A stretch of DNA of 64,000 nt from NCBI GenBank assembly GCA_963702005.1, contig OY969696.1:3232001-3296000 (forward strand), written 5' to 3'. The DNA comes from Candidatus Aminicenantes bacterium (GTDB lineage Bacteria > Acidobacteriota > Aminicenantia > Aminicenantales > JAFGBC01). Shown here in pieces: positions 1-64,000 of the stretch. The first letter of the stretch is position 1; every line of letters begins with the position of its first letter. The notes under the pieces were generated by a model. That model was not told the DNA's origin and made no database searches. It saw only the letters and a program-made list of their open reading frames with translations. A program made the position numbers and the translations under genes.

Positions 1-109
1 TCCGGTCGATCTGGTCCGACGACGAAGAGGCCTGGGCAGAGAGCCTCCCCGGAGCCGCGAAAAGAATAAGCGCCGTGATCAGCACGGAAGCCGTTAGCGT
101 CTTCCTCAT
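1..109 (-). CDS. Exported protein, N-terminal fragment (runs off the window edge)
   Basis: Minus strand reads MRKTLTASVLITALILFAAPGRLSAQASSSSDQIDR, a Sec signal peptide. Its ATG overlaps the waaA stop (ATGA, 106-109). Confidence 0.6.
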   Translation of the reverse strand, partial: MRKTLTASVLITALILFAAPGRLSAQASSSSDQIDR

Positions 110-1386
110 CGGCTTCTCCCTTCCATCATTTTTTCAATGGCCTGAATGGTCCGTTCCGTCGCGCCCGACATGGATGCGAGGAGAGCGGCCGCCCTCTGGC
201 CCATCTCCCGGAGCGCTTTTTCGTCCTCGAGCCGGAACATCCGGACGAGGTCCTCTTCGCTCTCAACGACGCGGGCCGCTCCATTCTTGATGAAGGCTTC
301 GGCCAAGGCCGCGAAATTCCTCGTGTACGGCCCGAAGAAGACCGGTTTTCCATAAAAAGCCGGCTCGAGAAAGTTATGCCCCCCCCAATCGACGATGCTC
401 CCGCCCACGAAGGCCGCATCGCATAAGGCATAGAAGCGGGCGAGCTCTCCGATGGTGTCCAGGATGAGGACATCCCATCTGTCGCCCGGCTTAACCACGG
501 TCCTCCTGACGCAAGCCAAAGAGAGAGATTCGGCTAGACGCTCGACCTCTCCCGCCCGCTCGGGATGGCGGGGCGCGACGATCAGAGCGGTCTCGCGGGA
601 AGTCTTCCCGGCCTCGGCGAACGCCTTGAGAAGCTTCTCCTCCTCACCTTTCCGGGTGCTCCCTGCCAGCACGACTTTTTTGGCGGGGGGAAGGCTGAGG
701 TCTTTTTTGAGACCGGCTATGTCGCGGCCGTCGAGGGCGGGAAGGTGGACCTCGGTTTTCAGGTTCCCGGCGACCTCGATTCGGGCCGGATCGATCCCGA
801 TGCCCGCGATCCTGTCTTTGTCCAGTTCGGTCTGAACGAGAAAACGGTCGACCGTGCCGAGGACGCGGCCCGTCAGAGCCTTGAACCTGAGGTATCTTTT
901 ATAGGTGCGCTCCGAGATCCGGCCGTTGATCAGGAGGACTCCTTTCGTCCGGCGCTGGGCTTCCCTGAGAAGGTTGGGCCACAGCTCGGATTCGGCCAGG
1001 ACGAGGATATCGGGCTTCAAGCGGTCGATGACGCGGCGGACCGGGCCTCGGAAATCAAGCGGGACGAAGAAGATCGGGTCGGCGTCTTTCAGTTTCTCCC
1101 TGGCTTGGCGGAGACCCGTGCCGGTCAGGGAGGAAAAGGCGATCTCCCAGCCGGGATGCCTTTTCTTGATCTCGCGGATGAGATACTGGAGAGAAAGGAC
1201 CTCCCCCACCGAAACGGCGTGGATCCAGACGGCGGGCCGGGAAGAAGTCCTTGGGGGGAGGCTGAGGCCCAGCCTCTGGCGGAGGTGAAGCTTGTCCTTC
1301 TTGATGAACCTGAGCTTGAACCAATAAAAGGGCCCGTAAAAAACCAGGGTTAGGAAGAGAAGGGACGAATATAAAGAATAAAACAC
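106..1386 (-). CDS. waaA: 3-deoxy-D-manno-octulosonic acid (Kdo) transferase
   Basis: WIHAVSVGE, ESELWPN, INGRIS, GNLK, APRHPER, DTIGEL and GGHNFLEPA motifs; N-terminal TM anchor. Likely start is GTG at 1386 (ORF track extends to 1404). Confidence 0.95.
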   Translation of the reverse strand: MFYSLYSSLLFLTLVFYGPFYWFKLRFIKKDKLHLRQRLGLSLPPRTSSRPAVWIHAVSVGEVLSLQYLIREIKKRHPGWEIAFSSLTGTGLRQAREKLKDADPIFFVPLDFRGPVRRVIDRLKPDILVLAESELWPNLLREAQRRTKGVLLINGRISERTYKRYLRFKALTGRVLGTVDRFLVQTELDKDRIAGIGIDPARIEVAGNLKTEVHLPALDGRDIAGLKKDLSLPPAKKVVLAGSTRKGEEEKLLKAFAEAGKTSRETALIVAPRHPERAGEVERLAESLSLACVRRTVVKPGDRWDVLILDTIGELARFYALCDAAFVGGSIVDWGGHNFLEPAFYGKPVFFGPYTRNFAALAEAFIKNGAARVVESEEDLVRMFRLEDEKALREMGQRAAALLASMSGATERTIQAIEKMMEGRSR

Positions 1387-1395
1387 GTCCCGTTG

Positions 1396-1424
1396 ACTAT
1401 ACAAAAATTAGGGAGCGGGGTCAA
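1396..1424 (-). promoter_or_regulatory. sigma70-like promoter of waaA
   Basis: TTGACC-N17-TATAGT on the minus strand, 9 nt before the GTG start. Confidence 0.55.
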
Positions 1425-1509
1425 ACCTCGATCATTCCCGGGAAGTGCTTCACTCCATGCGATTTCCGGAGGAGGGCCCCGAAAGCGGGAAGAAGCGGCT
1501 ATATTTCGC

Positions 1510-1538
1510 TTGCAGAGCGAGCCGAAAACTGATATAGT
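1510..1538 (+). promoter_or_regulatory. sigma70-like promoter
   Basis: TTGCAG-N17-TATAGT upstream of ORF 1600. Confidence 0.45.
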
Positions 1539-1599
1539 GCGCATCCTGGCGATTCGCCTGGGCAACCCCGGACATAAGTACGGAAAGGATTGGCCATAG

Positions 1600-1818
1600 A
1601 TGGCTGACGAAAAGAAAGACAAAAAGGACGCCGCCAAGGCTGAGCCGGCCCCTGCCGCCGAAGCCCAGAAGAAGGCCGACCGCAACCCCAAGGTCAACAA
1701 GATGACCCTGGCCGAGGTCGAAAAAAAGATCGAAGAGGTCAAAAGCGGGCAAGGCGGGCTCCTGTCCCGGTACGCCAAGCAGCTCATCCGGCGGCGCGAT
1801 TTATTGAAATCCAAATAG
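1600..1818 (+). CDS. Small Lys-rich hypothetical protein (72 aa)
   Basis: AAGGA RBS upstream, codon style of highly expressed genes, own promoter and terminator. Confidence 0.7.
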   Translation: MADEKKDKKDAAKAEPAPAAEAQKKADRNPKVNKMTLAEVEKKIEEVKSGQGGLLSRYAKQLIRRRDLLKSK

Positions 1819-1842
1819 GCCCGGGCGTCCGGATCGAGCCCT

Positions 1843-1865
1843 CGTCCCCGGAGGGACGTTTTTTT
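1843..1865 (+). terminator. Rho-independent terminator
   Basis: CGTCCC-CGGA-GGGACG hairpin followed by T7. Confidence 0.75.
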
Positions 1866-1958
1866 CACCCCGCGCCTCGTCCATTGAGGACGGGATCGCG
1901 CTTTCTTTGAGTCCCGCCCTGGCAAAGATCGGAGGGGGGCGACCCGGCTTCGCCCGGA

Positions 1959-1987
1959 TTTACATTTCAGGCAATTTTTGATAGCAT
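1959..1987 (+). promoter_or_regulatory. sigma70-like promoter of rpsO-pnp
   Basis: TTTACA-N17-TAGCAT, followed by an AAGGAG RBS. Confidence 0.5.
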
Positions 1988-2018
1988 AAGAACGAAAAAA
2001 TTAAGGAGTATAAAAAGC

Positions 2019-2285
2019 GTGAGTACGAAGGAAGACAAAACGAAGCTCATCAAGGACAACCAGGTCCATGCAACGGACACGGGCTCACCCGAGGTCCAGA
2101 TTGCCTTGATGACCGAGCGCATCAACACGCTCATCCACCATTTCGAGACCCACAAGAAGGACCAGATTTCCCGCCGGGGTCTCATGCAGGTCGTCGGACA
2201 GAGAAAGCGGCTCCTGGAGCACCTCAAGAAAGAGGACATCAAGCGCTACGAGCAGCTCATCCAGAAGCTCAACATCCGCAAGTAA
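2019..2285 (+). CDS. rpsO: 30S ribosomal protein S15
   Basis: [13 protein letters not shown]...HKKD..SRRGL...VGQRKRLL; canonical rpsO-pnp synteny. Confidence 0.98.
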
Positions 2286-2309
2286 CCGTCCCCCCTCAAA
2301 GGAATCATC

Positions 2310-4535
2310 ATGTCACACATAATCAGTCTTGTCATCGGACATCGTCCCCTGACCATCGAAATCGACAAAATCGGTAAGCAGGCCGACGGCTCGGCCCTCG
2401 TCCGCTACGGCGAAACGGTCATGTTCGTCACGGCGACTTCCAAGAAGGAAGTCAAGGAGCCCAAGCCCTTCCTGCCCCTGATCGTCGATTACCGCGAGAA
2501 CACCTACGCGGCCGGGAAGATCCCGGGCGGCTTCTTCAAACGCGAGGGCCGGCCCTCGGAGCGCGAAATCCTGGTCGCCCGCCTGATCGACCGGCCCATC
2601 CGTCCCCTTTTCCCGGACGGCTACTTTTTCGACACCCAGGTTGTCGGCCTCCTCCTTTCGGCGGACCTTGAGAACGAGCCGGACACTTTGGGCGTCATCG
2701 GGGCCTCTGCGGCCCTCTATTTTTCGGACATCCCGTTCACAACGCCCCTGGGGGCGGTCAAGATCGGGATCGTTGACGACCGCTTCGTCGTCAACCCGAC
2801 CGGTCCCCAGCTCGAGACGAGCCCCCTCAACATGACCGTCGTCGGGAACGAGAAGGGGATCATCATGATCGAGACCGGCGCCCAAGAGGTCGAGGAGGCC
2901 CGGATCATCGAAGCGCTCAAGATCGCCCAGGGGCCCATCCAGGAGATTATCCGGGCCCAGAAAGCCCTGTTCGCCCAGCTCGACGTCAAAAAGCGCGAAT
3001 ACGCGGCCTTGGCCCTCGACCCCGAAAAAACGGCCCGGATCGAGGCCCAGATCGGCGGCGCCCTCAAGGAAGCCTTCCTGGCCAAGCCCAAGAAGGCCAG
3101 CGAGAATCGCCTGCGGACCATCCTCAACGACCTCGTCAAGGATATCCCCGCCGAGAACGAGGACGAGATCAAGAAAACCAAGGAGATCTATTATCAGGTC
3201 CAGAAGAAGGTCGCCCGGGACTTCATCCTCAAGGAAGGCCGCCGGCCCGACGGCCGGGCCTTCGACGAGATCCGGCCGATCACGATCGAGGTCGGGCTCC
3301 TGCCCCGGACCCACGGCTCGGCCCTGTTCACCCGGGGCGAGACCCAATGCCTGTCGACCGTGACCCTGGGGACGTTCGAAGACGTCCAACGCATCGACGG
3401 CCTGGGAGAGGACTCCGAGAAGCGGTTCATGCTCCACTACAATTTCCCGCCCTTCAGCGTCGGCGAGGTCGGCTTCCTGCGGGCGCCCGGACGGCGCGAG
3501 ATCGGCCACGGCGCGCTTGCCGAAAAGGGCATCCTGCCCGCCGTCCCCAAGGACGCCTCCTTCCCCTACACGATCCGGATCGTTTCCGACATCCTCGAGT
3601 CCAACGGCTCGTCCTCGATGGCGACCGCCTGCGGCGGCGTCCTGGCCCTCATGGACGCGGGCGTCCCCCTGTCGATGACGCCGGCCGGGATCGCGATGGG
3701 CCTGGTGACAGAGAGCGACCGGGTCGAGGAGCGCTACGTCATCCTGACCGACATCCAAGGTCTCGAGGACCACTTCGGCGACATGGACTTCAAGGTCGTA
3801 GGGACCGCGAAGGGCGTCACGGCCCTCCAGCTCGACCTCAAGGCCCCCTACATCACGATCCCCATGCTCGAGGAGGCCCTGGCCAAGGCCCGGGTCGCCC
3901 GGCTTCAAGTTCTGGAAAAGATGAAGGCCGTCCTGCCGGCGCCCCGTCCCGAGATCTCCCCCTACGCCCCACGGATCATCATCCTGTTCATCAACCCAGA
4001 GAAAGTCAGCGAGGTCATCGGACCGGCCGGCAAGATCATCAAACGGATCATCGCCACGACCAAGGCCAAAATCGACATCGAGGAAGACGGCAAGATCATC
4101 ATCGCCTCCGTCGACATGGAGGCCGCCGAGAAAGCCCGGAAGATGATCGAGGACATCACGGCCGAGGCCGAGCTGGGCAAGGTCTACAAGGGCAAGGTCG
4201 TCAGGATCGAAGAGTATGGGGCCTTCCTCGATATTCTGCCCAACGTCCAGGGCCTGCTCCACGTCTCCGAGATCGCCCACCACCGGATTCGGAGCGTCCG
4301 CGACGTCCTTAAAATGGGCGACGTCTTGGACGTCAAGGTCACCAATATCGACGAGGACGGCAAGGTCCGGCTCAGCAAGAAGGCCCTCGAGGAGCCGCCG
4401 CCCGGGACTCCCGAAGGCGAGGAATCCGCGCCGGGAACCCAGCCCTCCGGCCCCCCTCCCTATAAAAAGAGACCCTACAGCCGCGACCAAGGCAACGACA
4501 GGGGCCGCGACCGGCGTCCCCGAAACCGCTATTAA
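2310..4535 (+). CDS. pnp: Polyribonucleotide nucleotidyltransferase (PNPase)
   Basis: AAGKIPGGFFKREG, RTHGSALFTRGETQ, ESNGSSSMA and DHFGDMDFK motifs; KH and S1 domains. Confidence 0.98.
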   Translation: MSHIISLVIGHRPLTIEIDKIGKQADGSALVRYGETVMFVTATSKKEVKEPKPFLPLIVDYRENTYAAGKIPGGFFKREGRPSEREILVARLIDRPIRPLFPDGYFFDTQVVGLLLSADLENEPDTLGVIGASAALYFSDIPFTTPLGAVKIGIVDDRFVVNPTGPQLETSPLNMTVVGNEKGIIMIETGAQEVEEARIIEALKIAQGPIQEIIRAQKALFAQLDVKKREYAALALDPEKTARIEAQIGGALKEAFLAKPKKASENRLRTILNDLVKDIPAENEDEIKKTKEIYYQVQKKVARDFILKEGRRPDGRAFDEIRPITIEVGLLPRTHGSALFTRGETQCLSTVTLGTFEDVQRIDGLGEDSEKRFMLHYNFPPFSVGEVGFLRAPGRREIGHGALAEKGILPAVPKDASFPYTIRIVSDILESNGSSSMATACGGVLALMDAGVPLSMTPAGIAMGLVTESDRVEERYVILTDIQGLEDHFGDMDFKVVGTAKGVTALQLDLKAPYITIPMLEEALAKARVARLQVLEKMKAVLPAPRPEISPYAPRIIILFINPEKVSEVIGPAGKIIKRIIATTKAKIDIEEDGKIIIASVDMEAAEKARKMIEDITAEAELGKVYKGKVVRIEEYGAFLDILPNVQGLLHVSEIAHHRIRSVRDVLKMGDVLDVKVTNIDEDGKVRLSKKALEEPPPGTPEGEESAPGTQPSGPPPYKKRPYSRDQGNDRGRDRRPRNRY

Positions 4536-4569
4536 TCTGGTATAATAAGGGCAAGAGAAGGCAACGGCC

Positions 4570-5115
4570 ATGAAAGTCCGGCGCCCGGGCCGACAAGGGT
4601 TCACTCTGACCGAGATTATGGTCGTCTGCGCAGTCCTGGCCATTTTGGCCGGGGCCGCCCTGCCCGTCGCCAAGACGGCCGTCAAGCGCGAGAGGGAGAT
4701 CGAGCTCCGCCGGGACCTCCGCCTCATCCGGGACGCCATCGACGTCTACAAGCGTATGGCCGACGAGGGCAAGATCGAAATCAAGGACGAGACCAAGGGC
4801 TACCCGCCCGACCTGGAGACGCTCGTCAAGGGCGTCGAAATCCAGGAGGATTCGAGCAATCAAGGCAATCAAGGAAGCGACGAATCCGCCAATTCCGGCG
4901 ATACCGGCGATACCGGCGCATCCGAAGCCGGCAAGAAGACGATCAAGTTCCTGCGCCGCATTCCTAAGGATCCGATGACGAATTCCACGGACTGGGGGTT
5001 TCGGTCCTACCAGGACGCCCCGGACTCGACGGTCTGGGGAAAGGAGAACGTCTACGATGTTTACACTAAGAGCCAAGCCAAGGCCCTGGACGGTTCCAAA
5101 TACCGGGACTGGTGA
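4570..5115 (+). CDS. Type II secretion / type IV pilin-like pseudopilin (GspG-like)
   Basis: Prepilin cleavage/methylation site G|FTLTE; YPPDLETLV; LRRIPKDPMT; C-terminal DGSKYRDW. Confidence 0.85.
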   Translation: MKVRRPGRQGFTLTEIMVVCAVLAILAGAALPVAKTAVKREREIELRRDLRLIRDAIDVYKRMADEGKIEIKDETKGYPPDLETLVKGVEIQEDSSNQGNQGSDESANSGDTGDTGASEAGKKTIKFLRRIPKDPMTNSTDWGFRSYQDAPDSTVWGKENVYDVYTKSQAKALDGSKYRDW

Positions 5116-5536
5116 TCGGGAGGCAATCCGGCCGCGCCCCCTCCGGGGATCGCGGGGATTCACGCTGATCGAGATCATCATCGTCTTCACCCTGATCGGG
5201 ATCCTGGTCGGGATGGGCATTCCTCAGTACAAGTACGCCCGCAAGAAGAGCACCGAGGCCGTCCTCAAGGAAAACCTGTTCCAGATCCGGAAGGTCATCG
5301 ACCAGTACTTCCAGGACAAGGGCAAATACCCGGCCACCCTCCAGAGCCTGGTCGACGATCAGTATTTTCGCCGAACCCCCTTCGACCCGATGACGGGCCG
5401 ATCCGACACCTGGAGGCTGGTCCGGGAACAGCCGGCCAAGGGCGAGATCATGCCGGGACAAGAGTTCGGCGTCATGGACCTCCACTCCTCTTCGGACGAG
5501 AAAGCCATCGATGGAACCCTTTACAGCAGCTGGTAA
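5057..5536 (+). CDS. Type II secretion pseudopilin (GspG-like)
   Basis: G|FTLIE; YP.TLQSLV; P.DPMTG; C-terminal DGTLYSSW. AAGGAG lies 10 nt before ATG 5057. Confidence 0.85.
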   Translation: MFTLRAKPRPWTVPNTGTGDREAIRPRPLRGSRGFTLIEIIIVFTLIGILVGMGIPQYKYARKKSTEAVLKENLFQIRKVIDQYFQDKGKYPATLQSLVDDQYFRRTPFDPMTGRSDTWRLVREQPAKGEIMPGQEFGVMDLHSSSDEKAIDGTLYSSW

Positions 5537-6095
5537 ACGCGCCCCGGCCCGGCCGGGCCGGGACCGGGCGGCCCGCGGCTACGTCCTCATCATGCTCATG
5601 ATCGTCGTCTTCGCCCTGAGCGTCGGCGCCCTTATCGCTCTCCCCATCTGGCAGACCCAGGTCCAGCGTGAAAACGAGGAGGAGCTCATCTTCCGGGGCA
5701 AGCAGTACGTCGAAGCCGTCCGGCTTTACCAGATGAAATACCCCGGCAGTTTCCCCCAGTCGTTCGAGGAACTCGTCGAGGAAAAGTGCATCCGCCGTCT
5801 CTACAAAGATCCGATGAGCAAAGACGGCGGCTGGAACGTCATCCTCCAAACCTCAGGGCTGGAAGAGGTCCAGGAAGAGAACGCGCCCCAGAAAGTCCTG
5901 GTCGCCCCTCAGAGCGCCCTGTCCGCGATCGATCTTCCCGCGATCCTGGGCGTCGTCAGCGCCTCGACCCGGAAGTCCGTCCGCATCTACAATAAGCAGA
6001 CGAACTACGACAAGTGGCTGTTTTACTACGGCCAGGATCCCGAGAAGCTTCCCCAGATCGTGGTCTACGGCCAGGAAGAGAAGCCAAAGGACTGA
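5511..6095 (+). CDS. Minor pseudopilin (GspK-like, lacks Glu5)
   Basis: G|YVLIM hydrophobic helix; RENEEELIFRG.QY..A; IRRLYKDPM. Confidence 0.75.
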   Translation: MEPFTAAGKRAPARPGRDRAARGYVLIMLMIVVFALSVGALIALPIWQTQVQRENEEELIFRGKQYVEAVRLYQMKYPGSFPQSFEELVEEKCIRRLYKDPMSKDGGWNVILQTSGLEEVQEENAPQKVLVAPQSALSAIDLPAILGVVSASTRKSVRIYNKQTNYDKWLFYYGQDPEKLPQIVVYGQEEKPKD

Positions 6096-6105
6096 AGCCG
6101 GCGCC

Positions 6106-7239
6106 ATGACCTCCGTCCTGATCGTCGCCGGAGAGACGTCGGGGGACCGGCATGCCGCCGGGCTCGTCCGGGCCTATAAAAGGCTCGATCCCTCCGTTAG
6201 GTTCTTCGGGACGGGCGGACCGGCCCTGGAGGGCGAGGGCGTCAAGCTCCTCTACTCCGTTAAGGAGCTGGCCTTGGTCGGCGTCTTCGAGATCCTGACG
6301 GCCCTTCCCCGGGTTAAGCGGATCTTCAACCATATCGTCAGGGAATGCGAGGCGCGCCGGCCGGCCGCGGCCGTCCTGGTCGATTCGCCCGATTTCAACC
6401 TGAGGCTGGCCAAGGCCCTCAAGAAGCGCGGCGTCCCCGTCCTCTATTATATCAGCCCCACGGTCTGGGCCTGGCGCCGGAGCCGGCTCAGGACCGTCAA
6501 GGCCAACGTCGCGAAAATGCTCCTTATCTTCCCGTTCGAAACCGAAATCTATCGCGAAGCGGGCATCCCCGCCTCCTATATCGGCCATCCCTTGATCGAA
6601 AGGATCAAGGTCGAGCTCGGACGCGAGGCGTTCGCGCGGAAGTTCGGCCTCGACCCGAAGAAGCGGATCCTGACGCTGCTCCCCGGCAGCCGGCGGAGCG
6701 AGTTGAGCTTCCACATACCCGTCCTGGCCGAAGCCGCCGCCCGTCTACGGGATGCCCTCGGCGCCCAACTCGTCCTGGTCCTGGCCAAGAACCTCGAGGA
6801 GGAATTCCTGAGGTCGCTCCTTCCGCCGGGCGGAGTGGACGCGCTGACCGTCATCCGGACCCGAGCCTACGAAGCCATGGCCGCCTCCGACCTCGTCCTC
6901 TCTTCCTGCGGAACGGCAACGCTCGAAGCGGCCCTGGTCGGGACGCCGCTCGTCGCCTTCTACCGGATCTCGCCCCTCAGCTATTTCTTTGGCCGTCCCT
7001 TTGTCCGGGCCAAGCAGTATTGCATCGTCAATATTCTGGCCGGAAAGACCGTCGTCCCCGAACTCATCCAGAAGAAATTCACGGCCGACAACCTGGTTGC
7101 GGAGACGCGGCGCCTCCTCGATTCCGAGGAAGAGCGCGCGCGAATGAAGACGGCCTTCGCCGAGATCCGCTCCCTGCTCGGCACGGAAAAAGCCTCAACG
7201 AACGCCGCCCGGGAACTAGCCGCCCTCCTCAAACGGTAG
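6106..7239 (+). CDS. lpxB: Lipid-A-disaccharide synthase
   Basis: AGETSGD, DSPDFN, YYISPTVWAWR, IFPFE, GHPL, LLPGSRRSE, GTATLE and PELIQ motifs. Confidence 0.96.
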   Translation: MTSVLIVAGETSGDRHAAGLVRAYKRLDPSVRFFGTGGPALEGEGVKLLYSVKELALVGVFEILTALPRVKRIFNHIVRECEARRPAAAVLVDSPDFNLRLAKALKKRGVPVLYYISPTVWAWRRSRLRTVKANVAKMLLIFPFETEIYREAGIPASYIGHPLIERIKVELGREAFARKFGLDPKKRILTLLPGSRRSELSFHIPVLAEAAARLRDALGAQLVLVLAKNLEEEFLRSLLPPGGVDALTVIRTRAYEAMAASDLVLSSCGTATLEAALVGTPLVAFYRISPLSYFFGRPFVRAKQYCIVNILAGKTVVPELIQKKFTADNLVAETRRLLDSEEERARMKTAFAEIRSLLGTEKASTNAARELAALLKR

Positions 7240-7386
7240 CTTCGTTTTTTCCTGGTTGAGGTTTAGCTCGTCAAAGCTATATTTTGATAATAGGACCCGA
7301 GCCTCGCCGGCGCGGGAGTCAACGCGGGGGATTCCAAGCGGACGACAAATCGGATACTATGGCTCCGGCCGTTATGGGAGGCGCCG

Positions 7387-7731
7387 ATGGACACGAATGC
7401 CTGGATCAAAGATTTTCCGGGAGCGGTGACGGTCTGCGATGCGGAAGGCCGGATCGTTGCCATGAACGACCGAGCGCTTGAGGTATTTGCGGCCGACGGC
7501 GGGGCGAAGCTCATCGGCACCGATATTCTCGACTGCCACCCCGAACCGAGCCGGTCGAAACTCAAGGGGATGATGGACGAACGCCGAACGAACGTTTACA
7601 CTATTCAGAAGAGCGGGAAGAAAAAGCTGATCTTCCAGGCTCCTTGGTTCGTGAAAGGGACCTACGCCGGTTTCGTCGAGCTGTCGCTCGAAATCCCGTG
7701 GGAGATGCCCCACTTCAATCGCGACAAATAA
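7387..7731 (+). CDS. Stand-alone PAS-domain protein
   Basis: AVTVCD.EG.I..MN...LIG.DILDCHP PAS pattern; GGAGG RBS. Confidence 0.75.
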   Translation: MDTNAWIKDFPGAVTVCDAEGRIVAMNDRALEVFAADGGAKLIGTDILDCHPEPSRSKLKGMMDERRTNVYTIQKSGKKKLIFQAPWFVKGTYAGFVELSLEIPWEMPHFNRDK

Positions 7732-7900
7732 AATAACGATACAAGATCACATCTACCGCGTCGTGAATTGAGTTCCCTCCGGACTGAATCCGCCAAATCC
7801 CGGCAGGTCGGCGGACTATCCCCCGGTCATAATTATATTGCAATAAAAAAAAGGAATCCTATACTATTCGTTGGTAATGAAACAACGGAGGTTATTATCC

Positions 7901-10426
7901 ATGCTTAAAAAGATCTCGATCGCGCTCGCGTTAGGTTGTCTTCTCGGCACGGCCGCGGCTCCATTCCTCGACGCCGCGCAGGCGGCGAAGCCCGACTTGA
8001 AGCCCGTTGAAATCAGTCTTGAACGCCAGTCTCCCGCAACGGCTCCCGTCAGCGTCCAGGTCACGGTCCGCATCCTGAATGCAGGAGCTTGCATAAAAAA
8101 TACCCATTTTCGACTCGACCTCCTTTGGCGCCCTCGTCCCGACGGCTCCTGGTCCAAGCTCAAGGAATGGGACTGCCCTCCCCTGTGTTCGAACGCCGAA
8201 GGCGCCGTTCAGACAACGGCCGACCTCCCCAAGGCCGGCTCCTATGATTTCAAGGCCGTCGCCGACGCCGGGGACGCCGTTGCGGAATCGGACGAGGCCA
8301 ACAACACGATCGAGGCCTCCCGCGACATCGCCGCCGAAGAGCCTGGCCCCGCGGCCGGCGACCCGCTCCAGAATCAGCGAGATCAACAAACGCCCGCCGA
8401 GCCCAAAGTCAACGCCGGAAACCTCGAGATCGTCGTGACGGCGACCCGCATGGATATCCCCCTCAAAAATAACCCGGCCGCGACGACCGTCGTCGAGACC
8501 GCCCTTCTCCGCAACATGCCCAGGACGATCGCCGCCGACGAAGCTTTCAAGCTCGTGCCCGGGGTCAAGGTCGACAACCAGGCCGATGGGGAGCGGGTCC
8601 ATCTCTCCATCCGGGGCCAGGGCATCCTGACCGAGCGGGGCACGCGCGGCGTCAAGACGCTCGTCGACGGCATTCCCCTCAACGATCCCTCGGGCTTCGT
8701 GGCCGACTTCTTCGATATCGATTGGGCGACCGTCCGCCGGATCGAGGTCCTGCGCGGCCCGGCCGCGGCCTTTTACGGCAGCGGCTCGTCGGGGGGCATC
8801 CTGAATATCCTGACCCGGGACGGAAGCTCGGCCTGCGCCGCCGGCAACGGATTCCTCAGCGCCGGATCCTTCGGATTCGTCAAGGGGCTGGCCGAGGCCG
8901 GAGGCACGACTGGGCCGTTGAACTACCGAATCTCGGGATCCGGCCTCTCGGGCCGGGGTTACCGCGATCATACCAAATACTGGGCCGACAATTTCTACGG
9001 CAAGTTCCACCTCAAGGCTGCCCCCGCAATCAAGCTGACGGCCGTCCTAGGCTGGACCGACTTTTTCAACGAAAACGCCGAAGGCCTCAACCTCGACTGG
9101 TTCAGCGCCGACCCGAGCAGCCTGCGCCGCAAGGCCAATCCCGACGCCTACAAATTCAACGAATACCAGAGGACGAGCCGGGCGACGGCCGGCCTGACGG
9201 GAACGATCAGCCTGGGGGCGAACTGGGACTTGGGACTAACCGCCTATTTCCGTCACACCAAATACAAAGAAGCCGTCCCCTCCTCGCTCATCCACCGCTC
9301 CTACGACACCCCCGGGTTCTCGCTCCAGGTCAACCATCGCGCGGGCGAAGGCTGGCTCAAAAACCATTTGAGCGTCGGAACCGATCTCGCCTGGCAGACC
9401 CTCGACGAATTCAAGCATCCCAACCTGGGCAACGCCGTCGAGGGGCCCGAACTTCTCTCCGACCAAACCATGAGCCAAAGCGGGGCGGGCGTCTTCGTCC
9501 TGGACCGCGTCGAGCTCGGCGCGCACTGGGGCCTGTCGCTGAGCCTCCGTTACGACAAGGTCGGCAACACCCTCGACGATAAGTTTCGAGCCGGAGGGAT
9601 CGATTTCTCGGGCGAAGCCGACTACGAGAAGGCGACGGGCCGGGTCGGACTGACTTGGAATCCCGCCTCCGACCTCGGATTCTACGCGAGTTGGGGAACC
9701 GGTTTTCTGCCTCCCGGAACCAAGGAACTCGTCAACAATCCCTACGCGCTCGGAGGCTTCAACACCCGGCTCGTCTCGGCCACATCGAGGGGCGAGGAGG
9801 TCGGCGCCCGGGGCTCGGTCGGAAGCTCCTTCGTCTACGACGTCGCCCTCTTCCATCTCGCCACCGATCATGACTTCGGCCGCTACCGCATGGCGGCGCG
9901 GCCTCTCGAGACCTTCTACGGCAACGTCGGCGCGACGACCCGCTACGGACTGGAGACGTTCCTCGGCTGGTATCCGATCGAACCCTTGGCCTTGAAACTG
10001 GCCTACACCTATTCCCGGTTCAAGTACGATTCCGTCCAGACGCTGGACGCGGGGGTGACCTACACCAAAACCTGGCTGCCCAATTCCCCCCAGCATCAGA
10101 TCTATCTCGACGGCGAGCTCAAGATCCTGCCCGAGCTGACGGCCGGCGCCGCCCTGGAACACCTCAGCTCCTGGTACGTCGACGCGACGAACCGGGTCTT
10201 CCCGAACGGATACGGCCGCACCGACCCTTACACGCTCGTCCACGCCCGGCTGAGCTATCGGTTTAATCTCGACGGGAAGCCCTTCGAGATCGTCCTCTCA
10301 GGCCGGAACATCTTCGGCGTCGAATATTATGGATTCACCGAGCCCGATCCGGACGGAAATTCCTACCAGCCCGCGGCGACGGCGGAATGGACGCTCGGGT
10401 TGAGGGTCAGCCTGGGCCAGCAATAG
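7901..10426 (+). CDS. TonB-dependent receptor with an N-terminal CARDB-like domain
   Basis: Signal peptide; CARDB pattern (PDL...AVAD...VAESDEANN); TonB box EIVVTATR; plug motifs SIRGQG and IEVLRGP.A.YG; beta-barrel ending GRNIFG. GGAGG RBS before ATG 7901. Confidence 0.9.
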   Translation: MLKKISIALALGCLLGTAAAPFLDAAQAAKPDLKPVEISLERQSPATAPVSVQVTVRILNAGACIKNTHFRLDLLWRPRPDGSWSKLKEWDCPPLCSNAEGAVQTTADLPKAGSYDFKAVADAGDAVAESDEANNTIEASRDIAAEEPGPAAGDPLQNQRDQQTPAEPKVNAGNLEIVVTATRMDIPLKNNPAATTVVETALLRNMPRTIAADEAFKLVPGVKVDNQADGERVHLSIRGQGILTERGTRGVKTLVDGIPLNDPSGFVADFFDIDWATVRRIEVLRGPAAAFYGSGSSGGILNILTRDGSSACAAGNGFLSAGSFGFVKGLAEAGGTTGPLNYRISGSGLSGRGYRDHTKYWADNFYGKFHLKAAPAIKLTAVLGWTDFFNENAEGLNLDWFSADPSSLRRKANPDAYKFNEYQRTSRATAGLTGTISLGANWDLGLTAYFRHTKYKEAVPSSLIHRSYDTPGFSLQVNHRAGEGWLKNHLSVGTDLAWQTLDEFKHPNLGNAVEGPELLSDQTMSQSGAGVFVLDRVELGAHWGLSLSLRYDKVGNTLDDKFRAGGIDFSGEADYEKATGRVGLTWNPASDLGFYASWGTGFLPPGTKELVNNPYALGGFNTRLVSATSRGEEVGARGSVGSSFVYDVALFHLATDHDFGRYRMAARPLETFYGNVGATTRYGLETFLGWYPIEPLALKLAYTYSRFKYDSVQTLDAGVTYTKTWLPNSPQHQIYLDGELKILPELTAGAALEHLSSWYVDATNRVFPNGYGRTDPYTLVHARLSYRFNLDGKPFEIVLSGRNIFGVEYYGFTEPDPDGNSYQPAATAEWTLGLRVSLGQQ

Positions 10427-10434
10427 CCCCGGCC

Positions 10435-11391
10435 TCAGATTTTCTGGAAGAGCTCGCTGCCGATGCCGCTGGCCAGAAAGCGCTCCTTTTTATTCGCGAG
10501 GAGCTTCTGGGTCCAGTCCGTCAGGCCGCCGTCGACGAGATGATCGTAGATTCCACCCTTCCGCCCCGCGATCCGGATATTGAAACAAAGCCCCGTATAG
10601 TACCCGACCCCAGCCCGCCGGCCGGGATCGAAGGCGAACGAAGCGCCCGGAAAGCGTGCGGCCAGCGCGTCTAAGACTTCCCTCTTCAGGATGTCCGTAT
10701 TCCTGCCGCCGAGGTCGGTCAGGAGAACCTCGACTTTGCCCGCCGCCGGATCCTCGAAGTCGATGATCCCGTGGAGGAGCGACAGGTAGAAACCGATGTG
10801 CTCCCGCGCGTTCTCGGTTTCGAAGGCCAAGCCTCCCGTGTCGCGCCCCGCGGTCACGAGGCAAAAGACCTTGAAGTGGGCCGTATATTTCTCATCCAGG
10901 AGGGGCTGGGCGCGGACGTGCCGGTGGCTCGCGCATAATTTCGTCGGGGCACGGAGGTCGCCGCTCCGGCCGCGGAGATCCCTACGCCGCAGGGCGCATT
11001 CCAGGGCCAGGACGTTGGTCGCGTCGGCGACCAGCTCGGTCGCCCGGAGGGCGCCCACGATGTTGTTCTGATTGACCGGCGCGACGGCCGCGCATGTCCC
11101 CAGGGGGCAGAGCGGCGAAAGCTCGACGGCTTCGAACCCGGACGGCAACAGAGAATAGGCTTTGAGGTCGAATTTCGCGAACACGACGGGATCGATGACC
11201 GAAGGCCGGACGAACCGGTTTTCGCGATAGGCTTTGAGAAGCCCGGCCGGCGTGACCGTCCTGGCCCGACGCGCATAGATCTCGATGAGCAGAGACTGGA
11301 GGTCGCTGGCCGAAAGGCGCTCGGCCAAGATGTCGACGAGGCCGGTACAGCCGGTCGCGCCGACGATCCGCTCGAGAAGCTTTTCGTTCAC
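10435..11391 (-). CDS. Conserved hypothetical protein with class II aminoacyl-tRNA-synthetase-like (HisRS/HisZ-like) motifs
   Basis: GVGYYTGLCFNI and VDGGLTDW..LL....ASGIGSE resemble the HisRS RGLDYYTG and motif-3 regions; no anticodon-binding domain. Confidence 0.6.
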   Translation of the reverse strand: MNEKLLERIVGATGCTGLVDILAERLSASDLQSLLIEIYARRARTVTPAGLLKAYRENRFVRPSVIDPVVFAKFDLKAYSLLPSGFEAVELSPLCPLGTCAAVAPVNQNNIVGALRATELVADATNVLALECALRRRDLRGRSGDLRAPTKLCASHRHVRAQPLLDEKYTAHFKVFCLVTAGRDTGGLAFETENAREHIGFYLSLLHGIIDFEDPAAGKVEVLLTDLGGRNTDILKREVLDALAARFPGASFAFDPGRRAGVGYYTGLCFNIRIAGRKGGIYDHLVDGGLTDWTQKLLANKKERFLASGIGSELFQKI

Positions 11392-11428
11392 AACTCCGGC
11401 CCCCGGAAAGACGGACAGGACCCCGCGG

Positions 11429-12028
11429 CTATCGGGCCGCGTTTTGGAGCATGACCCGCATCGTTTCGTAGCCTACCGTTTCGCTGACGGCCTCGACATA
11501 TCCGGTTTGGACGGCGCTGGGGCTCATCAGGGCGTCCTTGATCATGAAGGCGTTGAAATCCAGGTCCAGCGCGCCGTGGTAAGTGGCCAAGACGCAGCCT
11601 GTGGCGCTGAGCCCGCAGAGAAAAACGGCGTTGACCCCCTGATCGCGCAGGAGTTTCTCGAGTCCGGTCTTCTTGAATGCGTTGGGAAAGTTCTTGACGA
11701 TCTGAGGGTCGTCGGACTTGACCTCGATGTCCTGGGGAAAATCGAAGTCCTTCGTCCCGGCCGCGGGCCCGTAGCCGGGATCGGTATGATGGACGCGGAT
11801 GACGGGGCAATGGAAAAACCGGAAGAGAGAGATGGAGCTGTTGATCATCCAAGTGACCTGGGTCCGGTCCTTGGGCTCCATCAGGGGCAGGAAGGCGTTT
11901 TGAATGTCGATGATGAGGAGCGCCGGTTTCAGCCGGGGCGGCGCCGCTTGTTGGACCGAAGCGGACGGCCCGGCCAGGGCCGCTATTAGGAGCGCGCTCA
12001 TGACGATCGAAACCGTGAGTCTTTTCAT
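11429..12028 (-). CDS. Isochorismatase-family cysteine hydrolase with signal peptide
   Basis: ALLIIDIQN (Asp), VKNFPNAF (Lys) and ATGCV (Cys) triad; AGGAGG RBS; N-terminal signal peptide. Confidence 0.85.
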   Translation of the reverse strand: MKRLTVSIVMSALLIAALAGPSASVQQAAPPRLKPALLIIDIQNAFLPLMEPKDRTQVTWMINSSISLFRFFHCPVIRVHHTDPGYGPAAGTKDFDFPQDIEVKSDDPQIVKNFPNAFKKTGLEKLLRDQGVNAVFLCGLSATGCVLATYHGALDLDFNAFMIKDALMSPSAVQTGYVEAVSETVGYETMRVMLQNAAR

Positions 12029-12125
12029 GGAACCTCCTTACGATATCTGGATTTCGGCTCGACCGCCGCCCTCCCCGTACAGGGACCTTTATAATACCCG
12101 TCGAGGGAATCTGTCAACCCCTCAA

Positions 12126-12226
12126 CCCCCAGCTATAAGGCGGGGCTGTTCGGGATGACACTGAGGCTCTGCGAACGTGTCAATCCCCTTCGCGGGATTC
12201 CACGGACGTTAGTCCATGGAGCTTCA
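12126..12226. repeat. Intergenic cluster of hairpins resembling IS200/IS605-type ends (possible non-autonomous relic)
   Basis: CCCCAGCTATAAGGCGGGG; AATCCC-N6-GGGATT; TCCACGGAC-GTTA-GTCCATGGA followed by GCTTCA. Confidence 0.35.
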
Positions 12227-12243
12227 GGCGAGGCGAGAGAGGC

Positions 12244-12699
12244 TCAGCGCCCGGCACGCTCGGGAAGTACGAACTCGATCCGGTCCGGAACTTTGAGCTT
12301 ATGGGTTCGAGCGCTTCCGGCCTTGAGCTCGAGGACATACAGCGCGGGCAGCTCCGGCCCGTAGGAGGGACAGGGATCCGTTAAGCAGGGCGAGACGTCC
12401 TCTTCGATATGGATGATCCTCCGCTCCCGGTCGAGCCAGAGCATGTCGAGCGAAATCGTGCAGTTCTTCATCCAGAAGGAATGGATACTCTCTTCTTCAA
12501 AAACGAACAGCATGCCCTGGTCGGAGTTGATCCGCTCCCGGAACATGAGCCCCCGCATCCGCTCCGCATCGGTCACGGCCAGCTCGGCCGTGATCGAGGC
12601 CCCGTCGGGCAGGAAGACCTTCACGAAGCGGGGCCGTCGCGGCGCTTGGGCGCAAAGGCTCACCGCGGATAGGGCGAGGATAAGGACCGTTTTTTTCAT
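12244..12699 (-). CDS. DUF192-family exported protein
   Basis: AELA.T..ER.RGLMFR, GMLFVF, FWMKN...LD and YVLEL.AG motifs; signal peptide. Confidence 0.9.
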   Translation of the reverse strand: MKKTVLILALSAVSLCAQAPRRPRFVKVFLPDGASITAELAVTDAERMRGLMFRERINSDQGMLFVFEEESIHSFWMKNCTISLDMLWLDRERRIIHIEEDVSPCLTDPCPSYGPELPALYVLELKAGSARTHKLKVPDRIEFVLPERAGR

Positions 12700-12719
12700 G
12701 ACCGCTCCTAACATGTACG

Positions 12720-13433
12720 CTAATCCGGGCCGGAAATCAAGGGAACAAACCGGACCGAAAGGAGCCGGGTCCGCTCGAATCCCCGTTGGGTCCGGACGAT
12801 CCGGACAAGCTCTTGGGATATGGATCCGATAGGGATGATCATCCGGCCTCCGACCTTAAGTTGGTTTTCCAGGGCGGCCGGGATCTCGTCCGGGGCCGCG
12901 GCGACGAGGATGGCGTCGAAAGGCGCTTGCTCGCTCCAGCCCAGCGCCCCGTCTCCGGACCGATAAACGATATTCCGGTATCCCAGCCCTTCGAGCGTTT
13001 CCCGGGCGCGCCGTGACAGGGATTCGATGATCTCCACCGTGTCGACCTCGCGGACGATCTCGGCCAGAACGGCCGTCTGGTACCCGGAGCCCGTCCCGAC
13101 CTCGAGGACCTTGTCGTCTCCGCCCAGCGCCAAAGCCTCGGTCATGAAAGCCACGATGTAGGGTTGGCTGATCGTCTGCCCTTCGCCGATGGGCAGCGGT
13201 TCATCGCTATAGGCATGGGGTTGAAGATTGGCGGGGACGAAGACATGGCGCGGTATCTTTCTCAGAGCGGCCAGGACCTTTTCGTCCCTGACGCCGCGAG
13301 CGGCGATCTGGGCCTCGACCATGCGGAGCCGTCGCCTATCGAAATCGGACGCCGCGGCGGATGCGGCTTCCCCCTTTAGGCGCTGGCCGGCGCCCCGCTT
13401 CAGCATCCGTCTCAGCGGTCCTATGGGGGCCAC
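12720..13433 (-). CDS. pcm: Protein-L-isoaspartate O-methyltransferase
   Basis: PRH.FVP, GQTISQPYIVA, VLEVGTGSGYQ, APFDAI and VRFVPL motifs. Start uncertain. Confidence 0.95.
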   Translation of the reverse strand: MAPIGPLRRMLKRGAGQRLKGEAASAAASDFDRRRLRMVEAQIAARGVRDEKVLAALRKIPRHVFVPANLQPHAYSDEPLPIGEGQTISQPYIVAFMTEALALGGDDKVLEVGTGSGYQTAVLAEIVREVDTVEIIESLSRRARETLEGLGYRNIVYRSGDGALGWSEQAPFDAILVAAAPDEIPAALENQLKVGGRMIIPIGSISQELVRIVRTQRGFERTRLLSVRFVPLISGPD

Positions 13434-13451
13434 GGCCGTCCCCGGCCGGCC

Positions 13452-14906
13452 TCAGTAGGCCTTCGCGAAATAGGCCCGGTCGACGGCCGGCTTCCCGCAG
13501 GCGACGCAAGCTCCGGCGGCGGCATTCGCGCCGGCCTCCCCAGGAATCACCCGAATGGTGGCCATGGTCTCGTTCTTGATCTTTTCCTCGCAGTCCTCCC
13601 CGCCGCACCAATCCGCGATCACGAAGCCGCGCTTCGTCTCCAGGATCTCCTTGAACTCCTGGTAGCTTCGGGCTTCCCGGGTGTTCTCTTCCCGGAAGCG
13701 AAGGGCCCGGTCGAAGAGGCTTTTCTGGATTTCGGCGAGGAGGACCGGCAGCCGGTCCTTGAGCGAGCCGAGGGCGATCGATTCCTTCCGACGGGAATCG
13801 CGCCGCACGGCGACGGCCGTTCCCGCTTTGACGTCGCGGGGTCCGATCTCGATCCGGAGAGGGACGCCCCTCATCTCATGTTCGGCGAATTTCCAGCCGG
13901 GCGTGTACTCCTCCCGGGCGTCAAGCTCGACCCGGAGGCCGTACGATTTGAGCTCCCGCTCGACCTCGCGGGCGACGGGAAGGACCGAGGTTTTCCAGTC
14001 GCCGAGCGCGATGGGGATGATGACCGCCTGGACGGGCGCCACGTTGGGCGGGAAGGCCAGCCCGGAATCGTCGCCGTGCACCATGATCAAGGCGCCGATC
14101 AGCCGGGTCGTGGTGCCCCAGGAGGTTTGCCAGACGTATTGGAGGGCCTGGGCGCGATCCTCGAATTTAATATCGAAGGCCTTAGCGAAATGCTGGCCCA
14201 GGTTGTGCGAGGTCCCCATCTGGAGGGCCTTGCCGTCCGACATCAAGGCCTCGATGGCGTAGGTCATCTGGGCCCCGGCGAATTTCTCGCGGAGCGACTT
14301 GCGTCCGGCGATGACCGGGACGGCCAGCTCGGTCTCGCAGAACTCCTTGTACATCTCCAGGATCTTCAAAGTCTCGGCCTCGGCCTCCTCGGCCGTCTCG
14401 TGGCAGGTGTGGCCCTCCTGCCACAGAAACTCGGTCGTCCGCAGGAAAGGCCGCGTCACTTTCTCCCAGCGGACGATATTGGCCCACTGATTGATGAGGA
14501 CGGGCAGGTCCCGCCAGGATTTGATCCACTTCGAATACATGTGGCCGATGATCGCCTCGGAGGTCGGCCGGACCGCCAGCTTCTCCTCGAGCTCCTCCTT
14601 GCCGCCGATCGTCACCCAGGCCACTTCGGGCGAGAAGCCCTTGACATGCTCGGCCTCCTTCTGAAGAAAGCTCTCCGGGATGAATAGCGGGAAATAAGCG
14701 TTCCTGTGGCCGGTCGCCTTGATGCGCTGATCCATCAGCCGCTGGATGTTTTCCCAGACGGCATAGCCGTAGGGACGGATGACCATCATGCCCTTCATCG
14801 GCGTGTAATCGGCGAGTTCGGCTCTGCGGATGATCTCGACGTACCAAGCCGAGAAATCCTCGCTTTTAGCGGTGACCTGCTTGACCAAACGCTCCTCTGG
14901 GCTCAA
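13452..14906 (-). CDS. proS: Proline--tRNA ligase (archaeal/eukaryotic type, no INS editing domain)
   Basis: RPTSE, QWANIVRWE, FLRTTEFLWQEGHT, GTSHNLGQ and C-terminal FAKAY. Likely TTG start at 14906 with a GGAG RBS. Confidence 0.97.
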   Translation of the reverse strand: MSPEERLVKQVTAKSEDFSAWYVEIIRRAELADYTPMKGMMVIRPYGYAVWENIQRLMDQRIKATGHRNAYFPLFIPESFLQKEAEHVKGFSPEVAWVTIGGKEELEEKLAVRPTSEAIIGHMYSKWIKSWRDLPVLINQWANIVRWEKVTRPFLRTTEFLWQEGHTCHETAEEAEAETLKILEMYKEFCETELAVPVIAGRKSLREKFAGAQMTYAIEALMSDGKALQMGTSHNLGQHFAKAFDIKFEDRAQALQYVWQTSWGTTTRLIGALIMVHGDDSGLAFPPNVAPVQAVIIPIALGDWKTSVLPVAREVERELKSYGLRVELDAREEYTPGWKFAEHEMRGVPLRIEIGPRDVKAGTAVAVRRDSRRKESIALGSLKDRLPVLLAEIQKSLFDRALRFREENTREARSYQEFKEILETKRGFVIADWCGGEDCEEKIKNETMATIRVIPGEAGANAAAGACVACGKPAVDRAYFAKAY

Positions 14907-14937
14907 GGGTTGACTCCTGGGGTGGCTGTACCGGCAA

Positions 14938-14966
14938 ATTTTAGTCGCCCCCCCGGAGTTTGTCAA
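14938..14966 (-). promoter_or_regulatory. sigma70 promoter of proS
   Basis: TTGACA-N17-TAAAAT on the minus strand. Confidence 0.7.
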
Positions 14967-15052
14967 GAAAAGGGGGGTGAGGCCAAAACGGCAGTTCCGG
15001 ACGGCACCTCCCCGCCAAGGGGCCCGGAAGGTGACAAAAATAAAAAAAAAAT

Positions 15053-15110
15053 TCACCCCTGATTTCACCCTGGGGGGTGATTGACCCCGCAGGAAGGGAC
15101 ATGGCATTGT
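15053..15110 (+). promoter_or_regulatory. Putative operator (TCACC repeat plus dyad) and promoter, copy 1
   Basis: TCACCC(15053)-N6-TCACCCT.GG.GGGGTGA-TTGACC-N18-CATTGT. Confidence 0.6.
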
Positions 15111-15151
15111 AGGCACGATTTGAGCAGGGACTTTAGACGAAGGATTCGATC

Positions 15152-15511
15152 ATGCTAAGGAAATCTTCCAGCAGCGATGCCCTTAGGCTGGGCGCCCTCG
15201 AGACGGGATTCAAACTTCCCCTGGCCACGACCGTCGAGGGGCAGGACGCCCAGGGCCGGCGGTTTCGGGAAGACACCAAGCTCTCCTACATCAGTCACCA
15301 GGGCGCCTCGTTCCTCCTCAAGAGCTCCATGACGATCGGCGCCAAGGTGAAGCTGATCATCGACCTTCCCCCTAGGCTTTCCGAGGACAAAGACCTCAAG
15401 CTCGCCATCCACGGCAAAGTCGTATTCGTCGAAGCGGGCGACCACGGGGAGGGACGCCTGAAGATTTCGGTCCGCCTCGAAAGCAAATACATCATCAAGC
15501 CCGAAGAATAA
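15152..15511 (+). CDS. PilZ-domain protein (degenerate c-di-GMP motifs)
   Basis: LP..V.G.D..G..F.E.T....IS..GA.F pattern; paralogous to 15633 and 16876. RxxxR is absent and N/D is replaced by Y (YISHQG). Confidence 0.7.
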   Translation: MLRKSSSSDALRLGALETGFKLPLATTVEGQDAQGRRFREDTKLSYISHQGASFLLKSSMTIGAKVKLIIDLPPRLSEDKDLKLAIHGKVVFVEAGDHGEGRLKISVRLESKYIIKPEE

Positions 15512-15564
15512 CCCCCGACACCCCCCCAGGGGTACCGTCCGGAGCGATCCGGGGTTAGTCCATA

Positions 15565-15621
15565 TCACCCTCCAAATCACCGCAAAGAGGGATTGTCGAA
15601 GGAAGCCGTCTGTCTCATAAT
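15565..15621 (+). promoter_or_regulatory. Putative operator and promoter, copy 2
   Basis: TCACCC(15565)-N6-TCACCGC.AA.AGAGGGA-TTGTCG-N17-CATAAT. Confidence 0.6.
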
Positions 15622-15632
15622 CAGCCTCTGCG

Positions 15633-16004
15633 ATGAATCGAGTGAAAACTGCCGAAAAATCATCCATCCAAGGCGCGACCGAAGAGGGAAAGAGAGAGCG
15701 GTCCTTCGAGCTCTCTCTTTCCGCTCTGGTATCGGGCCGGGACGTCCTGGATCGGGAATTCGAGGAAGAAACCTATATCGTCTCCATCAGCGCCCGGGAG
15801 GTCCACGTCGGGCTGACCTCGCCCGTCCAAACCGGTGCCAAGCTCCGGCTCAGCCTCCAAGTCCCCCAAACCCTCTACTTGGAAAAAGGACTATCCCTGG
15901 CCCTCTCGGGGACCGTCGCCCAGGTTCGGCCCGAATTCCCCCTGTCCTCGAAACGCTCGGTTTTACTGCGGCTCGACCGCCGGTTCCGGATCGAGCATAA
16001 CTGA
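15633..16004 (+). CDS. PilZ-like domain protein (degenerate)
   Basis: KRERSFEL...V.G.D.....F.E.T....ISARE pattern; paralogue of its neighbours. Confidence 0.65.
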   Translation: MNRVKTAEKSSIQGATEEGKRERSFELSLSALVSGRDVLDREFEEETYIVSISAREVHVGLTSPVQTGAKLRLSLQVPQTLYLEKGLSLALSGTVAQVRPEFPLSSKRSVLLRLDRRFRIEHN

Positions 16005-16054
16005 TCCCCCCCACCCCGGCCGATTTCGCCCCAAAAAGAGACATGCGATCGTTC

Positions 16055-16083
16055 TTGACAAAAAGTGTCCATTTATATAAAAT
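16055..16083 (+). promoter_or_regulatory. Near-consensus sigma70 promoter of the LuxR gene
   Basis: TTGACA-N17-TAAAAT, 10 nt before ATG 16094. Confidence 0.75.
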
Positions 16084-16093
16084 TTGCCTAAAA

Positions 16094-16846
16094 ATGAAGA
16101 AGATAGCCAAAAAAGACACGGCTGCTAAAGGGGAGACGGCCAGCAAGAAAGAACCCGCGCCCCCCAAGGCCAAACCCGTCGTCAGGACCAACGGACAGGT
16201 CCAGGTCCTCGTCTTCTGTCCCTCGGACCTGATCCTGGCCGGCATTCTCAAAGCCCTGGAACCGGACGCCGCGATCGAGGTTCTTAACATCGAGAAGAAC
16301 ACGATCGATATCTTCATGGATTCCATCCGGAAGCTCCGGCCCGAGGTCGTCCTGTTCGCTTCGATCGAGCCGCTCCCCAACATACGGGAGATCTGCAAGG
16401 CGATCCGCGAGCTGGCCAAAGGCCAGAAGACCCAGCTCCTCCTGCTGGGCAACATCCCCTCTCACGAGGAAGTCGTCGGACTCATCAATTCCGGGGCCAG
16501 AGGTTACTTCGACCTCAACGACCCCCTCAGCCAGTTGACCGAGGCCATCCGGATCGTCCAGAAGGGAGAGATCTGGCTGCCCCGCGACAAGATGTCGAGC
16601 ATCATGGACCGGATCATCTCGGTCGTCGGCCGCGACATGAAGGAAAAGACGCTCGACCAGCTGACGCCGACCGAATTCCAAGTCCTGCGGCTTATCGGCC
16701 AGGGCAAGAGCAACGACGAGATCGCCGAGGTTCTGTTCATCAGCAAGAACACCGTTCGTTCCCATATCAAGAGCATCTACGCCAAACTCGATACGCACAG
16801 CCGTCTCCAGCTCGCCCTCTACGCGATTAACTCAGCCCTCTTCTAA
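16094..16846 (+). CDS. LuxR/NarL-family regulator with pseudo-receiver domain (VpsT/CsgD-like)
   Basis: HTH LTPTEFQVL.LI.QGKSN.EIA..LFIS.NTV.SH...IY.KL. The receiver lacks the acidic pair, phospho-Asp and Lys. GEIWLPR motif present. Confidence 0.88.
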   Translation: MKKIAKKDTAAKGETASKKEPAPPKAKPVVRTNGQVQVLVFCPSDLILAGILKALEPDAAIEVLNIEKNTIDIFMDSIRKLRPEVVLFASIEPLPNIREICKAIRELAKGQKTQLLLLGNIPSHEEVVGLINSGARGYFDLNDPLSQLTEAIRIVQKGEIWLPRDKMSSIMDRIISVVGRDMKEKTLDQLTPTEFQVLRLIGQGKSNDEIAEVLFISKNTVRSHIKSIYAKLDTHSRLQLALYAINSALF

Positions 16847-16875
16847 GGACGGTCGGGGGATCCGACGAGGACGCC

Positions 16876-17298
16876 ATGACAAAAAAAGCCCCGGCCAAGA
16901 GTTCTTCCAAGAAGACGAGCCTGCTCGTCGACGATTCCCTTCACAACCGACGGCGAGAGTGGCGCCTCGACCTTCCCTTGGTGGTCGTCGTTGAAGGCAA
17001 GCTCCCCCGCGGCAACAAATTCCGCGAGCCGACCCAGCTCGAAAACATCAGCTCGGGCGGGGCTTATTTCTGTCTCGATTCGGGGATCATCGTCGGGTCC
17101 AAGCTCAACCTCGTCATCGACCTTCCCAAAAGGATGACCAAAGGGAGACGGGTCAAGCTCATGGTCGGCGGGACCACGGTCCGGCTCGAAGACGTCGGTA
17201 AAATGGTCAAAAAGCAGGGTGTCGCCGTCCGTTTTTTTAAACGTTATCGGTTCCTGCCTCCCAACCCCTCCTCCCCTCCCAAGCGGGCGGGAGGCTAG
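16876..17298 (+). CDS. PilZ-domain protein (intact c-di-GMP motifs)
   Basis: NRRREWR (RxxxR) and NISSGG (D/NxSxxG). Confidence 0.85.
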   Translation: MTKKAPAKSSSKKTSLLVDDSLHNRRREWRLDLPLVVVVEGKLPRGNKFREPTQLENISSGGAYFCLDSGIIVGSKLNLVIDLPKRMTKGRRVKLMVGGTTVRLEDVGKMVKKQGVAVRFFKRYRFLPPNPSSPPKRAGG

Positions 17299-17303
17299 GG
17301 ACC

Positions 17304-18047
17304 GTGCTGACCGTCGCGCTTACGGGAGGAATCGCCAGCGGAAAATCCGTCGTCGCTTCCATCCTGGGCGACCTCGGCTGCTTCATTCATACGGCCGACG
17401 CCGTCGCCCGCGAGCTCATGGCGCCGGGAGGGCCGGCCTTCGCCAAGGTCGTGGCCCGCTTCGGCCCGTCCATTCTCGCCCTCGACGGGTCGATCGACCG
17501 CGCCCGGCTGGGGGCCGTCGTTTTCGCCGACGCCTCGGCCCGGGCCGCCCTCAACGCCATCGTCCATCCGCTCGTGCTGGCAAAAAAAAAGAAGGTCATG
17601 GCCGCCCTCGAGCGGGACGGCCGCACCTCCATCTACGTTTCCGAGGCCGCCTTGACCGTCGAGGCGGGATTCCAGGCTTACTTCGATACGGTCGTCGTCA
17701 CGACCTGCCGGCCCGAGATTCAGCTCCGCCGGCTCATGGACCGAGATGGGATCGGCGAGGAGGAGGCCCTCCGCAAGATCCGCTCCCAGATGCCGGCCGG
17801 GGAGAAAGTCAAGTTCGCCGATCACGTCATCGACACGTCGGGGAGCTTGGCCGAAACGGTCGAGCGGACGGAGGAAGTCTGGCGGGCCCTGGTTCAAGCC
17901 GCCGCTCTCAAGGAAAAGCCTAAGCGCGCAGGGCGGCCGCAAAGAGAGGGATCAGCAGCTCGTGGGGCCCGACAAAGTAAAACCCCCGGCCCTTCTCGCC
18001 GACGGGGCGGCGGACGACGTTCTGGTAGGGCCGGTAGTGATGGATGA
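17304..18047 (+). CDS. coaE: Dephospho-CoA kinase
   Basis: ALTGGIASGKS P-loop, IDR..LG..VF, LN.IVHP, SQMP and AD.VID motifs. The C-terminal tail overlaps the convergent gene. Confidence 0.93.
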   Translation: MLTVALTGGIASGKSVVASILGDLGCFIHTADAVARELMAPGGPAFAKVVARFGPSILALDGSIDRARLGAVVFADASARAALNAIVHPLVLAKKKKVMAALERDGRTSIYVSEAALTVEAGFQAYFDTVVVTTCRPEIQLRRLMDRDGIGEEEALRKIRSQMPAGEKVKFADHVIDTSGSLAETVERTEEVWRALVQAAALKEKPKRAGRPQREGSAARGARQSKTPGPSRRRGGGRRSGRAGSDG

Positions 18048-18984
18048 AATCGAAGACGGCCGTTGAGAAATTCTCGACCTTGGTCCCTTTGTTCCGGACG
18101 TAGTTGAGAGCTTTGAGAAAGACCTCGGGCAGGATGACGGCCGAGCCGGCGTTGATGAAGACGCCACCCTCCCCCAGCCCCTCCAGGATGCCGCAGAGCA
18201 GGAAGAAATCCTGAAGAGACGTCTTCCCCAGCGCCTCCCCGCTCGCTTGGGGATGGACATGGATCGTGTCCGTTCCGAGCGCGACGTGGACGGTCGCCGG
18301 AATGCCCTGGCGCTGGGCGGCCGCGAGCAGGCTGAGATCTTTGTGCGGGAAATCGGAGGCGGCGATCATCCGCCCGACGGCTTCGCCCAGACCGAGCCCG
18401 GCCCGGGCGCCTTCGTTGATGGCGCGGTTGATGAGCTCGCCCGTCTCCCGGGCCATCCCGAACCGGCCGTCCCGGATCCGGTCCTCGACGTCCTCCGAGG
18501 TTTGGCCGGCGAAGGCGATCTCGAAATCGTGGATGACGCCTGCGCCGTTGAGGACGAGGGCCGTGATCCAGCCTTCCCGGATGAGGTCGATCAGGACGGG
18601 GCTCAGGCCGACCTTGATGACGTGGGCGCCCATTCCGAAAACGACGGCCCGCTCCCGGCTCCGGGCGCTCCGGACCAGACCGCAGAACTCACGGAGGTCC
18701 TTGGCGGACAGGAAGTCGGGAAGGTTGGAGAGGAAACGGCCGACCGTGTCCTGGGAGGTCGAGGAGCGGGCGAACTGCCCGACATGAACCTTGCTCGGCC
18801 GCGAGCGAAGGGAATAGGTCTTTAATCCCTGGCGGGCGGGCGGGCGGACCACGGCCCCGCTTTGGGTCTGAAGGCTCGACTCCGTTCGGCCCTTGTTCGA
18901 GGCGCCGCGGCGCCGCCGGATAGTCTTGGTGGTCTTCGTAGTCTTGGGCATGGTCGGGATCGGACGGCCCGGGTCGGCCGTCAC
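17920..18984 (-). CDS. Conserved hypothetical protein, deoxyhypusine-synthase-related fold
   Basis: GAHVIKVGL, NGAG.IHDFE, G.TSEDV, G.FGMA.ETG, HVALGTD, GSAVILPEVFLKA and G.HE motifs. GTGA overlap with the HU/IHF stop. Confidence 0.7.
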   Translation of the reverse strand: MTADPGRPIPTMPKTTKTTKTIRRRRGASNKGRTESSLQTQSGAVVRPPARQGLKTYSLRSRPSKVHVGQFARSSTSQDTVGRFLSNLPDFLSAKDLREFCGLVRSARSRERAVVFGMGAHVIKVGLSPVLIDLIREGWITALVLNGAGVIHDFEIAFAGQTSEDVEDRIRDGRFGMARETGELINRAINEGARAGLGLGEAVGRMIAASDFPHKDLSLLAAAQRQGIPATVHVALGTDTIHVHPQASGEALGKTSLQDFFLLCGILEGLGEGGVFINAGSAVILPEVFLKALNYVRNKGTKVENFSTAVFDFIHHYRPYQNVVRRPVGEKGRGFYFVGPHELLIPLFAAALRA

Positions 18985-19256
18985 TTGTTGGCCAGGTGCT
19001 TGAGGTCCTGGCCGGAGCGGAATTTTACGCGCCGGCCTTCGGCGATCTTGATCTGTTTACGGCGGCGGATGTCGCGGCCGAAGCCCGTCTTCTTGGCCAC
19101 GACCTTGAAACTGCCGAACCCCCGGATCTCGATTTTCTCGGACGCGGCCAGCGCGCGCTTGAGGGCGTCGAGGATGGTCTCCACGATCTGCAAAGACTTG
19201 GCCCTGTTCAATTCGGTCTTCTTCTCAATTACAAGGGCGATGTCGTTCTTGATCAT
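18981..19256 (-). CDS. HU/IHF-family DNA-binding protein
   Basis: M.K.DI...; E.IEIRGFGSF; VKFR.G..LK. Confidence 0.92.
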   Translation of the reverse strand: MIKNDIALVIEKKTELNRAKSLQIVETILDALKRALAASEKIEIRGFGSFKVVAKKTGFGRDIRRRKQIKIAEGRRVKFRSGQDLKHLANK

Positions 19257-19335
19257 GGGAGAACTCCTCTGCTCCGCAAAACGTAGGCACATAATAATTA
19301 AACAAACACCCTAGAAAAGTCAACCCCTCGACACC

Positions 19336-19363
19336 CATACTAAGCCGTTTTCGGCTTAGTATG
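19336..19363. repeat. Perfect 12-bp inverted repeat
   Basis: CATACTAAGCCG-TTTT-CGGCTTAGTATG in the divergent HU/nfeD spacer. Confidence 0.8.
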
Positions 19364-19465
19364 AGTACTGCAAGGCTGGGTAGCGTCGGCGAACGGGTCA
19401 AGATCGCCGCCGTTTCGGCGCGGTCGCGTCGGCAGGCGCGGAGGAGACAGACCGGGCGTTATCGG

Positions 19466-19494
19466 TTGACTTGAGATCGGGACCTTTCTATAAT
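19466..19494 (+). promoter_or_regulatory. sigma70 promoter of the nfeD operon
   Basis: TTGACT-N17-TATAAT, 9 nt before GTG 19504. Confidence 0.7.
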
Positions 19495-19503
19495 CAAAGC
19501 AAG

Positions 19504-20781
19504 GTGAAAAAGTTTCCGCTCCTTTGGCTGTGGCTGGCGTCCGCCTCGACGCTTTCAGCGGGGACGGTCCTCCGCCTCGACGTCCAAGCGCCCATTCATC
19601 CCATCAGCTCGGAGTACATCCGAAACGGCATCGCCCGGGCCGAGCGCGACGGCGCCGCCCTCATCATCCTCCGCCTCAACACCCCGGGCGGGTTGGACTC
19701 GTCGATGCGCGAGATCATCGAACGAATCCTGGCCTCGCGCGTCCCGGTCGCTGCCTACGTGAGCCCGAGCGGGGCCCGGTCGGCCTCGGCCGGCTTCTTC
19801 ATCGGCGTCGCCTGCGATCTGTTCGTCATGGCGCCGGGAACGAACACGGGGGCCGCCCATCCGGTCGGGATCGGGATCGGCGGCCAGGCCATGGACAAGA
19901 CCACGGAGGACAAGATCACCCATGACGCGGCCTCCTACATTAAAACCCTGGCCGAACGGCGCGGCCGGAATGTCAAGATGGCCGAGGACGCCGTTCGCAA
20001 CAGCTTGTCCTACACGGAGAAAGAGGCCCTGGCCGGCAAGCTGATCGATTTCATCGCCGCCGACGAGGCCGAGCTCCTGGCCCGCCTGGACGGTAAAACG
20101 GTTCGGCTCTTCAACGGCGAAGAGCGGACCCTCGGCCTCAAGGACGCCCGGATCGTGGACCTGCCCATGTCGTTCCGGCAGAGGTTTCTGATCACGATAT
20201 CGAACCCCAATTTAGCCTACATCCTGCTCATGCTGGGACTGCTCGGCCTCTACTTCGAGTTCGCGAACCCGGGCGCCATCCTGCCCGGGGTATTTGGCGG
20301 CATCAGCCTGCTCCTGGCCATCTTCGCCTTCCAGATCCTGCCCATCAACTACGTCGGCCTTCTTCTCATCCTGCTGGCCGTCGCCTTTTTCGTCCTCGAA
20401 GTCAAGGTCCACAGCTACGGACTGCTGTCGGTGGGAGGAATCGCCGCCATGGTCATCGGATCGCTCATGCTCATCAACGCCCCCATCCCGGAAATGAAGC
20501 CGAGCCTGAGCATAATCATTCCGGTCGCCCTGAGCGTGTCGGCGATCGTCATCTTTCTCGTCTTTCTCGTCGTCCGCGCCCACCTCCGGCGGGCCGTCAC
20601 CGGTCGCGAGGGGCTGCTGGGCGAGATCGGGGAAACCCGGACCGAACTCTCTCCCGAAGGCCGGGTCTTCGTCCACGGCGAAATCTGGAACGCGGTGGCC
20701 GACCGGCCGCTGGCCAAGGGCGTCAAAGTCAAAGTCATCGAAGTCCTGGATCATCTCAAGGTCCGGGTGACCGAAATTTAG
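19504..20781 (+). CDS. nfeD: NfeD-family membrane-bound serine protease (ClpP class)
   Basis: LNTPGG, A.SAG, MAPGTN.GAAHP, TM region and C-terminal OB fold (G.V.V.GE.W.A); adjacent to a slipin gene. Confidence 0.93.
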   Translation: MKKFPLLWLWLASASTLSAGTVLRLDVQAPIHPISSEYIRNGIARAERDGAALIILRLNTPGGLDSSMREIIERILASRVPVAAYVSPSGARSASAGFFIGVACDLFVMAPGTNTGAAHPVGIGIGGQAMDKTTEDKITHDAASYIKTLAERRGRNVKMAEDAVRNSLSYTEKEALAGKLIDFIAADEAELLARLDGKTVRLFNGEERTLGLKDARIVDLPMSFRQRFLITISNPNLAYILLMLGLLGLYFEFANPGAILPGVFGGISLLLAIFAFQILPINYVGLLLILLAVAFFVLEVKVHSYGLLSVGGIAAMVIGSLMLINAPIPEMKPSLSIIIPVALSVSAIVIFLVFLVVRAHLRRAVTGREGLLGEIGETRTELSPEGRVFVHGEIWNAVADRPLAKGVKVKVIEVLDHLKVRVTEI

Positions 20782-20802
20782 GGCCGAAAAAGGAGGCATG
20801 TC

Positions 20803-21558
20803 ATGGTCTTTTGGCCGCTGTGGATCGTCGGGTTTTTCGTTCTTTATATTCTCAATTCGATCAAAATCCTGAGGGAGTACGAGCGGGGCGTCATCTTCCG
20901 TCTCGGCCGCGTCCTGCCCAAGCCCAAGGGGCCGGGCATCATCCTCGTTTTCTCGCCGATCGACCGCATTGTCAGGATCAGCCTGCGGCTCATCACGATG
21001 GACGTCCCGCCGCAGGACGTCATCACCAAGGACAACGTCACGGTGAAGGTCAACGCCGTGCTCTACTTCAGGGTCATCGACCCGCTCAAGTGTGTGATCG
21101 AGGTCCAGGATTACATCTACGCCACGTCCCAGCTGGCCCAGACGACCCTGCGCAGCCTCCTCGGTCAGGTCCCGCTCGACGACCTTCTCTCGGAGCGGGA
21201 CAAGTTGAACGCCCGCCTCCAGGAGATCATCGAGCAGCACACCGACCCCTGGGGCATCAAGGTCCAGCTCGTCGAGATGAAACAGGTCGACCTGCCGGAG
21301 AACATGATCCGGGCCATCGCCAAGCAGGCCGAGGCCGAGCGCGAACGGCGGGCCAAGGTCATCCACGCGGACGGCGAATTCCAGGCCGCCGACAAGCTGG
21401 TCCAGGCCGCCGACATCATTTCCCGCAACCCCCAGGCCCTCCAGCTCCGCTTCCTCAGCACCCTGACCGAGATCGCGACCGAGAAGAATTCGACGATCAT
21501 TTTCCCGCTTCCCCTCGAACTCCTCAGGGCCTTCACATTTGACAAAAAGGATAAATAG
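20803..21558 (+). CDS. SPFH/stomatin-like (slipin) protein
   Basis: [41 protein letters not shown] and LQLR motifs. Confidence 0.95.
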
Positions 21559-21576
21559 AAGTAGATAGAAAGTGAT

Positions 21577-22251
21577 ATGAGCAACAAGGACTACCGCGAG
21601 CTTCAGGTCTCGAGCTCCCATCTCGTCGTCATCTTCATCGGCATCCTGATCATCTGCGGGATCAGCTTTCTGCTCGGCGTCAACGTCGGGAAGAAGAAAA
21701 CCCAGCTCCAGGGCCAGACTTCCCTCCCCTCCCCCCAGGTCTTGTCCAAGGTCCAGGACCAGAAACCGGAGCCGAAACAGGCCGGGCCATCCTTGAAACC
21801 GGAGGCGGCTCCGGGCCGGACCTCCAAGCCGGCTTCGGAACAAGCCGGAGAAAGCGGCGGGGCCAAAACGCCCTCCCAGGCCAAGGAACCCGCTCCGGGA
21901 CCCGCTTCCAAAACCATCGAGTCCGCGAAGCCAAAGCCGGCCCCCACGAAGCCGGCGACCGCGTCGCCGACGACGTCTTCAAAAATAACCCCGCCCCCCC
22001 TGACGGCGGCCAAGGGGACCTTTTCCATCCAGGTCGCCGCGTTCGAGAAGCGCGAGGACGCCCTTCAAGCCGCCAAGAAATTCGACGGCCAGGGCTATAT
22101 CTGCCGCGTCCTCGACCCCTTCCCCGGCGACCGGATCAAATACTACCGAGTCAGGATCGGCGCTTTCAAGACCCGAGATGAAGCTCTGGCCGCCCGAAAT
22201 AAGTTTCTGACGACCGGACACAAGAGCGATTATTTCGTGGTCCAGAATTGA
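21577..22251 (+). CDS. SPOR-domain cell-division protein (FtsN/DedD-like)
   Basis: Single TM helix, Pro/Ala-rich linker, C-terminal F.IQVAAF...YRVRIG.F SPOR domain. Confidence 0.85.
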   Translation: MSNKDYRELQVSSSHLVVIFIGILIICGISFLLGVNVGKKKTQLQGQTSLPSPQVLSKVQDQKPEPKQAGPSLKPEAAPGRTSKPASEQAGESGGAKTPSQAKEPAPGPASKTIESAKPKPAPTKPATASPTTSSKITPPPLTAAKGTFSIQVAAFEKREDALQAAKKFDGQGYICRVLDPFPGDRIKYYRVRIGAFKTRDEALAARNKFLTTGHKSDYFVVQN

Positions 22252-23783
22252 GGCGGTCGGCGATCCTCCTTTCTCTGCTCGGCGGCGCCCTGACCGCGCT
22301 CAGCTTTCCCAAATTCGGCCTGTCCTTCCTGGCCTGGATCTCGCTTATCCCATTCTTCTTCGCCCTCCAAGGACGCCGACCCCGCTCCGCCTTCGGCCTG
22401 GGCCTCGCCGCCGGCGCCGTCTTCTACGGAATCCTGCTCTACTGGATCCCGGACGTCCCGGCCCACTACGGGAACATGTCCAAGGGCTTGAGCTTTCTCA
22501 TCTACATCATTCTCATCATCTTCCTCGGCCTCTTCTGGGGATTGTTCTCTTCCGTCTATGCCGTCGCGGGCCGCGCCTTCCCCCGCTGGGCTTGGCTCCT
22601 CGCCCCTATCATCTGGACCGGGTCCGAATTCATCCTGAGCCGTTTCTTGACGGGGTTCCCTTGGGGGATCCTCGGGACGAGCCAATACCAAAATCTCCCC
22701 CTGATCCAGGTCGCGACCCTGACCGGGGTCTATGGGATCTCCTTCGCCCTCGTTCTATTCCAGGCGTCCTTCGTCCACTCCATAAGATACGCCGTCCGCG
22801 CCCCCTTCTTCGTAGGATTGATTGTCCTGACCGGCCTGCATCTCGCCGGAACTTTGAGCCTGAAAGAGACGCCGCGCGGACCGGAAGCGTTCACGGCGGC
22901 GGTCATCCAGGGGAACGTCTCCTCCGACATCTACTGGGACGCCGTGCCCGAATCGGAAATCAGCGATCTCTTCAACCGCCATCTCGACCTGAGCCGCCGG
23001 GCCCGCGAAGCGGGCGCCGACCTCATCCTCTGGCCCGAGTTCAGCGTCCCCCTCTGCTTCAGCTGCCCAGGCCAGCCCTACCGGATGCTCTCCGACGGCG
23101 TCCGCGGTTTCGTGGCCGAGACCGGGGCCACCCTCGTGGTCGGCTCCAACGAGACGGGCGGAACGCCCCGGGACCCGACTTATTTCAACACGGCCCTCTG
23201 CCTGGGGCCCGACGGCTCCCAGTCCCAATATTATAAAATGCACCTCGTCCCCTTCGGCGAGTACACACCCTACAAGAGAGTCTTCGGCTTCATCGAAAAA
23301 ATGACCCACGCCATCGGGGACATCACGCCCGGCCGGGATCAGGTCCTCCACCGCTACAAGGGAATCCCGTTCGGGACGCCGATCTGCTACGAAATCGTTT
23401 TTCCCGACCTCGTCCGCCGTTTCGTCCGGAAGGGCGCCGCCTTTTTAGGCACGATCACCAACGACGGCTGGTACGGGAAGACCTCGGCGCCCAGCCAGCA
23501 CTTCGCCCAAGCCGTCCTTCGGGCCGTCGAAAACCGCCGCTTCCTGCTCCGGGCCGCCACGACCGGGATCAGCGGAATCATCGATCCCTACGGCCGGATC
23601 CTGGCCCGGAGCAAGCTCCTGACCCAGGACGTCCTGGTCGGCCGGGTCGTCCCCTCGACACGCCTGACTTTCTATAGCAGCTACGGCGACGCGTTCGCCG
23701 TCCTTTGCTTGACATTAGCCGGCCTCTCCCTTATCCTGGGGGTCCTCAAACACCGCCATGAGAGACGCCACGATCGAGTTTAA
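22248..23783 (+). CDS. lnt: Apolipoprotein N-acyltransferase
   Basis: GFPW, QGN, WPE, K.HLVPFGEY, ICYE, TNDGW and RAVEN motifs. Confidence 0.96.
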   Translation: MRRSAILLSLLGGALTALSFPKFGLSFLAWISLIPFFFALQGRRPRSAFGLGLAAGAVFYGILLYWIPDVPAHYGNMSKGLSFLIYIILIIFLGLFWGLFSSVYAVAGRAFPRWAWLLAPIIWTGSEFILSRFLTGFPWGILGTSQYQNLPLIQVATLTGVYGISFALVLFQASFVHSIRYAVRAPFFVGLIVLTGLHLAGTLSLKETPRGPEAFTAAVIQGNVSSDIYWDAVPESEISDLFNRHLDLSRRAREAGADLILWPEFSVPLCFSCPGQPYRMLSDGVRGFVAETGATLVVGSNETGGTPRDPTYFNTALCLGPDGSQSQYYKMHLVPFGEYTPYKRVFGFIEKMTHAIGDITPGRDQVLHRYKGIPFGTPICYEIVFPDLVRRFVRKGAAFLGTITNDGWYGKTSAPSQHFAQAVLRAVENRRFLLRAATTGISGIIDPYGRILARSKLLTQDVLVGRVVPSTRLTFYSSYGDAFAVLCLTLAGLSLILGVLKHRHERRHDRV

Positions 23784-24907
23784 GGCCAGGGTCGCGGAAT
23801 TCGAAGCGGCCTTCCAAAACCTCCTCATCAAGTACCAAGACGTCCGAGGTTTTCTTTGACGTCGACCGCAAGAGGTCCGAATCCGCATCCGTCCAGGAGG
23901 ATTTGACCAAACCCGAGGCCTGGCAGGACCAGAAGAAATTTCAGTCCCTCCAGCAGAAGAAGAAGCGCCTCGACCGAGAGCTCCAGTCCTTCGGCCGGCT
24001 CGAATCCAAGAAGCAGGACATCGAAGTTCTGTTCGAGCTGGGCCGGGAGGGCGAGCCGGTCGATGAGGACCTCGCCAAGTCCCTGGCCGAGTTCGGCCGG
24101 CGTCTCGATGAAGCCGAGCTCCAGTCCCTGTTCTTCGACGCCGACGACGCCCTCAACGCCATCCTGACCATCCACCCCGGAGCGGGCGGAACGGAGTCCC
24201 AGGACTGGGCCTCGATCCTGCTCCGGATGTATCTCCGCTACGCCGAACGCAAAGGCTACAAGTCCGAAATCCTCGACCATCAGCCGGGGGAAGAGGCCGG
24301 CCTCAAGAGCGTGACGGTCCGGGTCGAGGGCGACTACGCTTTTGGAAACCTGAGCCAGGAGTCGGGCGTCCATCGCCTGGTCCGGATCTCGCCCTTCGAC
24401 GCCAACAACCGCCGCCACACCTCCTTCGCGGCCGTCTTCGTCTACCCCGAGATCTCCGACGACATCGAGGTCGCCGTCAACCCCGATGACCTCCGGGTCG
24501 ACACCTACCGGTCCTCGGGCAAGGGCGGCCAGCATGTCAACACGACCGATTCGGCCGTCCGGATCACCCACCTGCCGACCGGCATCGTCGTCCAGTGCCA
24601 GAACGAGCGCTCCCAGCACAAGAACAAGGCCGTCGCCATGAAGATGCTCATGTCGCGGCTCCATGAGATCGAGAAGAAAAAGAAGCACGCCAAGATCGAA
24701 AAGATGGAGGACGCCAAGTCCGACATCGCCTGGGGGAACCAGATCCGCTCCTACGTCCTCCATCCCTACCGGCTCATCAAAGACCTCCGGACCCGGCTCG
24801 AGACGGGCGACGTCGACAAGATCCTCGACGGCGACCTGGACGATTTCATCAAGGCCGCCCTCGTCCAGAGAAAGAAAGAAACGATCGCGGCGGCCGGGGA
24901 GCGTTGA
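23758..24907 (+). CDS. prfB: Peptide chain release factor 2 (programmed +1 frameshift at 23854-23860)
   Basis: 33-codon first segment ending CTT TGA C; second frame carries SPF and GGQ motifs, GAGGTES.DW and WGNQIRSY. Confidence 0.97.
23846..23860 (+). other. RF2 programmed frameshift cassette
   Basis: Internal SD GAGGT, 3 nt, then CTT TGA C. Confidence 0.92.
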
Positions 24908-24910
24908 TCC

Positions 24911-27067
24911 GTGCACCTCAAAGCCGGGCAGATTCTGGGCCACTACCGCCTCCTGGAGAAACTCGGGGAGGGCGGAATGGGGGTTGTCTGGAAGGGTCGC
25001 GACCTCAAACTGGACCGGGACGTCGCCGTCAAATTCCTGCCCGAGGGCTTCGCCCAGGACGCCTCGCGGCGCGCCTTCTTCGAGCGCGAGGCCAAAGCCG
25101 TCGCCGCCCTCCGCCACCCCAACATCGTCACGATCTTCGCCGTCCTGGAGGCGGAGGGGACCTACTTTTTCACGATGGAATTTGTCGAGGGCGATCCCCT
25201 TTCCAAACTCATCGTTCCCGGGGGAGTCCCCTTCGGCGGCTTCCTCAAGATCGCGGTCCCCTTGGCCGACGCCGTCGCGGCCGCCCACGAGCGGGGCATT
25301 ATCCACCGCGACCTCAAGCCCGGAAATATCATGATCGACCGGGCGGGCGACCTCAAGGTCCTCGACTTCGGCATGGCCCGCTTCCTCCAAGCGGGCCCCG
25401 TCCTGGCCGAGGAGGACAAGGGCGAGACGGCGACCCTGGAAAACGTCATCACCGGCACCGTATCCTATATGTCCCCGGAACAGCTCCGGGGCGAAGCCCT
25501 CGACCACCGGACCGATATCTTCTCCCTGGGGCTCATCCTCTACGAGCTGGCGGCGGGGCGCCATCCTTTCCGGGGAGCGACGCCGGTCGAGACGATCGCC
25601 GCCGTTCTCAAGGACAAACCCCGGCCGGTCATCGAACTCAATCCCAGCCTCCCCGAATTGCTCGACCGGATCCTGGAACGCTGCCTGGAAAAGGACGTCC
25701 GGATGCGCATCCTGTCGGCCTCCGAGCTCCGGGACGAGTTGCGCTGGCTCGGCGAGGAGAACCGGGCCGTCCGCGCCGGGGACGTGCCGTCCATCGCCGT
25801 CCTGCCGTTCACCGACATGAGCCGCGAGAAGGACCAGTCCTACTTCTGCGACGGCATCGCAGAGGAGATCATCAACGCCCTCTGCCGCGTCCAGGGACTC
25901 CGGGTGTCCGCCCGGTCGGCCTCCTTCCAGTTCAAGGATTCCGGCGCTGAGCCGGGCGAGATCGGGCGCCGCTTGGGCGTCGAAACCCTTCTCGAGGGCA
26001 GCGTCCGTAAGGCCGGCAACCGGCTCCGAATAACGGCTCAGCTCATCGACATCGCCTCCGGATACCACCTCTGGTCGGAATCCTACGACCGCGAGCTCAA
26101 GGACATCTTCGAGATTCAGGAGGAGATCGCCCGGAGCATCGTCCAAGCCCTCCGCATCACCCTGACCCCCCAGGAAAAAGGGGCCTTGGAAATAGCGCCC
26201 ACGCGCCACGTCCAAGCTTATGACTATTATCTCAGGGGAAGGAGCTTCTATCATCGCTACGGCCGGCACGACATCGAATTCGCCCTTCAGCTTTTTTCGC
26301 GGGCGACCGAGCTTGACTCGGGCTACGCCCTGGCCTACGCGGGACTCGCCGACTGCTGGTCTTTCATCTATTTGCACGCCGAGCGAACCGACACGGTCCG
26401 CCGCCAGGCCGAGGAAGCCGCCCGGCGCACGATCGAACTGGCCCCCGACTCGGCCCAGGCCCAGGCATCGCATGCTTTGGCCATGTCGATCAGCGGCTCC
26501 AATCAAGAGGCCGAACGAGGTTTCGAAGCCGCTATCCGGCTCGACCCCGAATTATTCGAAGCCTGGTACTTCTATGCCCGCCATGTCTTCGGCTGCGGCG
26601 ATCTCAAGAGGGCGGCCCGCTACTACGAACAGGCCATGCGGGTCCGGCCCGGCGATTACCAGTCTCCGCTGCTGGTCGCCCAGATCTACGACGACCTAGG
26701 CCGGCCCGAAGAGGCTCGGGCCTCCCGCCGCCGCGGCGTCGACCTTGTCGCCGAGCGCATCGAGCTTCATCCCGACGACGCCCGGGCACTGTACATGGGC
26801 GCCAACGGCCTAGTCGCCCTGGGCGAGAAGGAGCGGAGTTTGGCCTGGGCCCGCCGGGCGAAGGCGATCGCGCCCGACGAATCCATGGTCCTCTACAACC
26901 TGGGCTGCATCTACTCCCTGGCCGGCGAAATCGACGAAGCCATCGAATGCCTGGAGCAAGCCGTCGCCCTCGGCATAACCTACACGGGCTGGTTCGAGCA
27001 CGACAGCAACCTCGACCCGCTCCGCTCTCATCCGCGTTTCCAGGCGCTCCTGGCCAAGCTCGGATAG
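24911..27067 (+). CDS. Hanks-type Ser/Thr protein kinase with TolB-like and TPR domains
   Basis: GEGGMG, VAVK, HRDLKPGN, DFG and YMSPEQ; SIAVLPF...YFCDG.AEEIINAL; TPR repeats. Confidence 0.93.
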   Translation: MHLKAGQILGHYRLLEKLGEGGMGVVWKGRDLKLDRDVAVKFLPEGFAQDASRRAFFEREAKAVAALRHPNIVTIFAVLEAEGTYFFTMEFVEGDPLSKLIVPGGVPFGGFLKIAVPLADAVAAAHERGIIHRDLKPGNIMIDRAGDLKVLDFGMARFLQAGPVLAEEDKGETATLENVITGTVSYMSPEQLRGEALDHRTDIFSLGLILYELAAGRHPFRGATPVETIAAVLKDKPRPVIELNPSLPELLDRILERCLEKDVRMRILSASELRDELRWLGEENRAVRAGDVPSIAVLPFTDMSREKDQSYFCDGIAEEIINALCRVQGLRVSARSASFQFKDSGAEPGEIGRRLGVETLLEGSVRKAGNRLRITAQLIDIASGYHLWSESYDRELKDIFEIQEEIARSIVQALRITLTPQEKGALEIAPTRHVQAYDYYLRGRSFYHRYGRHDIEFALQLFSRATELDSGYALAYAGLADCWSFIYLHAERTDTVRRQAEEAARRTIELAPDSAQAQASHALAMSISGSNQEAERGFEAAIRLDPELFEAWYFYARHVFGCGDLKRAARYYEQAMRVRPGDYQSPLLVAQIYDDLGRPEEARASRRRGVDLVAERIELHPDDARALYMGANGLVALGEKERSLAWARRAKAIAPDESMVLYNLGCIYSLAGEIDEAIECLEQAVALGITYTGWFEHDSNLDPLRSHPRFQALLAKLG

Positions 27068-27080
27068 CGGAACCGCCGTT

Positions 27081-27109
27081 TTGACTTACGCCTGGAGACA
27101 TGGTATAAA
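27081..27109 (+). promoter_or_regulatory. sigma70 promoter of the Mrp operon
   Basis: TTGACT-N17-TATAAA with extended TG. Confidence 0.65.
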
Positions 27110-27123
27110 ATTTTTCTTATTCC

Positions 27124-27735
27124 ATGGACGACTCAGAAACCATCTCCACCGATAGCGGCGGCTTCCCGTCGCGAAAAGCGCGGCTGCTTTTCCTCAGAAA
27201 CAACCTCGTCTTGTTCGTGCTCCTGTTCGGGCTGTGGCTCCTGATGAGCGGGCACTACGATTTCTTCCACACCTCGATCGGCTTCCTGTGCTCGATCCTG
27301 ATTGTTGTCCTCAACGCCCGCCTCAATAAGTATTTCTTCATCCAAGACAAACTCTGGGAATGCGCGCCCCTCCGGATCGGACGCCTTCTCTTCTACATTC
27401 CCTGGCTCATCTGGCAAATAGTGATCGCCAGCCTCCAAGTCGCCGGCGTCGTCCTGCGCCGCCGGATGCCGGTCAATCCTTCTCTCCTCCGCTTCAGGAC
27501 CAAGCTCCCGACCCAAGCCGCCCGGGTCATCTTGGCTAATTCGATCACCCTGACGCCCGGAACGATCACGCTCCTGCTCGAGGGCGACGAGTACCTGGTC
27601 CACTCCTTGATCGACGCTTCGCATTCGGGCATCGTCGACGGGACCCTGCCCGGGGAAGTCGCCAAGCTCTACGACCGCAAGCCCCGCGACGTCGTCTCCG
27701 AGGTCGAGATCCTCAGGCGAATGAGGACGATCTGA
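27124..27735 (+). CDS. mnhE: Na+/H+ antiporter subunit E
   Basis: W.L.SG, LANSITLTPGT and VH motifs. Confidence 0.92.
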   Translation: MDDSETISTDSGGFPSRKARLLFLRNNLVLFVLLFGLWLLMSGHYDFFHTSIGFLCSILIVVLNARLNKYFFIQDKLWECAPLRIGRLLFYIPWLIWQIVIASLQVAGVVLRRRMPVNPSLLRFRTKLPTQAARVILANSITLTPGTITLLLEGDEYLVHSLIDASHSGIVDGTLPGEVAKLYDRKPRDVVSEVEILRRMRTI

Positions 27736-28010
27736 TGGACAAGTACTTTGTCTACCTCGGCGTCGTCCTGACCGTCATCATCCTCATCCCCCTCTACCGG
27801 GTCCTGCGCGGCCCGACCCTCTTCGATCGGATGCTCGGGGCGGGTGCGGTCGGGACCAAGACTATGGTCCTCATCCTGGTCATCGGTTTCATCTTCAACC
27901 GGGTCGACATGTTCATCGACATCACCCTGGCTTACGCCATCCTCAACTTTCTTGGCACGATCGCCATCGCCAAATACCTCCTGACGCTCAAGACGAGGGG
28001 GAAACCGTGA
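27735..28010 (+). CDS. mnhF: Na+/H+ antiporter subunit F
   Basis: YR..RGPT.FDR; DI.L.YA.L.F. Confidence 0.92.
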   Translation: MDKYFVYLGVVLTVIILIPLYRVLRGPTLFDRMLGAGAVGTKTMVLILVIGFIFNRVDMFIDITLAYAILNFLGTIAIAKYLLTLKTRGKP

Positions 28011-28333
28011 CGCTCCAGTTCATCTTGGCCAACCTCGTCGTCACGGCCGGCGCCTTTTTCCTGCTCATCGGGAGCGTCGGGCTGGTCCGGCTTCCCGACT
28101 TTTATTCCCGGGCCCACGCCACGGGCAAGAGCGACACGCTGGGCGTCATCCTGGTGACGCTCGGCCTCGTCATCCACCAGGGCCTGACCCTGAACGGCGC
28201 CAAGATCATCCTGATCATGGCCTTTGTCGGCCTGACCAACCCGACGGCGACCCACGCCCTGACCCGGGCCGCCATCCGCTTCGGGCTCAAGCCCTGGTTC
28301 CGCAAGGCCGGCCCGCAGGGGAAGGAGGGCTGA
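28007..28333 (+). CDS. mnhG: Na+/H+ antiporter subunit G
   Basis: G.VR.PDFYSR.HA..K.DTLG; T.P.A.HAL.RAA. Confidence 0.93.
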   Translation: MTLQFILANLVVTAGAFFLLIGSVGLVRLPDFYSRAHATGKSDTLGVILVTLGLVIHQGLTLNGAKIILIMAFVGLTNPTATHALTRAAIRFGLKPWFRKAGPQGKEG

Positions 28334-28578
28334 TGCACTGGGAGCTCGAGGTCACTCTGTTCGTGTTCCTGGTCGGCACGGCCCTCATCGCCCTCGAAAG
28401 CCGGAACCTGCTCACGGCCGTCGTCAGCCTCAGCGTCTTCAGCTTCCTGTCGGCCCTCCTCTATGTTGCCATGGGCGCCGTCGACGTCGGCTTCACCGAG
28501 GCCGTCGTCGGGGGCGGGGCGAGCGGTGTCCTGTTCGTAGTCACCGTCTTCAGAACGTCAAGAAAGAGTAAAGATTGA
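28333..28578 (+). CDS. MnhB-related / MbhD-like subunit (DUF4040)
   Basis: A.DV..TEA.VG motif; three TM helices. Confidence 0.85.
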   Translation: MHWELEVTLFVFLVGTALIALESRNLLTAVVSLSVFSFLSALLYVAMGAVDVGFTEAVVGGGASGVLFVVTVFRTSRKSKD

Positions 28579-28886
28579 AAGTCCTTCGCTACGTCGTGCT
28601 GATCCTGTTCGGAGGGGTTCTGATCCTGGCCAGCCTGAACCTTCCCGACCGGGGCGATCCCTATGCCCCCCTCAACCGGGACAAGAGCGCGGCCGGGACG
28701 CCCAACGCCCCCTCCTACTACATCCGCAACCCGGAGCGGGACGCCGCGACGCCCAACATGGTCACGGTCATCCTGGCCGATTACCGCGGCTTCGACACGA
28801 TGGGGGAAGAAACGGTCATCCTGACGGCGGGCCTCATCTGTTTCCTGATCCTGCGCCGTGGGCGGTCCAAGGAAAAGCGTCCATGA
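28575..28886 (+). CDS. MbhE-like / MrpA C-terminal fragment subunit
   Basis: PN.VT.ILADYRGFDT.GE motif. Confidence 0.85.
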   Translation: MKVLRYVVLILFGGVLILASLNLPDRGDPYAPLNRDKSAAGTPNAPSYYIRNPERDAATPNMVTVILADYRGFDTMGEETVILTAGLICFLILRRGRSKEKRP

Positions 28887-29320
28887 TGCGCCGCGACGAC
28901 GATATCATCCTCAGCCTGGTCAGCCGGACCGTATCGCCCTTTATCATGATCTTCGCCCTCTACGTCATCTTCCACGGCCACTACAGCCCCGGCGGCGGCT
29001 TCCAGGGCGGGACCATGCTGGCGGCCTCTCTGATCCTGGTCCGGCTGGCCGCGGGGAGCGATCTCGCCCAGCTCCAGTTCCCCCGTTCCTGGGGGACGCC
29101 GCTCGGCTCGGCCGGCGTCCTTATCTATTGGGGGACCGGGTTCGTGTCCATGCTCTGCGGCGGCAACTTCCTCAACTACGCCTTCCTCCCGGTATCGGGG
29201 CTTCCTCCCTACCACCGCTACCTGGGCATCCTGTTCATCGAAGTCGGGGTCGGGCTGGCCGTCATGGGCATCCTGACGGCCATCTATGACGACCTCCTGG
29301 AGGGCCGGCCCCATGACTAG
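28883..29320 (+). CDS. mnhB: Na+/H+ antiporter subunit B
   Basis: GHYSPGGGFQGG; E.GVG..V. Confidence 0.92.
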   Translation: MMRRDDDIILSLVSRTVSPFIMIFALYVIFHGHYSPGGGFQGGTMLAASLILVRLAAGSDLAQLQFPRSWGTPLGSAGVLIYWGTGFVSMLCGGNFLNYAFLPVSGLPPYHRYLGILFIEVGVGLAVMGILTAIYDDLLEGRPHD

Positions 29321-29699
29321 GCTTCTCCTCGGCCACTACGGCTATTGGTTCGTCTTCCTCCTGATGACCCTCGGCTTCTACGGCATGGTCGTCAAGAAGA
29401 ACCTGGTCAAGAAGCTCATCGGGATGAACATCTTCCAGGTCTCGATCATCATGTTCTACCTGTCGAGCGCCGTCAAATGGAAGGCAACCATCCCCATCGT
29501 CGATCGGGCGATCGGAACGGTCGACACGGCCCGCTACATCGACCCCCTCCAGCACTGCCTGATGCTGACGGCCATCGTCGTCGGCGTAGCCACCAGCGGC
29601 GTCGCCTACGCGCTCCTGATCACGATCTACAAGCGCTACGGGACCCTCCACGAGGACGAGCTCGTCGAGCGGATGAAACATGACTTGGATATGGAATAA
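29313..29699 (+). CDS. mnhC: Na+/H+ antiporter subunit C
   Basis: NL.KK.IG; DPL...LMLTAIVVG; YGT. Confidence 0.92.
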   Translation: MTRLLLGHYGYWFVFLLMTLGFYGMVVKKNLVKKLIGMNIFQVSIIMFYLSSAVKWKATIPIVDRAIGTVDTARYIDPLQHCLMLTAIVVGVATSGVAYALLITIYKRYGTLHEDELVERMKHDLDME

Positions 29700-31173
29700 C
29701 TCGCCGGCCCTGCCGGTCGTCCTGCTCCTGCCGACGGCCATCGCCATCCCACTTTTCGCCCTGATCGAGCGCCGGCTCGCCCGCGTCCTCGCCCTGACCG
29801 TGTCGTTGACGACGGTCGCTCTGAGCGCCCTCAATCTCTTCAAGGTCCTCAGCCTCGGCCCCATCCATTACCGCATGGGCGGCTGGCCGCCGCCGATCGG
29901 GATCGAATACGTCCTCGACCCCCTGTCCGCCTTCGTCCTTCTCCTCATCAACGCGATCGGCTTTCTCGTCCTCGTTCATGCCAAGCGGGTCGTCGAGCGG
30001 GAGGTCCCCGAGCCCGCCAAGCACGTCCCCTATTACGCCGTGGCCGTCCTCATGCTCTGCGGCTTTAACGGGATCGTCGTCACCGGCGATTTCTTCAACC
30101 TCTACGTCTGGCTCGAGATCGCCTCCCTTTCCCTCTACGGTCTCATCGCGGTCGGAAGCCGCAAGGCGCCCGTGGCCGCCTTTCGCTACTTGATCATGGG
30201 GACGATCGGCGCCTGCTTCTATCTCCTCGGGCTGGGCTTCCTGTTCACGATGACCGGAACCCTCAACATGGCCGACCTCAAGGCCATCCTGCCGGCCGTC
30301 GGCCACGAGCCGGCGGTCGTCATCGGTCTCGGCCTGATCGCGGCCGGGATGGGTCTCAAGATGGCCCTCTTCCCGCTCCACGGCTGGCTGCCAGACGCTT
30401 ACACCTACGCGCCCTCCTCCTCGTCGGCCCTCATCGCGCCGCTCGGAACTAAGGTCGGGGCCTACGTCCTCATCCGCGTCCTGTTCTTCATCTTCGGAAT
30501 CGGCGCCGTCAGCAAGGGCATTCCCCTAACGACGGTCATCGGTTGGCTGGCGGCGGCCGGCATCCTTTACGGTTCGATCATGGCCATGGCCCAGACCGAG
30601 CTTAAGCGGATGCTGGCTTACAGCTCGATCGCCCAGGTCGGTTATATCGGGCTGGGCATCGGTCTGGCCAACCCGCTCGGGCTCATCGGCGCCGTCCTCC
30701 ATGTCATGAACCATGCGGCCATGAAGGCCCTCCTCTTCCTGGTCGCCGGGAACTTCCGGACGAAGCTCGGGCATTCCGACATCAGCCGCCTCGACGGATC
30801 GACTCGGCGCCGGATGCCCTGGACGACGGCAGCCTTCACGGTCGGAGCCCTGTCCATGATCGGGATTCCGCCCCTGGCCGGGTTCTTCAGCAAATGGTAC
30901 CTGGCCTTGGGCGCCGTCCAGAAGCGGCAGTGGGTGTTCCTGGCCGTCATCCTGTCGAGCAGCCTCCTCAACGCCGTCTATTTCTTCCGGGTCATCGAGA
31001 AGATTTATTTCGGCCGCGCGGAGTCGGATGAAAATCAGGCCCGGAGCGAAGCGTCTCCGTCCATGCTCGTCCCCGTCCTGATCCTGGCCGCGGCCCTCAT
31101 CGGGCTGGGAGTATTCAACGCATTCATCGTCAAGGGCGTCATCGAAAAAATAGTCACGTCGGTCATGTTTTAG
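29680..31173 (+). CDS. mnhD: Na+/H+ antiporter subunit D family (NuoN/MrpD-like)
   Basis: GGW.PP.GI, GD.FNLYV..E, K..LFPLH.WLP.AY and HA..KA motifs. Confidence 0.9.
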   Translation: MTWIWNNSPALPVVLLLPTAIAIPLFALIERRLARVLALTVSLTTVALSALNLFKVLSLGPIHYRMGGWPPPIGIEYVLDPLSAFVLLLINAIGFLVLVHAKRVVEREVPEPAKHVPYYAVAVLMLCGFNGIVVTGDFFNLYVWLEIASLSLYGLIAVGSRKAPVAAFRYLIMGTIGACFYLLGLGFLFTMTGTLNMADLKAILPAVGHEPAVVIGLGLIAAGMGLKMALFPLHGWLPDAYTYAPSSSSALIAPLGTKVGAYVLIRVLFFIFGIGAVSKGIPLTTVIGWLAAAGILYGSIMAMAQTELKRMLAYSSIAQVGYIGLGIGLANPLGLIGAVLHVMNHAAMKALLFLVAGNFRTKLGHSDISRLDGSTRRRMPWTTAAFTVGALSMIGIPPLAGFFSKWYLALGAVQKRQWVFLAVILSSSLLNAVYFFRVIEKIYFGRAESDENQARSEASPSMLVPVLILAAALIGLGVFNAFIVKGVIEKIVTSVMF

Positions 31174-31182
31174 CCGGAGATC

Positions 31183-32679
31183 ATGGAAACGACCTTTCCC
31201 TCGCTCATCCCGCTCCTGGCCGTGGCCGTCTCCTTGGCCGCCGTCCCCCTGATCCTGCTCAGCTCGAACCGGCCCAACCTCCGTGAATCCTGGACGCTGG
31301 CGGCCGCCGTCGTTAAATTCGGGCTCGTCCTCGCCCTCCTCCCCCAGGTTCTGGCCGGGCGAGTCGCCGAAACGCGTCTTTTCGAGCTGGCTCCGGGCAT
31401 TCGGCTGGCGCTCAAAGCCGATCCGGCCGGAGTCTTCTTCGCGCTGGTCGCATCGGGACTTTGGATCCTGACCTCAATCTACAACATCGGATACATGCGC
31501 GGGTTGGACGAGCGCAAGCAGACCCGTTATTACGCCGCGTTCGCCGTCTCCCTTTCGGCGACGATCGGCGTCGCGTTCGCCGCCAACCTGCTGACCTTCG
31601 TCCTGTTCTACGAAATCCTGACCGTAGCCACCTATCCTCTCGTCGTGCATAAGGAAACGCCCGAGGCCGTCCGGGCAGGCCGGAAGTACCTGGTCTACAC
31701 GCTCTCGGCCGGAGTCCTCCTCATCGCGGCGACGGCCTTGACCTGGCAGACGGCGGGGCGCCTCGAATTCGTCCCGGGCGGCTTCCTGGCCGCGACGGCC
31801 CTCTCGGCCCGGACCGTGAAGGCTCTCTTCATCCTGTTCCTGGCCGGGGTCGGCGTCAAAGCCTCGATCATGCCCCTCCACGGCTGGCTTCCGACGGCCA
31901 TGATCGCGCCGACGCCGGTCAGCGCCCTCCTCCACGCCGTCGCCGTCGTCAAGTCGGGCGTCTTCGGCGTCATCCGCATCACGGGCTTTGTCTTCGGCCC
32001 GCGCCTGATGGCCGAGCTCGGCCTCGACGCGATCCTGGCCGGGTTCGCCTGCGCCACGATCCTGCTCGCCTCGCTCTTGGCCTTCCGCGAGGATAACCTC
32101 AAGCGCCGGCTCGCCTATTCGACGGTCGGGCACCTCTCTTACATCGTGCTCGCCTCCACCCTCCTCGCGCCGGCCGCGCTGGCCGGCGGCCTTCTCCACC
32201 TGGCCTTTCACGCGACCCTTAAAATAACCCTGTTCTTTTGCGCCGGCGCCGTTTACGTCAACCTCCACAAGGAGCGGGTCAGCGAGCTCGACGGCATCGG
32301 CAAGGTCATGCCTTGGACCATGGGCGCTTTTACGATCGGCGCGATCGGCCTGGCCGGCATCCCGCCCCTCAACGGATTCGTCAGCAAATGGTGCCTGGGA
32401 CTGGGCTCGCTCCAGGCCGGCCGGGGTTTCGTCCCGGCTCTGCTCATCCTCAGCGGACTCCTCAACGCGGGCTATTTCTTTCCGATCGTGCGCAGGGCCT
32501 TTTTCAAAGAAGGATCTTTTCCTGAGAACGCCGGGGAAGCGTCCCCGGCCTTGGTGATTCCCCTGCTGGCGACGGCCGCCCTGTCGCTCGGGCTCGGCCT
32601 TTATCCCGACCTCTTCTTCCGTTTCTACCGACTGGCCGCGGCCGCGGCCGCGAGCGTCATCGGAGGCTCAAGCCTATGA
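31183..32679 (+). CDS. Na+/H+ antiporter subunit D family protein (MrpD/MrpA-like)
   Basis: FYE.LT..TYPLV.H, H.WLP.AM.APTPVSALLHAVAVVK and LK.RLAYST motifs. Confidence 0.9.
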   Translation: METTFPSLIPLLAVAVSLAAVPLILLSSNRPNLRESWTLAAAVVKFGLVLALLPQVLAGRVAETRLFELAPGIRLALKADPAGVFFALVASGLWILTSIYNIGYMRGLDERKQTRYYAAFAVSLSATIGVAFAANLLTFVLFYEILTVATYPLVVHKETPEAVRAGRKYLVYTLSAGVLLIAATALTWQTAGRLEFVPGGFLAATALSARTVKALFILFLAGVGVKASIMPLHGWLPTAMIAPTPVSALLHAVAVVKSGVFGVIRITGFVFGPRLMAELGLDAILAGFACATILLASLLAFREDNLKRRLAYSTVGHLSYIVLASTLLAPAALAGGLLHLAFHATLKITLFFCAGAVYVNLHKERVSELDGIGKVMPWTMGAFTIGAIGLAGIPPLNGFVSKWCLGLGSLQAGRGFVPALLILSGLLNAGYFFPIVRRAFFKEGSFPENAGEASPALVIPLLATAALSLGLGLYPDLFFRFYRLAAAAAASVIGGSSL

Positions 32680-34400
32680 TATCCGCCGGCGGAATGATTC
32701 CTCCCGGCCTGATCACTGCGGTCGGCGCCGTCCTCGTCCCCTTCCTGCCGCGCCGGTTGAGGTCCTCGGCCTTTCTGTTCTTAGGCCTGCTCGCCCTGGT
32801 CCTGGTCTTTGCGATTCCGGACGGCACGGTCAGGACGCTCCGAGTCGTGGATTACACACTCGTACTGGTCCGGATGGACGCCCTGAGCCGGGTGTTCGGG
32901 ACGATCTTCGCCCTGATCGCCCTTGCCGGCGGCATCTATGCCTTCCACCTCAAGGACGCCGGACAGCAGTCGGCCGCGCTCCTCTACGCGGGAAGCGGAC
33001 TGGGCGTCGTCATGGCCGGGGACCTGTTGACGCTTCTTGTATTCTGGGAGGTCATGGCCCTCGCCTCAACCTATCTGGTCTGGGCGCGCCGGACCTCCGA
33101 TTCGGAACAAGCAGGGACCCGCTATCTTTTAGTCCACCTCTTCGGCGGCGGACTTCTGTTCGCCGGCATCATCGTCCATTTAGCTCAGGGAGGAACCCTG
33201 GAAATCGCCCGCCTCGCGCCGGGAGCCGCCCCGGGTCCCTGGCTCATGCTGGCCGGAATCGCCCTGAGCGCGGCCTGCCCTCCCCTTCATGCCTGGCTGC
33301 CGGATGCCTACCCGCGGGCGACCGTGACGGGCGCCGTGTTCATGAGCGCCTTCACGACCAAGGCCGCCGTCTATGTCCTTCTCCGCGTCTTTCCCGGCTG
33401 GAAGATCCTCATCGTCCTCGGCGTCATGATGACGCTTTACGGCGTCGCCTACGCGATCATGGCCAACGATATTCGCGGCGTCCTCGCCTACCACATCGTC
33501 TCTCAGGTCGGGTTCATGGTCGCCGGAGCCGGAATCGGGACCGAGATGGGGATTAACGGCTCGGCCGCCCACGCCTACAGCCATATCCTTTACAAAGCGC
33601 TCCTGTTTATGGCCGCCGGCGCCGTCATCGAGGCGACCGGCCGCTCGAAGCTGACCGAGCTGGGAGGGCTGGCCAGGGCTATGCCCAGGACTCTCGCCCT
33701 CTACATGATCGCCGCCTTCTCAATCTCCGGCTTTCCGCTCTTCAACGGATTCATCAGCAAGTCCATGGTTCTCGGCGCCGCCAAGGAGGCCCATCTTCCG
33801 CTGGCCTGGGCGCTGATGACATTAGCCTCGGCGGGCACGTTCTTCAGCGTCGGGCTGAAACTTCCTTACTACGCCTGGTTCGCGAAGCCGCAGGGGGCGA
33901 AACCCAAACCGCTTCCCAAGAACATGGAGATCGGGATGGGGCTTGTCGCGCTCCTCTGCATCGGGTATGGAATATTTCCCGGCTTACTCTACCGTTTTCT
34001 GCCCTATGCCGTCTCTTACAGGCCTTTCACGGTATCCCATCTCGCCGAGGCCGGTCTTCTTCTCAGCCTGACCTTCCTCGCTTTCTGGCTGCTTAAAGAT
34101 GTCATCAGGCCCAAAGAGAAAGTCCTCCTCGACCTCGACTGGTTCTACCGGAGACCGGCCGGGGCGGCGCGCCGAATATTCGTCGACGGTCCGGGCTCGG
34201 TTTTCGACTGGACCGAGAGGGCGGCCGGGAGAATCGTTCGAGGAGCGGTGGCCTTCGGACGAAACCCGGCCTCGATCCTGACCCCGGGAAAAGCCGGGGG
34301 CTCCTACTCGCCCGACCTCTACCGCCCGATGACCCAAGCTTTGATCATCCTCGTCCTCGCCTGTTTCATCATTCTAGCTTTGGCCGGGCTGTTCGGATAA
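32676..34400 (+). CDS. Na+/H+ antiporter subunit D family protein
   Basis: FWE.MA, PLHAWLPDAYP, SAFTTK, H.LYK.LLFM and D.DWFYR motifs. Confidence 0.9.
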   Translation: MISAGGMIPPGLITAVGAVLVPFLPRRLRSSAFLFLGLLALVLVFAIPDGTVRTLRVVDYTLVLVRMDALSRVFGTIFALIALAGGIYAFHLKDAGQQSAALLYAGSGLGVVMAGDLLTLLVFWEVMALASTYLVWARRTSDSEQAGTRYLLVHLFGGGLLFAGIIVHLAQGGTLEIARLAPGAAPGPWLMLAGIALSAACPPLHAWLPDAYPRATVTGAVFMSAFTTKAAVYVLLRVFPGWKILIVLGVMMTLYGVAYAIMANDIRGVLAYHIVSQVGFMVAGAGIGTEMGINGSAAHAYSHILYKALLFMAAGAVIEATGRSKLTELGGLARAMPRTLALYMIAAFSISGFPLFNGFISKSMVLGAAKEAHLPLAWALMTLASAGTFFSVGLKLPYYAWFAKPQGAKPKPLPKNMEIGMGLVALLCIGYGIFPGLLYRFLPYAVSYRPFTVSHLAEAGLLLSLTFLAFWLLKDVIRPKEKVLLDLDWFYRRPAGAARRIFVDGPGSVFDWTERAAGRIVRGAVAFGRNPASILTPGKAGGSYSPDLYRPMTQALIILVLACFIILALAGLFG

Positions 34401-34445
34401 GAAAAAAATTTGAATACCAATCATCGCGTCTCAGGAGATAATTTT

Positions 34446-34721
34446 ATGTATTACATTCTGTTCTACAAGACGGTCGACAACTACGTTGAAAAGCGCGCTC
34501 CTTATCGGGAGGAGCATCTCGGCTATGGCCGAGCGGCGCACCGGCGCGGCGAGCTGGTCATGGGAGGCGCTCTCTCCGAACCCGCGGACGGCGCCGTGCT
34601 GGTATTCAAGGGCGAGAGCCCGGCCGTTACGGAGAACTTCGCCAAAAACGACCCTTACGTTAGGAATGGATTAATCGTCGAATGGAAAGTTCGTCCCTGG
34701 ACCGTCGTCATCGGCGGCTGA
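34446..34721 (+). CDS. YciI-like protein
   Basis: R.P.R.EH; GA; F...DPYV.NG....W.VR.W; AGGAG RBS. Confidence 0.88.
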   Translation: MYYILFYKTVDNYVEKRAPYREEHLGYGRAAHRRGELVMGGALSEPADGAVLVFKGESPAVTENFAKNDPYVRNGLIVEWKVRPWTVVIGG

Positions 34722-34770
34722 TGGACGGCCTTGAAAAGTCGGCGGGGAGCGTGTATGATGAGGCTCGATC

Positions 34771-35067
34771 ATGAGCGAAGAAGGCAGAACCGAAGAAGGT
34801 CAGGGGTTCCTCCCCCCGGTCGAGTTTTCGACGATCGTCCTCCCGCTCTACATCCAGGCCTCGATTAAGCTGGGCCTGATCGAAGACCCTCAGACCGGGA
34901 AGACCGAGGAAGACCTCGACTTCGCCAAGCGGCTCATCGACGTCCTCGACCTCCTCAACGACCGGACCAAGGGCAACTTGGAAAAGGAAGAGGAGGTCCT
35001 GCTCGGCTCCTGCCTCCAGCAGCTCAAGATGAACTATCTCAAGAAATCCAAGATCATCTCCCTCTGA
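34771..35067 (+). CDS. DUF1844-domain protein
   Basis: LG...P.TG....DL..AK..ID.L..L..RTKGNL..EE..LL. Confidence 0.85.
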   Translation: MSEEGRTEEGQGFLPPVEFSTIVLPLYIQASIKLGLIEDPQTGKTEEDLDFAKRLIDVLDLLNDRTKGNLEKEEEVLLGSCLQQLKMNYLKKSKIISL

Positions 35068-35071
35068 AGGC

Positions 35072-35995
35072 ATGGTCCTCATCACCCGGCCGTCCCAACT
35101 TACCCGGAGCCGTCGCTTGACGGCGGTCGCCATAGGAAACTTCGACGGCCTTCATCTCGGACACCGGCGGGTCCTGAAGACGCTCGTCGAGTCCGCCCGC
35201 CGCGGCCGTCTCCGGCCGATCGTCCTCACTTTCTCCCCGCATCCCGAAAAGGTCCTGGGCGGGAGGGCGATCCATATGATCCAGACCCTGGACCGTCGCG
35301 TCGATGGAATCCGCTCCTCCGGGATCCCGGACGTGAGAATCATGGCCTTCAACCGGGCCTTCGCCGGACTCCCGGCCGCCCGCTTCGCCGAAGAGATCCT
35401 CGCCCATCGGCTCAAAGCCCGGACGGTCGTCGTCGGCGCCGGTTTTCGCTTTGGGAAAGGACAGGAAGGGACCGCCGCGGCCCTTGCGGCTTGGGGAAGG
35501 CGGCTCGGGTTTTCAGTCAGGGCCGTTCCGTCCCTGCGCAAAGACGGCGGCCTCGTCTCGAGCTCGCGGATCAGGCGGCTTCTCGAGGCGGGCCGGATCG
35601 GCGAGGCCAATCGCCTCCTCGGCCGGCCCTACGAAATCGAGGGTTGCGTCGTCCGGGGGCACGCCCGGGGCCGCGCGCTCGGGTTCCCCACCGCTAATAT
35701 CCGCACGCCCAACGAGATACTGCCGCGGGGAATTTTCATCGCCAAACTCGTCCTGGGACGTCGGGAGCTGCCCGCCCTGGCCTACATCGGAACCCGGCCG
35801 ACCTTCCGGGAAACGACGATGGAGGTCGAAGTCCATCTCCTGGGCTTCCTGGGCGATCTCTACGGCCGCGCGGTCCGCGTCCTCTTCCTGAGGAAGCTCA
35901 GGGACGACCAAACCTTCCCCCGCCCGGAAGCGCTCGTCCGCCAGATGGCAAGGGACGCGGCGGCGGCCCGCGCCCACTTCCGGCGCTTAGCTTGA
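35072..35995 (+). CDS. ribF: Bifunctional riboflavin kinase / FAD synthetase
   Basis: IGNFDGLHLGH, TF.PHP, SSS.IR, GFPTAN, G.RPTF and EVH motifs. Confidence 0.96.
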   Translation: MVLITRPSQLTRSRRLTAVAIGNFDGLHLGHRRVLKTLVESARRGRLRPIVLTFSPHPEKVLGGRAIHMIQTLDRRVDGIRSSGIPDVRIMAFNRAFAGLPAARFAEEILAHRLKARTVVVGAGFRFGKGQEGTAAALAAWGRRLGFSVRAVPSLRKDGGLVSSSRIRRLLEAGRIGEANRLLGRPYEIEGCVVRGHARGRALGFPTANIRTPNEILPRGIFIAKLVLGRRELPALAYIGTRPTFRETTMEVEVHLLGFLGDLYGRAVRVLFLRKLRDDQTFPRPEALVRQMARDAAAARAHFRRLA

Positions 35996-36084
35996 CTTTT
36001 TCCCTGAGATATAGCATTTTTAGGACTCCGAACGTCGGCCGGAGGGGCGCCTTCGGTCCCGGCAACGCTCCGAGGAGGACGGTC

Positions 36085-36642
36085 ATGGACGACAAAGTCA
36101 AAGCCAAGGTCATGGACAACAACAAGATCCGGCGCGCCCTGTACCGGATGACGACCGAGATCATCGAGCGGAACCGGAACCTCAAGAACCTGGCCATCGT
36201 CGGGATCCGGACCCGGGGCATCTACATCGGCAAGCGGATCGCCCAGCTCATCAAGGAGTTCGAGCGGGTCGAGGTCCCGGTCGGCGTCATGGACATCACG
36301 CTCTACCGGGACGACATCGGCGAAATCGAGAGCCAGCCCGAAGTCCAGAAGACCGAGATCGAATTTTCAATCAACAAGAAAGACGTCCTCCTCGTCGACG
36401 ACGTTCTGTTCACGGGCCGAACGATCCGGGCCGCCATGGACTCCCTGTTCGACCTGGGCCGGCCCCAGACGATCCAGCTCCTCGTCCTGGTCGACCGCGG
36501 CCACCGCGAGCTTCCGCTCCGGGCCGACTACGTCGGCAAATTCCTGCCGACCTCGCGCCGCGAGACCGTCCAGGTCCGGCTCAAGGAGATCGACGACAGC
36601 GACGAAGTCCTGATCACGGAGCCCGCCGACCTCAAAAAATAG
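36085..36642 (+). CDS. pyrR: Pyrimidine operon regulatory protein / UPRTase
   Basis: [27 protein letters not shown] and DRGHRELP motifs; GAGGAGG RBS. Confidence 0.96.
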
Positions 36643-36658
36643 ACGAAGAGGAGACCCC

Positions 36659-37597
36659 TTGGAGCTCAAGTCCAAACACCTGCTGGGGATCGAGACGCTG
36701 GAGCCTTCGGAAATCCGGCTCATTCTCCAGACGGCCGATTCCTTCCTCGAGATCTCGACCCGCGAGATCAAGAAGGTCCCGACCCTGCGCGGCAAGACGC
36801 TCATCAACCTCTTCTACGAAGCCAGCACCCGGACGCGAAGCTCGTTCGAGCTGGCCGGCAGGCGGCTGAGCGCCGACATCCTGAACTTCAGCAGGCAGTC
36901 CTCGTCCGTCGTCAAGGGGGAAACCCTCCGGGATACGATCCTAACCCTGGAGGCGATGCGGCCGGACGCCATCATCATCCGCCACGGCTCCTCGGGGTCG
37001 GCCTACTACCTGACGACCTTCTGCCGCTCCCACGTCATCAACGCCGGCGACGGCCTCCACGAACACCCGACCCAAGCCCTCCTCGACGCCTATACGATCA
37101 GGCAGGAGAAGAAGTCCTTCAAGGACCTCAAGGTCGTCCTGTGCGGGGACATCCTCCACAGCCGGGTCGCCCGCTCGAACCTCCATTGTCTGAAGAAGCT
37201 GGGCGCCGACCTGACCCTGTGCGGCCCGCCTACCCTCCTCCCGCCCGCCTTCGGGGCCTTCGGCGTCAAGATCCAGCACGATTTCGACAAGGCCTTGGAC
37301 GGGGCGGACGTCATCATGATGCTCCGCATCCAGCTCGAGCGGATGCAGAAGAGCTTCTTCCCCTCGGTTCGGGAATACCACCGGCTCTACGGGCTGACGG
37401 CCGAACGGGTCGCCCGGGCGGCCAAGGATGCCATCGTTATGCACCCCGGCCCCATCAACCGCGGCGTCGAGATCGCCCCCGACGTCGCCGACTCGGCCCA
37501 GTCCCTGATCCTCAGGCAGGTCGAGAACGGGGTCGCCATCCGGATGGCCGTCCTCTACCTGCTCTTAGGAGGCAAAGAAAGTGAAAGTGTTGGTTAA
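36659..37597 (+). CDS. pyrB: Aspartate carbamoyltransferase catalytic subunit
   Basis: [27 protein letters not shown] and HPGPINRG motifs. Confidence 0.97.
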
Positions 37598-38862
37598 AAA
37601 CGGGCGGGTCATCGATCCCGTCTCCGGCATCGACGAGAACTCTGGACATCCTGATCGACAAGGGCAAGATCGCCGAGCTCAAGCCCCAGATCAAGGCCGA
37701 GGATGTCAAGACGGTGGACGCCGCCCGGCTCGTGGTCGCGCCCGGATTCATCGATATGCACGTCCATCTTCGCGAGCCCGGCCAGGAGCATAAAGAGACG
37801 ATCCGGACCGGAAGCCGGGCCGCCGCCCGGGGCGGTTTCACGACGATCTGCTGCATGCCGAACACCGTTCCCCCCAACGACAACCGCGGCGTCACGGAGT
37901 ACATCCTGTCCGAGGCCCGCAAGAGCGCCGTCGTCAACGTCCTTCCCATCGCCGCCATCAGCAAGGGGCTCAAGGGCGAGGAGTTGGCCGACCTGGCCGA
38001 CCTGGCCGCGGCCGGAGCCGTCGGCTTCTCGGACGACGGCAAGCCCCTCGCGAACAGCCTTCTGATGCGCCGGGCCCTCGAGTACACGCTCCCTCTCAAG
38101 CCGCTCGTTATCGACCACTGCGAGGAGCGGAGCTTGAGCGAGGACGGCCATATGCACGAGGGCTTCTGCTCGCACCGCTTCGGGATCCGGGGCATGCCCG
38201 CCGCAGCCGAGGAGATCATGGTCGCCCGGGACATCATCCTGGCCGAGCAGGCCGGAGCCCGTATCCACATCGCCCACCTGAGCGTCAAGGGCGCCGCGCG
38301 GTTGGTCCGGGAGGCCAAGGCCCGCAAAGTCCGGGTCACGGCCGAAGTGACGCCCCATCACCTTGTCCTAACCGACGCCGCCCTGGAGAGCTACGACACG
38401 AATTTCAAGATGAATCCGCCCCTCAGGAGCGAGGAAGACGTCGAGGCCCTGCTCGAGGCCGTCAAGGACGGGACGATCGACGTCATCGCCACCGACCACG
38501 CCCCCCACGCCGCCGAGGACAAGGACCAGGAATTCGACCTGGCCTCCTTCGGGATCACCGGCCTGGAGACGGCCGTCTCCGTTCTCCTCGACCGGCTCGT
38601 CCACAAGAAGATCATCTCGCTCGCCCGGCTCATCGAGCTGTGCGCCTCGAACCCGGCCCTCATCCTAGGCCTTGAAGGTAAGGGACGGATCACTCCCGGG
38701 GCCGACGCCGACCTCGTCCTCCTCGCCCTCGGCAAGGAGATCGTCGTCGAAGCCGGCGAGTTCCAGTCGCTGGGCCGAAACAGTCCTTTCATCGGCTGGA
38801 AGCTCAAGGGGACGCCGGTCATGACGATCGTCGGCGGACGAATCGTCTACCCCTTCGCCTGA
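37581..38862 (+). CDS. pyrC: Dihydroorotase, interrupted by a 1-nt frameshift near 37638
   Basis: N-terminal [13 protein letters not shown] lies in one frame; [11 protein letters not shown]...[21 protein letters not shown] and ATDHAPH lie in the next. Confidence 0.92.
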
Positions 38863-38864
38863 CC

Positions 38865-39602
38865 ATGAATCTTTCGGCCCTGGAGAAAAAGCTCGGCTAT
38901 ATGTTCCGGGACAAAGAGCATCTCTTCCGGGCCTTGACCCACAGTTCCTTCGCCTACGAGGCCCCCGACCGGGCCGCCGGCGACAATGAAGTCCTCGAGT
39001 TTCTGGGCGATTCCGTCCTCGGCCTGGTCGTGGCCGATTTCGTCTGCGCCGCCTACCCCCACCTGTCCGAGGGCGAGTTGTCCAAGCTCAAGGCCTCCGC
39101 CGCCAGCACCCTCGGCTTGGCCGAGTTCGCGCTTAAGGTCAAGCTCGACAAGCTCGTCCTGCTCGGCAAGGGCGAGGAGAAGAGCGGCGGCCGTAAAAAA
39201 AAGACGATCCTGGCCGGCGCCTTCGAGGCCGTCATGGGCGCCCTCTACATCGACGGCGGCTACGAGTCGGCCCGGCGCGTCCTCTGGCCGATCCTGGAGT
39301 CCTCGTTCAAAAAGCTCAAAAACAAGGACATCCTGATCAACAACTACAAGTCCGCCCTCCAGGAGCACTTCCAGAAACAGGATTGGCCGCCGCCCGTCTA
39401 CCGGACCATCGAGTCGGCCGGCCCCGACCACAAGAAGGAATTCACGGTCGAGGTCGGACTCGGGGAGCGCGCCCTGGCCAGCGCCAGCGGCCCCTCCAAG
39501 AAAGCGGCCGAACAGAATGCGGCCCAGAAGGCGCTAAAGAAAATCTGGGGCCGGAAGATCAAGCCCCTGTCCCAGGACATCTTCTTCTTTAAGAAGAAAT
39601 AA
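38865..39602 (+). CDS. rnc: Ribonuclease III
   Basis: ALTHSS, NE.LEFLGD, FEA..GA.Y.DGG; dsRBD K..LQE...SKK.AEQ.AA. Confidence 0.96.
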   Translation: MNLSALEKKLGYMFRDKEHLFRALTHSSFAYEAPDRAAGDNEVLEFLGDSVLGLVVADFVCAAYPHLSEGELSKLKASAASTLGLAEFALKVKLDKLVLLGKGEEKSGGRKKKTILAGAFEAVMGALYIDGGYESARRVLWPILESSFKKLKNKDILINNYKSALQEHFQKQDWPPPVYRTIESAGPDHKKEFTVEVGLGERALASASGPSKKAAEQNAAQKALKKIWGRKIKPLSQDIFFFKKK

Positions 39603-39620
39603 GGGCCGTCCGGCAAACCC

Positions 39621-40271
39621 ATGGCCAAGTGTTCCCGCTGCGAGACGAGAAAGGCCCGGCGCCGCTGCACGGCCTTGGGGAGCGACATCTGCAGTCTGTG
39701 CTGCGGTCGGATCCAAGGGAAGGACATCCATTGCCCGCCCGGCTGCGAGTATCTCGCCCAACATACGCCTTACCAGGAAAAAAAGGTCCTGGAACGCAAG
39801 GCCGTCCCGGCCGCCGGTTCCGCCCGGCGCAAAAAAGAGGCGGCCCTGGATGAACGGATGAAGTGGCTCCTCTTCTCCCTGGAGGCGATCCTCAAAGAGA
39901 TCGCGGACAGGAGCCCGGCTTTCCGCGATAAGGACGTCCTCCTCGCCTGCCAATACGCTAAGGACAAGCTCGCCAAGGGCGAACGCCGCCTCATCCTGCC
40001 GGGTGAAATCCATCGGCCCGGGAACGCGGCCGGGGAGGCCGTTTACCAGGCGGTCAGCCGCTGCCGCTTCGAGCGGACATCCCTGATCGTGGGCACCGCC
40101 GAAGCCTACACGTCCGAGGAGCAAACGGCCGCCCTCGATGATCTCATCCAGACCGTCAAATCCATCGCCCGGGATCAATGGGAAGGCCGGACCTTCCTTG
40201 ACCGGCTGAGTGAGCGGTTCGACCGGATCGGCGGGCTCTCCGGCGAGCCGAAGCTTATCAAGCCCGTCTGA
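39621..40271 (+). CDS. Hypothetical protein with N-terminal Cys-rich metal-binding module
   Basis: CSRC-x8-C-x7-CSLCCG-x8-CPPGC.YL. Confidence 0.7.
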   Translation: MAKCSRCETRKARRRCTALGSDICSLCCGRIQGKDIHCPPGCEYLAQHTPYQEKKVLERKAVPAAGSARRKKEAALDERMKWLLFSLEAILKEIADRSPAFRDKDVLLACQYAKDKLAKGERRLILPGEIHRPGNAAGEAVYQAVSRCRFERTSLIVGTAEAYTSEEQTAALDDLIQTVKSIARDQWEGRTFLDRLSERFDRIGGLSGEPKLIKPV

Positions 40272-40290
40272 TTCTTCAAAGGAGGCTCTG

Positions 40291-41514
40291 ATGACAGAAG
40301 AAACCCCGGTCAAGGCTTACGGTTATCGCTGGCTGGTCCTCTTAGCGTTCATGGTCATCGGAGGCATGACCCAGGTCCTCTGGATCACCTTCGCTCCCGT
40401 CACCAGCGCGGCCGCCGTATTCTACCACACCTCGGACCTCATGATCGGCCTGCTCTCGATGAGCTTCATGATCGTCTACATCATCGTCGTCCTCCCCTCG
40501 GCCTGGGCGATCGACACCTGGGGGTTCCGCAAAGCCGTCGGCTTGGGGGCCGCCCTCACCGCCGTCTTCGGCCTGACGCGCGGGATTTTCGCCTCGAATT
40601 TCACCGTTGTTTTCCTGTCCCAGGTCGGCATCGCCGTCGGCCAGCCCTTCGTCATCGGCGCCATCACCAAGGTCGCGGCGCGCTGGTTTCCCGCTAAAGA
40701 ACGGGCCACCGCCTCCGCCGTCGGCACGCTGGCCCTTTACCTTGGTCCCCTGGCGGCGATGCTCCTGACGCCCTTCTTGGTGTTGCGCATCGGCCTGCCG
40801 CACACGCTCCTAGTTTACGGCGTCGCCGCGGCTGCGGCAGCGGTCCTGTTCCTGGTCATAGCCCGCGAGCATCCCCCGACGCCGGCCGGTCGGGACGAGC
40901 GCGTCCTTATGTTAGAGGGGCTCAAGTCCATGCTACGCCAGCGCGACTTCATCTACCTTCTGATTATGTTCTTCGTCGGGCTGGGCATGTTCAACGGCGT
41001 ATCGACCTGGATCGAGGACATCATCCGTCCGCGCGGGTTCACCATATCTCAGGCCGGCTTGCTGGGCGGGCTGATGCTCGTCGGCGGAATTATCGGCGCC
41101 GTCATCATGTCCCTCATTTCCGATCAGTCCCGGCGCCGCAAGCCCTTCCTGGTCCTGGCCCTGGCCGGTCTCCTGCCCGGTCTCGTCGGCATGACCTTCG
41201 CGACCAGCTCCTGGCTGCTGTACCTTTCGGGCTTTGTCCTCGGCTTTTTCCTGCTCAGCGCCGGACCGATCGGCTTTCAATACGCCGCCGAGATCACCCA
41301 TCCCGCCCCGGAGGGGACCTCCAACAGCTTGCTGCTGGTCATGGGACAGATTTCCGGCATCATCTTCATCCTGGCCATGGATGTCTTCAAGAATCCGGCC
41401 AGCAAGGCCATGACGACGTCGCTCTTGGCCCTGACCGTCATGACGGCCGGATGCGCCATGCTGGCCACCCGCCTACCCGAGTCCCCCATCTCTCGGGCCC
41501 ATCCGGAAAAATAG
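40291..41514 (+). CDS. MFS transporter
   Basis: 12 TM helices; D..G.R, WFP..ERA.A and SD...RRK motifs; GGAGG RBS. Confidence 0.9.
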   Translation: MTEETPVKAYGYRWLVLLAFMVIGGMTQVLWITFAPVTSAAAVFYHTSDLMIGLLSMSFMIVYIIVVLPSAWAIDTWGFRKAVGLGAALTAVFGLTRGIFASNFTVVFLSQVGIAVGQPFVIGAITKVAARWFPAKERATASAVGTLALYLGPLAAMLLTPFLVLRIGLPHTLLVYGVAAAAAAVLFLVIAREHPPTPAGRDERVLMLEGLKSMLRQRDFIYLLIMFFVGLGMFNGVSTWIEDIIRPRGFTISQAGLLGGLMLVGGIIGAVIMSLISDQSRRRKPFLVLALAGLLPGLVGMTFATSSWLLYLSGFVLGFFLLSAGPIGFQYAAEITHPAPEGTSNSLLLVMGQISGIIFILAMDVFKNPASKAMTTSLLALTVMTAGCAMLATRLPESPISRAHPEK

Positions 41515-41576
41515 GCCCGCCCAGAAATCGGGTTTATCAAGGGAGTCGGGGTTGCGGATTCCGGGGCCGCCCCGAC

Positions 41577-42596
41577 TTAGGTGCTGAGGAGCGATTCGAC
41601 GAAGCGCAGCGAGGGGACGTTCCCGCAGACGATTTTAATGACGGCCGTGATCGGGACGGCCAGGATCATGCCGGGGATCCCCCACAGCCATCCCCAGAAA
41701 AAGAGGGAAAACAGGACGGCCAGCGGGCTGAGGCCCAGACCCTTCCCCATCAGCTTGGGCTCGACGACTTTACTGACAATAGTGTCCGAAGTCGTGATAA
41801 TGAGCAGGATCCAGAGCGCGGGCCAGATCGACCCGAACTGGAAAAAAGCGAACAGCACGGGAAGGGCATTGGCGATGATCGAGCCGATGTTGGGGATGTA
41901 ATTGAGCAGGAAAATCAGGAACCCGAAGACGATCGCGAAATCGACACCGAACAGGATCAGGACCAGAGTGGCGGAGGCCGCCGACAACAGGCTGATGATC
42001 GTCTTGATGGCCAGGTACTTCTGGACTTGACGGTCGATCTTGTCCATGACCTGGTTGATCGTCCGGGCCCGGGATTTGGGGAAGGAGCGGTCGACCTTGA
42101 CCTTGATCTTGCCGCGGCCGGCCAGCATGAAGATCAGGAAAATAAAGATCAGAAACAGGTTCGAGATGAAAGCCACAAAAGAACCCAGGGAAGCGAGGAG
42201 GAACGAGCCGATTTTATTGATGTCCAGGGCCCCGATCATGGCCGTCGGGTCCCACTTGACGTGCCATGCCGTCATCCGCCCCTTGAGGTACTCCAGAACC
42301 CCGTTTATCCGGTCCCCGTATTGGGGGAGCTGGGCGCTGAAGGTCTTCCCGCTCGAGTAAAACATGGCGCCCATCAGGTACAGGGCCAGGAAGAAGAAGA
42401 GAACGATGACCACGATGGCGACCGCCTTGGGAATCCGAAGGCGGATGAGGGCATCCAGGATGGGCGACAGGACGAAGTAAAAGAGGAGGGCCAGGCTGGA
42501 GGGGAAGAGGACGGGCTTGGCGATCCTCAGGACGACCCCGGCCAAGAAGACGAGGATAAGGACCAGGGAAACGGTCAGGATCTTATTATCCTTCAT
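41577..42596 (-). CDS. AI-2E family transporter
   Basis: Y...KT, LLNYIPNIGS, EP..MG..LGLSP and WG..GM.LAVP motifs. Confidence 0.92.
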   Translation of the reverse strand: MKDNKILTVSLVLILVFLAGVVLRIAKPVLFPSSLALLFYFVLSPILDALIRLRIPKAVAIVVIVLFFFLALYLMGAMFYSSGKTFSAQLPQYGDRINGVLEYLKGRMTAWHVKWDPTAMIGALDINKIGSFLLASLGSFVAFISNLFLIFIFLIFMLAGRGKIKVKVDRSFPKSRARTINQVMDKIDRQVQKYLAIKTIISLLSAASATLVLILFGVDFAIVFGFLIFLLNYIPNIGSIIANALPVLFAFFQFGSIWPALWILLIITTSDTIVSKVVEPKLMGKGLGLSPLAVLFSLFFWGWLWGIPGMILAVPITAVIKIVCGNVPSLRFVESLLST

Positions 42597-42671
42597 GATC
42601 GGCCGGAGAAGGGTATTATAGGGGAAAAAGGAAGAAAAATAAAAGCGGGGTGAGTCCCCCCGGCCTAAAAA

Positions 42672-42727
42672 TCACCCGGGGATTCACCTTCAAAGGCGAT
42701 GGACGGCCCGGGGGATTGCGTTATCCT
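42672..42727 (+). promoter_or_regulatory. Putative operator and promoter, copy 3
   Basis: TCACCC(42672)-N6-TCACCTT.CA.AAGGCGA-TGGACG-N16-TATCCT. Confidence 0.6.
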
Positions 42728-45668
42728 ATGCCTGTTCCCGAGGAGGCGGGCGCCGTCCGGATTTCATTCGCCGGCGGCTTCCCCGGGGAAGAGTGAGAAG
42801 GAGGAGACCCCCATCATCCATCGATCCCCGGCGGCCGAGATCCTTCATTTGAACCGGCTTATCCGGGCCTGCGGAGACGTCCATGAGCTCATCAGCAAGA
42901 AGACGGACGCCCACGATCTGCTCTTGTCGGCCGGCCGGATTCTCAAGGCGGGAATCGGATTTCAGATAGTCCGGTTTTTTCTGAACGACGATAAGGGTCG
43001 GCCGCACCCCCTGTCCGAAGCCGGCGGACTGGGACCGGCCGGGGCGGCCCTCCGCTGCGGACCCCCAGACTGCGTTAGGGCCGCCAAAACGGCCCGGGAG
43101 AAGATCTCGATCCCTCCCCGCTGCCGGCTCGCTCCCGTTCGGAGCAAGGCGTGGTCGCTCTGTCTCGCGCTCGGCCACGGCCCGCTTGCGTTCGGCTTCA
43201 TGTGCGTCGTCGGACAACGGGAACTATCCCGGTCCGGGGACAACGACGTCGTCAAACTTCTCAAGGAGATCGGCCGGGACCTGGGCTTCGCCATCCGGAA
43301 TATCCGCCAAGAGGACCGGCGCCGGAGGGTCGAGGCCGAGCTGACCGCTCTCAAAGATTTCCACCAGAACATCGTGTCGAGCCTGGCCGAGGGCATCTTG
43401 ATCGAGGACGCCAAGGGGATTATCGCCTTTCTCAACCCCAGTCTGGAAAGGCTCCTGGGCTACCGGGCCGAGGAGCTCATCGGCCTGCATTGGACGAAGA
43501 TCGTCCCCGTCAAGGAGGTCCAAAAGATAGGTCAGAAAGTCCGAGCCCGCAGGACAAAAACCCTCGAAATCTATGAAGCCCGCGTTCTGACCAAGGACGG
43601 CCGGGAGATCCCGGTTTTAATCGGGGCCCAATCTCTCTTCGAACGGGGCCGCTTCAACGGCGTCCTTTCCGCTTTTACGGACATCTCCGAGCTCAAGCGA
43701 GCCGAGGAAGCTTTCCAGAAAGAGGCCAGCAAACTCTCGGCCATGATCTCCGGGATGCAGGAGGGCGTCGTCTTCGCCGACGGCCAGGAGCGCGTCGTCG
43801 AGGCCAACAGCTACTTTCTGCGGCTGTTCCGGCTGCGGCGCAATGAGGTCGTCGGCCGCAGCCTCTGGGACCTCCCGACCGGGATCGACCAGACCCGGCT
43901 GCGGGCCCTCATCAAGGGATTCAAGGCCGTCCCGACCGCGCCTCCGGTGACCGTCCAGATACCCCTGGCCGGGCTCGAAGCGGCCCTCCGCCTTCAGCCC
44001 GTCCTCCGCCATAACGCCTACGACGGCATTCTGCTCAACCTCATCGACGTGACCGAGCTCGTCCAGGCCAGGCTCCAGGCCCAGGAGGCCAGCCGTGCCA
44101 AGAGCGAGTTCTTGGCCAACATGAGCCACGAGATCCGGACCCCGCTCAACGGGATCCTGGGCATGACCGACCTCTCGCTGGGGACCGTCCTCCGCCCCGA
44201 ACAGAAAGACTATCTCCTCTCGATCCGCTCCTCGGCCGATTCCCTGATGACGGTCATCAACGACATCCTCGATTTCTCGAAGATCGAGGCCCGCAAGATC
44301 GACTTTCAACGGACCGCGTTCCGCCTGGTCGATTCGGTCCGTCAGGCCGTATCTTCGCTGGCCCTGGAAGCCCACCAGAAAGGGATCGAGCTGGCCCTGG
44401 ACACCGATCCGAACCTGCCCGCCGCCGTCATCGGGGACGCCCAGAGGCTTCGCCAGGTTCTGGTCAACCTCGTCGTCAACGCCGTCAAATTCACCGAACG
44501 GGGCGAAGTCGTCGTGACCGTCCGGCCGAAATGGATGGATAAAGACAAGGTCCTTCTGGAATTTTCGGTCAAGGATACCGGGATCGGCATCCCGCTCGAG
44601 AAACAAAACACGATCTTCCAGCCTTTCGTCCAGGCGGACGGTTCTTGGTCCCGGACGTATAAAGGCACCGGCTTGGGGCTGTCCATTTCCTCCCAGCTCG
44701 TCGAGATGATGGGAGGAACGATCTGGGTCGAAAGCAAGGCCGGTCAGGGCAGCACGTTCCGGTTCACGGTTCGCTTCGACCTCCCCCGCCTCAGAAAAGC
44801 GCCGCCCCAGGACGCGTCCGGCCGGATGCTCAAGAACAAGGTCGTCTTGGTCGTCGACGACAACGCGGCGGCCCGGCGCATCGAGTGCGGCCTCCTCTCC
44901 CGCTGGGGTCTGGTCGCCCTGCCCGCCCCCGATGGAGCGACGGCCCGATTTCTTTTAAAGGAAAAAGTCAAAGAAGGCCTTCGCGTTCCACTGGCCCTCA
45001 TCGACGCGGGCCTGCCGGACGGAAACGGATCAGCCTGGGCCGTCCGACTCAGGAAGATCCCCGGCTTGGCCGGCCTTCGCGTCATCCTGCTCGCGACGGC
45101 GGATATGTCGGGCGCGAACGCGGCGGCCGGAACGGGAATCTTCGCGTCGCTGGTGAAGCCGGTCGATCCCGCCGAGCTGCGCAGGCTCGTCGTGGCCGGA
45201 CTGACGGGCCGCTCCCGGCCTTCCCTGAGGGCGGAACGGAAAGATGGCCGCCGGGATCGGACGGAGACGCGGAGCCTCCGCATCCTGCTGGCCGAGGACA
45301 ACGTCATCAACCAGAAAGTGGCGGAACGGATGCTGGCTCAAAGGGGTCACGCGGTGGCCCTCGCCTCCGACGGCCGTCAGGTCCTGAAGCTCCTGGAGAA
45401 GCACCGTTTCGACCTCGCCCTGATGGACGTTCAGATGCCGCATATAGACGGGTTCGAAGTCACCGCCCTGATCCGACGCCGGGAACGGGCCGGCGACGGC
45501 CATTTGCCGATCATCGCCTTGACGGCCTACGCCCTCAAGGGCGACCGGGAACGCTGTCTGGCGGCCGGCATGGACGGATATCTGGCCAAGCCGCTCCATT
45601 CCGAGGATATGTTCACGACGATCGCCAAGGTCATGGCCAAGGCGCGAAAGGGGACTCGCCATGCTTAG
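42699..45668 (+). CDS. Hybrid histidine kinase (GAF-like, 2xPAS, HisKA, HATPase, 2xREC)
   Basis: [34 protein letters not shown] and two receiver domains. The true start is probably downstream (possibly ATC 42813). Confidence 0.93.
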
Positions 45669-46653
45669 TGAAAGACCATCCGCACGCGTCTCCAATCCGG
45701 AAGCCGCCGAGCGGATGACCGTCCTCATCGCCGACGACGACGTCCTGGCCGCCAAGGTCTTGGAAAAAACGCTCAAGAAATGGGGCTACGACGTCGTCCG
45801 GGCCAAGAACGGCGAGGAGGCCTGGGAACAGCTCGAGAAGAAGAGCTTGCGTCTCGCCATCCTGGACTGGATGATGCCCAAGCTGGACGGCGTCCAGCTC
45901 TGCCGGAAGGTCCGCCGCAAGAAGGGTGCGACCTACACCTACATCATCCTCCTGACCGCCCGGGATTACTTCGAAGACATCATCAGGGGACTCTCGGCCG
46001 GCGCCGACGATTATATGACGAAACCCGTCAACCTCCTCGAGCTCAAGGCCCGGCTTCAGACCGGCCTCCGCATCCTCGAGCTCGAGGATAAGCTCCTCGA
46101 ATCCCGCCAGGAGCTCAAGGAGATGGCCGCCCACGACAGCCTGACCGGACTCTGGAACCGATCCTCCATCCTCGAATTCCTGGAGGATGAGCTCGAGAAG
46201 TCCCGCCGGGAGCGGAGCTCGATCGGCGTCATCATGATCGACGTCGATCATTTCAAGAGGATCAACGATACCTTCGGACACGCCGTCGGAGATCAGGTCC
46301 TGAACCGGATCGCGGACTGCCTCAAGACCAATATCCGCCGCTACAATAAGATCGGCCGCTACGGGGGGGACGAAATGGTCGTCGTCCTTCCCGATTGTCA
46401 GAAGGACCACCTCGAGAAGATCGCCGAACGGTTGCGCGCCTCGGTCGCCCGCCATCGCTTCAAGACCGAGCCGGGAGCCCTCAAGGTGACCATCTCCTGC
46501 GGAGGGGCCTCCTCGGAGAGCTTCCAGCACGCCACCCTTCGCCAGCTCCTCCAAGCCAGCGATCGCGCCCTGTATGAAGCCAAGGCCAAGGGCCGGAATC
46601 TCGTCGTCCTGTTCAAGCCGGGCCGGGCCAAGAGGCGGAAAAAGAAGGCTTGA
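45661..46653 (+). CDS. Response regulator diguanylate cyclase (REC-GGDEF)
   Basis: IADDD / LDWMMP / KP receiver; D.LTGL.NR, D.DHFK.IND.FGH..GD and RYGGDEM. Confidence 0.93.
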   Translation: MLSERPSARVSNPEAAERMTVLIADDDVLAAKVLEKTLKKWGYDVVRAKNGEEAWEQLEKKSLRLAILDWMMPKLDGVQLCRKVRRKKGATYTYIILLTARDYFEDIIRGLSAGADDYMTKPVNLLELKARLQTGLRILELEDKLLESRQELKEMAAHDSLTGLWNRSSILEFLEDELEKSRRERSSIGVIMIDVDHFKRINDTFGHAVGDQVLNRIADCLKTNIRRYNKIGRYGGDEMVVVLPDCQKDHLEKIAERLRASVARHRFKTEPGALKVTISCGGASSESFQHATLRQLLQASDRALYEAKAKGRNLVVLFKPGRAKRRKKKA

Positions 46654-46660
46654 CGGCTTG

Positions 46661-47068
46661 ATGAAAAAACCGGAGCCGCCCCTCCCCTCTTGGGACGAGA
46701 GGGCGGCATTGCGCGCGGCGGGGGGGAACGCCGCGTTCCTCGACGAGTTGATGACCCTCTTCCTCAAGGACGCCGCCAAAGGAGTCGCCCGCATCAAAAG
46801 TCTGGCGCGCGCCCGCCGATTCGAAGACCTCGAGAAAGAGGCTCACCGGCTGAAAGGGGCTTCCTTGACTTTGAGTCTTCGGAGTCTGGCGGAGTCGCTA
46901 TCGGCATTGGAAGCGGCGGCCCGGGAGGGAAAGGACCGCTCGGTCGCCTCGAGCGCGGAACGACTCGCAACCGAACTCGACGCGCTCCGCCGCTTCCGGG
47001 CGGAAAGAACGAAACGCCCTCCGGATTCGACGGCCGGCCGTTCCCGAAACGTCAAACGCCCGGCTTGA
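46661..47068 (+). CDS. Hpt (histidine phosphotransfer) domain protein
   Basis: GG...L.EL...F; AH.LKG.S..L; LE.A. Confidence 0.88.
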   Translation: MKKPEPPLPSWDERAALRAAGGNAAFLDELMTLFLKDAAKGVARIKSLARARRFEDLEKEAHRLKGASLTLSLRSLAESLSALEAAAREGKDRSVASSAERLATELDALRRFRAERTKRPPDSTAGRSRNVKRPA

Positions 47069-48938
47069 TCTTGTAGACGCCGGCACCTTGGGTTCCGGCG
47101 TAAAGCGTCACCCGATCAAGCGGGTCGAAGACAAGCGATCTTAACATCATGTCGGGGCAGAGCCCGGCGCTCATCAGAGTCCAGGTTTGACCGCCGTCCC
47201 GGCTCCGATAAACCCCGAGGTTCGAGACGCCCGCGTAGAGATATTGCGGATTCTTGGGATCGATCGCGAATGCGTCGATATACCTGCAAGAGGGCAGGCC
47301 GTCGTTCATCGCCGTCCAGCTCGCTCCGTGGTTGATGCTTTTGTAAACACCGTATCCGGCCGTCCCCGCATAAAGGATGCCGCTCGGATCGGCGGTAAGA
47401 TTATAGACGTTCGTATCGGCCATCCCCACCGGTTTCCAGGTCGAGCCGGACGCGGTTCCTTTATAGACGCCCTGTGCGGAGTAGACAAAGACGACGCCCT
47501 GAGCCGAAGGGTCGAAAATCAGGCCGCCCGGGGACTTGGATTTAAGCCCCAGATAGGCCCAAGAAGCTCCGCCGTTCACGCTCCGGTAGATGCCCTTATT
47601 GTGATAGACGGCGAAAACCCTGTCCGGTTGGGCGGGGTCGATGGCGACGCATCCGCAATAATAATCGGGCAGGTTCAGCTTGGTCCAGGTCGCGCCTCCG
47701 TCCGTAGTCTTAAAAACGCCCTGGTATGTGGTTCCGGCATAAATGATCTTCGAGTTCAAGGGATTAATGGCAAAGCTGGCATAGCTCGCGCCCTTGCTCA
47801 GGGGGGGAACCACCAGGCTGCGCCAGGAGGCGCCTCCGCCCATGCCCTTGAAAAGGTCGAAATCGCTGCCGACATAGAGGAGCCCTTTCGTCTTTTTATC
47901 GAAGGCGACCGCCATGATCTTCTGGGCGGCCATCCCTTTGTTCACGGCGGTCCAGCTCTGGGCGCCGTTTGTGGTCCGGAAGACGCCATCGAAGCAGGTG
48001 CCGAGATAGATCGTGCTCGGGAGAGATCGGGCGACGGCCAAGTTATAGATTCTGAGGGAAGCCAGCCCCGTATTTTGAGAGGTCCAGGTCGCGCCTCCGT
48101 CCGTGCTCGCGTAAAATCCCGTATCAAAGCTCCCCAGATAGACGGTGCCCGAAACCTTGGGGTTGAGGGCCAGGCACCAGGGATCGAAGTCCAAACCGAT
48201 CTGAGTCCAGGTCGCGCCCGCGTTCTTGCTCTTATAGAGTGCGCCCGACACGGCGTAGAGGGTGCGAGAATCGAAGGGATCGAGGGCGACGGCCTTGGTG
48301 TCCGAGTTCAGGCCCAGGGAGGCCCAGGTCGCGCCTCCGTTCGTGCTCTTGAAAAGCCCAAGGCCGCCGTTGACGCCCGCATAGACGACCTGGGGATTGG
48401 AGGGGTCTATGGCCAGGCATAGGACATTCTGATTAGAAAACGCGGTGTTGAGCCAGACCCAACTCGTCCCGCCGTTGGTCGTCTTGTAGATGCCGTATCC
48501 CTGCGACCCGGCGTAAATCGTCTTGGAGGAGCCGGGGACGACGGCGATCGCCGAGATAGTCCTTTCACTGAGCAACGTGCCGTTGAGGGAGACCCAGCTC
48601 GTGCCCATATTCGTGCTTTTAAAAATGCCTTGTTTCGTCCCCGCATAAACCGCGCCGGGATTGCTCTTATCCACGGCAAGGCACCTGGCCTCGGGCCAAA
48701 CGACGCCCCGGCCGACGGGCTGCCAGGACGCGCCGTTATTGGTGGTCCGGAAAACCCCTCCATACCAGGTCGCGCAGTAAGCGGTTGTCGAAACGGTCGG
48801 GTGGACGGCCAGGTCGGCGATGAAACCGCCGGTCGGGCCGATCGATTTCCAGGCCGGGGCCCTGTCGGCAGCCCGTACGGGAGCTATGGCAAGGCAACAC
48901 AGCAACAGGCAGACGGACGAAACCCTTACGATTTTCAT
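47052..48938 (-). CDS. Secreted BNR/Asp-box repeat beta-propeller protein
   Basis: Signal peptide; 13 [FY]x[ST]xxGGx[ST]W-type repeats; GAGGAGG RBS. Confidence 0.88.
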   Translation of the reverse strand: MKIVRVSSVCLLLCCLAIAPVRAADRAPAWKSIGPTGGFIADLAVHPTVSTTAYCATWYGGVFRTTNNGASWQPVGRGVVWPEARCLAVDKSNPGAVYAGTKQGIFKSTNMGTSWVSLNGTLLSERTISAIAVVPGSSKTIYAGSQGYGIYKTTNGGTSWVWLNTAFSNQNVLCLAIDPSNPQVVYAGVNGGLGLFKSTNGGATWASLGLNSDTKAVALDPFDSRTLYAVSGALYKSKNAGATWTQIGLDFDPWCLALNPKVSGTVYLGSFDTGFYASTDGGATWTSQNTGLASLRIYNLAVARSLPSTIYLGTCFDGVFRTTNGAQSWTAVNKGMAAQKIMAVAFDKKTKGLLYVGSDFDLFKGMGGGASWRSLVVPPLSKGASYASFAINPLNSKIIYAGTTYQGVFKTTDGGATWTKLNLPDYYCGCVAIDPAQPDRVFAVYHNKGIYRSVNGGASWAYLGLKSKSPGGLIFDPSAQGVVFVYSAQGVYKGTASGSTWKPVGMADTNVYNLTADPSGILYAGTAGYGVYKSINHGASWTAMNDGLPSCRYIDAFAIDPKNPQYLYAGVSNLGVYRSRDGGQTWTLMSAGLCPDMMLRSLVFDPLDRVTLYAGTQGAGVYKIKPGV

Positions 48939-48991
48939 TGGGATATCCTCCTCAACGGTCAATCGCCGCTCTTTCCTGAGTACTTTAGATA

Positions 48992-49903
48992 TTATCGAGG
49001 GATTTTGTCAACCGCTTTCCGGATCTCGTCCAGGAACGCTCTTCCCGCTTCTTCCGAGACTCCTTTGCCCCTGATCAGCCCGAACAGGAATCGGCCCTGT
49101 CGTCCAAGGTACTGATCGTCGCCCGACGCTCCCCGGAGATGGACGTCCTCCCCGAATTCCGTTTTCGTCCAGCGGTTCCTGGTTTGAAAATCCAGGTACT
49201 GCTTAAGCATGCTCTCGACCTCTTCCGGAGAAGCGGCGGCGACGATGAAGCCGTCGAAGGCGGCGCCCTCCGGGCTGTAGCTCGCGAGATAGCCGTCATG
49301 AAGAAAGCCGAAGCCGAGGACGTTGCGGAGGATGAATTTTTCGCTGTTGGCGACGAGGCCGCGGCGCGGGAGAGACTGGAGGAGAGGCGGAAAGCCCTCG
49401 GGCTCCGCGGAAGATTTAGCGATGATGTCCCGAGCGAATCCGAGGAGCGTGGCCGAGCCGTCCCCTTCGCAATCGAAGCAGAGGAGCTTCACGTAATAGC
49501 GGCCGTGGAGAAAATTCAGGACGCCGTCCTCCGCGTAGCCCTGGCTGCCGACGTCGAGGAAGCGGCTGTCGGGAAAACGCTCGGCGCCGTAGATGCCGAA
49601 AGCGTTCAGGGCGGTCCCCATATCATAGATTTCGACGGTGACGGCGGCCTTGGAGGCGTCGGCGGCGTACTGACCCACGACAAGCTCCTTGAAGTCGTAG
49701 CTCAGATAGGCCTCGGCCCCGCCGTCGATATATTCGAAGAGGTTCTCGGGCCCGAAGGTCCGCGGCTCCTCGCCGAAATGCCAGCCGGAAAGGACCGGAA
49801 GGAGCCGGTTCAGGACGGCCGAGGAAGACGGGAGAGCGGCCGCGAACGAAACGGACAGGGTCAGCACGGCCGCGAAGGGAACGAGTTTCTTTATGAAGGT
49901 CAT
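48992..49903 (-). CDS. Exported protein, DUF6599-like
   Basis: Signal peptide; NLFEYIDGGAE.YL.Y.F, VEIYDMG...NAFGIY and G.YYVK motifs; AAGGAG RBS. Confidence 0.7.
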   Translation of the reverse strand: MTFIKKLVPFAAVLTLSVSFAAALPSSSAVLNRLLPVLSGWHFGEEPRTFGPENLFEYIDGGAEAYLSYDFKELVVGQYAADASKAAVTVEIYDMGTALNAFGIYGAERFPDSRFLDVGSQGYAEDGVLNFLHGRYYVKLLCFDCEGDGSATLLGFARDIIAKSSAEPEGFPPLLQSLPRRGLVANSEKFILRNVLGFGFLHDGYLASYSPEGAAFDGFIVAAASPEEVESMLKQYLDFQTRNRWTKTEFGEDVHLRGASGDDQYLGRQGRFLFGLIRGKGVSEEAGRAFLDEIRKAVDKIPR

Positions 49904-49937
49904 GGTCCGACTCCTTGGGGCATCGAGCCCGGCTCCT

Positions 49938-49988
49938 AATGTACCCTTGTCCGCGCGCGTTGACAAGTCTCGGGGACAAGAGTAATTT
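49938..49988. promoter_or_regulatory. Dyad-symmetric bidirectional sigma70 promoter
   Basis: Plus strand TTGACA-N17-TAATTT; minus strand TTGTCA-N17-TACATT. The -35 boxes overlap; flanking arms are TACCCTTGTCC / GGACAAGAGTA. Confidence 0.6.
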
Positions 49989-49997
49989 CGTAATGGA

Positions 49998-50894
49998 ATG
50001 GCCAAGCCGAAAGTCGTCGTGGTCAAGGCCCGGGGCGTCCTCGTCGGCTCGGACGAGATCGATGGGGCGCGCCTTCTGCGCATGTACGAGCGGGGCCTGC
50101 GCGCTCTGACCGGCGCATCCTCCCTAGCCGAAGGTCTGCGCCGGTTTTTTGCGCCGGCCGACCGGGTCGGGATCAAGGTCAATACGATCGGAGGTCGGAA
50201 GCTCTCGACCCGGCCCGAAGTCGCGCTGGGACTGGCCGGAGTTCTCAAGGGATCTGGACTCTCCGAAAACAACATCCTCATCTGGGACCGGACGAACCGC
50301 GAGCTCAAGGACGCCGGCTACGGCCTCAGCTTGGGATCGAACGGCTTTAAGATTTACGGAACGGACACGGACGGGGCGGGTTACGACGACGAGCTCTACT
50401 CGCAGGGCAACATCGGGAGCCTGTTCGCCTCGATCCAAAGCCGGTTCGCGACGGCCTCGATCAGCCTGGCCATCCTCAAGGACCATGGCCTGGCCGGCGT
50501 CACGGCCGGGATGAAGAATTACTTCGGGGCCATCCACAACCCCAACAAGTACCATGACTCGCACTGCGACCCATTTGTCGCCGAGGTCTTTGCCGCGCCC
50601 AAGGTCAAGGACCGCCACCGGCTGACCGTCCTCGACGCCCTCGTCGTCCAGTTCCACCGGGGACCTTCCTTCCATGCTCAATGGGCCGACCGGAGCGAAA
50701 CGCTCGTTTTCGGGACCGACCCGGTCGCGACCGACGCGGTCGGCTGGCGGATGATCGAACGGCTCCGGGCCGCCAAGGGTTTGCCCTCGCTGTCCGAGGA
50801 CGGCCGCGAACCCCGCTATCTCCTGACCGCGGAATCGATGGGGTTGGGCAAGGCGGACTCGGCCGCGATCGAGGTCGTCGAGGAGGAGGCCTAA
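49998..50894 (+). CDS. DUF362-domain protein
   Basis: D.VGIK.N, LK.H...G.T..MKN.FG and G.DPVA.D motifs. Confidence 0.88.
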   Translation: MAKPKVVVVKARGVLVGSDEIDGARLLRMYERGLRALTGASSLAEGLRRFFAPADRVGIKVNTIGGRKLSTRPEVALGLAGVLKGSGLSENNILIWDRTNRELKDAGYGLSLGSNGFKIYGTDTDGAGYDDELYSQGNIGSLFASIQSRFATASISLAILKDHGLAGVTAGMKNYFGAIHNPNKYHDSHCDPFVAEVFAAPKVKDRHRLTVLDALVVQFHRGPSFHAQWADRSETLVFGTDPVATDAVGWRMIERLRAAKGLPSLSEDGREPRYLLTAESMGLGKADSAAIEVVEEEA

Positions 50895-50898
50895 AGAT

Positions 50899-52020
50899 AT
50901 GAAAAGACGCCAATTCCTCCAGACCGCCGCCGGGACGGGGCTTGCGCTCGGGTCCCAGGCCGGCCCTTTTCTCCAGGAGCTCTGGGCCTTCGGCGAAACG
51001 GCCAACCTCTCCGAGGTCGAAGCCCGCTTCTACAAAAAGCTCCCGGACCGGGAGATCGAATGCAACCTCTGCCCCCGGAACTGCCGGCTGGGCGACAAGG
51101 AGCGCGGCTACTGCGGCGTCCGCGAGAACCGGGACGGCACCTATTACACGCTCGTCTACGGAAAGGCCTGCTCGGCCAACCCCGACCCGATCGAGAAGAA
51201 GCCCTTCTTCCACTTCCTGCCGGGAACGACGGCCTTCTCGATCGCCTCGGCCGGCTGCAACGTCAACTGCAAGTTCTGCCAGAACTGGGAGATTTCCCAA
51301 GTCCGGCCCGAACAGATCCGCCACATCGACCTCCTGCCGGCACGGGTCGCCGAGGCCGCCCGTCGGATGAGCTGCGCCTCGATCGCCTACACCTACTCAG
51401 AGCCCATCGTTTTCTACGAATACATGTATGACTCGGCCGTCGAGGGCCGCCGGCTCGGCCTCCGGAGCGCCGTCGTCACGGCCGGCCATATCAACCCCGA
51501 GCCGCTCCGGGAGCTCCTCAAGGTGGTCGATGCGATCAAGGTCGACCTCAAAGCTTTCCGCCAGGACTTCTATGCCCGGTACGTCCGGGGCGAGCTCAAG
51601 CCCGTCCTCGAGGCCATTAAGATGATCGCGGCCAGCAAGGTCTGGCTCGAGATCGTCAACCTGGTTATTCCCTCCCTCAACGACGATCCTGCCGACCTCC
51701 GCGACATGGCCCGCTGGATCCGGGACGAGGCCGGGCCCGACGTTCCCCTCCACTTCTCCCGATTCCAACCCATGTACCTCATCAAGAACCTGCCGCCGAC
51801 TCCGATCTCGACCCTGGATAAGGCTCGGGCGGTCGCCCTGGAGGAGGGACTCCATTACGTCTACGTCGGCAACGTCCCGGGCCATCCGGGCGAGAACACG
51901 AATTGCCCGAGCTGCGGCCGGCGGCTCATCGAGAGGTACATCTTCGAGATCCGCGCCATGGAAATCAAGGACGGCCGCTGCCCGTCCTGCGGGACCGTCA
52001 TCCCCGGCATCTGGAGCTGA
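50899..52020 (+). CDS. AmmeMemoRadiSam-type radical SAM enzyme with twin-arginine signal
   Basis: MKRRQFL; C.LCP..C...G.C.VR.N; DPIEKKP..HF.PG; GCNVNCKFCQNW.ISQ; TYSEP; PLHFSRF; YVGNV; two C-terminal CPSC motifs. Confidence 0.92.
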   Translation: MKRRQFLQTAAGTGLALGSQAGPFLQELWAFGETANLSEVEARFYKKLPDREIECNLCPRNCRLGDKERGYCGVRENRDGTYYTLVYGKACSANPDPIEKKPFFHFLPGTTAFSIASAGCNVNCKFCQNWEISQVRPEQIRHIDLLPARVAEAARRMSCASIAYTYSEPIVFYEYMYDSAVEGRRLGLRSAVVTAGHINPEPLRELLKVVDAIKVDLKAFRQDFYARYVRGELKPVLEAIKMIAASKVWLEIVNLVIPSLNDDPADLRDMARWIRDEAGPDVPLHFSRFQPMYLIKNLPPTPISTLDKARAVALEEGLHYVYVGNVPGHPGENTNCPSCGRRLIERYIFEIRAMEIKDGRCPSCGTVIPGIWS

Positions 52021-54165
52021 ATGGCGCGCCTCCCCGCGTTTCTGCTCGGCGGCCTGGCCACGAGCTGCCAGATCATCCTGCTCCGGGAATTCGCCGCCCA
52101 ATTCTACGGAAACGAGATGACCTACGGGCTCGTCCTCGCCTCTTGGCTCCTGTGGGGAGGCGTCGGCAGCCTCCTCGGAAATAGGCGGCGGATCAGGCCC
52201 GAGCGAATTCCTTACGGCTATCTGGGTCTGGTCTTGGTTTTTCCCGCCGGCTTGGCCGCGCTTCGCCTCTCCCGTTTTCTTCTGGGGATCCTGCCCGGCG
52301 AGCTGGTCGGCCTCGGCCCGGCCCTTCTTTTTGCGCTGGGGTTGGCCCTGGCGACGAGTCTCCCGCTCGGGCTTCTGTTCGTCGCGAACGCCCGCCGGCT
52401 GGGCGGCGACGTCAGCCGGGTCTATCTCCTCGAATCCCTGGGCGCGGCGGCGGCCGGCCTCGTCCTTCATTTCATCCTCGTCCCGCGCGTCTCCAACTGG
52501 ACGGCCATAGCCGTTTTCGGGACCGTGCTTGCGCTCCTGACGGTCCTTGCCTTTCCGAGCAGAAAAACCATGGCGCTCGCCCTCGCGGCCGTCGGCGGCC
52601 TGGCCGTCTTTGCCCTCATGGACGGACCGAGCCAGAGGCTCGAATGGAAGCCGTTCCAGCTCGTCGAGTCCCGCGACACTCCTTACGGGAAGCTCCAGGT
52701 CGTCCGGGCGGCCGAGCAGGTGACGCTCTATTCCAACAAGCTCAAGGTCTATTCGTGCCCGGACCCGGCCTCAGCCGAGGAAGCGGTTCATTTCGCTCTG
52801 CTTCAGCGGCCTGCGGCAGAGAGAGTTCTGCTCGTCGGCGGCGGCGCCGGCGGAGACCTTAGGCAAATCCTCAAGTATCCGGGAGTACGGATCGAATACG
52901 TCGAACTCGACCCGGAGATCATCCGCCTGTCCCAAAAATACCTCCCTGCAGAGGAGCGCAAGGCGCTCGCCGATCCCCGGGTCCGCATCCACGCCGAGGA
53001 CGGTCGCGCCTTCCTGGGAGGGACGGGCGGCGTCTTCGACGCGATCCTCCTCGACCTTCCCGAGCCGGCCACCGCCCAGGTCAACCGTTTCTACACGCGG
53101 GAGTTCTTCGCCTTGGTCCGGGTCCACCTCGCCCCGGAAGGCGTCTTCGGCTTCCGGGTCCCTTCCGCCGAGAACTACATAGGACGAGAGCTTCAGGACT
53201 TTCTGAGTACGTTGCGGACGACTCTGCGGTCCGTCTTCGCCGAAGTCGAGATCGTTCCCGGCGACACGAATATCTTTCTGGCGTCGGAGCGGCCGCTGAC
53301 CATCGACCCGGACGAGCTGGGACGGAGGATCGAGGCGGCCGGAATCGAGAATGCCTTCGTCCGGCCCGCCCTCCTTTCAGTCCGGCTCAGCCCGACGCGG
53401 AGGACCTATCTTGAAGAGTCCCTCCGTGGCGCCGCGCCCCGCATCAACTCCGACCTGCGGCCCCTTTCCTATTTTTTCAGCTCGGTCCTGTGGAGCACGC
53501 AATTCCGCGGCGTCGAGGCCCGGCTCCTCGAATCGCTGGCCCGGCTCCCCTCTTTCTGGCTTCTCGATCTGCCCCTGATTCTGTTCGTCGCGGCCCTGGC
53601 CGTCGTTTGGCGCCGCCGGAGCCGGCCCGGCATCTTCCTCATCCCGGTCGCCGTCATGGGGCTGACCTCCATCGTCTTCGAGATCGCCGTCATCCTGGCC
53701 TTTCAGGTCTACTACGGCTGCGTTTACGGCCGGGTGGCGTTGCTGCTGACTTCATTCATGGCCGGGCTGGCCCTGGGGGCGACGGCAGGGCGGGCGCGCA
53801 GAGAAGCCGCAATTCAAGATATTTTGGTCTGCCAGGGAGGTTTCCTTATCCTTCTGGCGGCCTTTCTCCTGATTTTGATGAAAACGCCAACGGAAGCCGT
53901 TCTGTTCGGGCTTCTGCTTGGCTTCGGGTTCCTGAGCGGATTGCTATTCGTCGCTGCAAACCGGCTGTATCTAAAGGGCGGGGACCGCTACGGAACCGGC
54001 TACGGTTTGGACCTTCTCGGGTCGTTCCTGGGCGCTTTGGCTGCTTCCTCGGTTCTGATTCCCCTGGTCGGGATGGACAGGCTCATCACCTATTTGATTT
54101 TGGCGAATTCGGCCTGCTTTCTATTCCTTATTCTCGGCCGAGTCGCCAGCCCCGGGAATCGTTGA
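52021..54165 (+). CDS. Fused MFS-like membrane / spermidine-synthase-like SAM-binding protein
   Basis: 7 TM, then a soluble domain (TPYG, VLLVGGGAGG, VELDP, DGRAFL, D.I.LD.P.P, YT.EF), then 7 TM. Confidence 0.85.
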   Translation: MARLPAFLLGGLATSCQIILLREFAAQFYGNEMTYGLVLASWLLWGGVGSLLGNRRRIRPERIPYGYLGLVLVFPAGLAALRLSRFLLGILPGELVGLGPALLFALGLALATSLPLGLLFVANARRLGGDVSRVYLLESLGAAAAGLVLHFILVPRVSNWTAIAVFGTVLALLTVLAFPSRKTMALALAAVGGLAVFALMDGPSQRLEWKPFQLVESRDTPYGKLQVVRAAEQVTLYSNKLKVYSCPDPASAEEAVHFALLQRPAAERVLLVGGGAGGDLRQILKYPGVRIEYVELDPEIIRLSQKYLPAEERKALADPRVRIHAEDGRAFLGGTGGVFDAILLDLPEPATAQVNRFYTREFFALVRVHLAPEGVFGFRVPSAENYIGRELQDFLSTLRTTLRSVFAEVEIVPGDTNIFLASERPLTIDPDELGRRIEAAGIENAFVRPALLSVRLSPTRRTYLEESLRGAAPRINSDLRPLSYFFSSVLWSTQFRGVEARLLESLARLPSFWLLDLPLILFVAALAVVWRRRSRPGIFLIPVAVMGLTSIVFEIAVILAFQVYYGCVYGRVALLLTSFMAGLALGATAGRARREAAIQDILVCQGGFLILLAAFLLILMKTPTEAVLFGLLLGFGFLSGLLFVAANRLYLKGGDRYGTGYGLDLLGSFLGALAASSVLIPLVGMDRLITYLILANSACFLFLILGRVASPGNR

Positions 54166-54224
54166 CGGACCGGCCTTCTGGAAGGGTTTGAGAACCCAGA
54201 GCTCGAAAGAAAAGAGGAGGGATC

Positions 54225-55505
54225 ATGAAACGGAAAGACTTTATCGCCTGGAACGCGGCGCTCCTGGGCGGCCTGGCCCTACCCCTGAGGGGCCGGCCGG
54301 CGGCCTCGATCGAAGACATCGGCGCGGCGGCCGCAACCGGCGACGAAGATGTTCTCTGGGACGTCCTCCGCGACCAGTTCCTTCTGGACCCCGAATGGAC
54401 CTTCCTGAACTTCGGCGGTCTCGGGGCCTGCCCCCTGCCGGTCCTCAACAGCCTGGTCGAATGGAACCAGGTCGAGGAGCGGGCCCCCAGCGCCGGACAC
54501 GATGAAAAACTCTGGAACGGGGTCAAGCAGAAGTTGGCCAAGCTCCTGGGGAAATCCTGCCGGATGGAGGACCTGGCCCTGATCGGAGGCGCGACCGAGG
54601 GAGTCAACATGATCGTCAACGGGCTCCCCCTCAAGAAGGGCGACGAGGTCATCACCTCGACCCACGAGCATGTCGCCGTCAACTCGGCCCTCCTCAATCG
54701 GATGCAGAAAGACGGAATCGTCATCCGGCTGTTCGAGCCGGACTTGACAAGCGGGCAGGGCAACGTCGACCGCATCGCCAAGCTCATCAACGGCCGGACT
54801 CGGCTCATCTTCATCAGCCACGTTACCTGCACGACGGGACAGCGCTTCCCCGAGATGGAAATCGGCCGCCTGGCCAAGGAGCGCGGCGTCTGGTTCGCCC
54901 TCGACGGCGCCCAGGCCCCCGTCAACGTCCCGTTCGACATCGTCGACTGCGGAGTCGACTTCTACACCTGCAGCACCCACAAGTGGGTCATGGGACCGAA
55001 GCGGACGGGATTCCTCTATGTCCGGCAGGGGTTGCTCGAGACGCTGCGGCCTCAGACCCTGGGCGGCGGGAGCTCCGAGCGTCAGGATATCTGGAAGAAG
55101 GAGCTCGTCTTCTATCCGACCGCCCAGCGCTACGAATACGGGACCCAGAACGATGCGCTTTTTTACGCCATGGGCAAAGCCATCGACTTCGTGCAGGCCA
55201 TCGGCCCCGAACGAATCTGGACCCGCGGCCGCGCTATGGCCGACCGTTTCTATGAAGGGCTTAAGGACATCCCGGGCGTCGAGAGGCTCTCGCCCGAGGA
55301 GGAGGCCTACCGCTCCTGCATGATCGGGTTCAGGATGAAGACGCACGAATTTACGGCCGTCAACGACCACCTTGCCAAGGACAAGATCCGTGCCCGGCCG
55401 GTAACCGAAGGCAAACTTAACTCGATCCGCGTTTCCTTCTTCCTCAACAACCGGATGGAGGACGTGACCAGGATCCTGGATTCGCTCAAGAAGCTGGCCG
55501 CCTGA
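54225..55505 (+). CDS. Class V aminotransferase (isopenicillin-N-epimerase / C-S lyase-like) with Tat-like signal
   Basis: MKRKDFI leader; LN.G..G, EH, DGAQ and S.HKW (PLP Lys) motifs; no SufS-type catalytic Cys. Confidence 0.88.
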   Translation: MKRKDFIAWNAALLGGLALPLRGRPAASIEDIGAAAATGDEDVLWDVLRDQFLLDPEWTFLNFGGLGACPLPVLNSLVEWNQVEERAPSAGHDEKLWNGVKQKLAKLLGKSCRMEDLALIGGATEGVNMIVNGLPLKKGDEVITSTHEHVAVNSALLNRMQKDGIVIRLFEPDLTSGQGNVDRIAKLINGRTRLIFISHVTCTTGQRFPEMEIGRLAKERGVWFALDGAQAPVNVPFDIVDCGVDFYTCSTHKWVMGPKRTGFLYVRQGLLETLRPQTLGGGSSERQDIWKKELVFYPTAQRYEYGTQNDALFYAMGKAIDFVQAIGPERIWTRGRAMADRFYEGLKDIPGVERLSPEEEAYRSCMIGFRMKTHEFTAVNDHLAKDKIRARPVTEGKLNSIRVSFFLNNRMEDVTRILDSLKKLAA

Positions 55506-55528
55506 GGAATCGGCGACCGGAGAGAACG

Positions 55529-58500
55529 ATGCCCCCTATCATCCGAGTCCTCATGACGCTCATCCTGTCTCTAGGCATGTCCTCAATAATGCGGTCTGGA
55601 TCCGGGAATGCTGCATCGGAGTTCGTCCCGGAAGCGGAATTTTACGGCACCGGGACATGGGACGCCGCGGCGCTCGGGAACCATCGGGCCGTCCTACGGG
55701 TCGAAAGGAAGGCCGACGCCGTTTTCGCCCGTATCCCCTGGCGGCGGCGCGACATCAATCCCCAGGATAAAGCCGTCCTGGTCTACGACGCGGCGACCGG
55801 CAACCGCATCCTCAACGTATACCGCGCAAACATCAACCGCGAGTTCGGAGATATTATCTTCCAGCCGCAAACCGTTCCGGGCGACTATGACTTATACTTT
55901 ATGCCCTACAAGGCCGAGGGCCGCAACTACCCGAAAGTGACCTATCTCGCTCCCGAATCAACCGCAGACGCCTCATGGCTGACCGCGAACAAGCTCGGCC
56001 CGGAGCTATGGACGGAAGCCCGGGCTCGCCTGCTGCCCGCCGCCCGCCTCCTCCAATTCCAGTCGATCGACGCCTTCCATTCCTTCTATCCGATGGAAGT
56101 CATCGCGACCCGCGCCGAAACCGACGCCCTCCTCGCCAAGCACGCCGGCGCCGACTGCCTCGTCTTTCCCGAGAGCCGGGAGTTCCCGATACGGATGTCC
56201 CGTGACCTCCCCTATCGCTGGGTCGAACGAGGTGCGCCCGCTATCGTCCGCGGCCAAGCCGACAAAGGCGAATACTACGCGTTCCAGGCGGGGCTCTGGG
56301 CGGCCCGCAAAGGGATCGAAGACGTCGCAATCCGCTTCTCCGGCCTGCGCCGAAAGAATGGAGCGGATCTTATTCCCGCCTCGGCCTTCACCTGTTACAA
56401 CCTTGAAGGGGTGGACTGGAAAGGGATTGATTTCAAGCGGACCTGCTCCGTCCCCTTGGGACGCATCCAGGCGCTGTGGATGGGCGTCCAGATCCCGGCC
56501 GATGCCGTTGCCGGCGCCTACTCGGGCGACATCATCATCGCGCCCAAAGGGATGGCCGAGACGAAGATCGGGATCGAGCTTGTCGTGACGGATAAGGTCC
56601 TTTCCGACGCCGGCGATAGCGAGCCGCTGCGTCTATCGCGGCTCCGCTGGCTGAACTCCCGGATCGCCCTCGACGACGGGATCGTGAAGCCCTACACGCC
56701 GCTGGCCGTTTCGGGAAGCACGATCGGCTGCCTGGGACGCGAGGTCGGGCTCTCGCCGTCGGGATTCCCCGAGAGCATTCGGAGTTTTTTCGCGCCGGAG
56801 GTGACGCAATTGCGGACGACGCCGGCCGAAATCCTGGCCGCGCCCATCTCGTTCGCGATCGAAACGGCGTCCGGGGAGGTCCTCCGCTTCAAGGGGAACG
56901 GATTCCGGATCACAAAACGGGCCGAGGGCGCTGTCGCCTGGGAAGCGGAAAGCCGCGCCGGCGATTGGACGCTTTCCCTGAAGGCCCAGATGGAGTTCGA
57001 CGGGTTCGTCGATTTTCAAGCCGTTCTCTCCCCTGCCGCGGCCGTTGATGTTAAAGATATCAGCCTCGAAATCCCGGTCTCGCTCCCCGTCGCCAAGTAC
57101 ATGATGGGGATGGGCGTCAAGGGCGGACTCCGCCCCGCCGAGCTTCAATGGCGCTGGGACGAGACCAAGAATCAAGACTCGCTCTGGGTCGGCGACGCCC
57201 ACGCCGGGCTCCAGTGCGCTTTTCGCGACGAGAATTACGTCCGGCCGCTCAACACGAACTTCTACCTCCTCAAGCCGCTCCGGCTGCCGCCCTCTTGGGC
57301 TAACGATGGGAAAGGCGGATTCCATTTCAAGCCCTCTTTCGACGGCCGCACGCTTCTCATGACGGCGACGAGCGGGCCGCGCGAGGTTCGGGCCGGCGAG
57401 CCTCTCCACTTCTATTTCAGCCTCCTCCTGACCCCTTTCAAGCCCCTCGATACCCGCGCCCAATGGTCCACCCGCTACTACCACGCTTTCAAACCGCTCG
57501 ACGAGATTCAGGCGGCGGGCGCCAACACGGTCAACGTCCATCACGCGACGGAGATCAATCCCTTCATCAACTACCCCTTCCTGCGGCCCGCCGAAATGAA
57601 AGCCTACATCGACGACGCCCACGGCCGGGGGATGAAGGTTAAAATCTACTACACCGTCCGAGAGCTCTCGAACCGGGCCGCCGAGCTCTTCGCCCTGACG
57701 AGCCTGGGCGGCGAAGTCCTGATCGGAGGGCCGGGCGGCGGATTCTCCTGGCTCCAGGAGCACCTCGAGCCCGATTATATCGCGGGCTGGTTCGTGCCCG
57801 AGCTCCAGGACGCGGCCCTGATCACGAGCGGAACATCCCGCTGGCACAACTCTTACGTCCAAGGCCTCGACTGGCTCGTCCGCAACGTCGGGATCGACGG
57901 CCTGTACATCGACGACGTCGCCTTTGACCGGACGGTCATGAAGCGGGTCCGCAAGGTCCTGGAGCGGGGACGGCCGGGCGGGGCGCTCATCGACCTCCAC
58001 TCGGCGAACCAGTACAATCCCCGCGATGGATTCGCCAACTCGGCCAACCTCTACCTCGAACACTTCCCCTATCTCGACCGGCTCTGGTTTGGAGAGTACT
58101 TCGACTACGACTCTCCGCCCGATTTCTGGCTGATCGAGGTTTCGGGAATCCCCTTTGGCCTGATGGGCGAGATGCTCGAGAAGGGCGGCAACCCCTGGCG
58201 CGGCATGCTCTACGGGATGACGGCCCGCCTGCCTTGGGCCGGAGATCCACGGCCCCTCTGGAAGTTCTGGGACGCCTTCGGAATTCAGGACACAAAGATG
58301 ATCGGCTACTGGTCTCCGGACTGTCCGGTCCGGACGGGCCGTCCCGACATCCTGGCCACGGCCTACATCAAGGACGGGGCAACCCTGGTTGCGGTCGCGA
58401 GCTGGGCCAAGGCGCCCGCCCGCTTCCCGCTCATCATCGACTGGAAGGCCCTTGGACTCGACCCCCTCCGGACCCGGATGGAAGCGCCGGGCATCTCCGA

Positions 58501-58591
58501 GTTCCAGAAGGAGAAAAGCCTCCCGCCCGGCGATTTCACGGTCGTCGTCGAGTCGGGCCTCGGCCGCCTCTTTATCCTCAGCGAGAAATAA
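55529..58591 (+). CDS. Large exported glycoside-hydrolase-like protein (DUF6067 / GH123-like)
   Basis: Signal peptide; GNHRA, PWRRRD, GE...FQ.G, N.HHA..INP.INYPF, YYT.REL, DGLYIDDVA and LWFGE motifs. Confidence 0.7.
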   Translation: MPPIIRVLMTLILSLGMSSIMRSGSGNAASEFVPEAEFYGTGTWDAAALGNHRAVLRVERKADAVFARIPWRRRDINPQDKAVLVYDAATGNRILNVYRANINREFGDIIFQPQTVPGDYDLYFMPYKAEGRNYPKVTYLAPESTADASWLTANKLGPELWTEARARLLPAARLLQFQSIDAFHSFYPMEVIATRAETDALLAKHAGADCLVFPESREFPIRMSRDLPYRWVERGAPAIVRGQADKGEYYAFQAGLWAARKGIEDVAIRFSGLRRKNGADLIPASAFTCYNLEGVDWKGIDFKRTCSVPLGRIQALWMGVQIPADAVAGAYSGDIIIAPKGMAETKIGIELVVTDKVLSDAGDSEPLRLSRLRWLNSRIALDDGIVKPYTPLAVSGSTIGCLGREVGLSPSGFPESIRSFFAPEVTQLRTTPAEILAAPISFAIETASGEVLRFKGNGFRITKRAEGAVAWEAESRAGDWTLSLKAQMEFDGFVDFQAVLSPAAAVDVKDISLEIPVSLPVAKYMMGMGVKGGLRPAELQWRWDETKNQDSLWVGDAHAGLQCAFRDENYVRPLNTNFYLLKPLRLPPSWANDGKGGFHFKPSFDGRTLLMTATSGPREVRAGEPLHFYFSLLLTPFKPLDTRAQWSTRYYHAFKPLDEIQAAGANTVNVHHATEINPFINYPFLRPAEMKAYIDDAHGRGMKVKIYYTVRELSNRAAELFALTSLGGEVLIGGPGGGFSWLQEHLEPDYIAGWFVPELQDAALITSGTSRWHNSYVQGLDWLVRNVGIDGLYIDDVAFDRTVMKRVRKVLERGRPGGALIDLHSANQYNPRDGFANSANLYLEHFPYLDRLWFGEYFDYDSPPDFWLIEVSGIPFGLMGEMLEKGGNPWRGMLYGMTARLPWAGDPRPLWKFWDAFGIQDTKMIGYWSPDCPVRTGRPDILATAYIKDGATLVAVASWAKAPARFPLIIDWKALGLDPLRTRMEAPGISEFQKEKSLPPGDFTVVVESGLGRLFILSEK

Positions 58592-58666
58592 TTCCGGGGA
58601 CACACGACTTAATTCTTAAGTATAAAAAGGAGTCGTGCGAATTAAGTCGTGTGTCCCCGGAATTAT
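58588..58666. repeat. Perfect 28-bp inverted repeat with 23-bp spacer (MITE/REP-like)
   Basis: ATAATTCCGGGGACACACGACTTAATTC (58588-58615) and its exact reverse complement (58639-58666). Confidence 0.9.
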
Positions 58667-58721
58667 GCCCAGGGAAATGCAACTTTGTGAGGACGGCCCG
58701 AATTCTATATAATGGCATCTT

Positions 58722-59669
58722 ATGTTCGAACCTTATACCGAGCTGGAAAGGCCTAAGCTCCGCGCGCCCGGCGGTTGGGTGGCCGCGGCGCTCGCGGCCT
58801 CCTTGGCCTTCCACGCCGCTCTCATCGTCTGGATCGCCGGCTCCCACGTAACGATCAAGATCTTGGCCTTGCCGTCCGAGGTTCAGGAGGTCCGGATCGT
58901 TCCCAAGATCCCGATGGAAAAACTCGTTCTTCCCAGGGCGGTCGCGCACGCGATCGTCGGGTCCACCGTTTCGGCGGAGACCGCTCCCTCCGCCCCGGCT
59001 AAGGCTTCGGGATCGGAAACCGCCGAACCCGGACCGGGTCCCAGGACCACTTCGAGCGCGCGGGTCCCCATGATCAAAAGCGGCCCCTCCGGCCCGCCGC
59101 CCTCTCCCCTTCCCGAAATCCGGCTTCACCTCGGCTCTCTCTCGGACGCGCGAGGGATCTCCGATTTCATTCTCGTCGTCCCCGCCCCGGGCCAGAAAGG
59201 AACCCCGGGGAAAACGCCCTCGGCGCCGCCGGGCAAAGAGGTCGAAGACCTTTGGGCCTATCTTTATCCCGAGATCCCGGGCGTAGGGGGAGCGGTCGGC
59301 GGCAGGGGCGTCGGCCGCGGCCGCGCCGCCGCGCGGCGCGGCTACGGCGGGCAGCGAGCGGGCGCCGTCATCAGCGTCAAGGACCCGGCCCTCATCGCCT
59401 GGGCCGGAGCGGCCCTGTCCGTCATCATGACCCACTGGAATATGCCCTCCGACCTGCGGACGACGGAGCGGATCCGGGTCGAAATCACGGCCGTCATCCT
59501 GGCGTCGGGAGACGTAACTTCGTTCCATATCCTGAGCTCCTCCCAAAACATTCCCTTCGACCAGGCGGCCCTCGAGGCGCTGCGGGCGAGCGTCCCCTTC
59601 CCCGCTTTTCCGGAGGCGCTCCCCTACTCGAGCATCGAAATCCGGTTTCTGTTCGAGAACAATGGCTAG
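58722..59669 (+). CDS. TonB/TolA C-terminal domain protein
   Basis: TM helix with S...H motif, Pro-rich linker, C-terminal W..P...I..SG.V.....SS....FDQAAL.A..PFP.FP. Confidence 0.8.
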   Translation: MFEPYTELERPKLRAPGGWVAAALAASLAFHAALIVWIAGSHVTIKILALPSEVQEVRIVPKIPMEKLVLPRAVAHAIVGSTVSAETAPSAPAKASGSETAEPGPGPRTTSSARVPMIKSGPSGPPPSPLPEIRLHLGSLSDARGISDFILVVPAPGQKGTPGKTPSAPPGKEVEDLWAYLYPEIPGVGGAVGGRGVGRGRAAARRGYGGQRAGAVISVKDPALIAWAGAALSVIMTHWNMPSDLRTTERIRVEITAVILASGDVTSFHILSSSQNIPFDQAALEALRASVPFPAFPEALPYSSIEIRFLFENNG

Positions 59670-60738
59670 GAAAGCTCTGCTCGCCGCCGCGCTCCTCTGC
59701 CTCGCCCTCTTCGGCTTGTGCGCCCCGGCCGGGGCGGACTGGAAGCAGGATATCCGAAACAAGCTGGGCGCGACGCCGGACTACGAGGCCGCCCGGCAGC
59801 TGCTGCTCGACGCCTGGCCGAACATCGCCGATGATGATCGCGCCTCGGCCGCCCTACTCCTTGCCTACGTCTTCTCTCGATTGGGGAAGCCCGAAGACGA
59901 ATGGACCTGGATCGAATCCTACTTCGAGACCTACGGCGAACGTCAGAACCTCTACACGTTCCTCGACGACTGGTCCCACCAGGCCGTCATGAGCTATGTG
60001 ACGGGTTGGGCCGTCCGCTACCCCCGGGTCGTGGACATTGCATTCGCCGCCGCGCCCAACGCCCCCACCTCCAGCCCGCCCCGCGAGCTTGCCATGGGCG
60101 TGGACATGGCCCGGGAGGCCTACTTCAAGGTCAGCGACGACCGAGGACCCCTCGTCGGCGGCCTTTTCCATAAAGGCTGGAACGTCCTCGCCATCAAAAC
60201 GCCCTCCTTCGAGCAGGCGGGGACCATCGTCTACAATATGGACCTCAAGGCCGGAACGATCTCCGTCCGCAAGAAGATCCGACTGGACGTGGACCTCATG
60301 GAGGAGGAGCCTCCGACGGCCGTTCCGTCCGACCAGCAACCGCCGGCCGGAAAGGGAGCCGCCTCGGCGGGAGAGCCCGATCTCAAGACCAGAGGCTACA
60401 CGCTGTCTTTGTACCTGGACGATCAACTCATCCTGTCCGGGACGAAATTCCCGACCCGGACCGCGGACTACCACATCAACCTCCCGCCTCTCTTCCCGGA
60501 CGGATACAAGCCCTGGCTTCCGCCGAACCGGCAGACCTCGATGGTCACAAATTCGACGTCGATCCTGAGCGCCATCGGCCTGATCGCCGACCTCATCAAG
60601 GGCATTCTCAGCAAGAAGAAAAAGCAGCCCGCCCTCCTCAAAATCCCCAAGACCCGGGAACGGTCGTTCGCCTTCCTCCGCTACGACAAGGCCGGAAGGG
60701 CCCGCGAGGTCCGCGTCCGGCTGACCCTCCAGTATTAA
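59662..60738 (+). CDS. Hypothetical exported protein
   Basis: Signal peptide (AGA|D), helical N-terminal part, beta-rich C-terminal part; 8-nt overlap with the upstream gene. Confidence 0.7.
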   Translation: MARKALLAAALLCLALFGLCAPAGADWKQDIRNKLGATPDYEAARQLLLDAWPNIADDDRASAALLLAYVFSRLGKPEDEWTWIESYFETYGERQNLYTFLDDWSHQAVMSYVTGWAVRYPRVVDIAFAAAPNAPTSSPPRELAMGVDMAREAYFKVSDDRGPLVGGLFHKGWNVLAIKTPSFEQAGTIVYNMDLKAGTISVRKKIRLDVDLMEEEPPTAVPSDQQPPAGKGAASAGEPDLKTRGYTLSLYLDDQLILSGTKFPTRTADYHINLPPLFPDGYKPWLPPNRQTSMVTNSTSILSAIGLIADLIKGILSKKKKQPALLKIPKTRERSFAFLRYDKAGRAREVRVRLTLQY

Positions 60739-60815
60739 GACTTTGACTTGACACGGCGACTTGATATATCTTATCGAAAGGGCCTTGGAGGAATGGGATA
60801 GGGAAGGAGACCTTC

Positions 60816-61238
60816 ATGGCTGAAGTCAAGATCGAACGAAGGACCTGCGATCGCTTCCGGGTCCCCGGGGCCACGGCCTGCTACCAGAGATATTCCACCC
60901 TCATCCCCAAAAAGGGTTTCGCCGAGGAATTCTGCCCGGTCATCGACCTCAGCCGGGGCGGGCTCCGTTTTCTGTCCCAGAAGCAGGTCAAGGTCAAGCA
61001 GAAGCTCTCGCTCGACGTCACCATTCCCGGGGAGAGATCCCCCCTCCTTATGTTCGGGATCGTGCGCTGGGTCGGATTCAATCCGGGCAAGAGCTATAAA
61101 TACCAAGTCGGCATCCAGCTCAATCCCTACGGCGACAAGAAGGGTCAGAATTCGTCAGAGACGCTGGCCAGGCTGACCGCCATGGAAGAAAAGTACCGGG
61201 CCAAGCGGACCGCCGGCGCGACCGAGCCCAAAGCCTGA
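60816..61238 (+). CDS. PilZ-domain protein (intact motifs)
   Basis: ERRTCDRF (RxxxR), DLSRGG and G.VRW; AAGGAG RBS. Confidence 0.88.
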   Translation: MAEVKIERRTCDRFRVPGATACYQRYSTLIPKKGFAEEFCPVIDLSRGGLRFLSQKQVKVKQKLSLDVTIPGERSPLLMFGIVRWVGFNPGKSYKYQVGIQLNPYGDKKGQNSSETLARLTAMEEKYRAKRTAGATEPKA

Positions 61239-61315
61239 GCGGCCTCGGCTCATTACACCCCAGCCGCGCCACCCCACTTTTTCTTTAATGAAGCCGGAAG
61301 AGACGAACGACCGCT

Positions 61316-63418
61316 TCAGGCCTTGGGCTTGATGTCGGCGCCTTTTTCGCTCTTCTCGCCCTCGACCACGATCTGGGAGTAGTCCGCGACCTCGAGGAGG
61401 AGACGGGCGAAGGCCTGGAGCAGGCCGAGTCGGTTCTGGCGGAGCTTCTTGTCCTCGGCCATGACCAGGACCTTGTCGAAGAAGGCGGCCAGCGTCGCCT
61501 GGATCCGGAACAGGATGGTCTGGGCCTGCCCGAAATCGCCCCGGACGATCATGGGCCGGACGTTCTCCTCCATGATCGTGACGCTCGAGTAAAGCTCCCG
61601 CTCCGCCTTCTCCTCGAACGCATCGGGATTGACCTTGGCGGCCGGCTGGTTGCGGAGGATGTTGTTGACCCGCTTGGCCATCAGGATCATCGGCTCGAAC
61701 TGGGGGCTGGCCTTGAGCTTGTCCAGGGCCTTGACCCGGAGGAGGGTGTGGTTGAGGTTCTCGAGGCCGGGAGCGAGCGCGGCGTTGACGAGGTCGTAGC
61801 GGAAGCCCATCCGCTCGTAGATATAGCGGAGCCGTCCCGCGAAGAACTCAAGGCAGTCGGCCTTGACCTCCTTGGCCGGCCGGGTCAGCCGGTCTCCGTA
61901 GACGGTCAAGACTTTGTCGAGAAGACGGGGGAACGAAAACGACAGCTTCCTGTCCAGGACGACCTTGCAGGCTCCCAGGGCGTTGCGGCGGACTCCGAAC
62001 GGGTCGCTTGACCCGGTCGTCTGAACGCCGACCCCGACGACGCCGACGATGGAATCGACCTTGTCGGCCAAGGACAGGACCGCGCCGGCGAGGGCCGCCG
62101 GTGATTCGTCCTCGAGGCCGACCGGCCTGTAGTGCTCATAGATGGCCTGGGCGACGGCCGCCGGGAATCCTTCGGCCCGGGCGAATAGGCCGCCCGCCTT
62201 GCCCTGGAGCGAGGGGAACTCTCGGACGAGCTCGCTGACGAGGTCGGCCTTGGAGAGTTCCGCCGCCTGGACGACATCCTCTTTGGCGCCGGCCGCCTCG
62301 ATCTTGTCGCAGAGATAGGCGGCGATTTTTTTGAGCCGCTGGGTTTTATCGTCGTAGCTTCCCAGCTTCTCCTGGAAGACGACCTGCTTGAGGCCCGGGA
62401 CGCGCTTGCTGAGCGGAACCTTGAGGTCCTGCTCCCAGAAGAAACGGGCGTCCTCGAGCCTGGCCCTGAGAACGCGCTCGTTCCCCTTGACGATCAAGGA
62501 CGAAGCGTCGCCAAGGGCGTCGGCTACGCCGATGAAATAAGGAAGCTGCTTCTTGTCCCGAACGACCGAGAACAGGTGCTGGCCCTCCCTCATGGCCGTG
62601 CTCAGGAGCTCAAGGGGCAAGGCCAGGTAATCTTTTGAGAAGGAGCCGAGCACGACGCAGGGATATTCGACGTCATAGACGAGCTTGTCGAGGAGGGCCT
62701 GATCGGGATGGAGCTTGGCCTTGAGGGGTTCGAGCTGCTCCTCGACCCGGACCAGGATCATGGCTCTGCGCTCTTCGGGATCGATGACGACGCCCCGCTC
62801 TCTCAGGCCGGCCTGATACTCGGCGAAAGACCGGACGGTCAGAGTCCGTGGGTCGTGAATCTTGTGGCCGATCGTCGAGTCGCCCGAGGCGATCCCGGCC
62901 GTTTCAAAGGCGACCGTCTTCCCGCCGAAAAGGCAAAGAAAACCCTGGATGGGACGGGAGAAGCGGAAGGCGAGCGAGCCCCAGCGCATGGTCTTGGGAA
63001 AGGACAACGAGGCGACCAGGCCGGGGAGGAAGGACGCCAGGATTTCCGCGGCCGGCTTTCCGGTCTCGGCCTTCCTGCGGCCCACGTATTCGCCCTTCTC
63101 GGTCCGGACGACTTCGAGCGCCTCGACGCCGATTCCTTGAGACCGGGCAAAACCGAGGGCGGCCGGCGTCGGCGACCCGTCCGGCGCGAAAGCGACGGCC
63201 TTGGAGGGGCCGACGACGATCCGCTCCTTGCTCTCCTGGGACTCGGCCAAGTCGGCCAGAACGATAAGCCTCCGGCAGGTTCCGAAGGTCTTGAGGTCGC
63301 CCGGGGCGACATGGGCGCTGGCGAGCTCCCGCCGCAAGCCGTCGGCGAGCTGCTCGAGGCCGGTCCGGACGTGGTCCGGCGGCATCTCTTCGGTCAGGAT
63401 TTCGAGGAGGAATTCCAT
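61316..63418 (-). CDS. glyS: Glycine--tRNA ligase beta subunit
   Basis: FLLEI.TEE.P, M.WG, F.RP, GNERVLRARL.DA.FF, EFP.LQG and GS.DPF motifs. ATG 63418 overlaps the glyQ stop. Confidence 0.97.
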   Translation of the reverse strand: MEFLLEILTEEMPPDHVRTGLEQLADGLRRELASAHVAPGDLKTFGTCRRLIVLADLAESQESKERIVVGPSKAVAFAPDGSPTPAALGFARSQGIGVEALEVVRTEKGEYVGRRKAETGKPAAEILASFLPGLVASLSFPKTMRWGSLAFRFSRPIQGFLCLFGGKTVAFETAGIASGDSTIGHKIHDPRTLTVRSFAEYQAGLRERGVVIDPEERRAMILVRVEEQLEPLKAKLHPDQALLDKLVYDVEYPCVVLGSFSKDYLALPLELLSTAMREGQHLFSVVRDKKQLPYFIGVADALGDASSLIVKGNERVLRARLEDARFFWEQDLKVPLSKRVPGLKQVVFQEKLGSYDDKTQRLKKIAAYLCDKIEAAGAKEDVVQAAELSKADLVSELVREFPSLQGKAGGLFARAEGFPAAVAQAIYEHYRPVGLEDESPAALAGAVLSLADKVDSIVGVVGVGVQTTGSSDPFGVRRNALGACKVVLDRKLSFSFPRLLDKVLTVYGDRLTRPAKEVKADCLEFFAGRLRYIYERMGFRYDLVNAALAPGLENLNHTLLRVKALDKLKASPQFEPMILMAKRVNNILRNQPAAKVNPDAFEEKAERELYSSVTIMEENVRPMIVRGDFGQAQTILFRIQATLAAFFDKVLVMAEDKKLRQNRLGLLQAFARLLLEVADYSQIVVEGEKSEKGADIKPKA

Positions 63419-64000
63419 CAGGACCCCTCCCCGACCGCCGTGAAGCGCCGGGCGATTTCGATGACGACGGCCCTGATCTGGGCGATCAGCTTGACCCGCT
63501 CGGTAACGCTGATGGCGCGGCGGGCGTCGAGCAGGTTGAAGGCGTGGGAGCACTTGAGGCACATGTCGTAGGCCGGCAGCAGGAGGCCTTTCTTGACCAG
63601 GGCGCGGGCTTCATCCTCGGCGAAGGCGAAAATCTTGTGGAGCTTGGCGACGTCGGCCTGGTTGAAGTTGTACTCGGAGAACTCCTTTTCCTCGCGGAAG
63701 CGGAGGTCCCGGTAGGTCACGTCCGCCGACCAGTCGAGGTCGTAGATGTCCTCCTTGCGCTCGAGGAACATCTCGAGCCGTTCAAGTCCGTAGGTGATCT
63801 CAACCGGGACGGGGGCGAGGTCGAGGCCGCCCGCCTGCTGGAAATAGGTGAACTGGGTGATCTCGAGACCGTCGAGCATGACTTGCCAGCCGACGCCCCA
63901 GGCTCCGATCGTGGGGGATTCCCAGTTGTCCTCGTCGAAACGGAGGTCGTGCTCGCCCAGGTCGATCCCGAGCGAGACGAGGCTCTCGATGTAGAGACGC
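63418..64000 (-). CDS. glyQ: Glycine--tRNA ligase alpha subunit (5' part outside the window)
   Basis: [35 protein letters not shown] and KCSH.FNLLDAR motifs. Confidence 0.97.

Follow-up and report, generated by a model that had tools for sequence, protein, structure and literature searches.

The window analyzed here, a 64,000-nucleotide stretch of Candidatus Aminicenantes DNA, carries a cluster of small PilZ genes around a LuxR-type regulator gene and, further downstream, an operon encoding a hybrid histidine kinase, a diguanylate cyclase, and a phosphotransfer protein. Three promoters preceding these genes have the same layout. The features are as follows.

15030..15110, + strand: operator and promoter 1 (PWM 47.0 bits, rank 2 of 21 genome matches)
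15030-15034, + strand: upstream box GGTGA of promoter 1
15053-15057, + strand: box A (TCACC) of promoter 1
15065-15069, + strand: box B (TCACC) of promoter 1
15076-15080, + strand: box C (GGTGA) of promoter 1
15081-15086, + strand: -35 hexamer TTGACC of promoter 1
15102-15110, + strand: TGG plus -10 hexamer CATTGT of promoter 1
15152..15511, + strand: PilZ paralogue 1, 119 aa, degenerate c-di-GMP motifs (hhalign, fold)
15565..15621, + strand: operator and promoter 2 (PWM 40.7 bits, rank 3)
15565-15569, + strand: box A of promoter 2
15577-15581, + strand: box B of promoter 2
15587-15592, + strand: degenerate box C (GAGGGA) of promoter 2
15593-15598, + strand: -35 hexamer TTGTCG of promoter 2
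15616-15621, + strand: -10 hexamer CATAAT of promoter 2
15633..16004, + strand: PilZ paralogue 2, 123 aa, degenerate motifs (hhalign)
16055..16083, + strand: near-consensus sigma-70 promoter of the LuxR gene, TTGACA-17-TAAAAT (11/12 consensus matches)
16094..16846, + strand: LuxR/GerE-HTH regulator; receiver-like N-terminus lacking the aspartate; WLPR motif (Pfam GerE 2.2e-20)
16876..17298, + strand: PilZ-3, canonical single-domain PilZ (Pfam PilZ 2.2e-5, above cut-off)
42649..42727, + strand: operator and promoter 3 (PWM 36.7 bits, rank 5)
42649-42653, + strand: upstream box GGTGA of promoter 3
42672-42676, + strand: box A of promoter 3
42684-42688, + strand: box B of promoter 3
42695-42699, + strand: box C variant GGCGA of promoter 3
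42700-42705, + strand: -35 hexamer TGGACG of promoter 3
42722-42727, + strand: -10 hexamer TATCCT of promoter 3
42849..45668, + strand: PAS-PAS hybrid histidine kinase with a C-terminal receiver (Pfam PAS, HisKA, HATPase_c, Response_reg)
45661..46653, + strand: REC-GGDEF diguanylate cyclase (Pfam GGDEF 7.2e-49, Response_reg 6.4e-27)
46574..47068, + strand: Hpt phosphotransfer protein (Pfam Hpt 1.8e-10)

TCACCC starts at 15053, 15565, and 42672, a second TCACC starts 12 bp on (15065, 15577, and 42684, respectively), and 14 bp after this a GA is followed directly by the -35 hexamer. The -10-like hexamers are CATTGT (15105-15110, spacer 18, with TGG in front), CATAAT (spacer 17), and TATCCT (spacer 16), respectively. 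The identical spacing and the positions given for the three promoters in the initial annotation all hold on the sequence, and the proposed 7-2-7 dyads (TCACCCT-GG-GGGGTGA and TCACCTT-CA-AAGGCGA) read as stated. The additional GGTGA half-sites are present at 14976, 15030, and 42649, and those at 15030 and 42649 do belong to the design, corresponding to an upstream box that recurs in the wider site set. A dyad proposed at 15519-15534 exists as ACCCC..GGGGT, immediately 3′ of the first small gene's stop codon. The window contains three matches to TCACCC-N6-TCACC-N9-GAT[GT]G, versus a mean of 0.00 and a maximum of 0 in 100 dinucleotide-preserving shuffles; both strands of the genome together contain four, namely the three window sites and one at genome position 3024422(-). 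The operator architecture postulated for the three promoters is thus far above chance, and it is kept in orthologous promoters.

The two small genes downstream of promoters 1 and 2 had been annotated as PilZ genes. Profile-profile comparison and fold bear this out, but neither gene had a Pfam PilZ match, even at E≤1. Paralogue 1 aligned to the canonical PilZ-3 family by hhalign (99.7%, E 2.5e-25), and its AF2 model (pLDDT 79) gave PilZ domains as top Foldseek matches (MotI 5vx6, BcsA 5ej1, and Alg44 4rt0); paralogue 2 aligned to paralogue 1 at 99.8% and to PilZ-3 at 99.6%. The combined motif RxxxR...[DN]xSxxG was found in none of the 29 members of either paralogue family. PilZ-3 begins 30 bp past the LuxR stop codon, and a canonical PilZ with RRxxxR...[DN]xSxxG directly follows the LuxR orthologue in all 78 loci that extend 500 bp or more beyond it. 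The closest PDB sequences of the LuxR protein were VraR (3e-21, full length) and VpsT (1.1e-13), with WLPR aligned on the WLTR of VpsT. The phospho-acceptor Asp is absent, 'LFASI' aligning on 'LMDLV' of VraR, and all 79 orthologues have WLPR. In the second operon, the start codon of the hybrid kinase is uncertain, since the frame is open from 42699 and, past the promoter, no start precedes the TTG at 42849. NCBIfam matches of the REC-GGDEF protein to PleD and DgcR were partial and below cut-offs, and that to the GGDEF domain model was above cut-off.

The 4.3-Mb Candidatus Aminicenantes genome (G000) was scanned with a PWM trained on 55 unique sites, all from loci of other Aminicenantes genera. 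The scan yielded 21 matches above 8 bits, 19 of them above 20 bits, and a first-order Markov genome yielded 2 above 8 bits and none above 10 bits. When the -35 columns were removed, 22 matches above 16 bits were found, versus none in a block-shuffled genome. With this reduced matrix, a -35-like hexamer followed directly after all of the top 18 matches (TTGNNN, 13; TGGNNN, 2; TTTACN, 2; TTCCGC, 1), which fixes the register of the operator. The operator comprises up to five 5-bp half-sites spaced about 11 bp apart on one helix face; taking the first base of box A as position 0, these are TCAYC (-33), GGTGA (-22), TCACC (0), TCAYC (+12), and GGTGA (+23), with an A-tract immediately 5′ of box A. 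The -35 hexamer (+28 to +33) always directly follows the last box, the -10 falls near +51 to +56, and the proximal TCAYC-N6-GGTGA dyad is placed at about -44 relative to the inferred start. The upstream GGTGA at -22 (±1) was present in 10 of 21 sites in G000, 19 of 27 pilB sites, and 6 of 7 kinase sites. Information content is limited to the boxes, which are kept between orthologous promoters while spacers and flanks vary freely. On sequence grounds, the three window promoters belong to a group of about 20 sigma-70-type promoters sharing one conserved composite operator.

The genes following the sites, classified with Pfam and NCBIfam, included type IV pilus machinery (pilB-pilT-pilC, coaD-pilMN, and minor pilins with PilY1), three HD-GYP genes and the REC-GGDEF gene with its hybrid kinase and Hpt partners (c-di-GMP turnover), two large propeller sensor kinases, a REC-TonB_C protein, the two degenerate PilZ paralogues, and several surface proteins. 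The HD...GYP signature was present in all three HD_5 targets, and operons with a site hold 3 of the 12 HD_5 genes and one or two of the roughly nine GGDEF genes of the genome. About one-third of the targets (peptidases, NHL/BNR proteins, and proteins of unknown function) show no obvious link to pili or c-di-GMP. Membership of pilus, c-di-GMP turnover, and sensor genes in the regulon is established here by sequence analysis, and the operator is enriched before GGDEF, HD-GYP, PilZ, and pilus genes, classes that the initial annotation had named. The c-di-GMP regulon originally proposed does contain c-di-GMP genes but is much wider, with about 20 promoters and type IV pili at its center. Likewise, a GGDEF gene is a target, as suggested for c-di-GMP synthesis, but the c-di-GMP part is mainly degradative, with three HD-GYP genes versus one or two GGDEF genes.

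The sites were conserved among relatives. A site of at least 10 bits was located 100-270 bp 5′ of pilB in 28 of 30 loci from nine families; the other two loci lacked it, although both genomes encode the LuxR regulator. Among LuxR loci, 76 of 80 had a site, and the four misses were three contig ends and one locus with a site 2.75 kb upstream. The orthologous site of promoter 1 lies about 0.9-1.4 kb 5′ of the LuxR orthologue in most of the 80 loci, and that of promoter 2 is kept at about 0.5-0.8 kb, the two degenerate PilZ paralogues being the best-conserved targets of the regulon. Kinase loci had a site in 8 of 30 cases, and many of the other 22 are probably paralogues; the best-matching kinase had a 30-49-bit site upstream, in gene orientation, in 7 other genomes among the 29 other loci scanned, and several of these sites are separated from the LuxR orthologue by 15-19 kb. 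Pattern matches numbered 15, 13, and 11 in three complete genomes drawn from two other families, versus 0-1 in the control. Of these 39 matches, 23 were retrieved, and all 23 scored above 25 bits; they preceded minor pilins, coaD-pilMN, propeller kinases, REC/TonB_C, HD-GYP, and a 660-aa+HD operon. At pilB loci of 11 genomes from other orders of the class, no site was found (best score, 5.3 bits).

The neighboring LuxR-type protein is the most likely candidate for the regulator of this operator. We infer this from adjacency, co-occurrence within one order, and the near-invariant HTH: the two most conserved sites are directly 5′ of the LuxR gene in its own orientation, and residues 158-250 of its product, spanning linker and HTH, hardly vary across the order, which fits a regulator under constraint from many targets. 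An operator bound by a different transcription factor, with the LuxR protein just a neighbor or a downstream member of the regulon, appears rather unlikely. The LuxR gene's own consensus promoter is box-free, with no PWM match above 8 bits, so that classical autoregulation is not evident, barring read-through from the upstream small genes. The pairing of the HTH with the TCACC box is itself predicted; boxes A and B, as direct repeats 12 bp apart, would suit a winged-helix response regulator, and the regulon has three sensor kinases, each without an assigned DNA-binding partner. However, no other DNA-binding protein was found among the annotated downstream genes in four genomes (one to three genes nearest each site), the LuxR protein is the sole HTH protein of the conserved cluster, and the TCAYC-N6-GGTGA geometry suits GerE-family dimers. 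The LuxR protein also shares the phyletic range of the box, with one orthologue (67-93% identity) in each of 41 genomes of the order and none in 11 sampled genomes belonging to other orders of the class or in 150 genomes of the phylum outside the order (E≤1e-30), a co-occurrence that is statistically weak because it has a single origin in one order.

With the LuxR protein as the regulator, a dimer would bind the proximal dyad, further protomers may occupy the phased upstream boxes, and the protein would act as a class-II-type activator touching RNA polymerase at -35. LuxR/TraR-type dyads center near -42, and NarL binds 7-2-7 sites. Activation is suggested by the poor -35 hexamers of several member promoters (TGGACG, TTCCGC, and TGGAGG), which are typical for activator-dependent promoters. 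Other members combine an extended -10 with a near-consensus -35; site 1 and many of its orthologues, with TTGACC and a TGn-extended -10, should be strong unaided. The LuxR protein might instead mainly repress, or act in both ways, through binding over the UP-element/alpha-CTD region and the -35 edge. VpsT activates and represses, and QstR, a WLPR relative, is a dual regulator, according to the available parts of the reports (PMC8754643; bioRxiv 10.1101/337857; PMC6237807). We consider this reading improbable, given the poor hexamers and the position of the boxes, which in all of the top 18 sites lie upstream of the -35 and leave both the -10 and the start uncovered. A reading of the shared sequence as one end of a small mobile repeat that inserts at TTGAC, hence in -35 boxes, and not as a regulator site, is very hard to credit. 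A candidate element of this type in the speE promoter of the genome lacks TCACC boxes and is unlike the operator. Recent duplicates occur among the G000 sites (346787/1565750 and a three-copy leader unit), but the conservation and information content are confined to the boxes while spacers and flanks diverge, and the same kinds of genes follow the sites in genomes of different families.

The lack of the phospho-acceptor Asp and the WLPR variant suggest that the LuxR protein senses neither phosphorylation nor c-di-GMP itself; independence from c-di-GMP is extrapolated from QstR and BrpT. If c-di-GMP acts on this circuit, it would more likely enter through the co-transcribed canonical PilZ-3 than through the LuxR protein directly. 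Taken together, a composite operator, a regulon of about 20 promoters, class-II-type activation by the LuxR protein, and signal input through PilZ-3 form the best joint explanation, which we hold to be moderately probable.

Several known systems resemble this one. At NarL 7-2-7 sites and class II lux boxes of LuxR/TraR, a GerE-HTH dimer binds inverted half-sites whose dyad lies slightly 5′ of the -35, overlapping or abutting it. The operator described here likewise has inverted half-sites and a dyad adjoining the -35, but its half-site is TCAYC and not TACYYMT, and up to three extra phased upstream half-sites bring it nearer to arrays of multiple sites such as those of ComA or BvgA. Two VpsT homologues from a different phylum, QstR (V. 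cholerae) and BrpT (V. vulnificus), have a WLPR identical to that of the Aminicenantes protein. We know of no described PilZ partner or pilus-assembly regulon for either. The available portions of the reports describe both as acting independently of c-di-GMP, QstR[P129T] as c-di-GMP-dependent, QstR as a dimer, and no common DNA motif found for QstR (bioRxiv 10.1101/337857; PMC6237807).

VpsT of Vibrio cholerae (PDB 3KLN/3KLO), the second-best PDB match (E 1.1e-13), also has a LuxR/CsgD-type HTH behind a receiver-like domain. As far as the accessible part of one report goes, it controls about 23 loci, appears to oligomerize across about 60 bp at vpsL, and feeds back positively by activating vpvABC, a diguanylate-cyclase operon, through a T-box next to the promoter (PMC8754643). 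The feedback loop from VpsT to a diguanylate cyclase is thus already known in V. cholerae from that source, and our literature search found no such loop for this lineage. Unlike VpsT, the Aminicenantes protein has Pro, not Thr or Ser, as the third motif residue and has its phospho-acceptor Asp replaced; its gene is flanked by three PilZ genes, the DNA motif here differs from that of VpsT and is far more sharply defined, and pili and HD-GYP genes take the place of an exopolysaccharide as targets. A precedent for control of the regulator through the putative PilZ-3 interaction is TssZ (PA0012), a single-domain PilZ adaptor of Pseudomonas aeruginosa that, in the portion of the study available, binds the LuxR-superfamily protein HinK and blocks its DNA binding in an interaction tuned by c-di-GMP (PMC10912698). 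HinK is described there as LasR-type, whereas the Aminicenantes LuxR protein is of the pseudo-receiver type. In contrast to the TssZ-HinK pair, the PilZ gene is co-operonic with the LuxR gene in 78 of 78 Aminicenantes loci, and two further, degenerate PilZ paralogues are targets of the regulon.

The three promoters that the initial annotation had noticed in the window have the sequence described there. TCACCC (box A) starts at 15053, 15565, and 42672 (sites 1, 2, and 3), a second TCACC (box B) follows 12 bp later, and GA lies 14 bp past the second TCACC, at once followed by TTGACC, TTGTCG, and TGGACG, with −10-like hexamers after 18, 17, and 16 bp, respectively. The full pattern gave three matches in the window versus none in any of 100 dinucleotide-preserving shuffles, and four matches on both strands of the source genome, a single contig of 4,309,361 bp with 60% G+C in which the window spans positions 3232001–3296000. 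The gene order at sites 1 and 2 is a divergent prolyl-tRNA synthetase gene, two small ORFs (15152..15511 and 15633..16004; PilZ paralogues 1 and 2), a GerE/LuxR-HTH gene (16094..16846), a Pfam-positive PilZ gene (16876..17298; PilZ-3), and coaE; downstream of site 3 are genes for a PAS hybrid kinase, a REC-GGDEF protein, and an Hpt protein. The original observation is confirmed, and what it caught is the visible part of a larger, conserved regulon.

To test the motif independently, a 37-column weight matrix was built from 66 sites (55 unique) upstream of LuxR orthologues at 78 loci of other genera, with two same-genus loci and the source genome excluded. The matrix found 21 matches above 8 bits in the source genome, 19 of them above 20 bits, and sites 1–3 ranked 2, 3, and 5; a control first-order Markov genome gave two matches above 8 bits, neither of them above 10 bits. 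Because the matrix contains the −35 hexamer, the scan was repeated without these columns, which gave 22 matches above 16 bits versus none in a block-shuffled genome. The hexamers directly after the top 18 of these matches were −35-like (13 TTGNNN, two TGGNNN, two TTTACN, and one TTCCGC). Since all 18 best matches abut the −35 even with the −35-free matrix, the fixed register is a property of the genome and not an artefact of the matrix. An activator site abutting or overlapping the −35, as in class II promoters, is thus what the predicted operator presents at these 18 matches.

The logo of 189 unique sites reads AAwa-TCACCC-N4-aT-TCAyC-N3-A-gGGGtGA-TTGAcc, with −10 signals at +52 (A) and +56 (T) counted from the first base of box A. 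GGTGA at −22 (±1) was found in 10 of 21 sites in the source genome and in 19 of 27 pilB sites; for kinase and LuxR-locus sites, the counts were 6 of 7 and 45 of 134, respectively. At −33, TCAYC occurs in 10 of the 27 pilB sites and in five of the seven kinase sites. The operator is composed of two TCAYC-N6-GGTGA dyads and an orphan TCACC, with boxes phased about 11 bp apart (−33, −22, 0, +12, and +23) and the last box touching the −35. If transcription starts about 7 nt past the −10, the proximal dyad would be centred near −44. Two of the GGTGA sequences listed earlier as extra half-sites, at 15030 and 42649, turned out to be this recurrent −22/−23 upstream box. The third, at 14976, lies 77 bp upstream of box A at an offset that recurs at no other sites, and the dyad at 15519–15534, regarded as related to the operator, reads as a hairpin after the stop codon of PilZ paralogue 1, flagged only as terminator-like on the minus strand, and was not counted among the operators. 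A G+C-rich hairpin (ACCCC...GGGGT) at 15511–15533, just past the stop codon of PilZ paralogue 1, may separate the two box-driven units. A near-consensus promoter on the minus strand at 14938–14966 (TTGACA-17-TAAAAT) runs divergently to site 1 and is presumably that of the prolyl-tRNA synthetase gene; because of it, the GTG-started ORF at 13452–15116 probably starts further in. The speE-promoter element of the source genome was inspected as a possible mobile repeat in −35 boxes that could have given rise to the boxes, and it was unrelated to them.

The source genome (G000) carries 21 sites in all, and family annotation of the genes downstream gave the following features.

L003, genome 3019001–3028000, minus strand: a roadblock-like small protein of 158 aa without a family match, behind a 51-bit site, the highest in the genome.
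2.4 kb beyond the 158-aa gene, same strand: a Ras/Arf-like small GTPase, with several ORFs without a family match in between.
Sites 1 and 2: the two PilZ paralogues.
Site 3: the hybrid kinase/REC-GGDEF/Hpt operon.
A REC-TonB_C protein; 1 kb beyond it, same strand: a LysE gene.
Two Reg_prop/Y_Y_Y/PAS kinases, one of them followed after 470 nt by a GGDEF gene on the same strand.
Two PAS-HD-GYP proteins.
One site: a 660-aa protein of no assigned family, with an HD-GYP protein.
Minor pilins with PilW and PilY1.
One site: pilB-pilT-pilC.
One site: coaD-pilM-pilN, with coaD (genome 1463614–1464132) as the first gene.
BNR, NHL, and outer-membrane barrel proteins.
Several proteins of no assigned function.
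Two or more box promoters with no ORF behind them.

The 158-aa protein and the GTPase might, as a guess, form a polarity module like MglA/MglB. The HD and GYP signatures are present in all three HD_5 targets. The genome encodes 12 HD_5 genes and about nine GGDEF genes in total, and box-driven operons contain three of the former and one or two of the latter. Two more genes have a neighbouring site in the opposite orientation: an HD-GYP gene (divergent) and a GGDEF gene (convergent). The enrichment predicted before GGDEF, HD-GYP, PilZ, and pilus genes was borne out by these annotations. The c-di-GMP theme is supported as far as it goes, but it is incomplete. The centre of the regulon is the pilus machinery, and its c-di-GMP enzymes are mostly degradative. 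Coenzyme A genes are also tied to the system: coaE (window 17304–18047) follows PilZ-3 in the LuxR cluster, and coaD heads the box-driven coaD-pilM-pilN operon in the source genome and in two others (G017 and G023). The sites at genome 346787 (minus strand) and 1565750 (plus strand) have nearly identical operators with TTTAC −35 boxes in AT-rich DNA (GC3 about 0.35–0.48), and a PAS-HD-GYP gene lies behind one of them; the appearance is that of a recent duplication, or else of an acquired island.

Conservation was assessed at loci of relatives. Among 30 pilB loci (orthologues with 67–95% identity from all nine sampled families), 28 had a gene-oriented site scoring 10 bits or more, and these sites sit 100–270 bp before the start codon; the pilB loci of G019 and G004 had no site of at least 10 bits. 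At least one site was found within 2.5 kb upstream at 76 of 80 LuxR-orthologue loci, a count that is not fully independent, as some of these sites went into the matrix. Of the loci without one, three have less than 130 bp of upstream sequence and the fourth has a site at 2.75 kb, which was the only matrix match elsewhere in the approximately 10-kb LuxR loci. With the hybrid kinase as a query, 8 of 30 loci, including that of the source genome, carried a site of 30–49 bits, and several of these sites lie 15–19 kb from the LuxR orthologue, as in the source genome. The match at the remaining 22 kinase loci was confined to the C-terminal half with about 45% identity, and these site-less loci are probably paralogues.

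Three complete genomes from two other families had 15, 13, and 11 matches to a loose pattern, versus 0–1 for the reversed control. Of these 39 matches, 23 were scored, leaving out LuxR and pilB sites already counted and matches that were not box-like, and all 23 exceeded 25 bits. They precede genes for minor pilins (three genomes), coaD-pilMN (two), REC/TonB_C proteins (three), HD-GYP proteins (two), propeller kinases (two in one genome), and the 660-aa protein with an HD protein (one), as well as peptidases, an SLT transglycosylase, and SH3 proteins. A loose IUPAC pattern, when applied to 150 genomes of the phylum, gave 0–18 matches outside the order, with strings unlike the boxes; these counts were judged to be coding-sequence background. 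The scan was considered uninformative and was therefore replaced by a test of pilB promoters, in which pilB orthologues (57–65% identity) from 11 genomes sampled outside the order but within the class had no site, the best score being 5.3 bits.

Several box-driven promoters precede possible RNA leaders. Outside the window, one unit occurs in three copies, in each of which the operator and promoter are followed by a conserved leader (about 110 nt; three predicted hairpins).

Genome 2070413, plus strand (L105:480–680): triplicate unit.
Genome 3165996, minus strand (L106:5322–5522, minus strand): triplicate unit.
Genome 3159812, plus strand (L109:480–680): triplicate unit.

One copy points at the 3′ end of a convergent GGDEF gene, and the other two precede genes for BNR and NHL-repeat proteins. 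The unit is confined to this genus (three copies in the source genome and one in G001) and could correspond to a small RNA or to a shared 5′ leader. Also outside the window, a 32-bit box-driven promoter at genome 2300492, plus strand (L099:501–680), has no ORF behind it; a stem and T-run, GGGTTTTTAT, lie about 110 nt past the promoter and are followed by AT-rich convergent genes, and its transcript is a candidate small RNA of the regulon. An Rfam search of four loci with box-driven leaders found no family; the only match, to mir-1303, was below threshold and was taken as chance.

PilZ paralogues 1 and 2 had no Pfam match even at E ≤ 1, and a profile search of PDB sequences with the small ORFs gave nothing below E 0.79. 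By hhalign, paralogue 1 matched paralogue 2 with a probability of 99.8%, and the two matched the family of canonical PilZ-3 with 99.7% and 99.6%. The model of paralogue 1 (pLDDT 79) had PilZ domains (MotI, BcsA, Alg44, VCA0042, MrkH, and YcgR) as its Foldseek leaders, with modest E values from 3.5e-4 and TM scores of 0.57–0.59, mixed with split-barrel flavoproteins. Together, hhalign and Foldseek indicate that the two small target genes are homologous to the PilZ beta-barrel. The combination of RxxxR and [D/N]xSxxG was present in none of the 29 members of either paralogue family; RRxxxR with [D/N]xSxxG was present in all 32 PilZ-3 sequences. A canonical PilZ gene follows the LuxR orthologue, mostly after 0–30 nt, at 78 of the 78 loci with enough sequence. 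The window contains a further stand-alone PilZ gene that is Pfam-positive (60816–61238, plus strand; 140 aa), and no box precedes it.

The candidate binder of these operators is the LuxR protein encoded at 16094, to which three indirect lines of evidence lead. The two best-conserved sites are directly upstream of its gene in the same orientation, and it is the only DNA-binding protein of its cluster. One orthologue per genome, with 67–93% identity, was found in 41 of 41 genomes of the order. None was found in 11 genomes from the class's other orders (best matches: generic relatives with 25–28% identity), or at E ≤ 1e-30 in 150 genomes of the phylum outside the order (0 of 148 without the unpublished G064 and G089). 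This range shared by regulator and operator counts little statistically because it is a single phyletic event. The linker and HTH hardly vary within the order, which fits a factor with many conserved targets. Against the assignment, the LuxR gene has its own consensus promoter free of boxes. On this sequence evidence, the LuxR protein is fairly probably the regulator of these boxes, and the wider statement that it also activates from them appears somewhat better than even; we infer both the assignment and the mode of action on good grounds. The orthologue of one MAG (L050:5001–5702) has an in-frame stop, which may reflect either a sequencing error or a pseudogene; the upstream boxes and PilZ genes of this locus are intact.

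The protein has 250 aa with a GerE/LuxR HTH at residues 205–261 (Pfam PF00196, E 2.2e-20), and it aligned over its whole length with VraR (E 3e-21), followed by VpsT (E 1.1e-13). Its residues 36–248 aligned to residues 2–207 of VraR (5hev) in phmmer, which indicates receiver homology; Pfam Response_reg was not reported at E ≤ 1e-3. VDDHE, LMDLV, IVTSF, and GYLLK of VraR are paired with FCPSD, LFASI, LLGNI, and GYFDL, respectively, so that the acidic pair, the acceptor aspartate, Thr, and Lys are all replaced, and these replacements are kept across 31 aligned orthologues. As a pseudo-receiver protein, it was not classified as a working two-component regulator.

VpsT-type regulators have an extra sixth helix, a dimer interface stabilised by c-di-GMP, and measured c-di-GMP binding. 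In the literature, W[F/L/M][T/S]R is quoted as the c-di-GMP motif of the VpsT type (review PMC7288161), R134 of VpsT is needed for c-di-GMP binding (PMC3359988), and QstR and BrpT, which have a WLPR variant, act without c-di-GMP, with QstR[P129T] becoming c-di-GMP-dependent (10.1101/337857). The sequence GEIWLPRDK of the Aminicenantes protein aligned on DEMWLTRKL of VpsT, and WLPR was found in 79 of 79 orthologues, with Trp and Arg kept and Pro as the third residue, as in QstR and BrpT. By this motif, the putative regulator falls outside the c-di-GMP-sensing VpsT group. The shared WLPR variant and the replaced active-site residues of the receiver suggest that it is probably QstR/BrpT-like and blind to both phosphorylation and c-di-GMP.

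A PilZ protein could supply the missing signal. According to PMC10912698, the single-domain PilZ protein TssZ binds the LuxR-superfamily regulator HinK and blocks its DNA binding. By analogy, the co-operonic canonical PilZ-3 would switch the signal-blind pseudo-receiver regulator, and c-di-GMP would thereby reach about 20 promoters via a PilZ adaptor. The two c-di-GMP-blind PilZ paralogues are the strongest and best-conserved targets of the regulon and, once induced, would act as decoys competing with the sensing PilZ for the regulator. The decoys would close a feedback loop that also passes through the regulated HD-GYP and GGDEF enzymes, and the regulator would oligomerise over the five phased half-sites and contact RNA polymerase at the −35. 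We regard this circuit, taken as a whole, as a rather unlikely proposal. If the adaptor reading is true, it would show a "dead" receiver re-wired to a second messenger via a partner protein and would provide a role for degenerate PilZ paralogues, which are common and little understood.

Aminicenantes are abundant, uncultured bacteria of sediments and wetlands. A literature search found nothing on Aminicenantes gene regulation or on Aminicenantes together with c-di-GMP, and the only match for Aminicenantes, type IV pili, and regulators concerned Latescibacteria. The analysis narrows the system to one candidate regulator, a complete candidate regulon, and an operator that is sharply defined, and it links a surface behaviour, type IV pili, to c-di-GMP turnover. 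All of these results are open to tests in vitro or in a heterologous host, with no need to grow the organism. The circuit resembles class II LuxR-type promoters. It is also like that of V. cholerae VpsT, which, according to PMC8754643, controls about 23 loci and activates an operon for a diguanylate cyclase from a T-box next to the promoter. Unlike VpsT, the Aminicenantes system has a dead receiver, a trio of PilZ proteins, a sharply defined five-box operator, and a regulon centred on the pilus.
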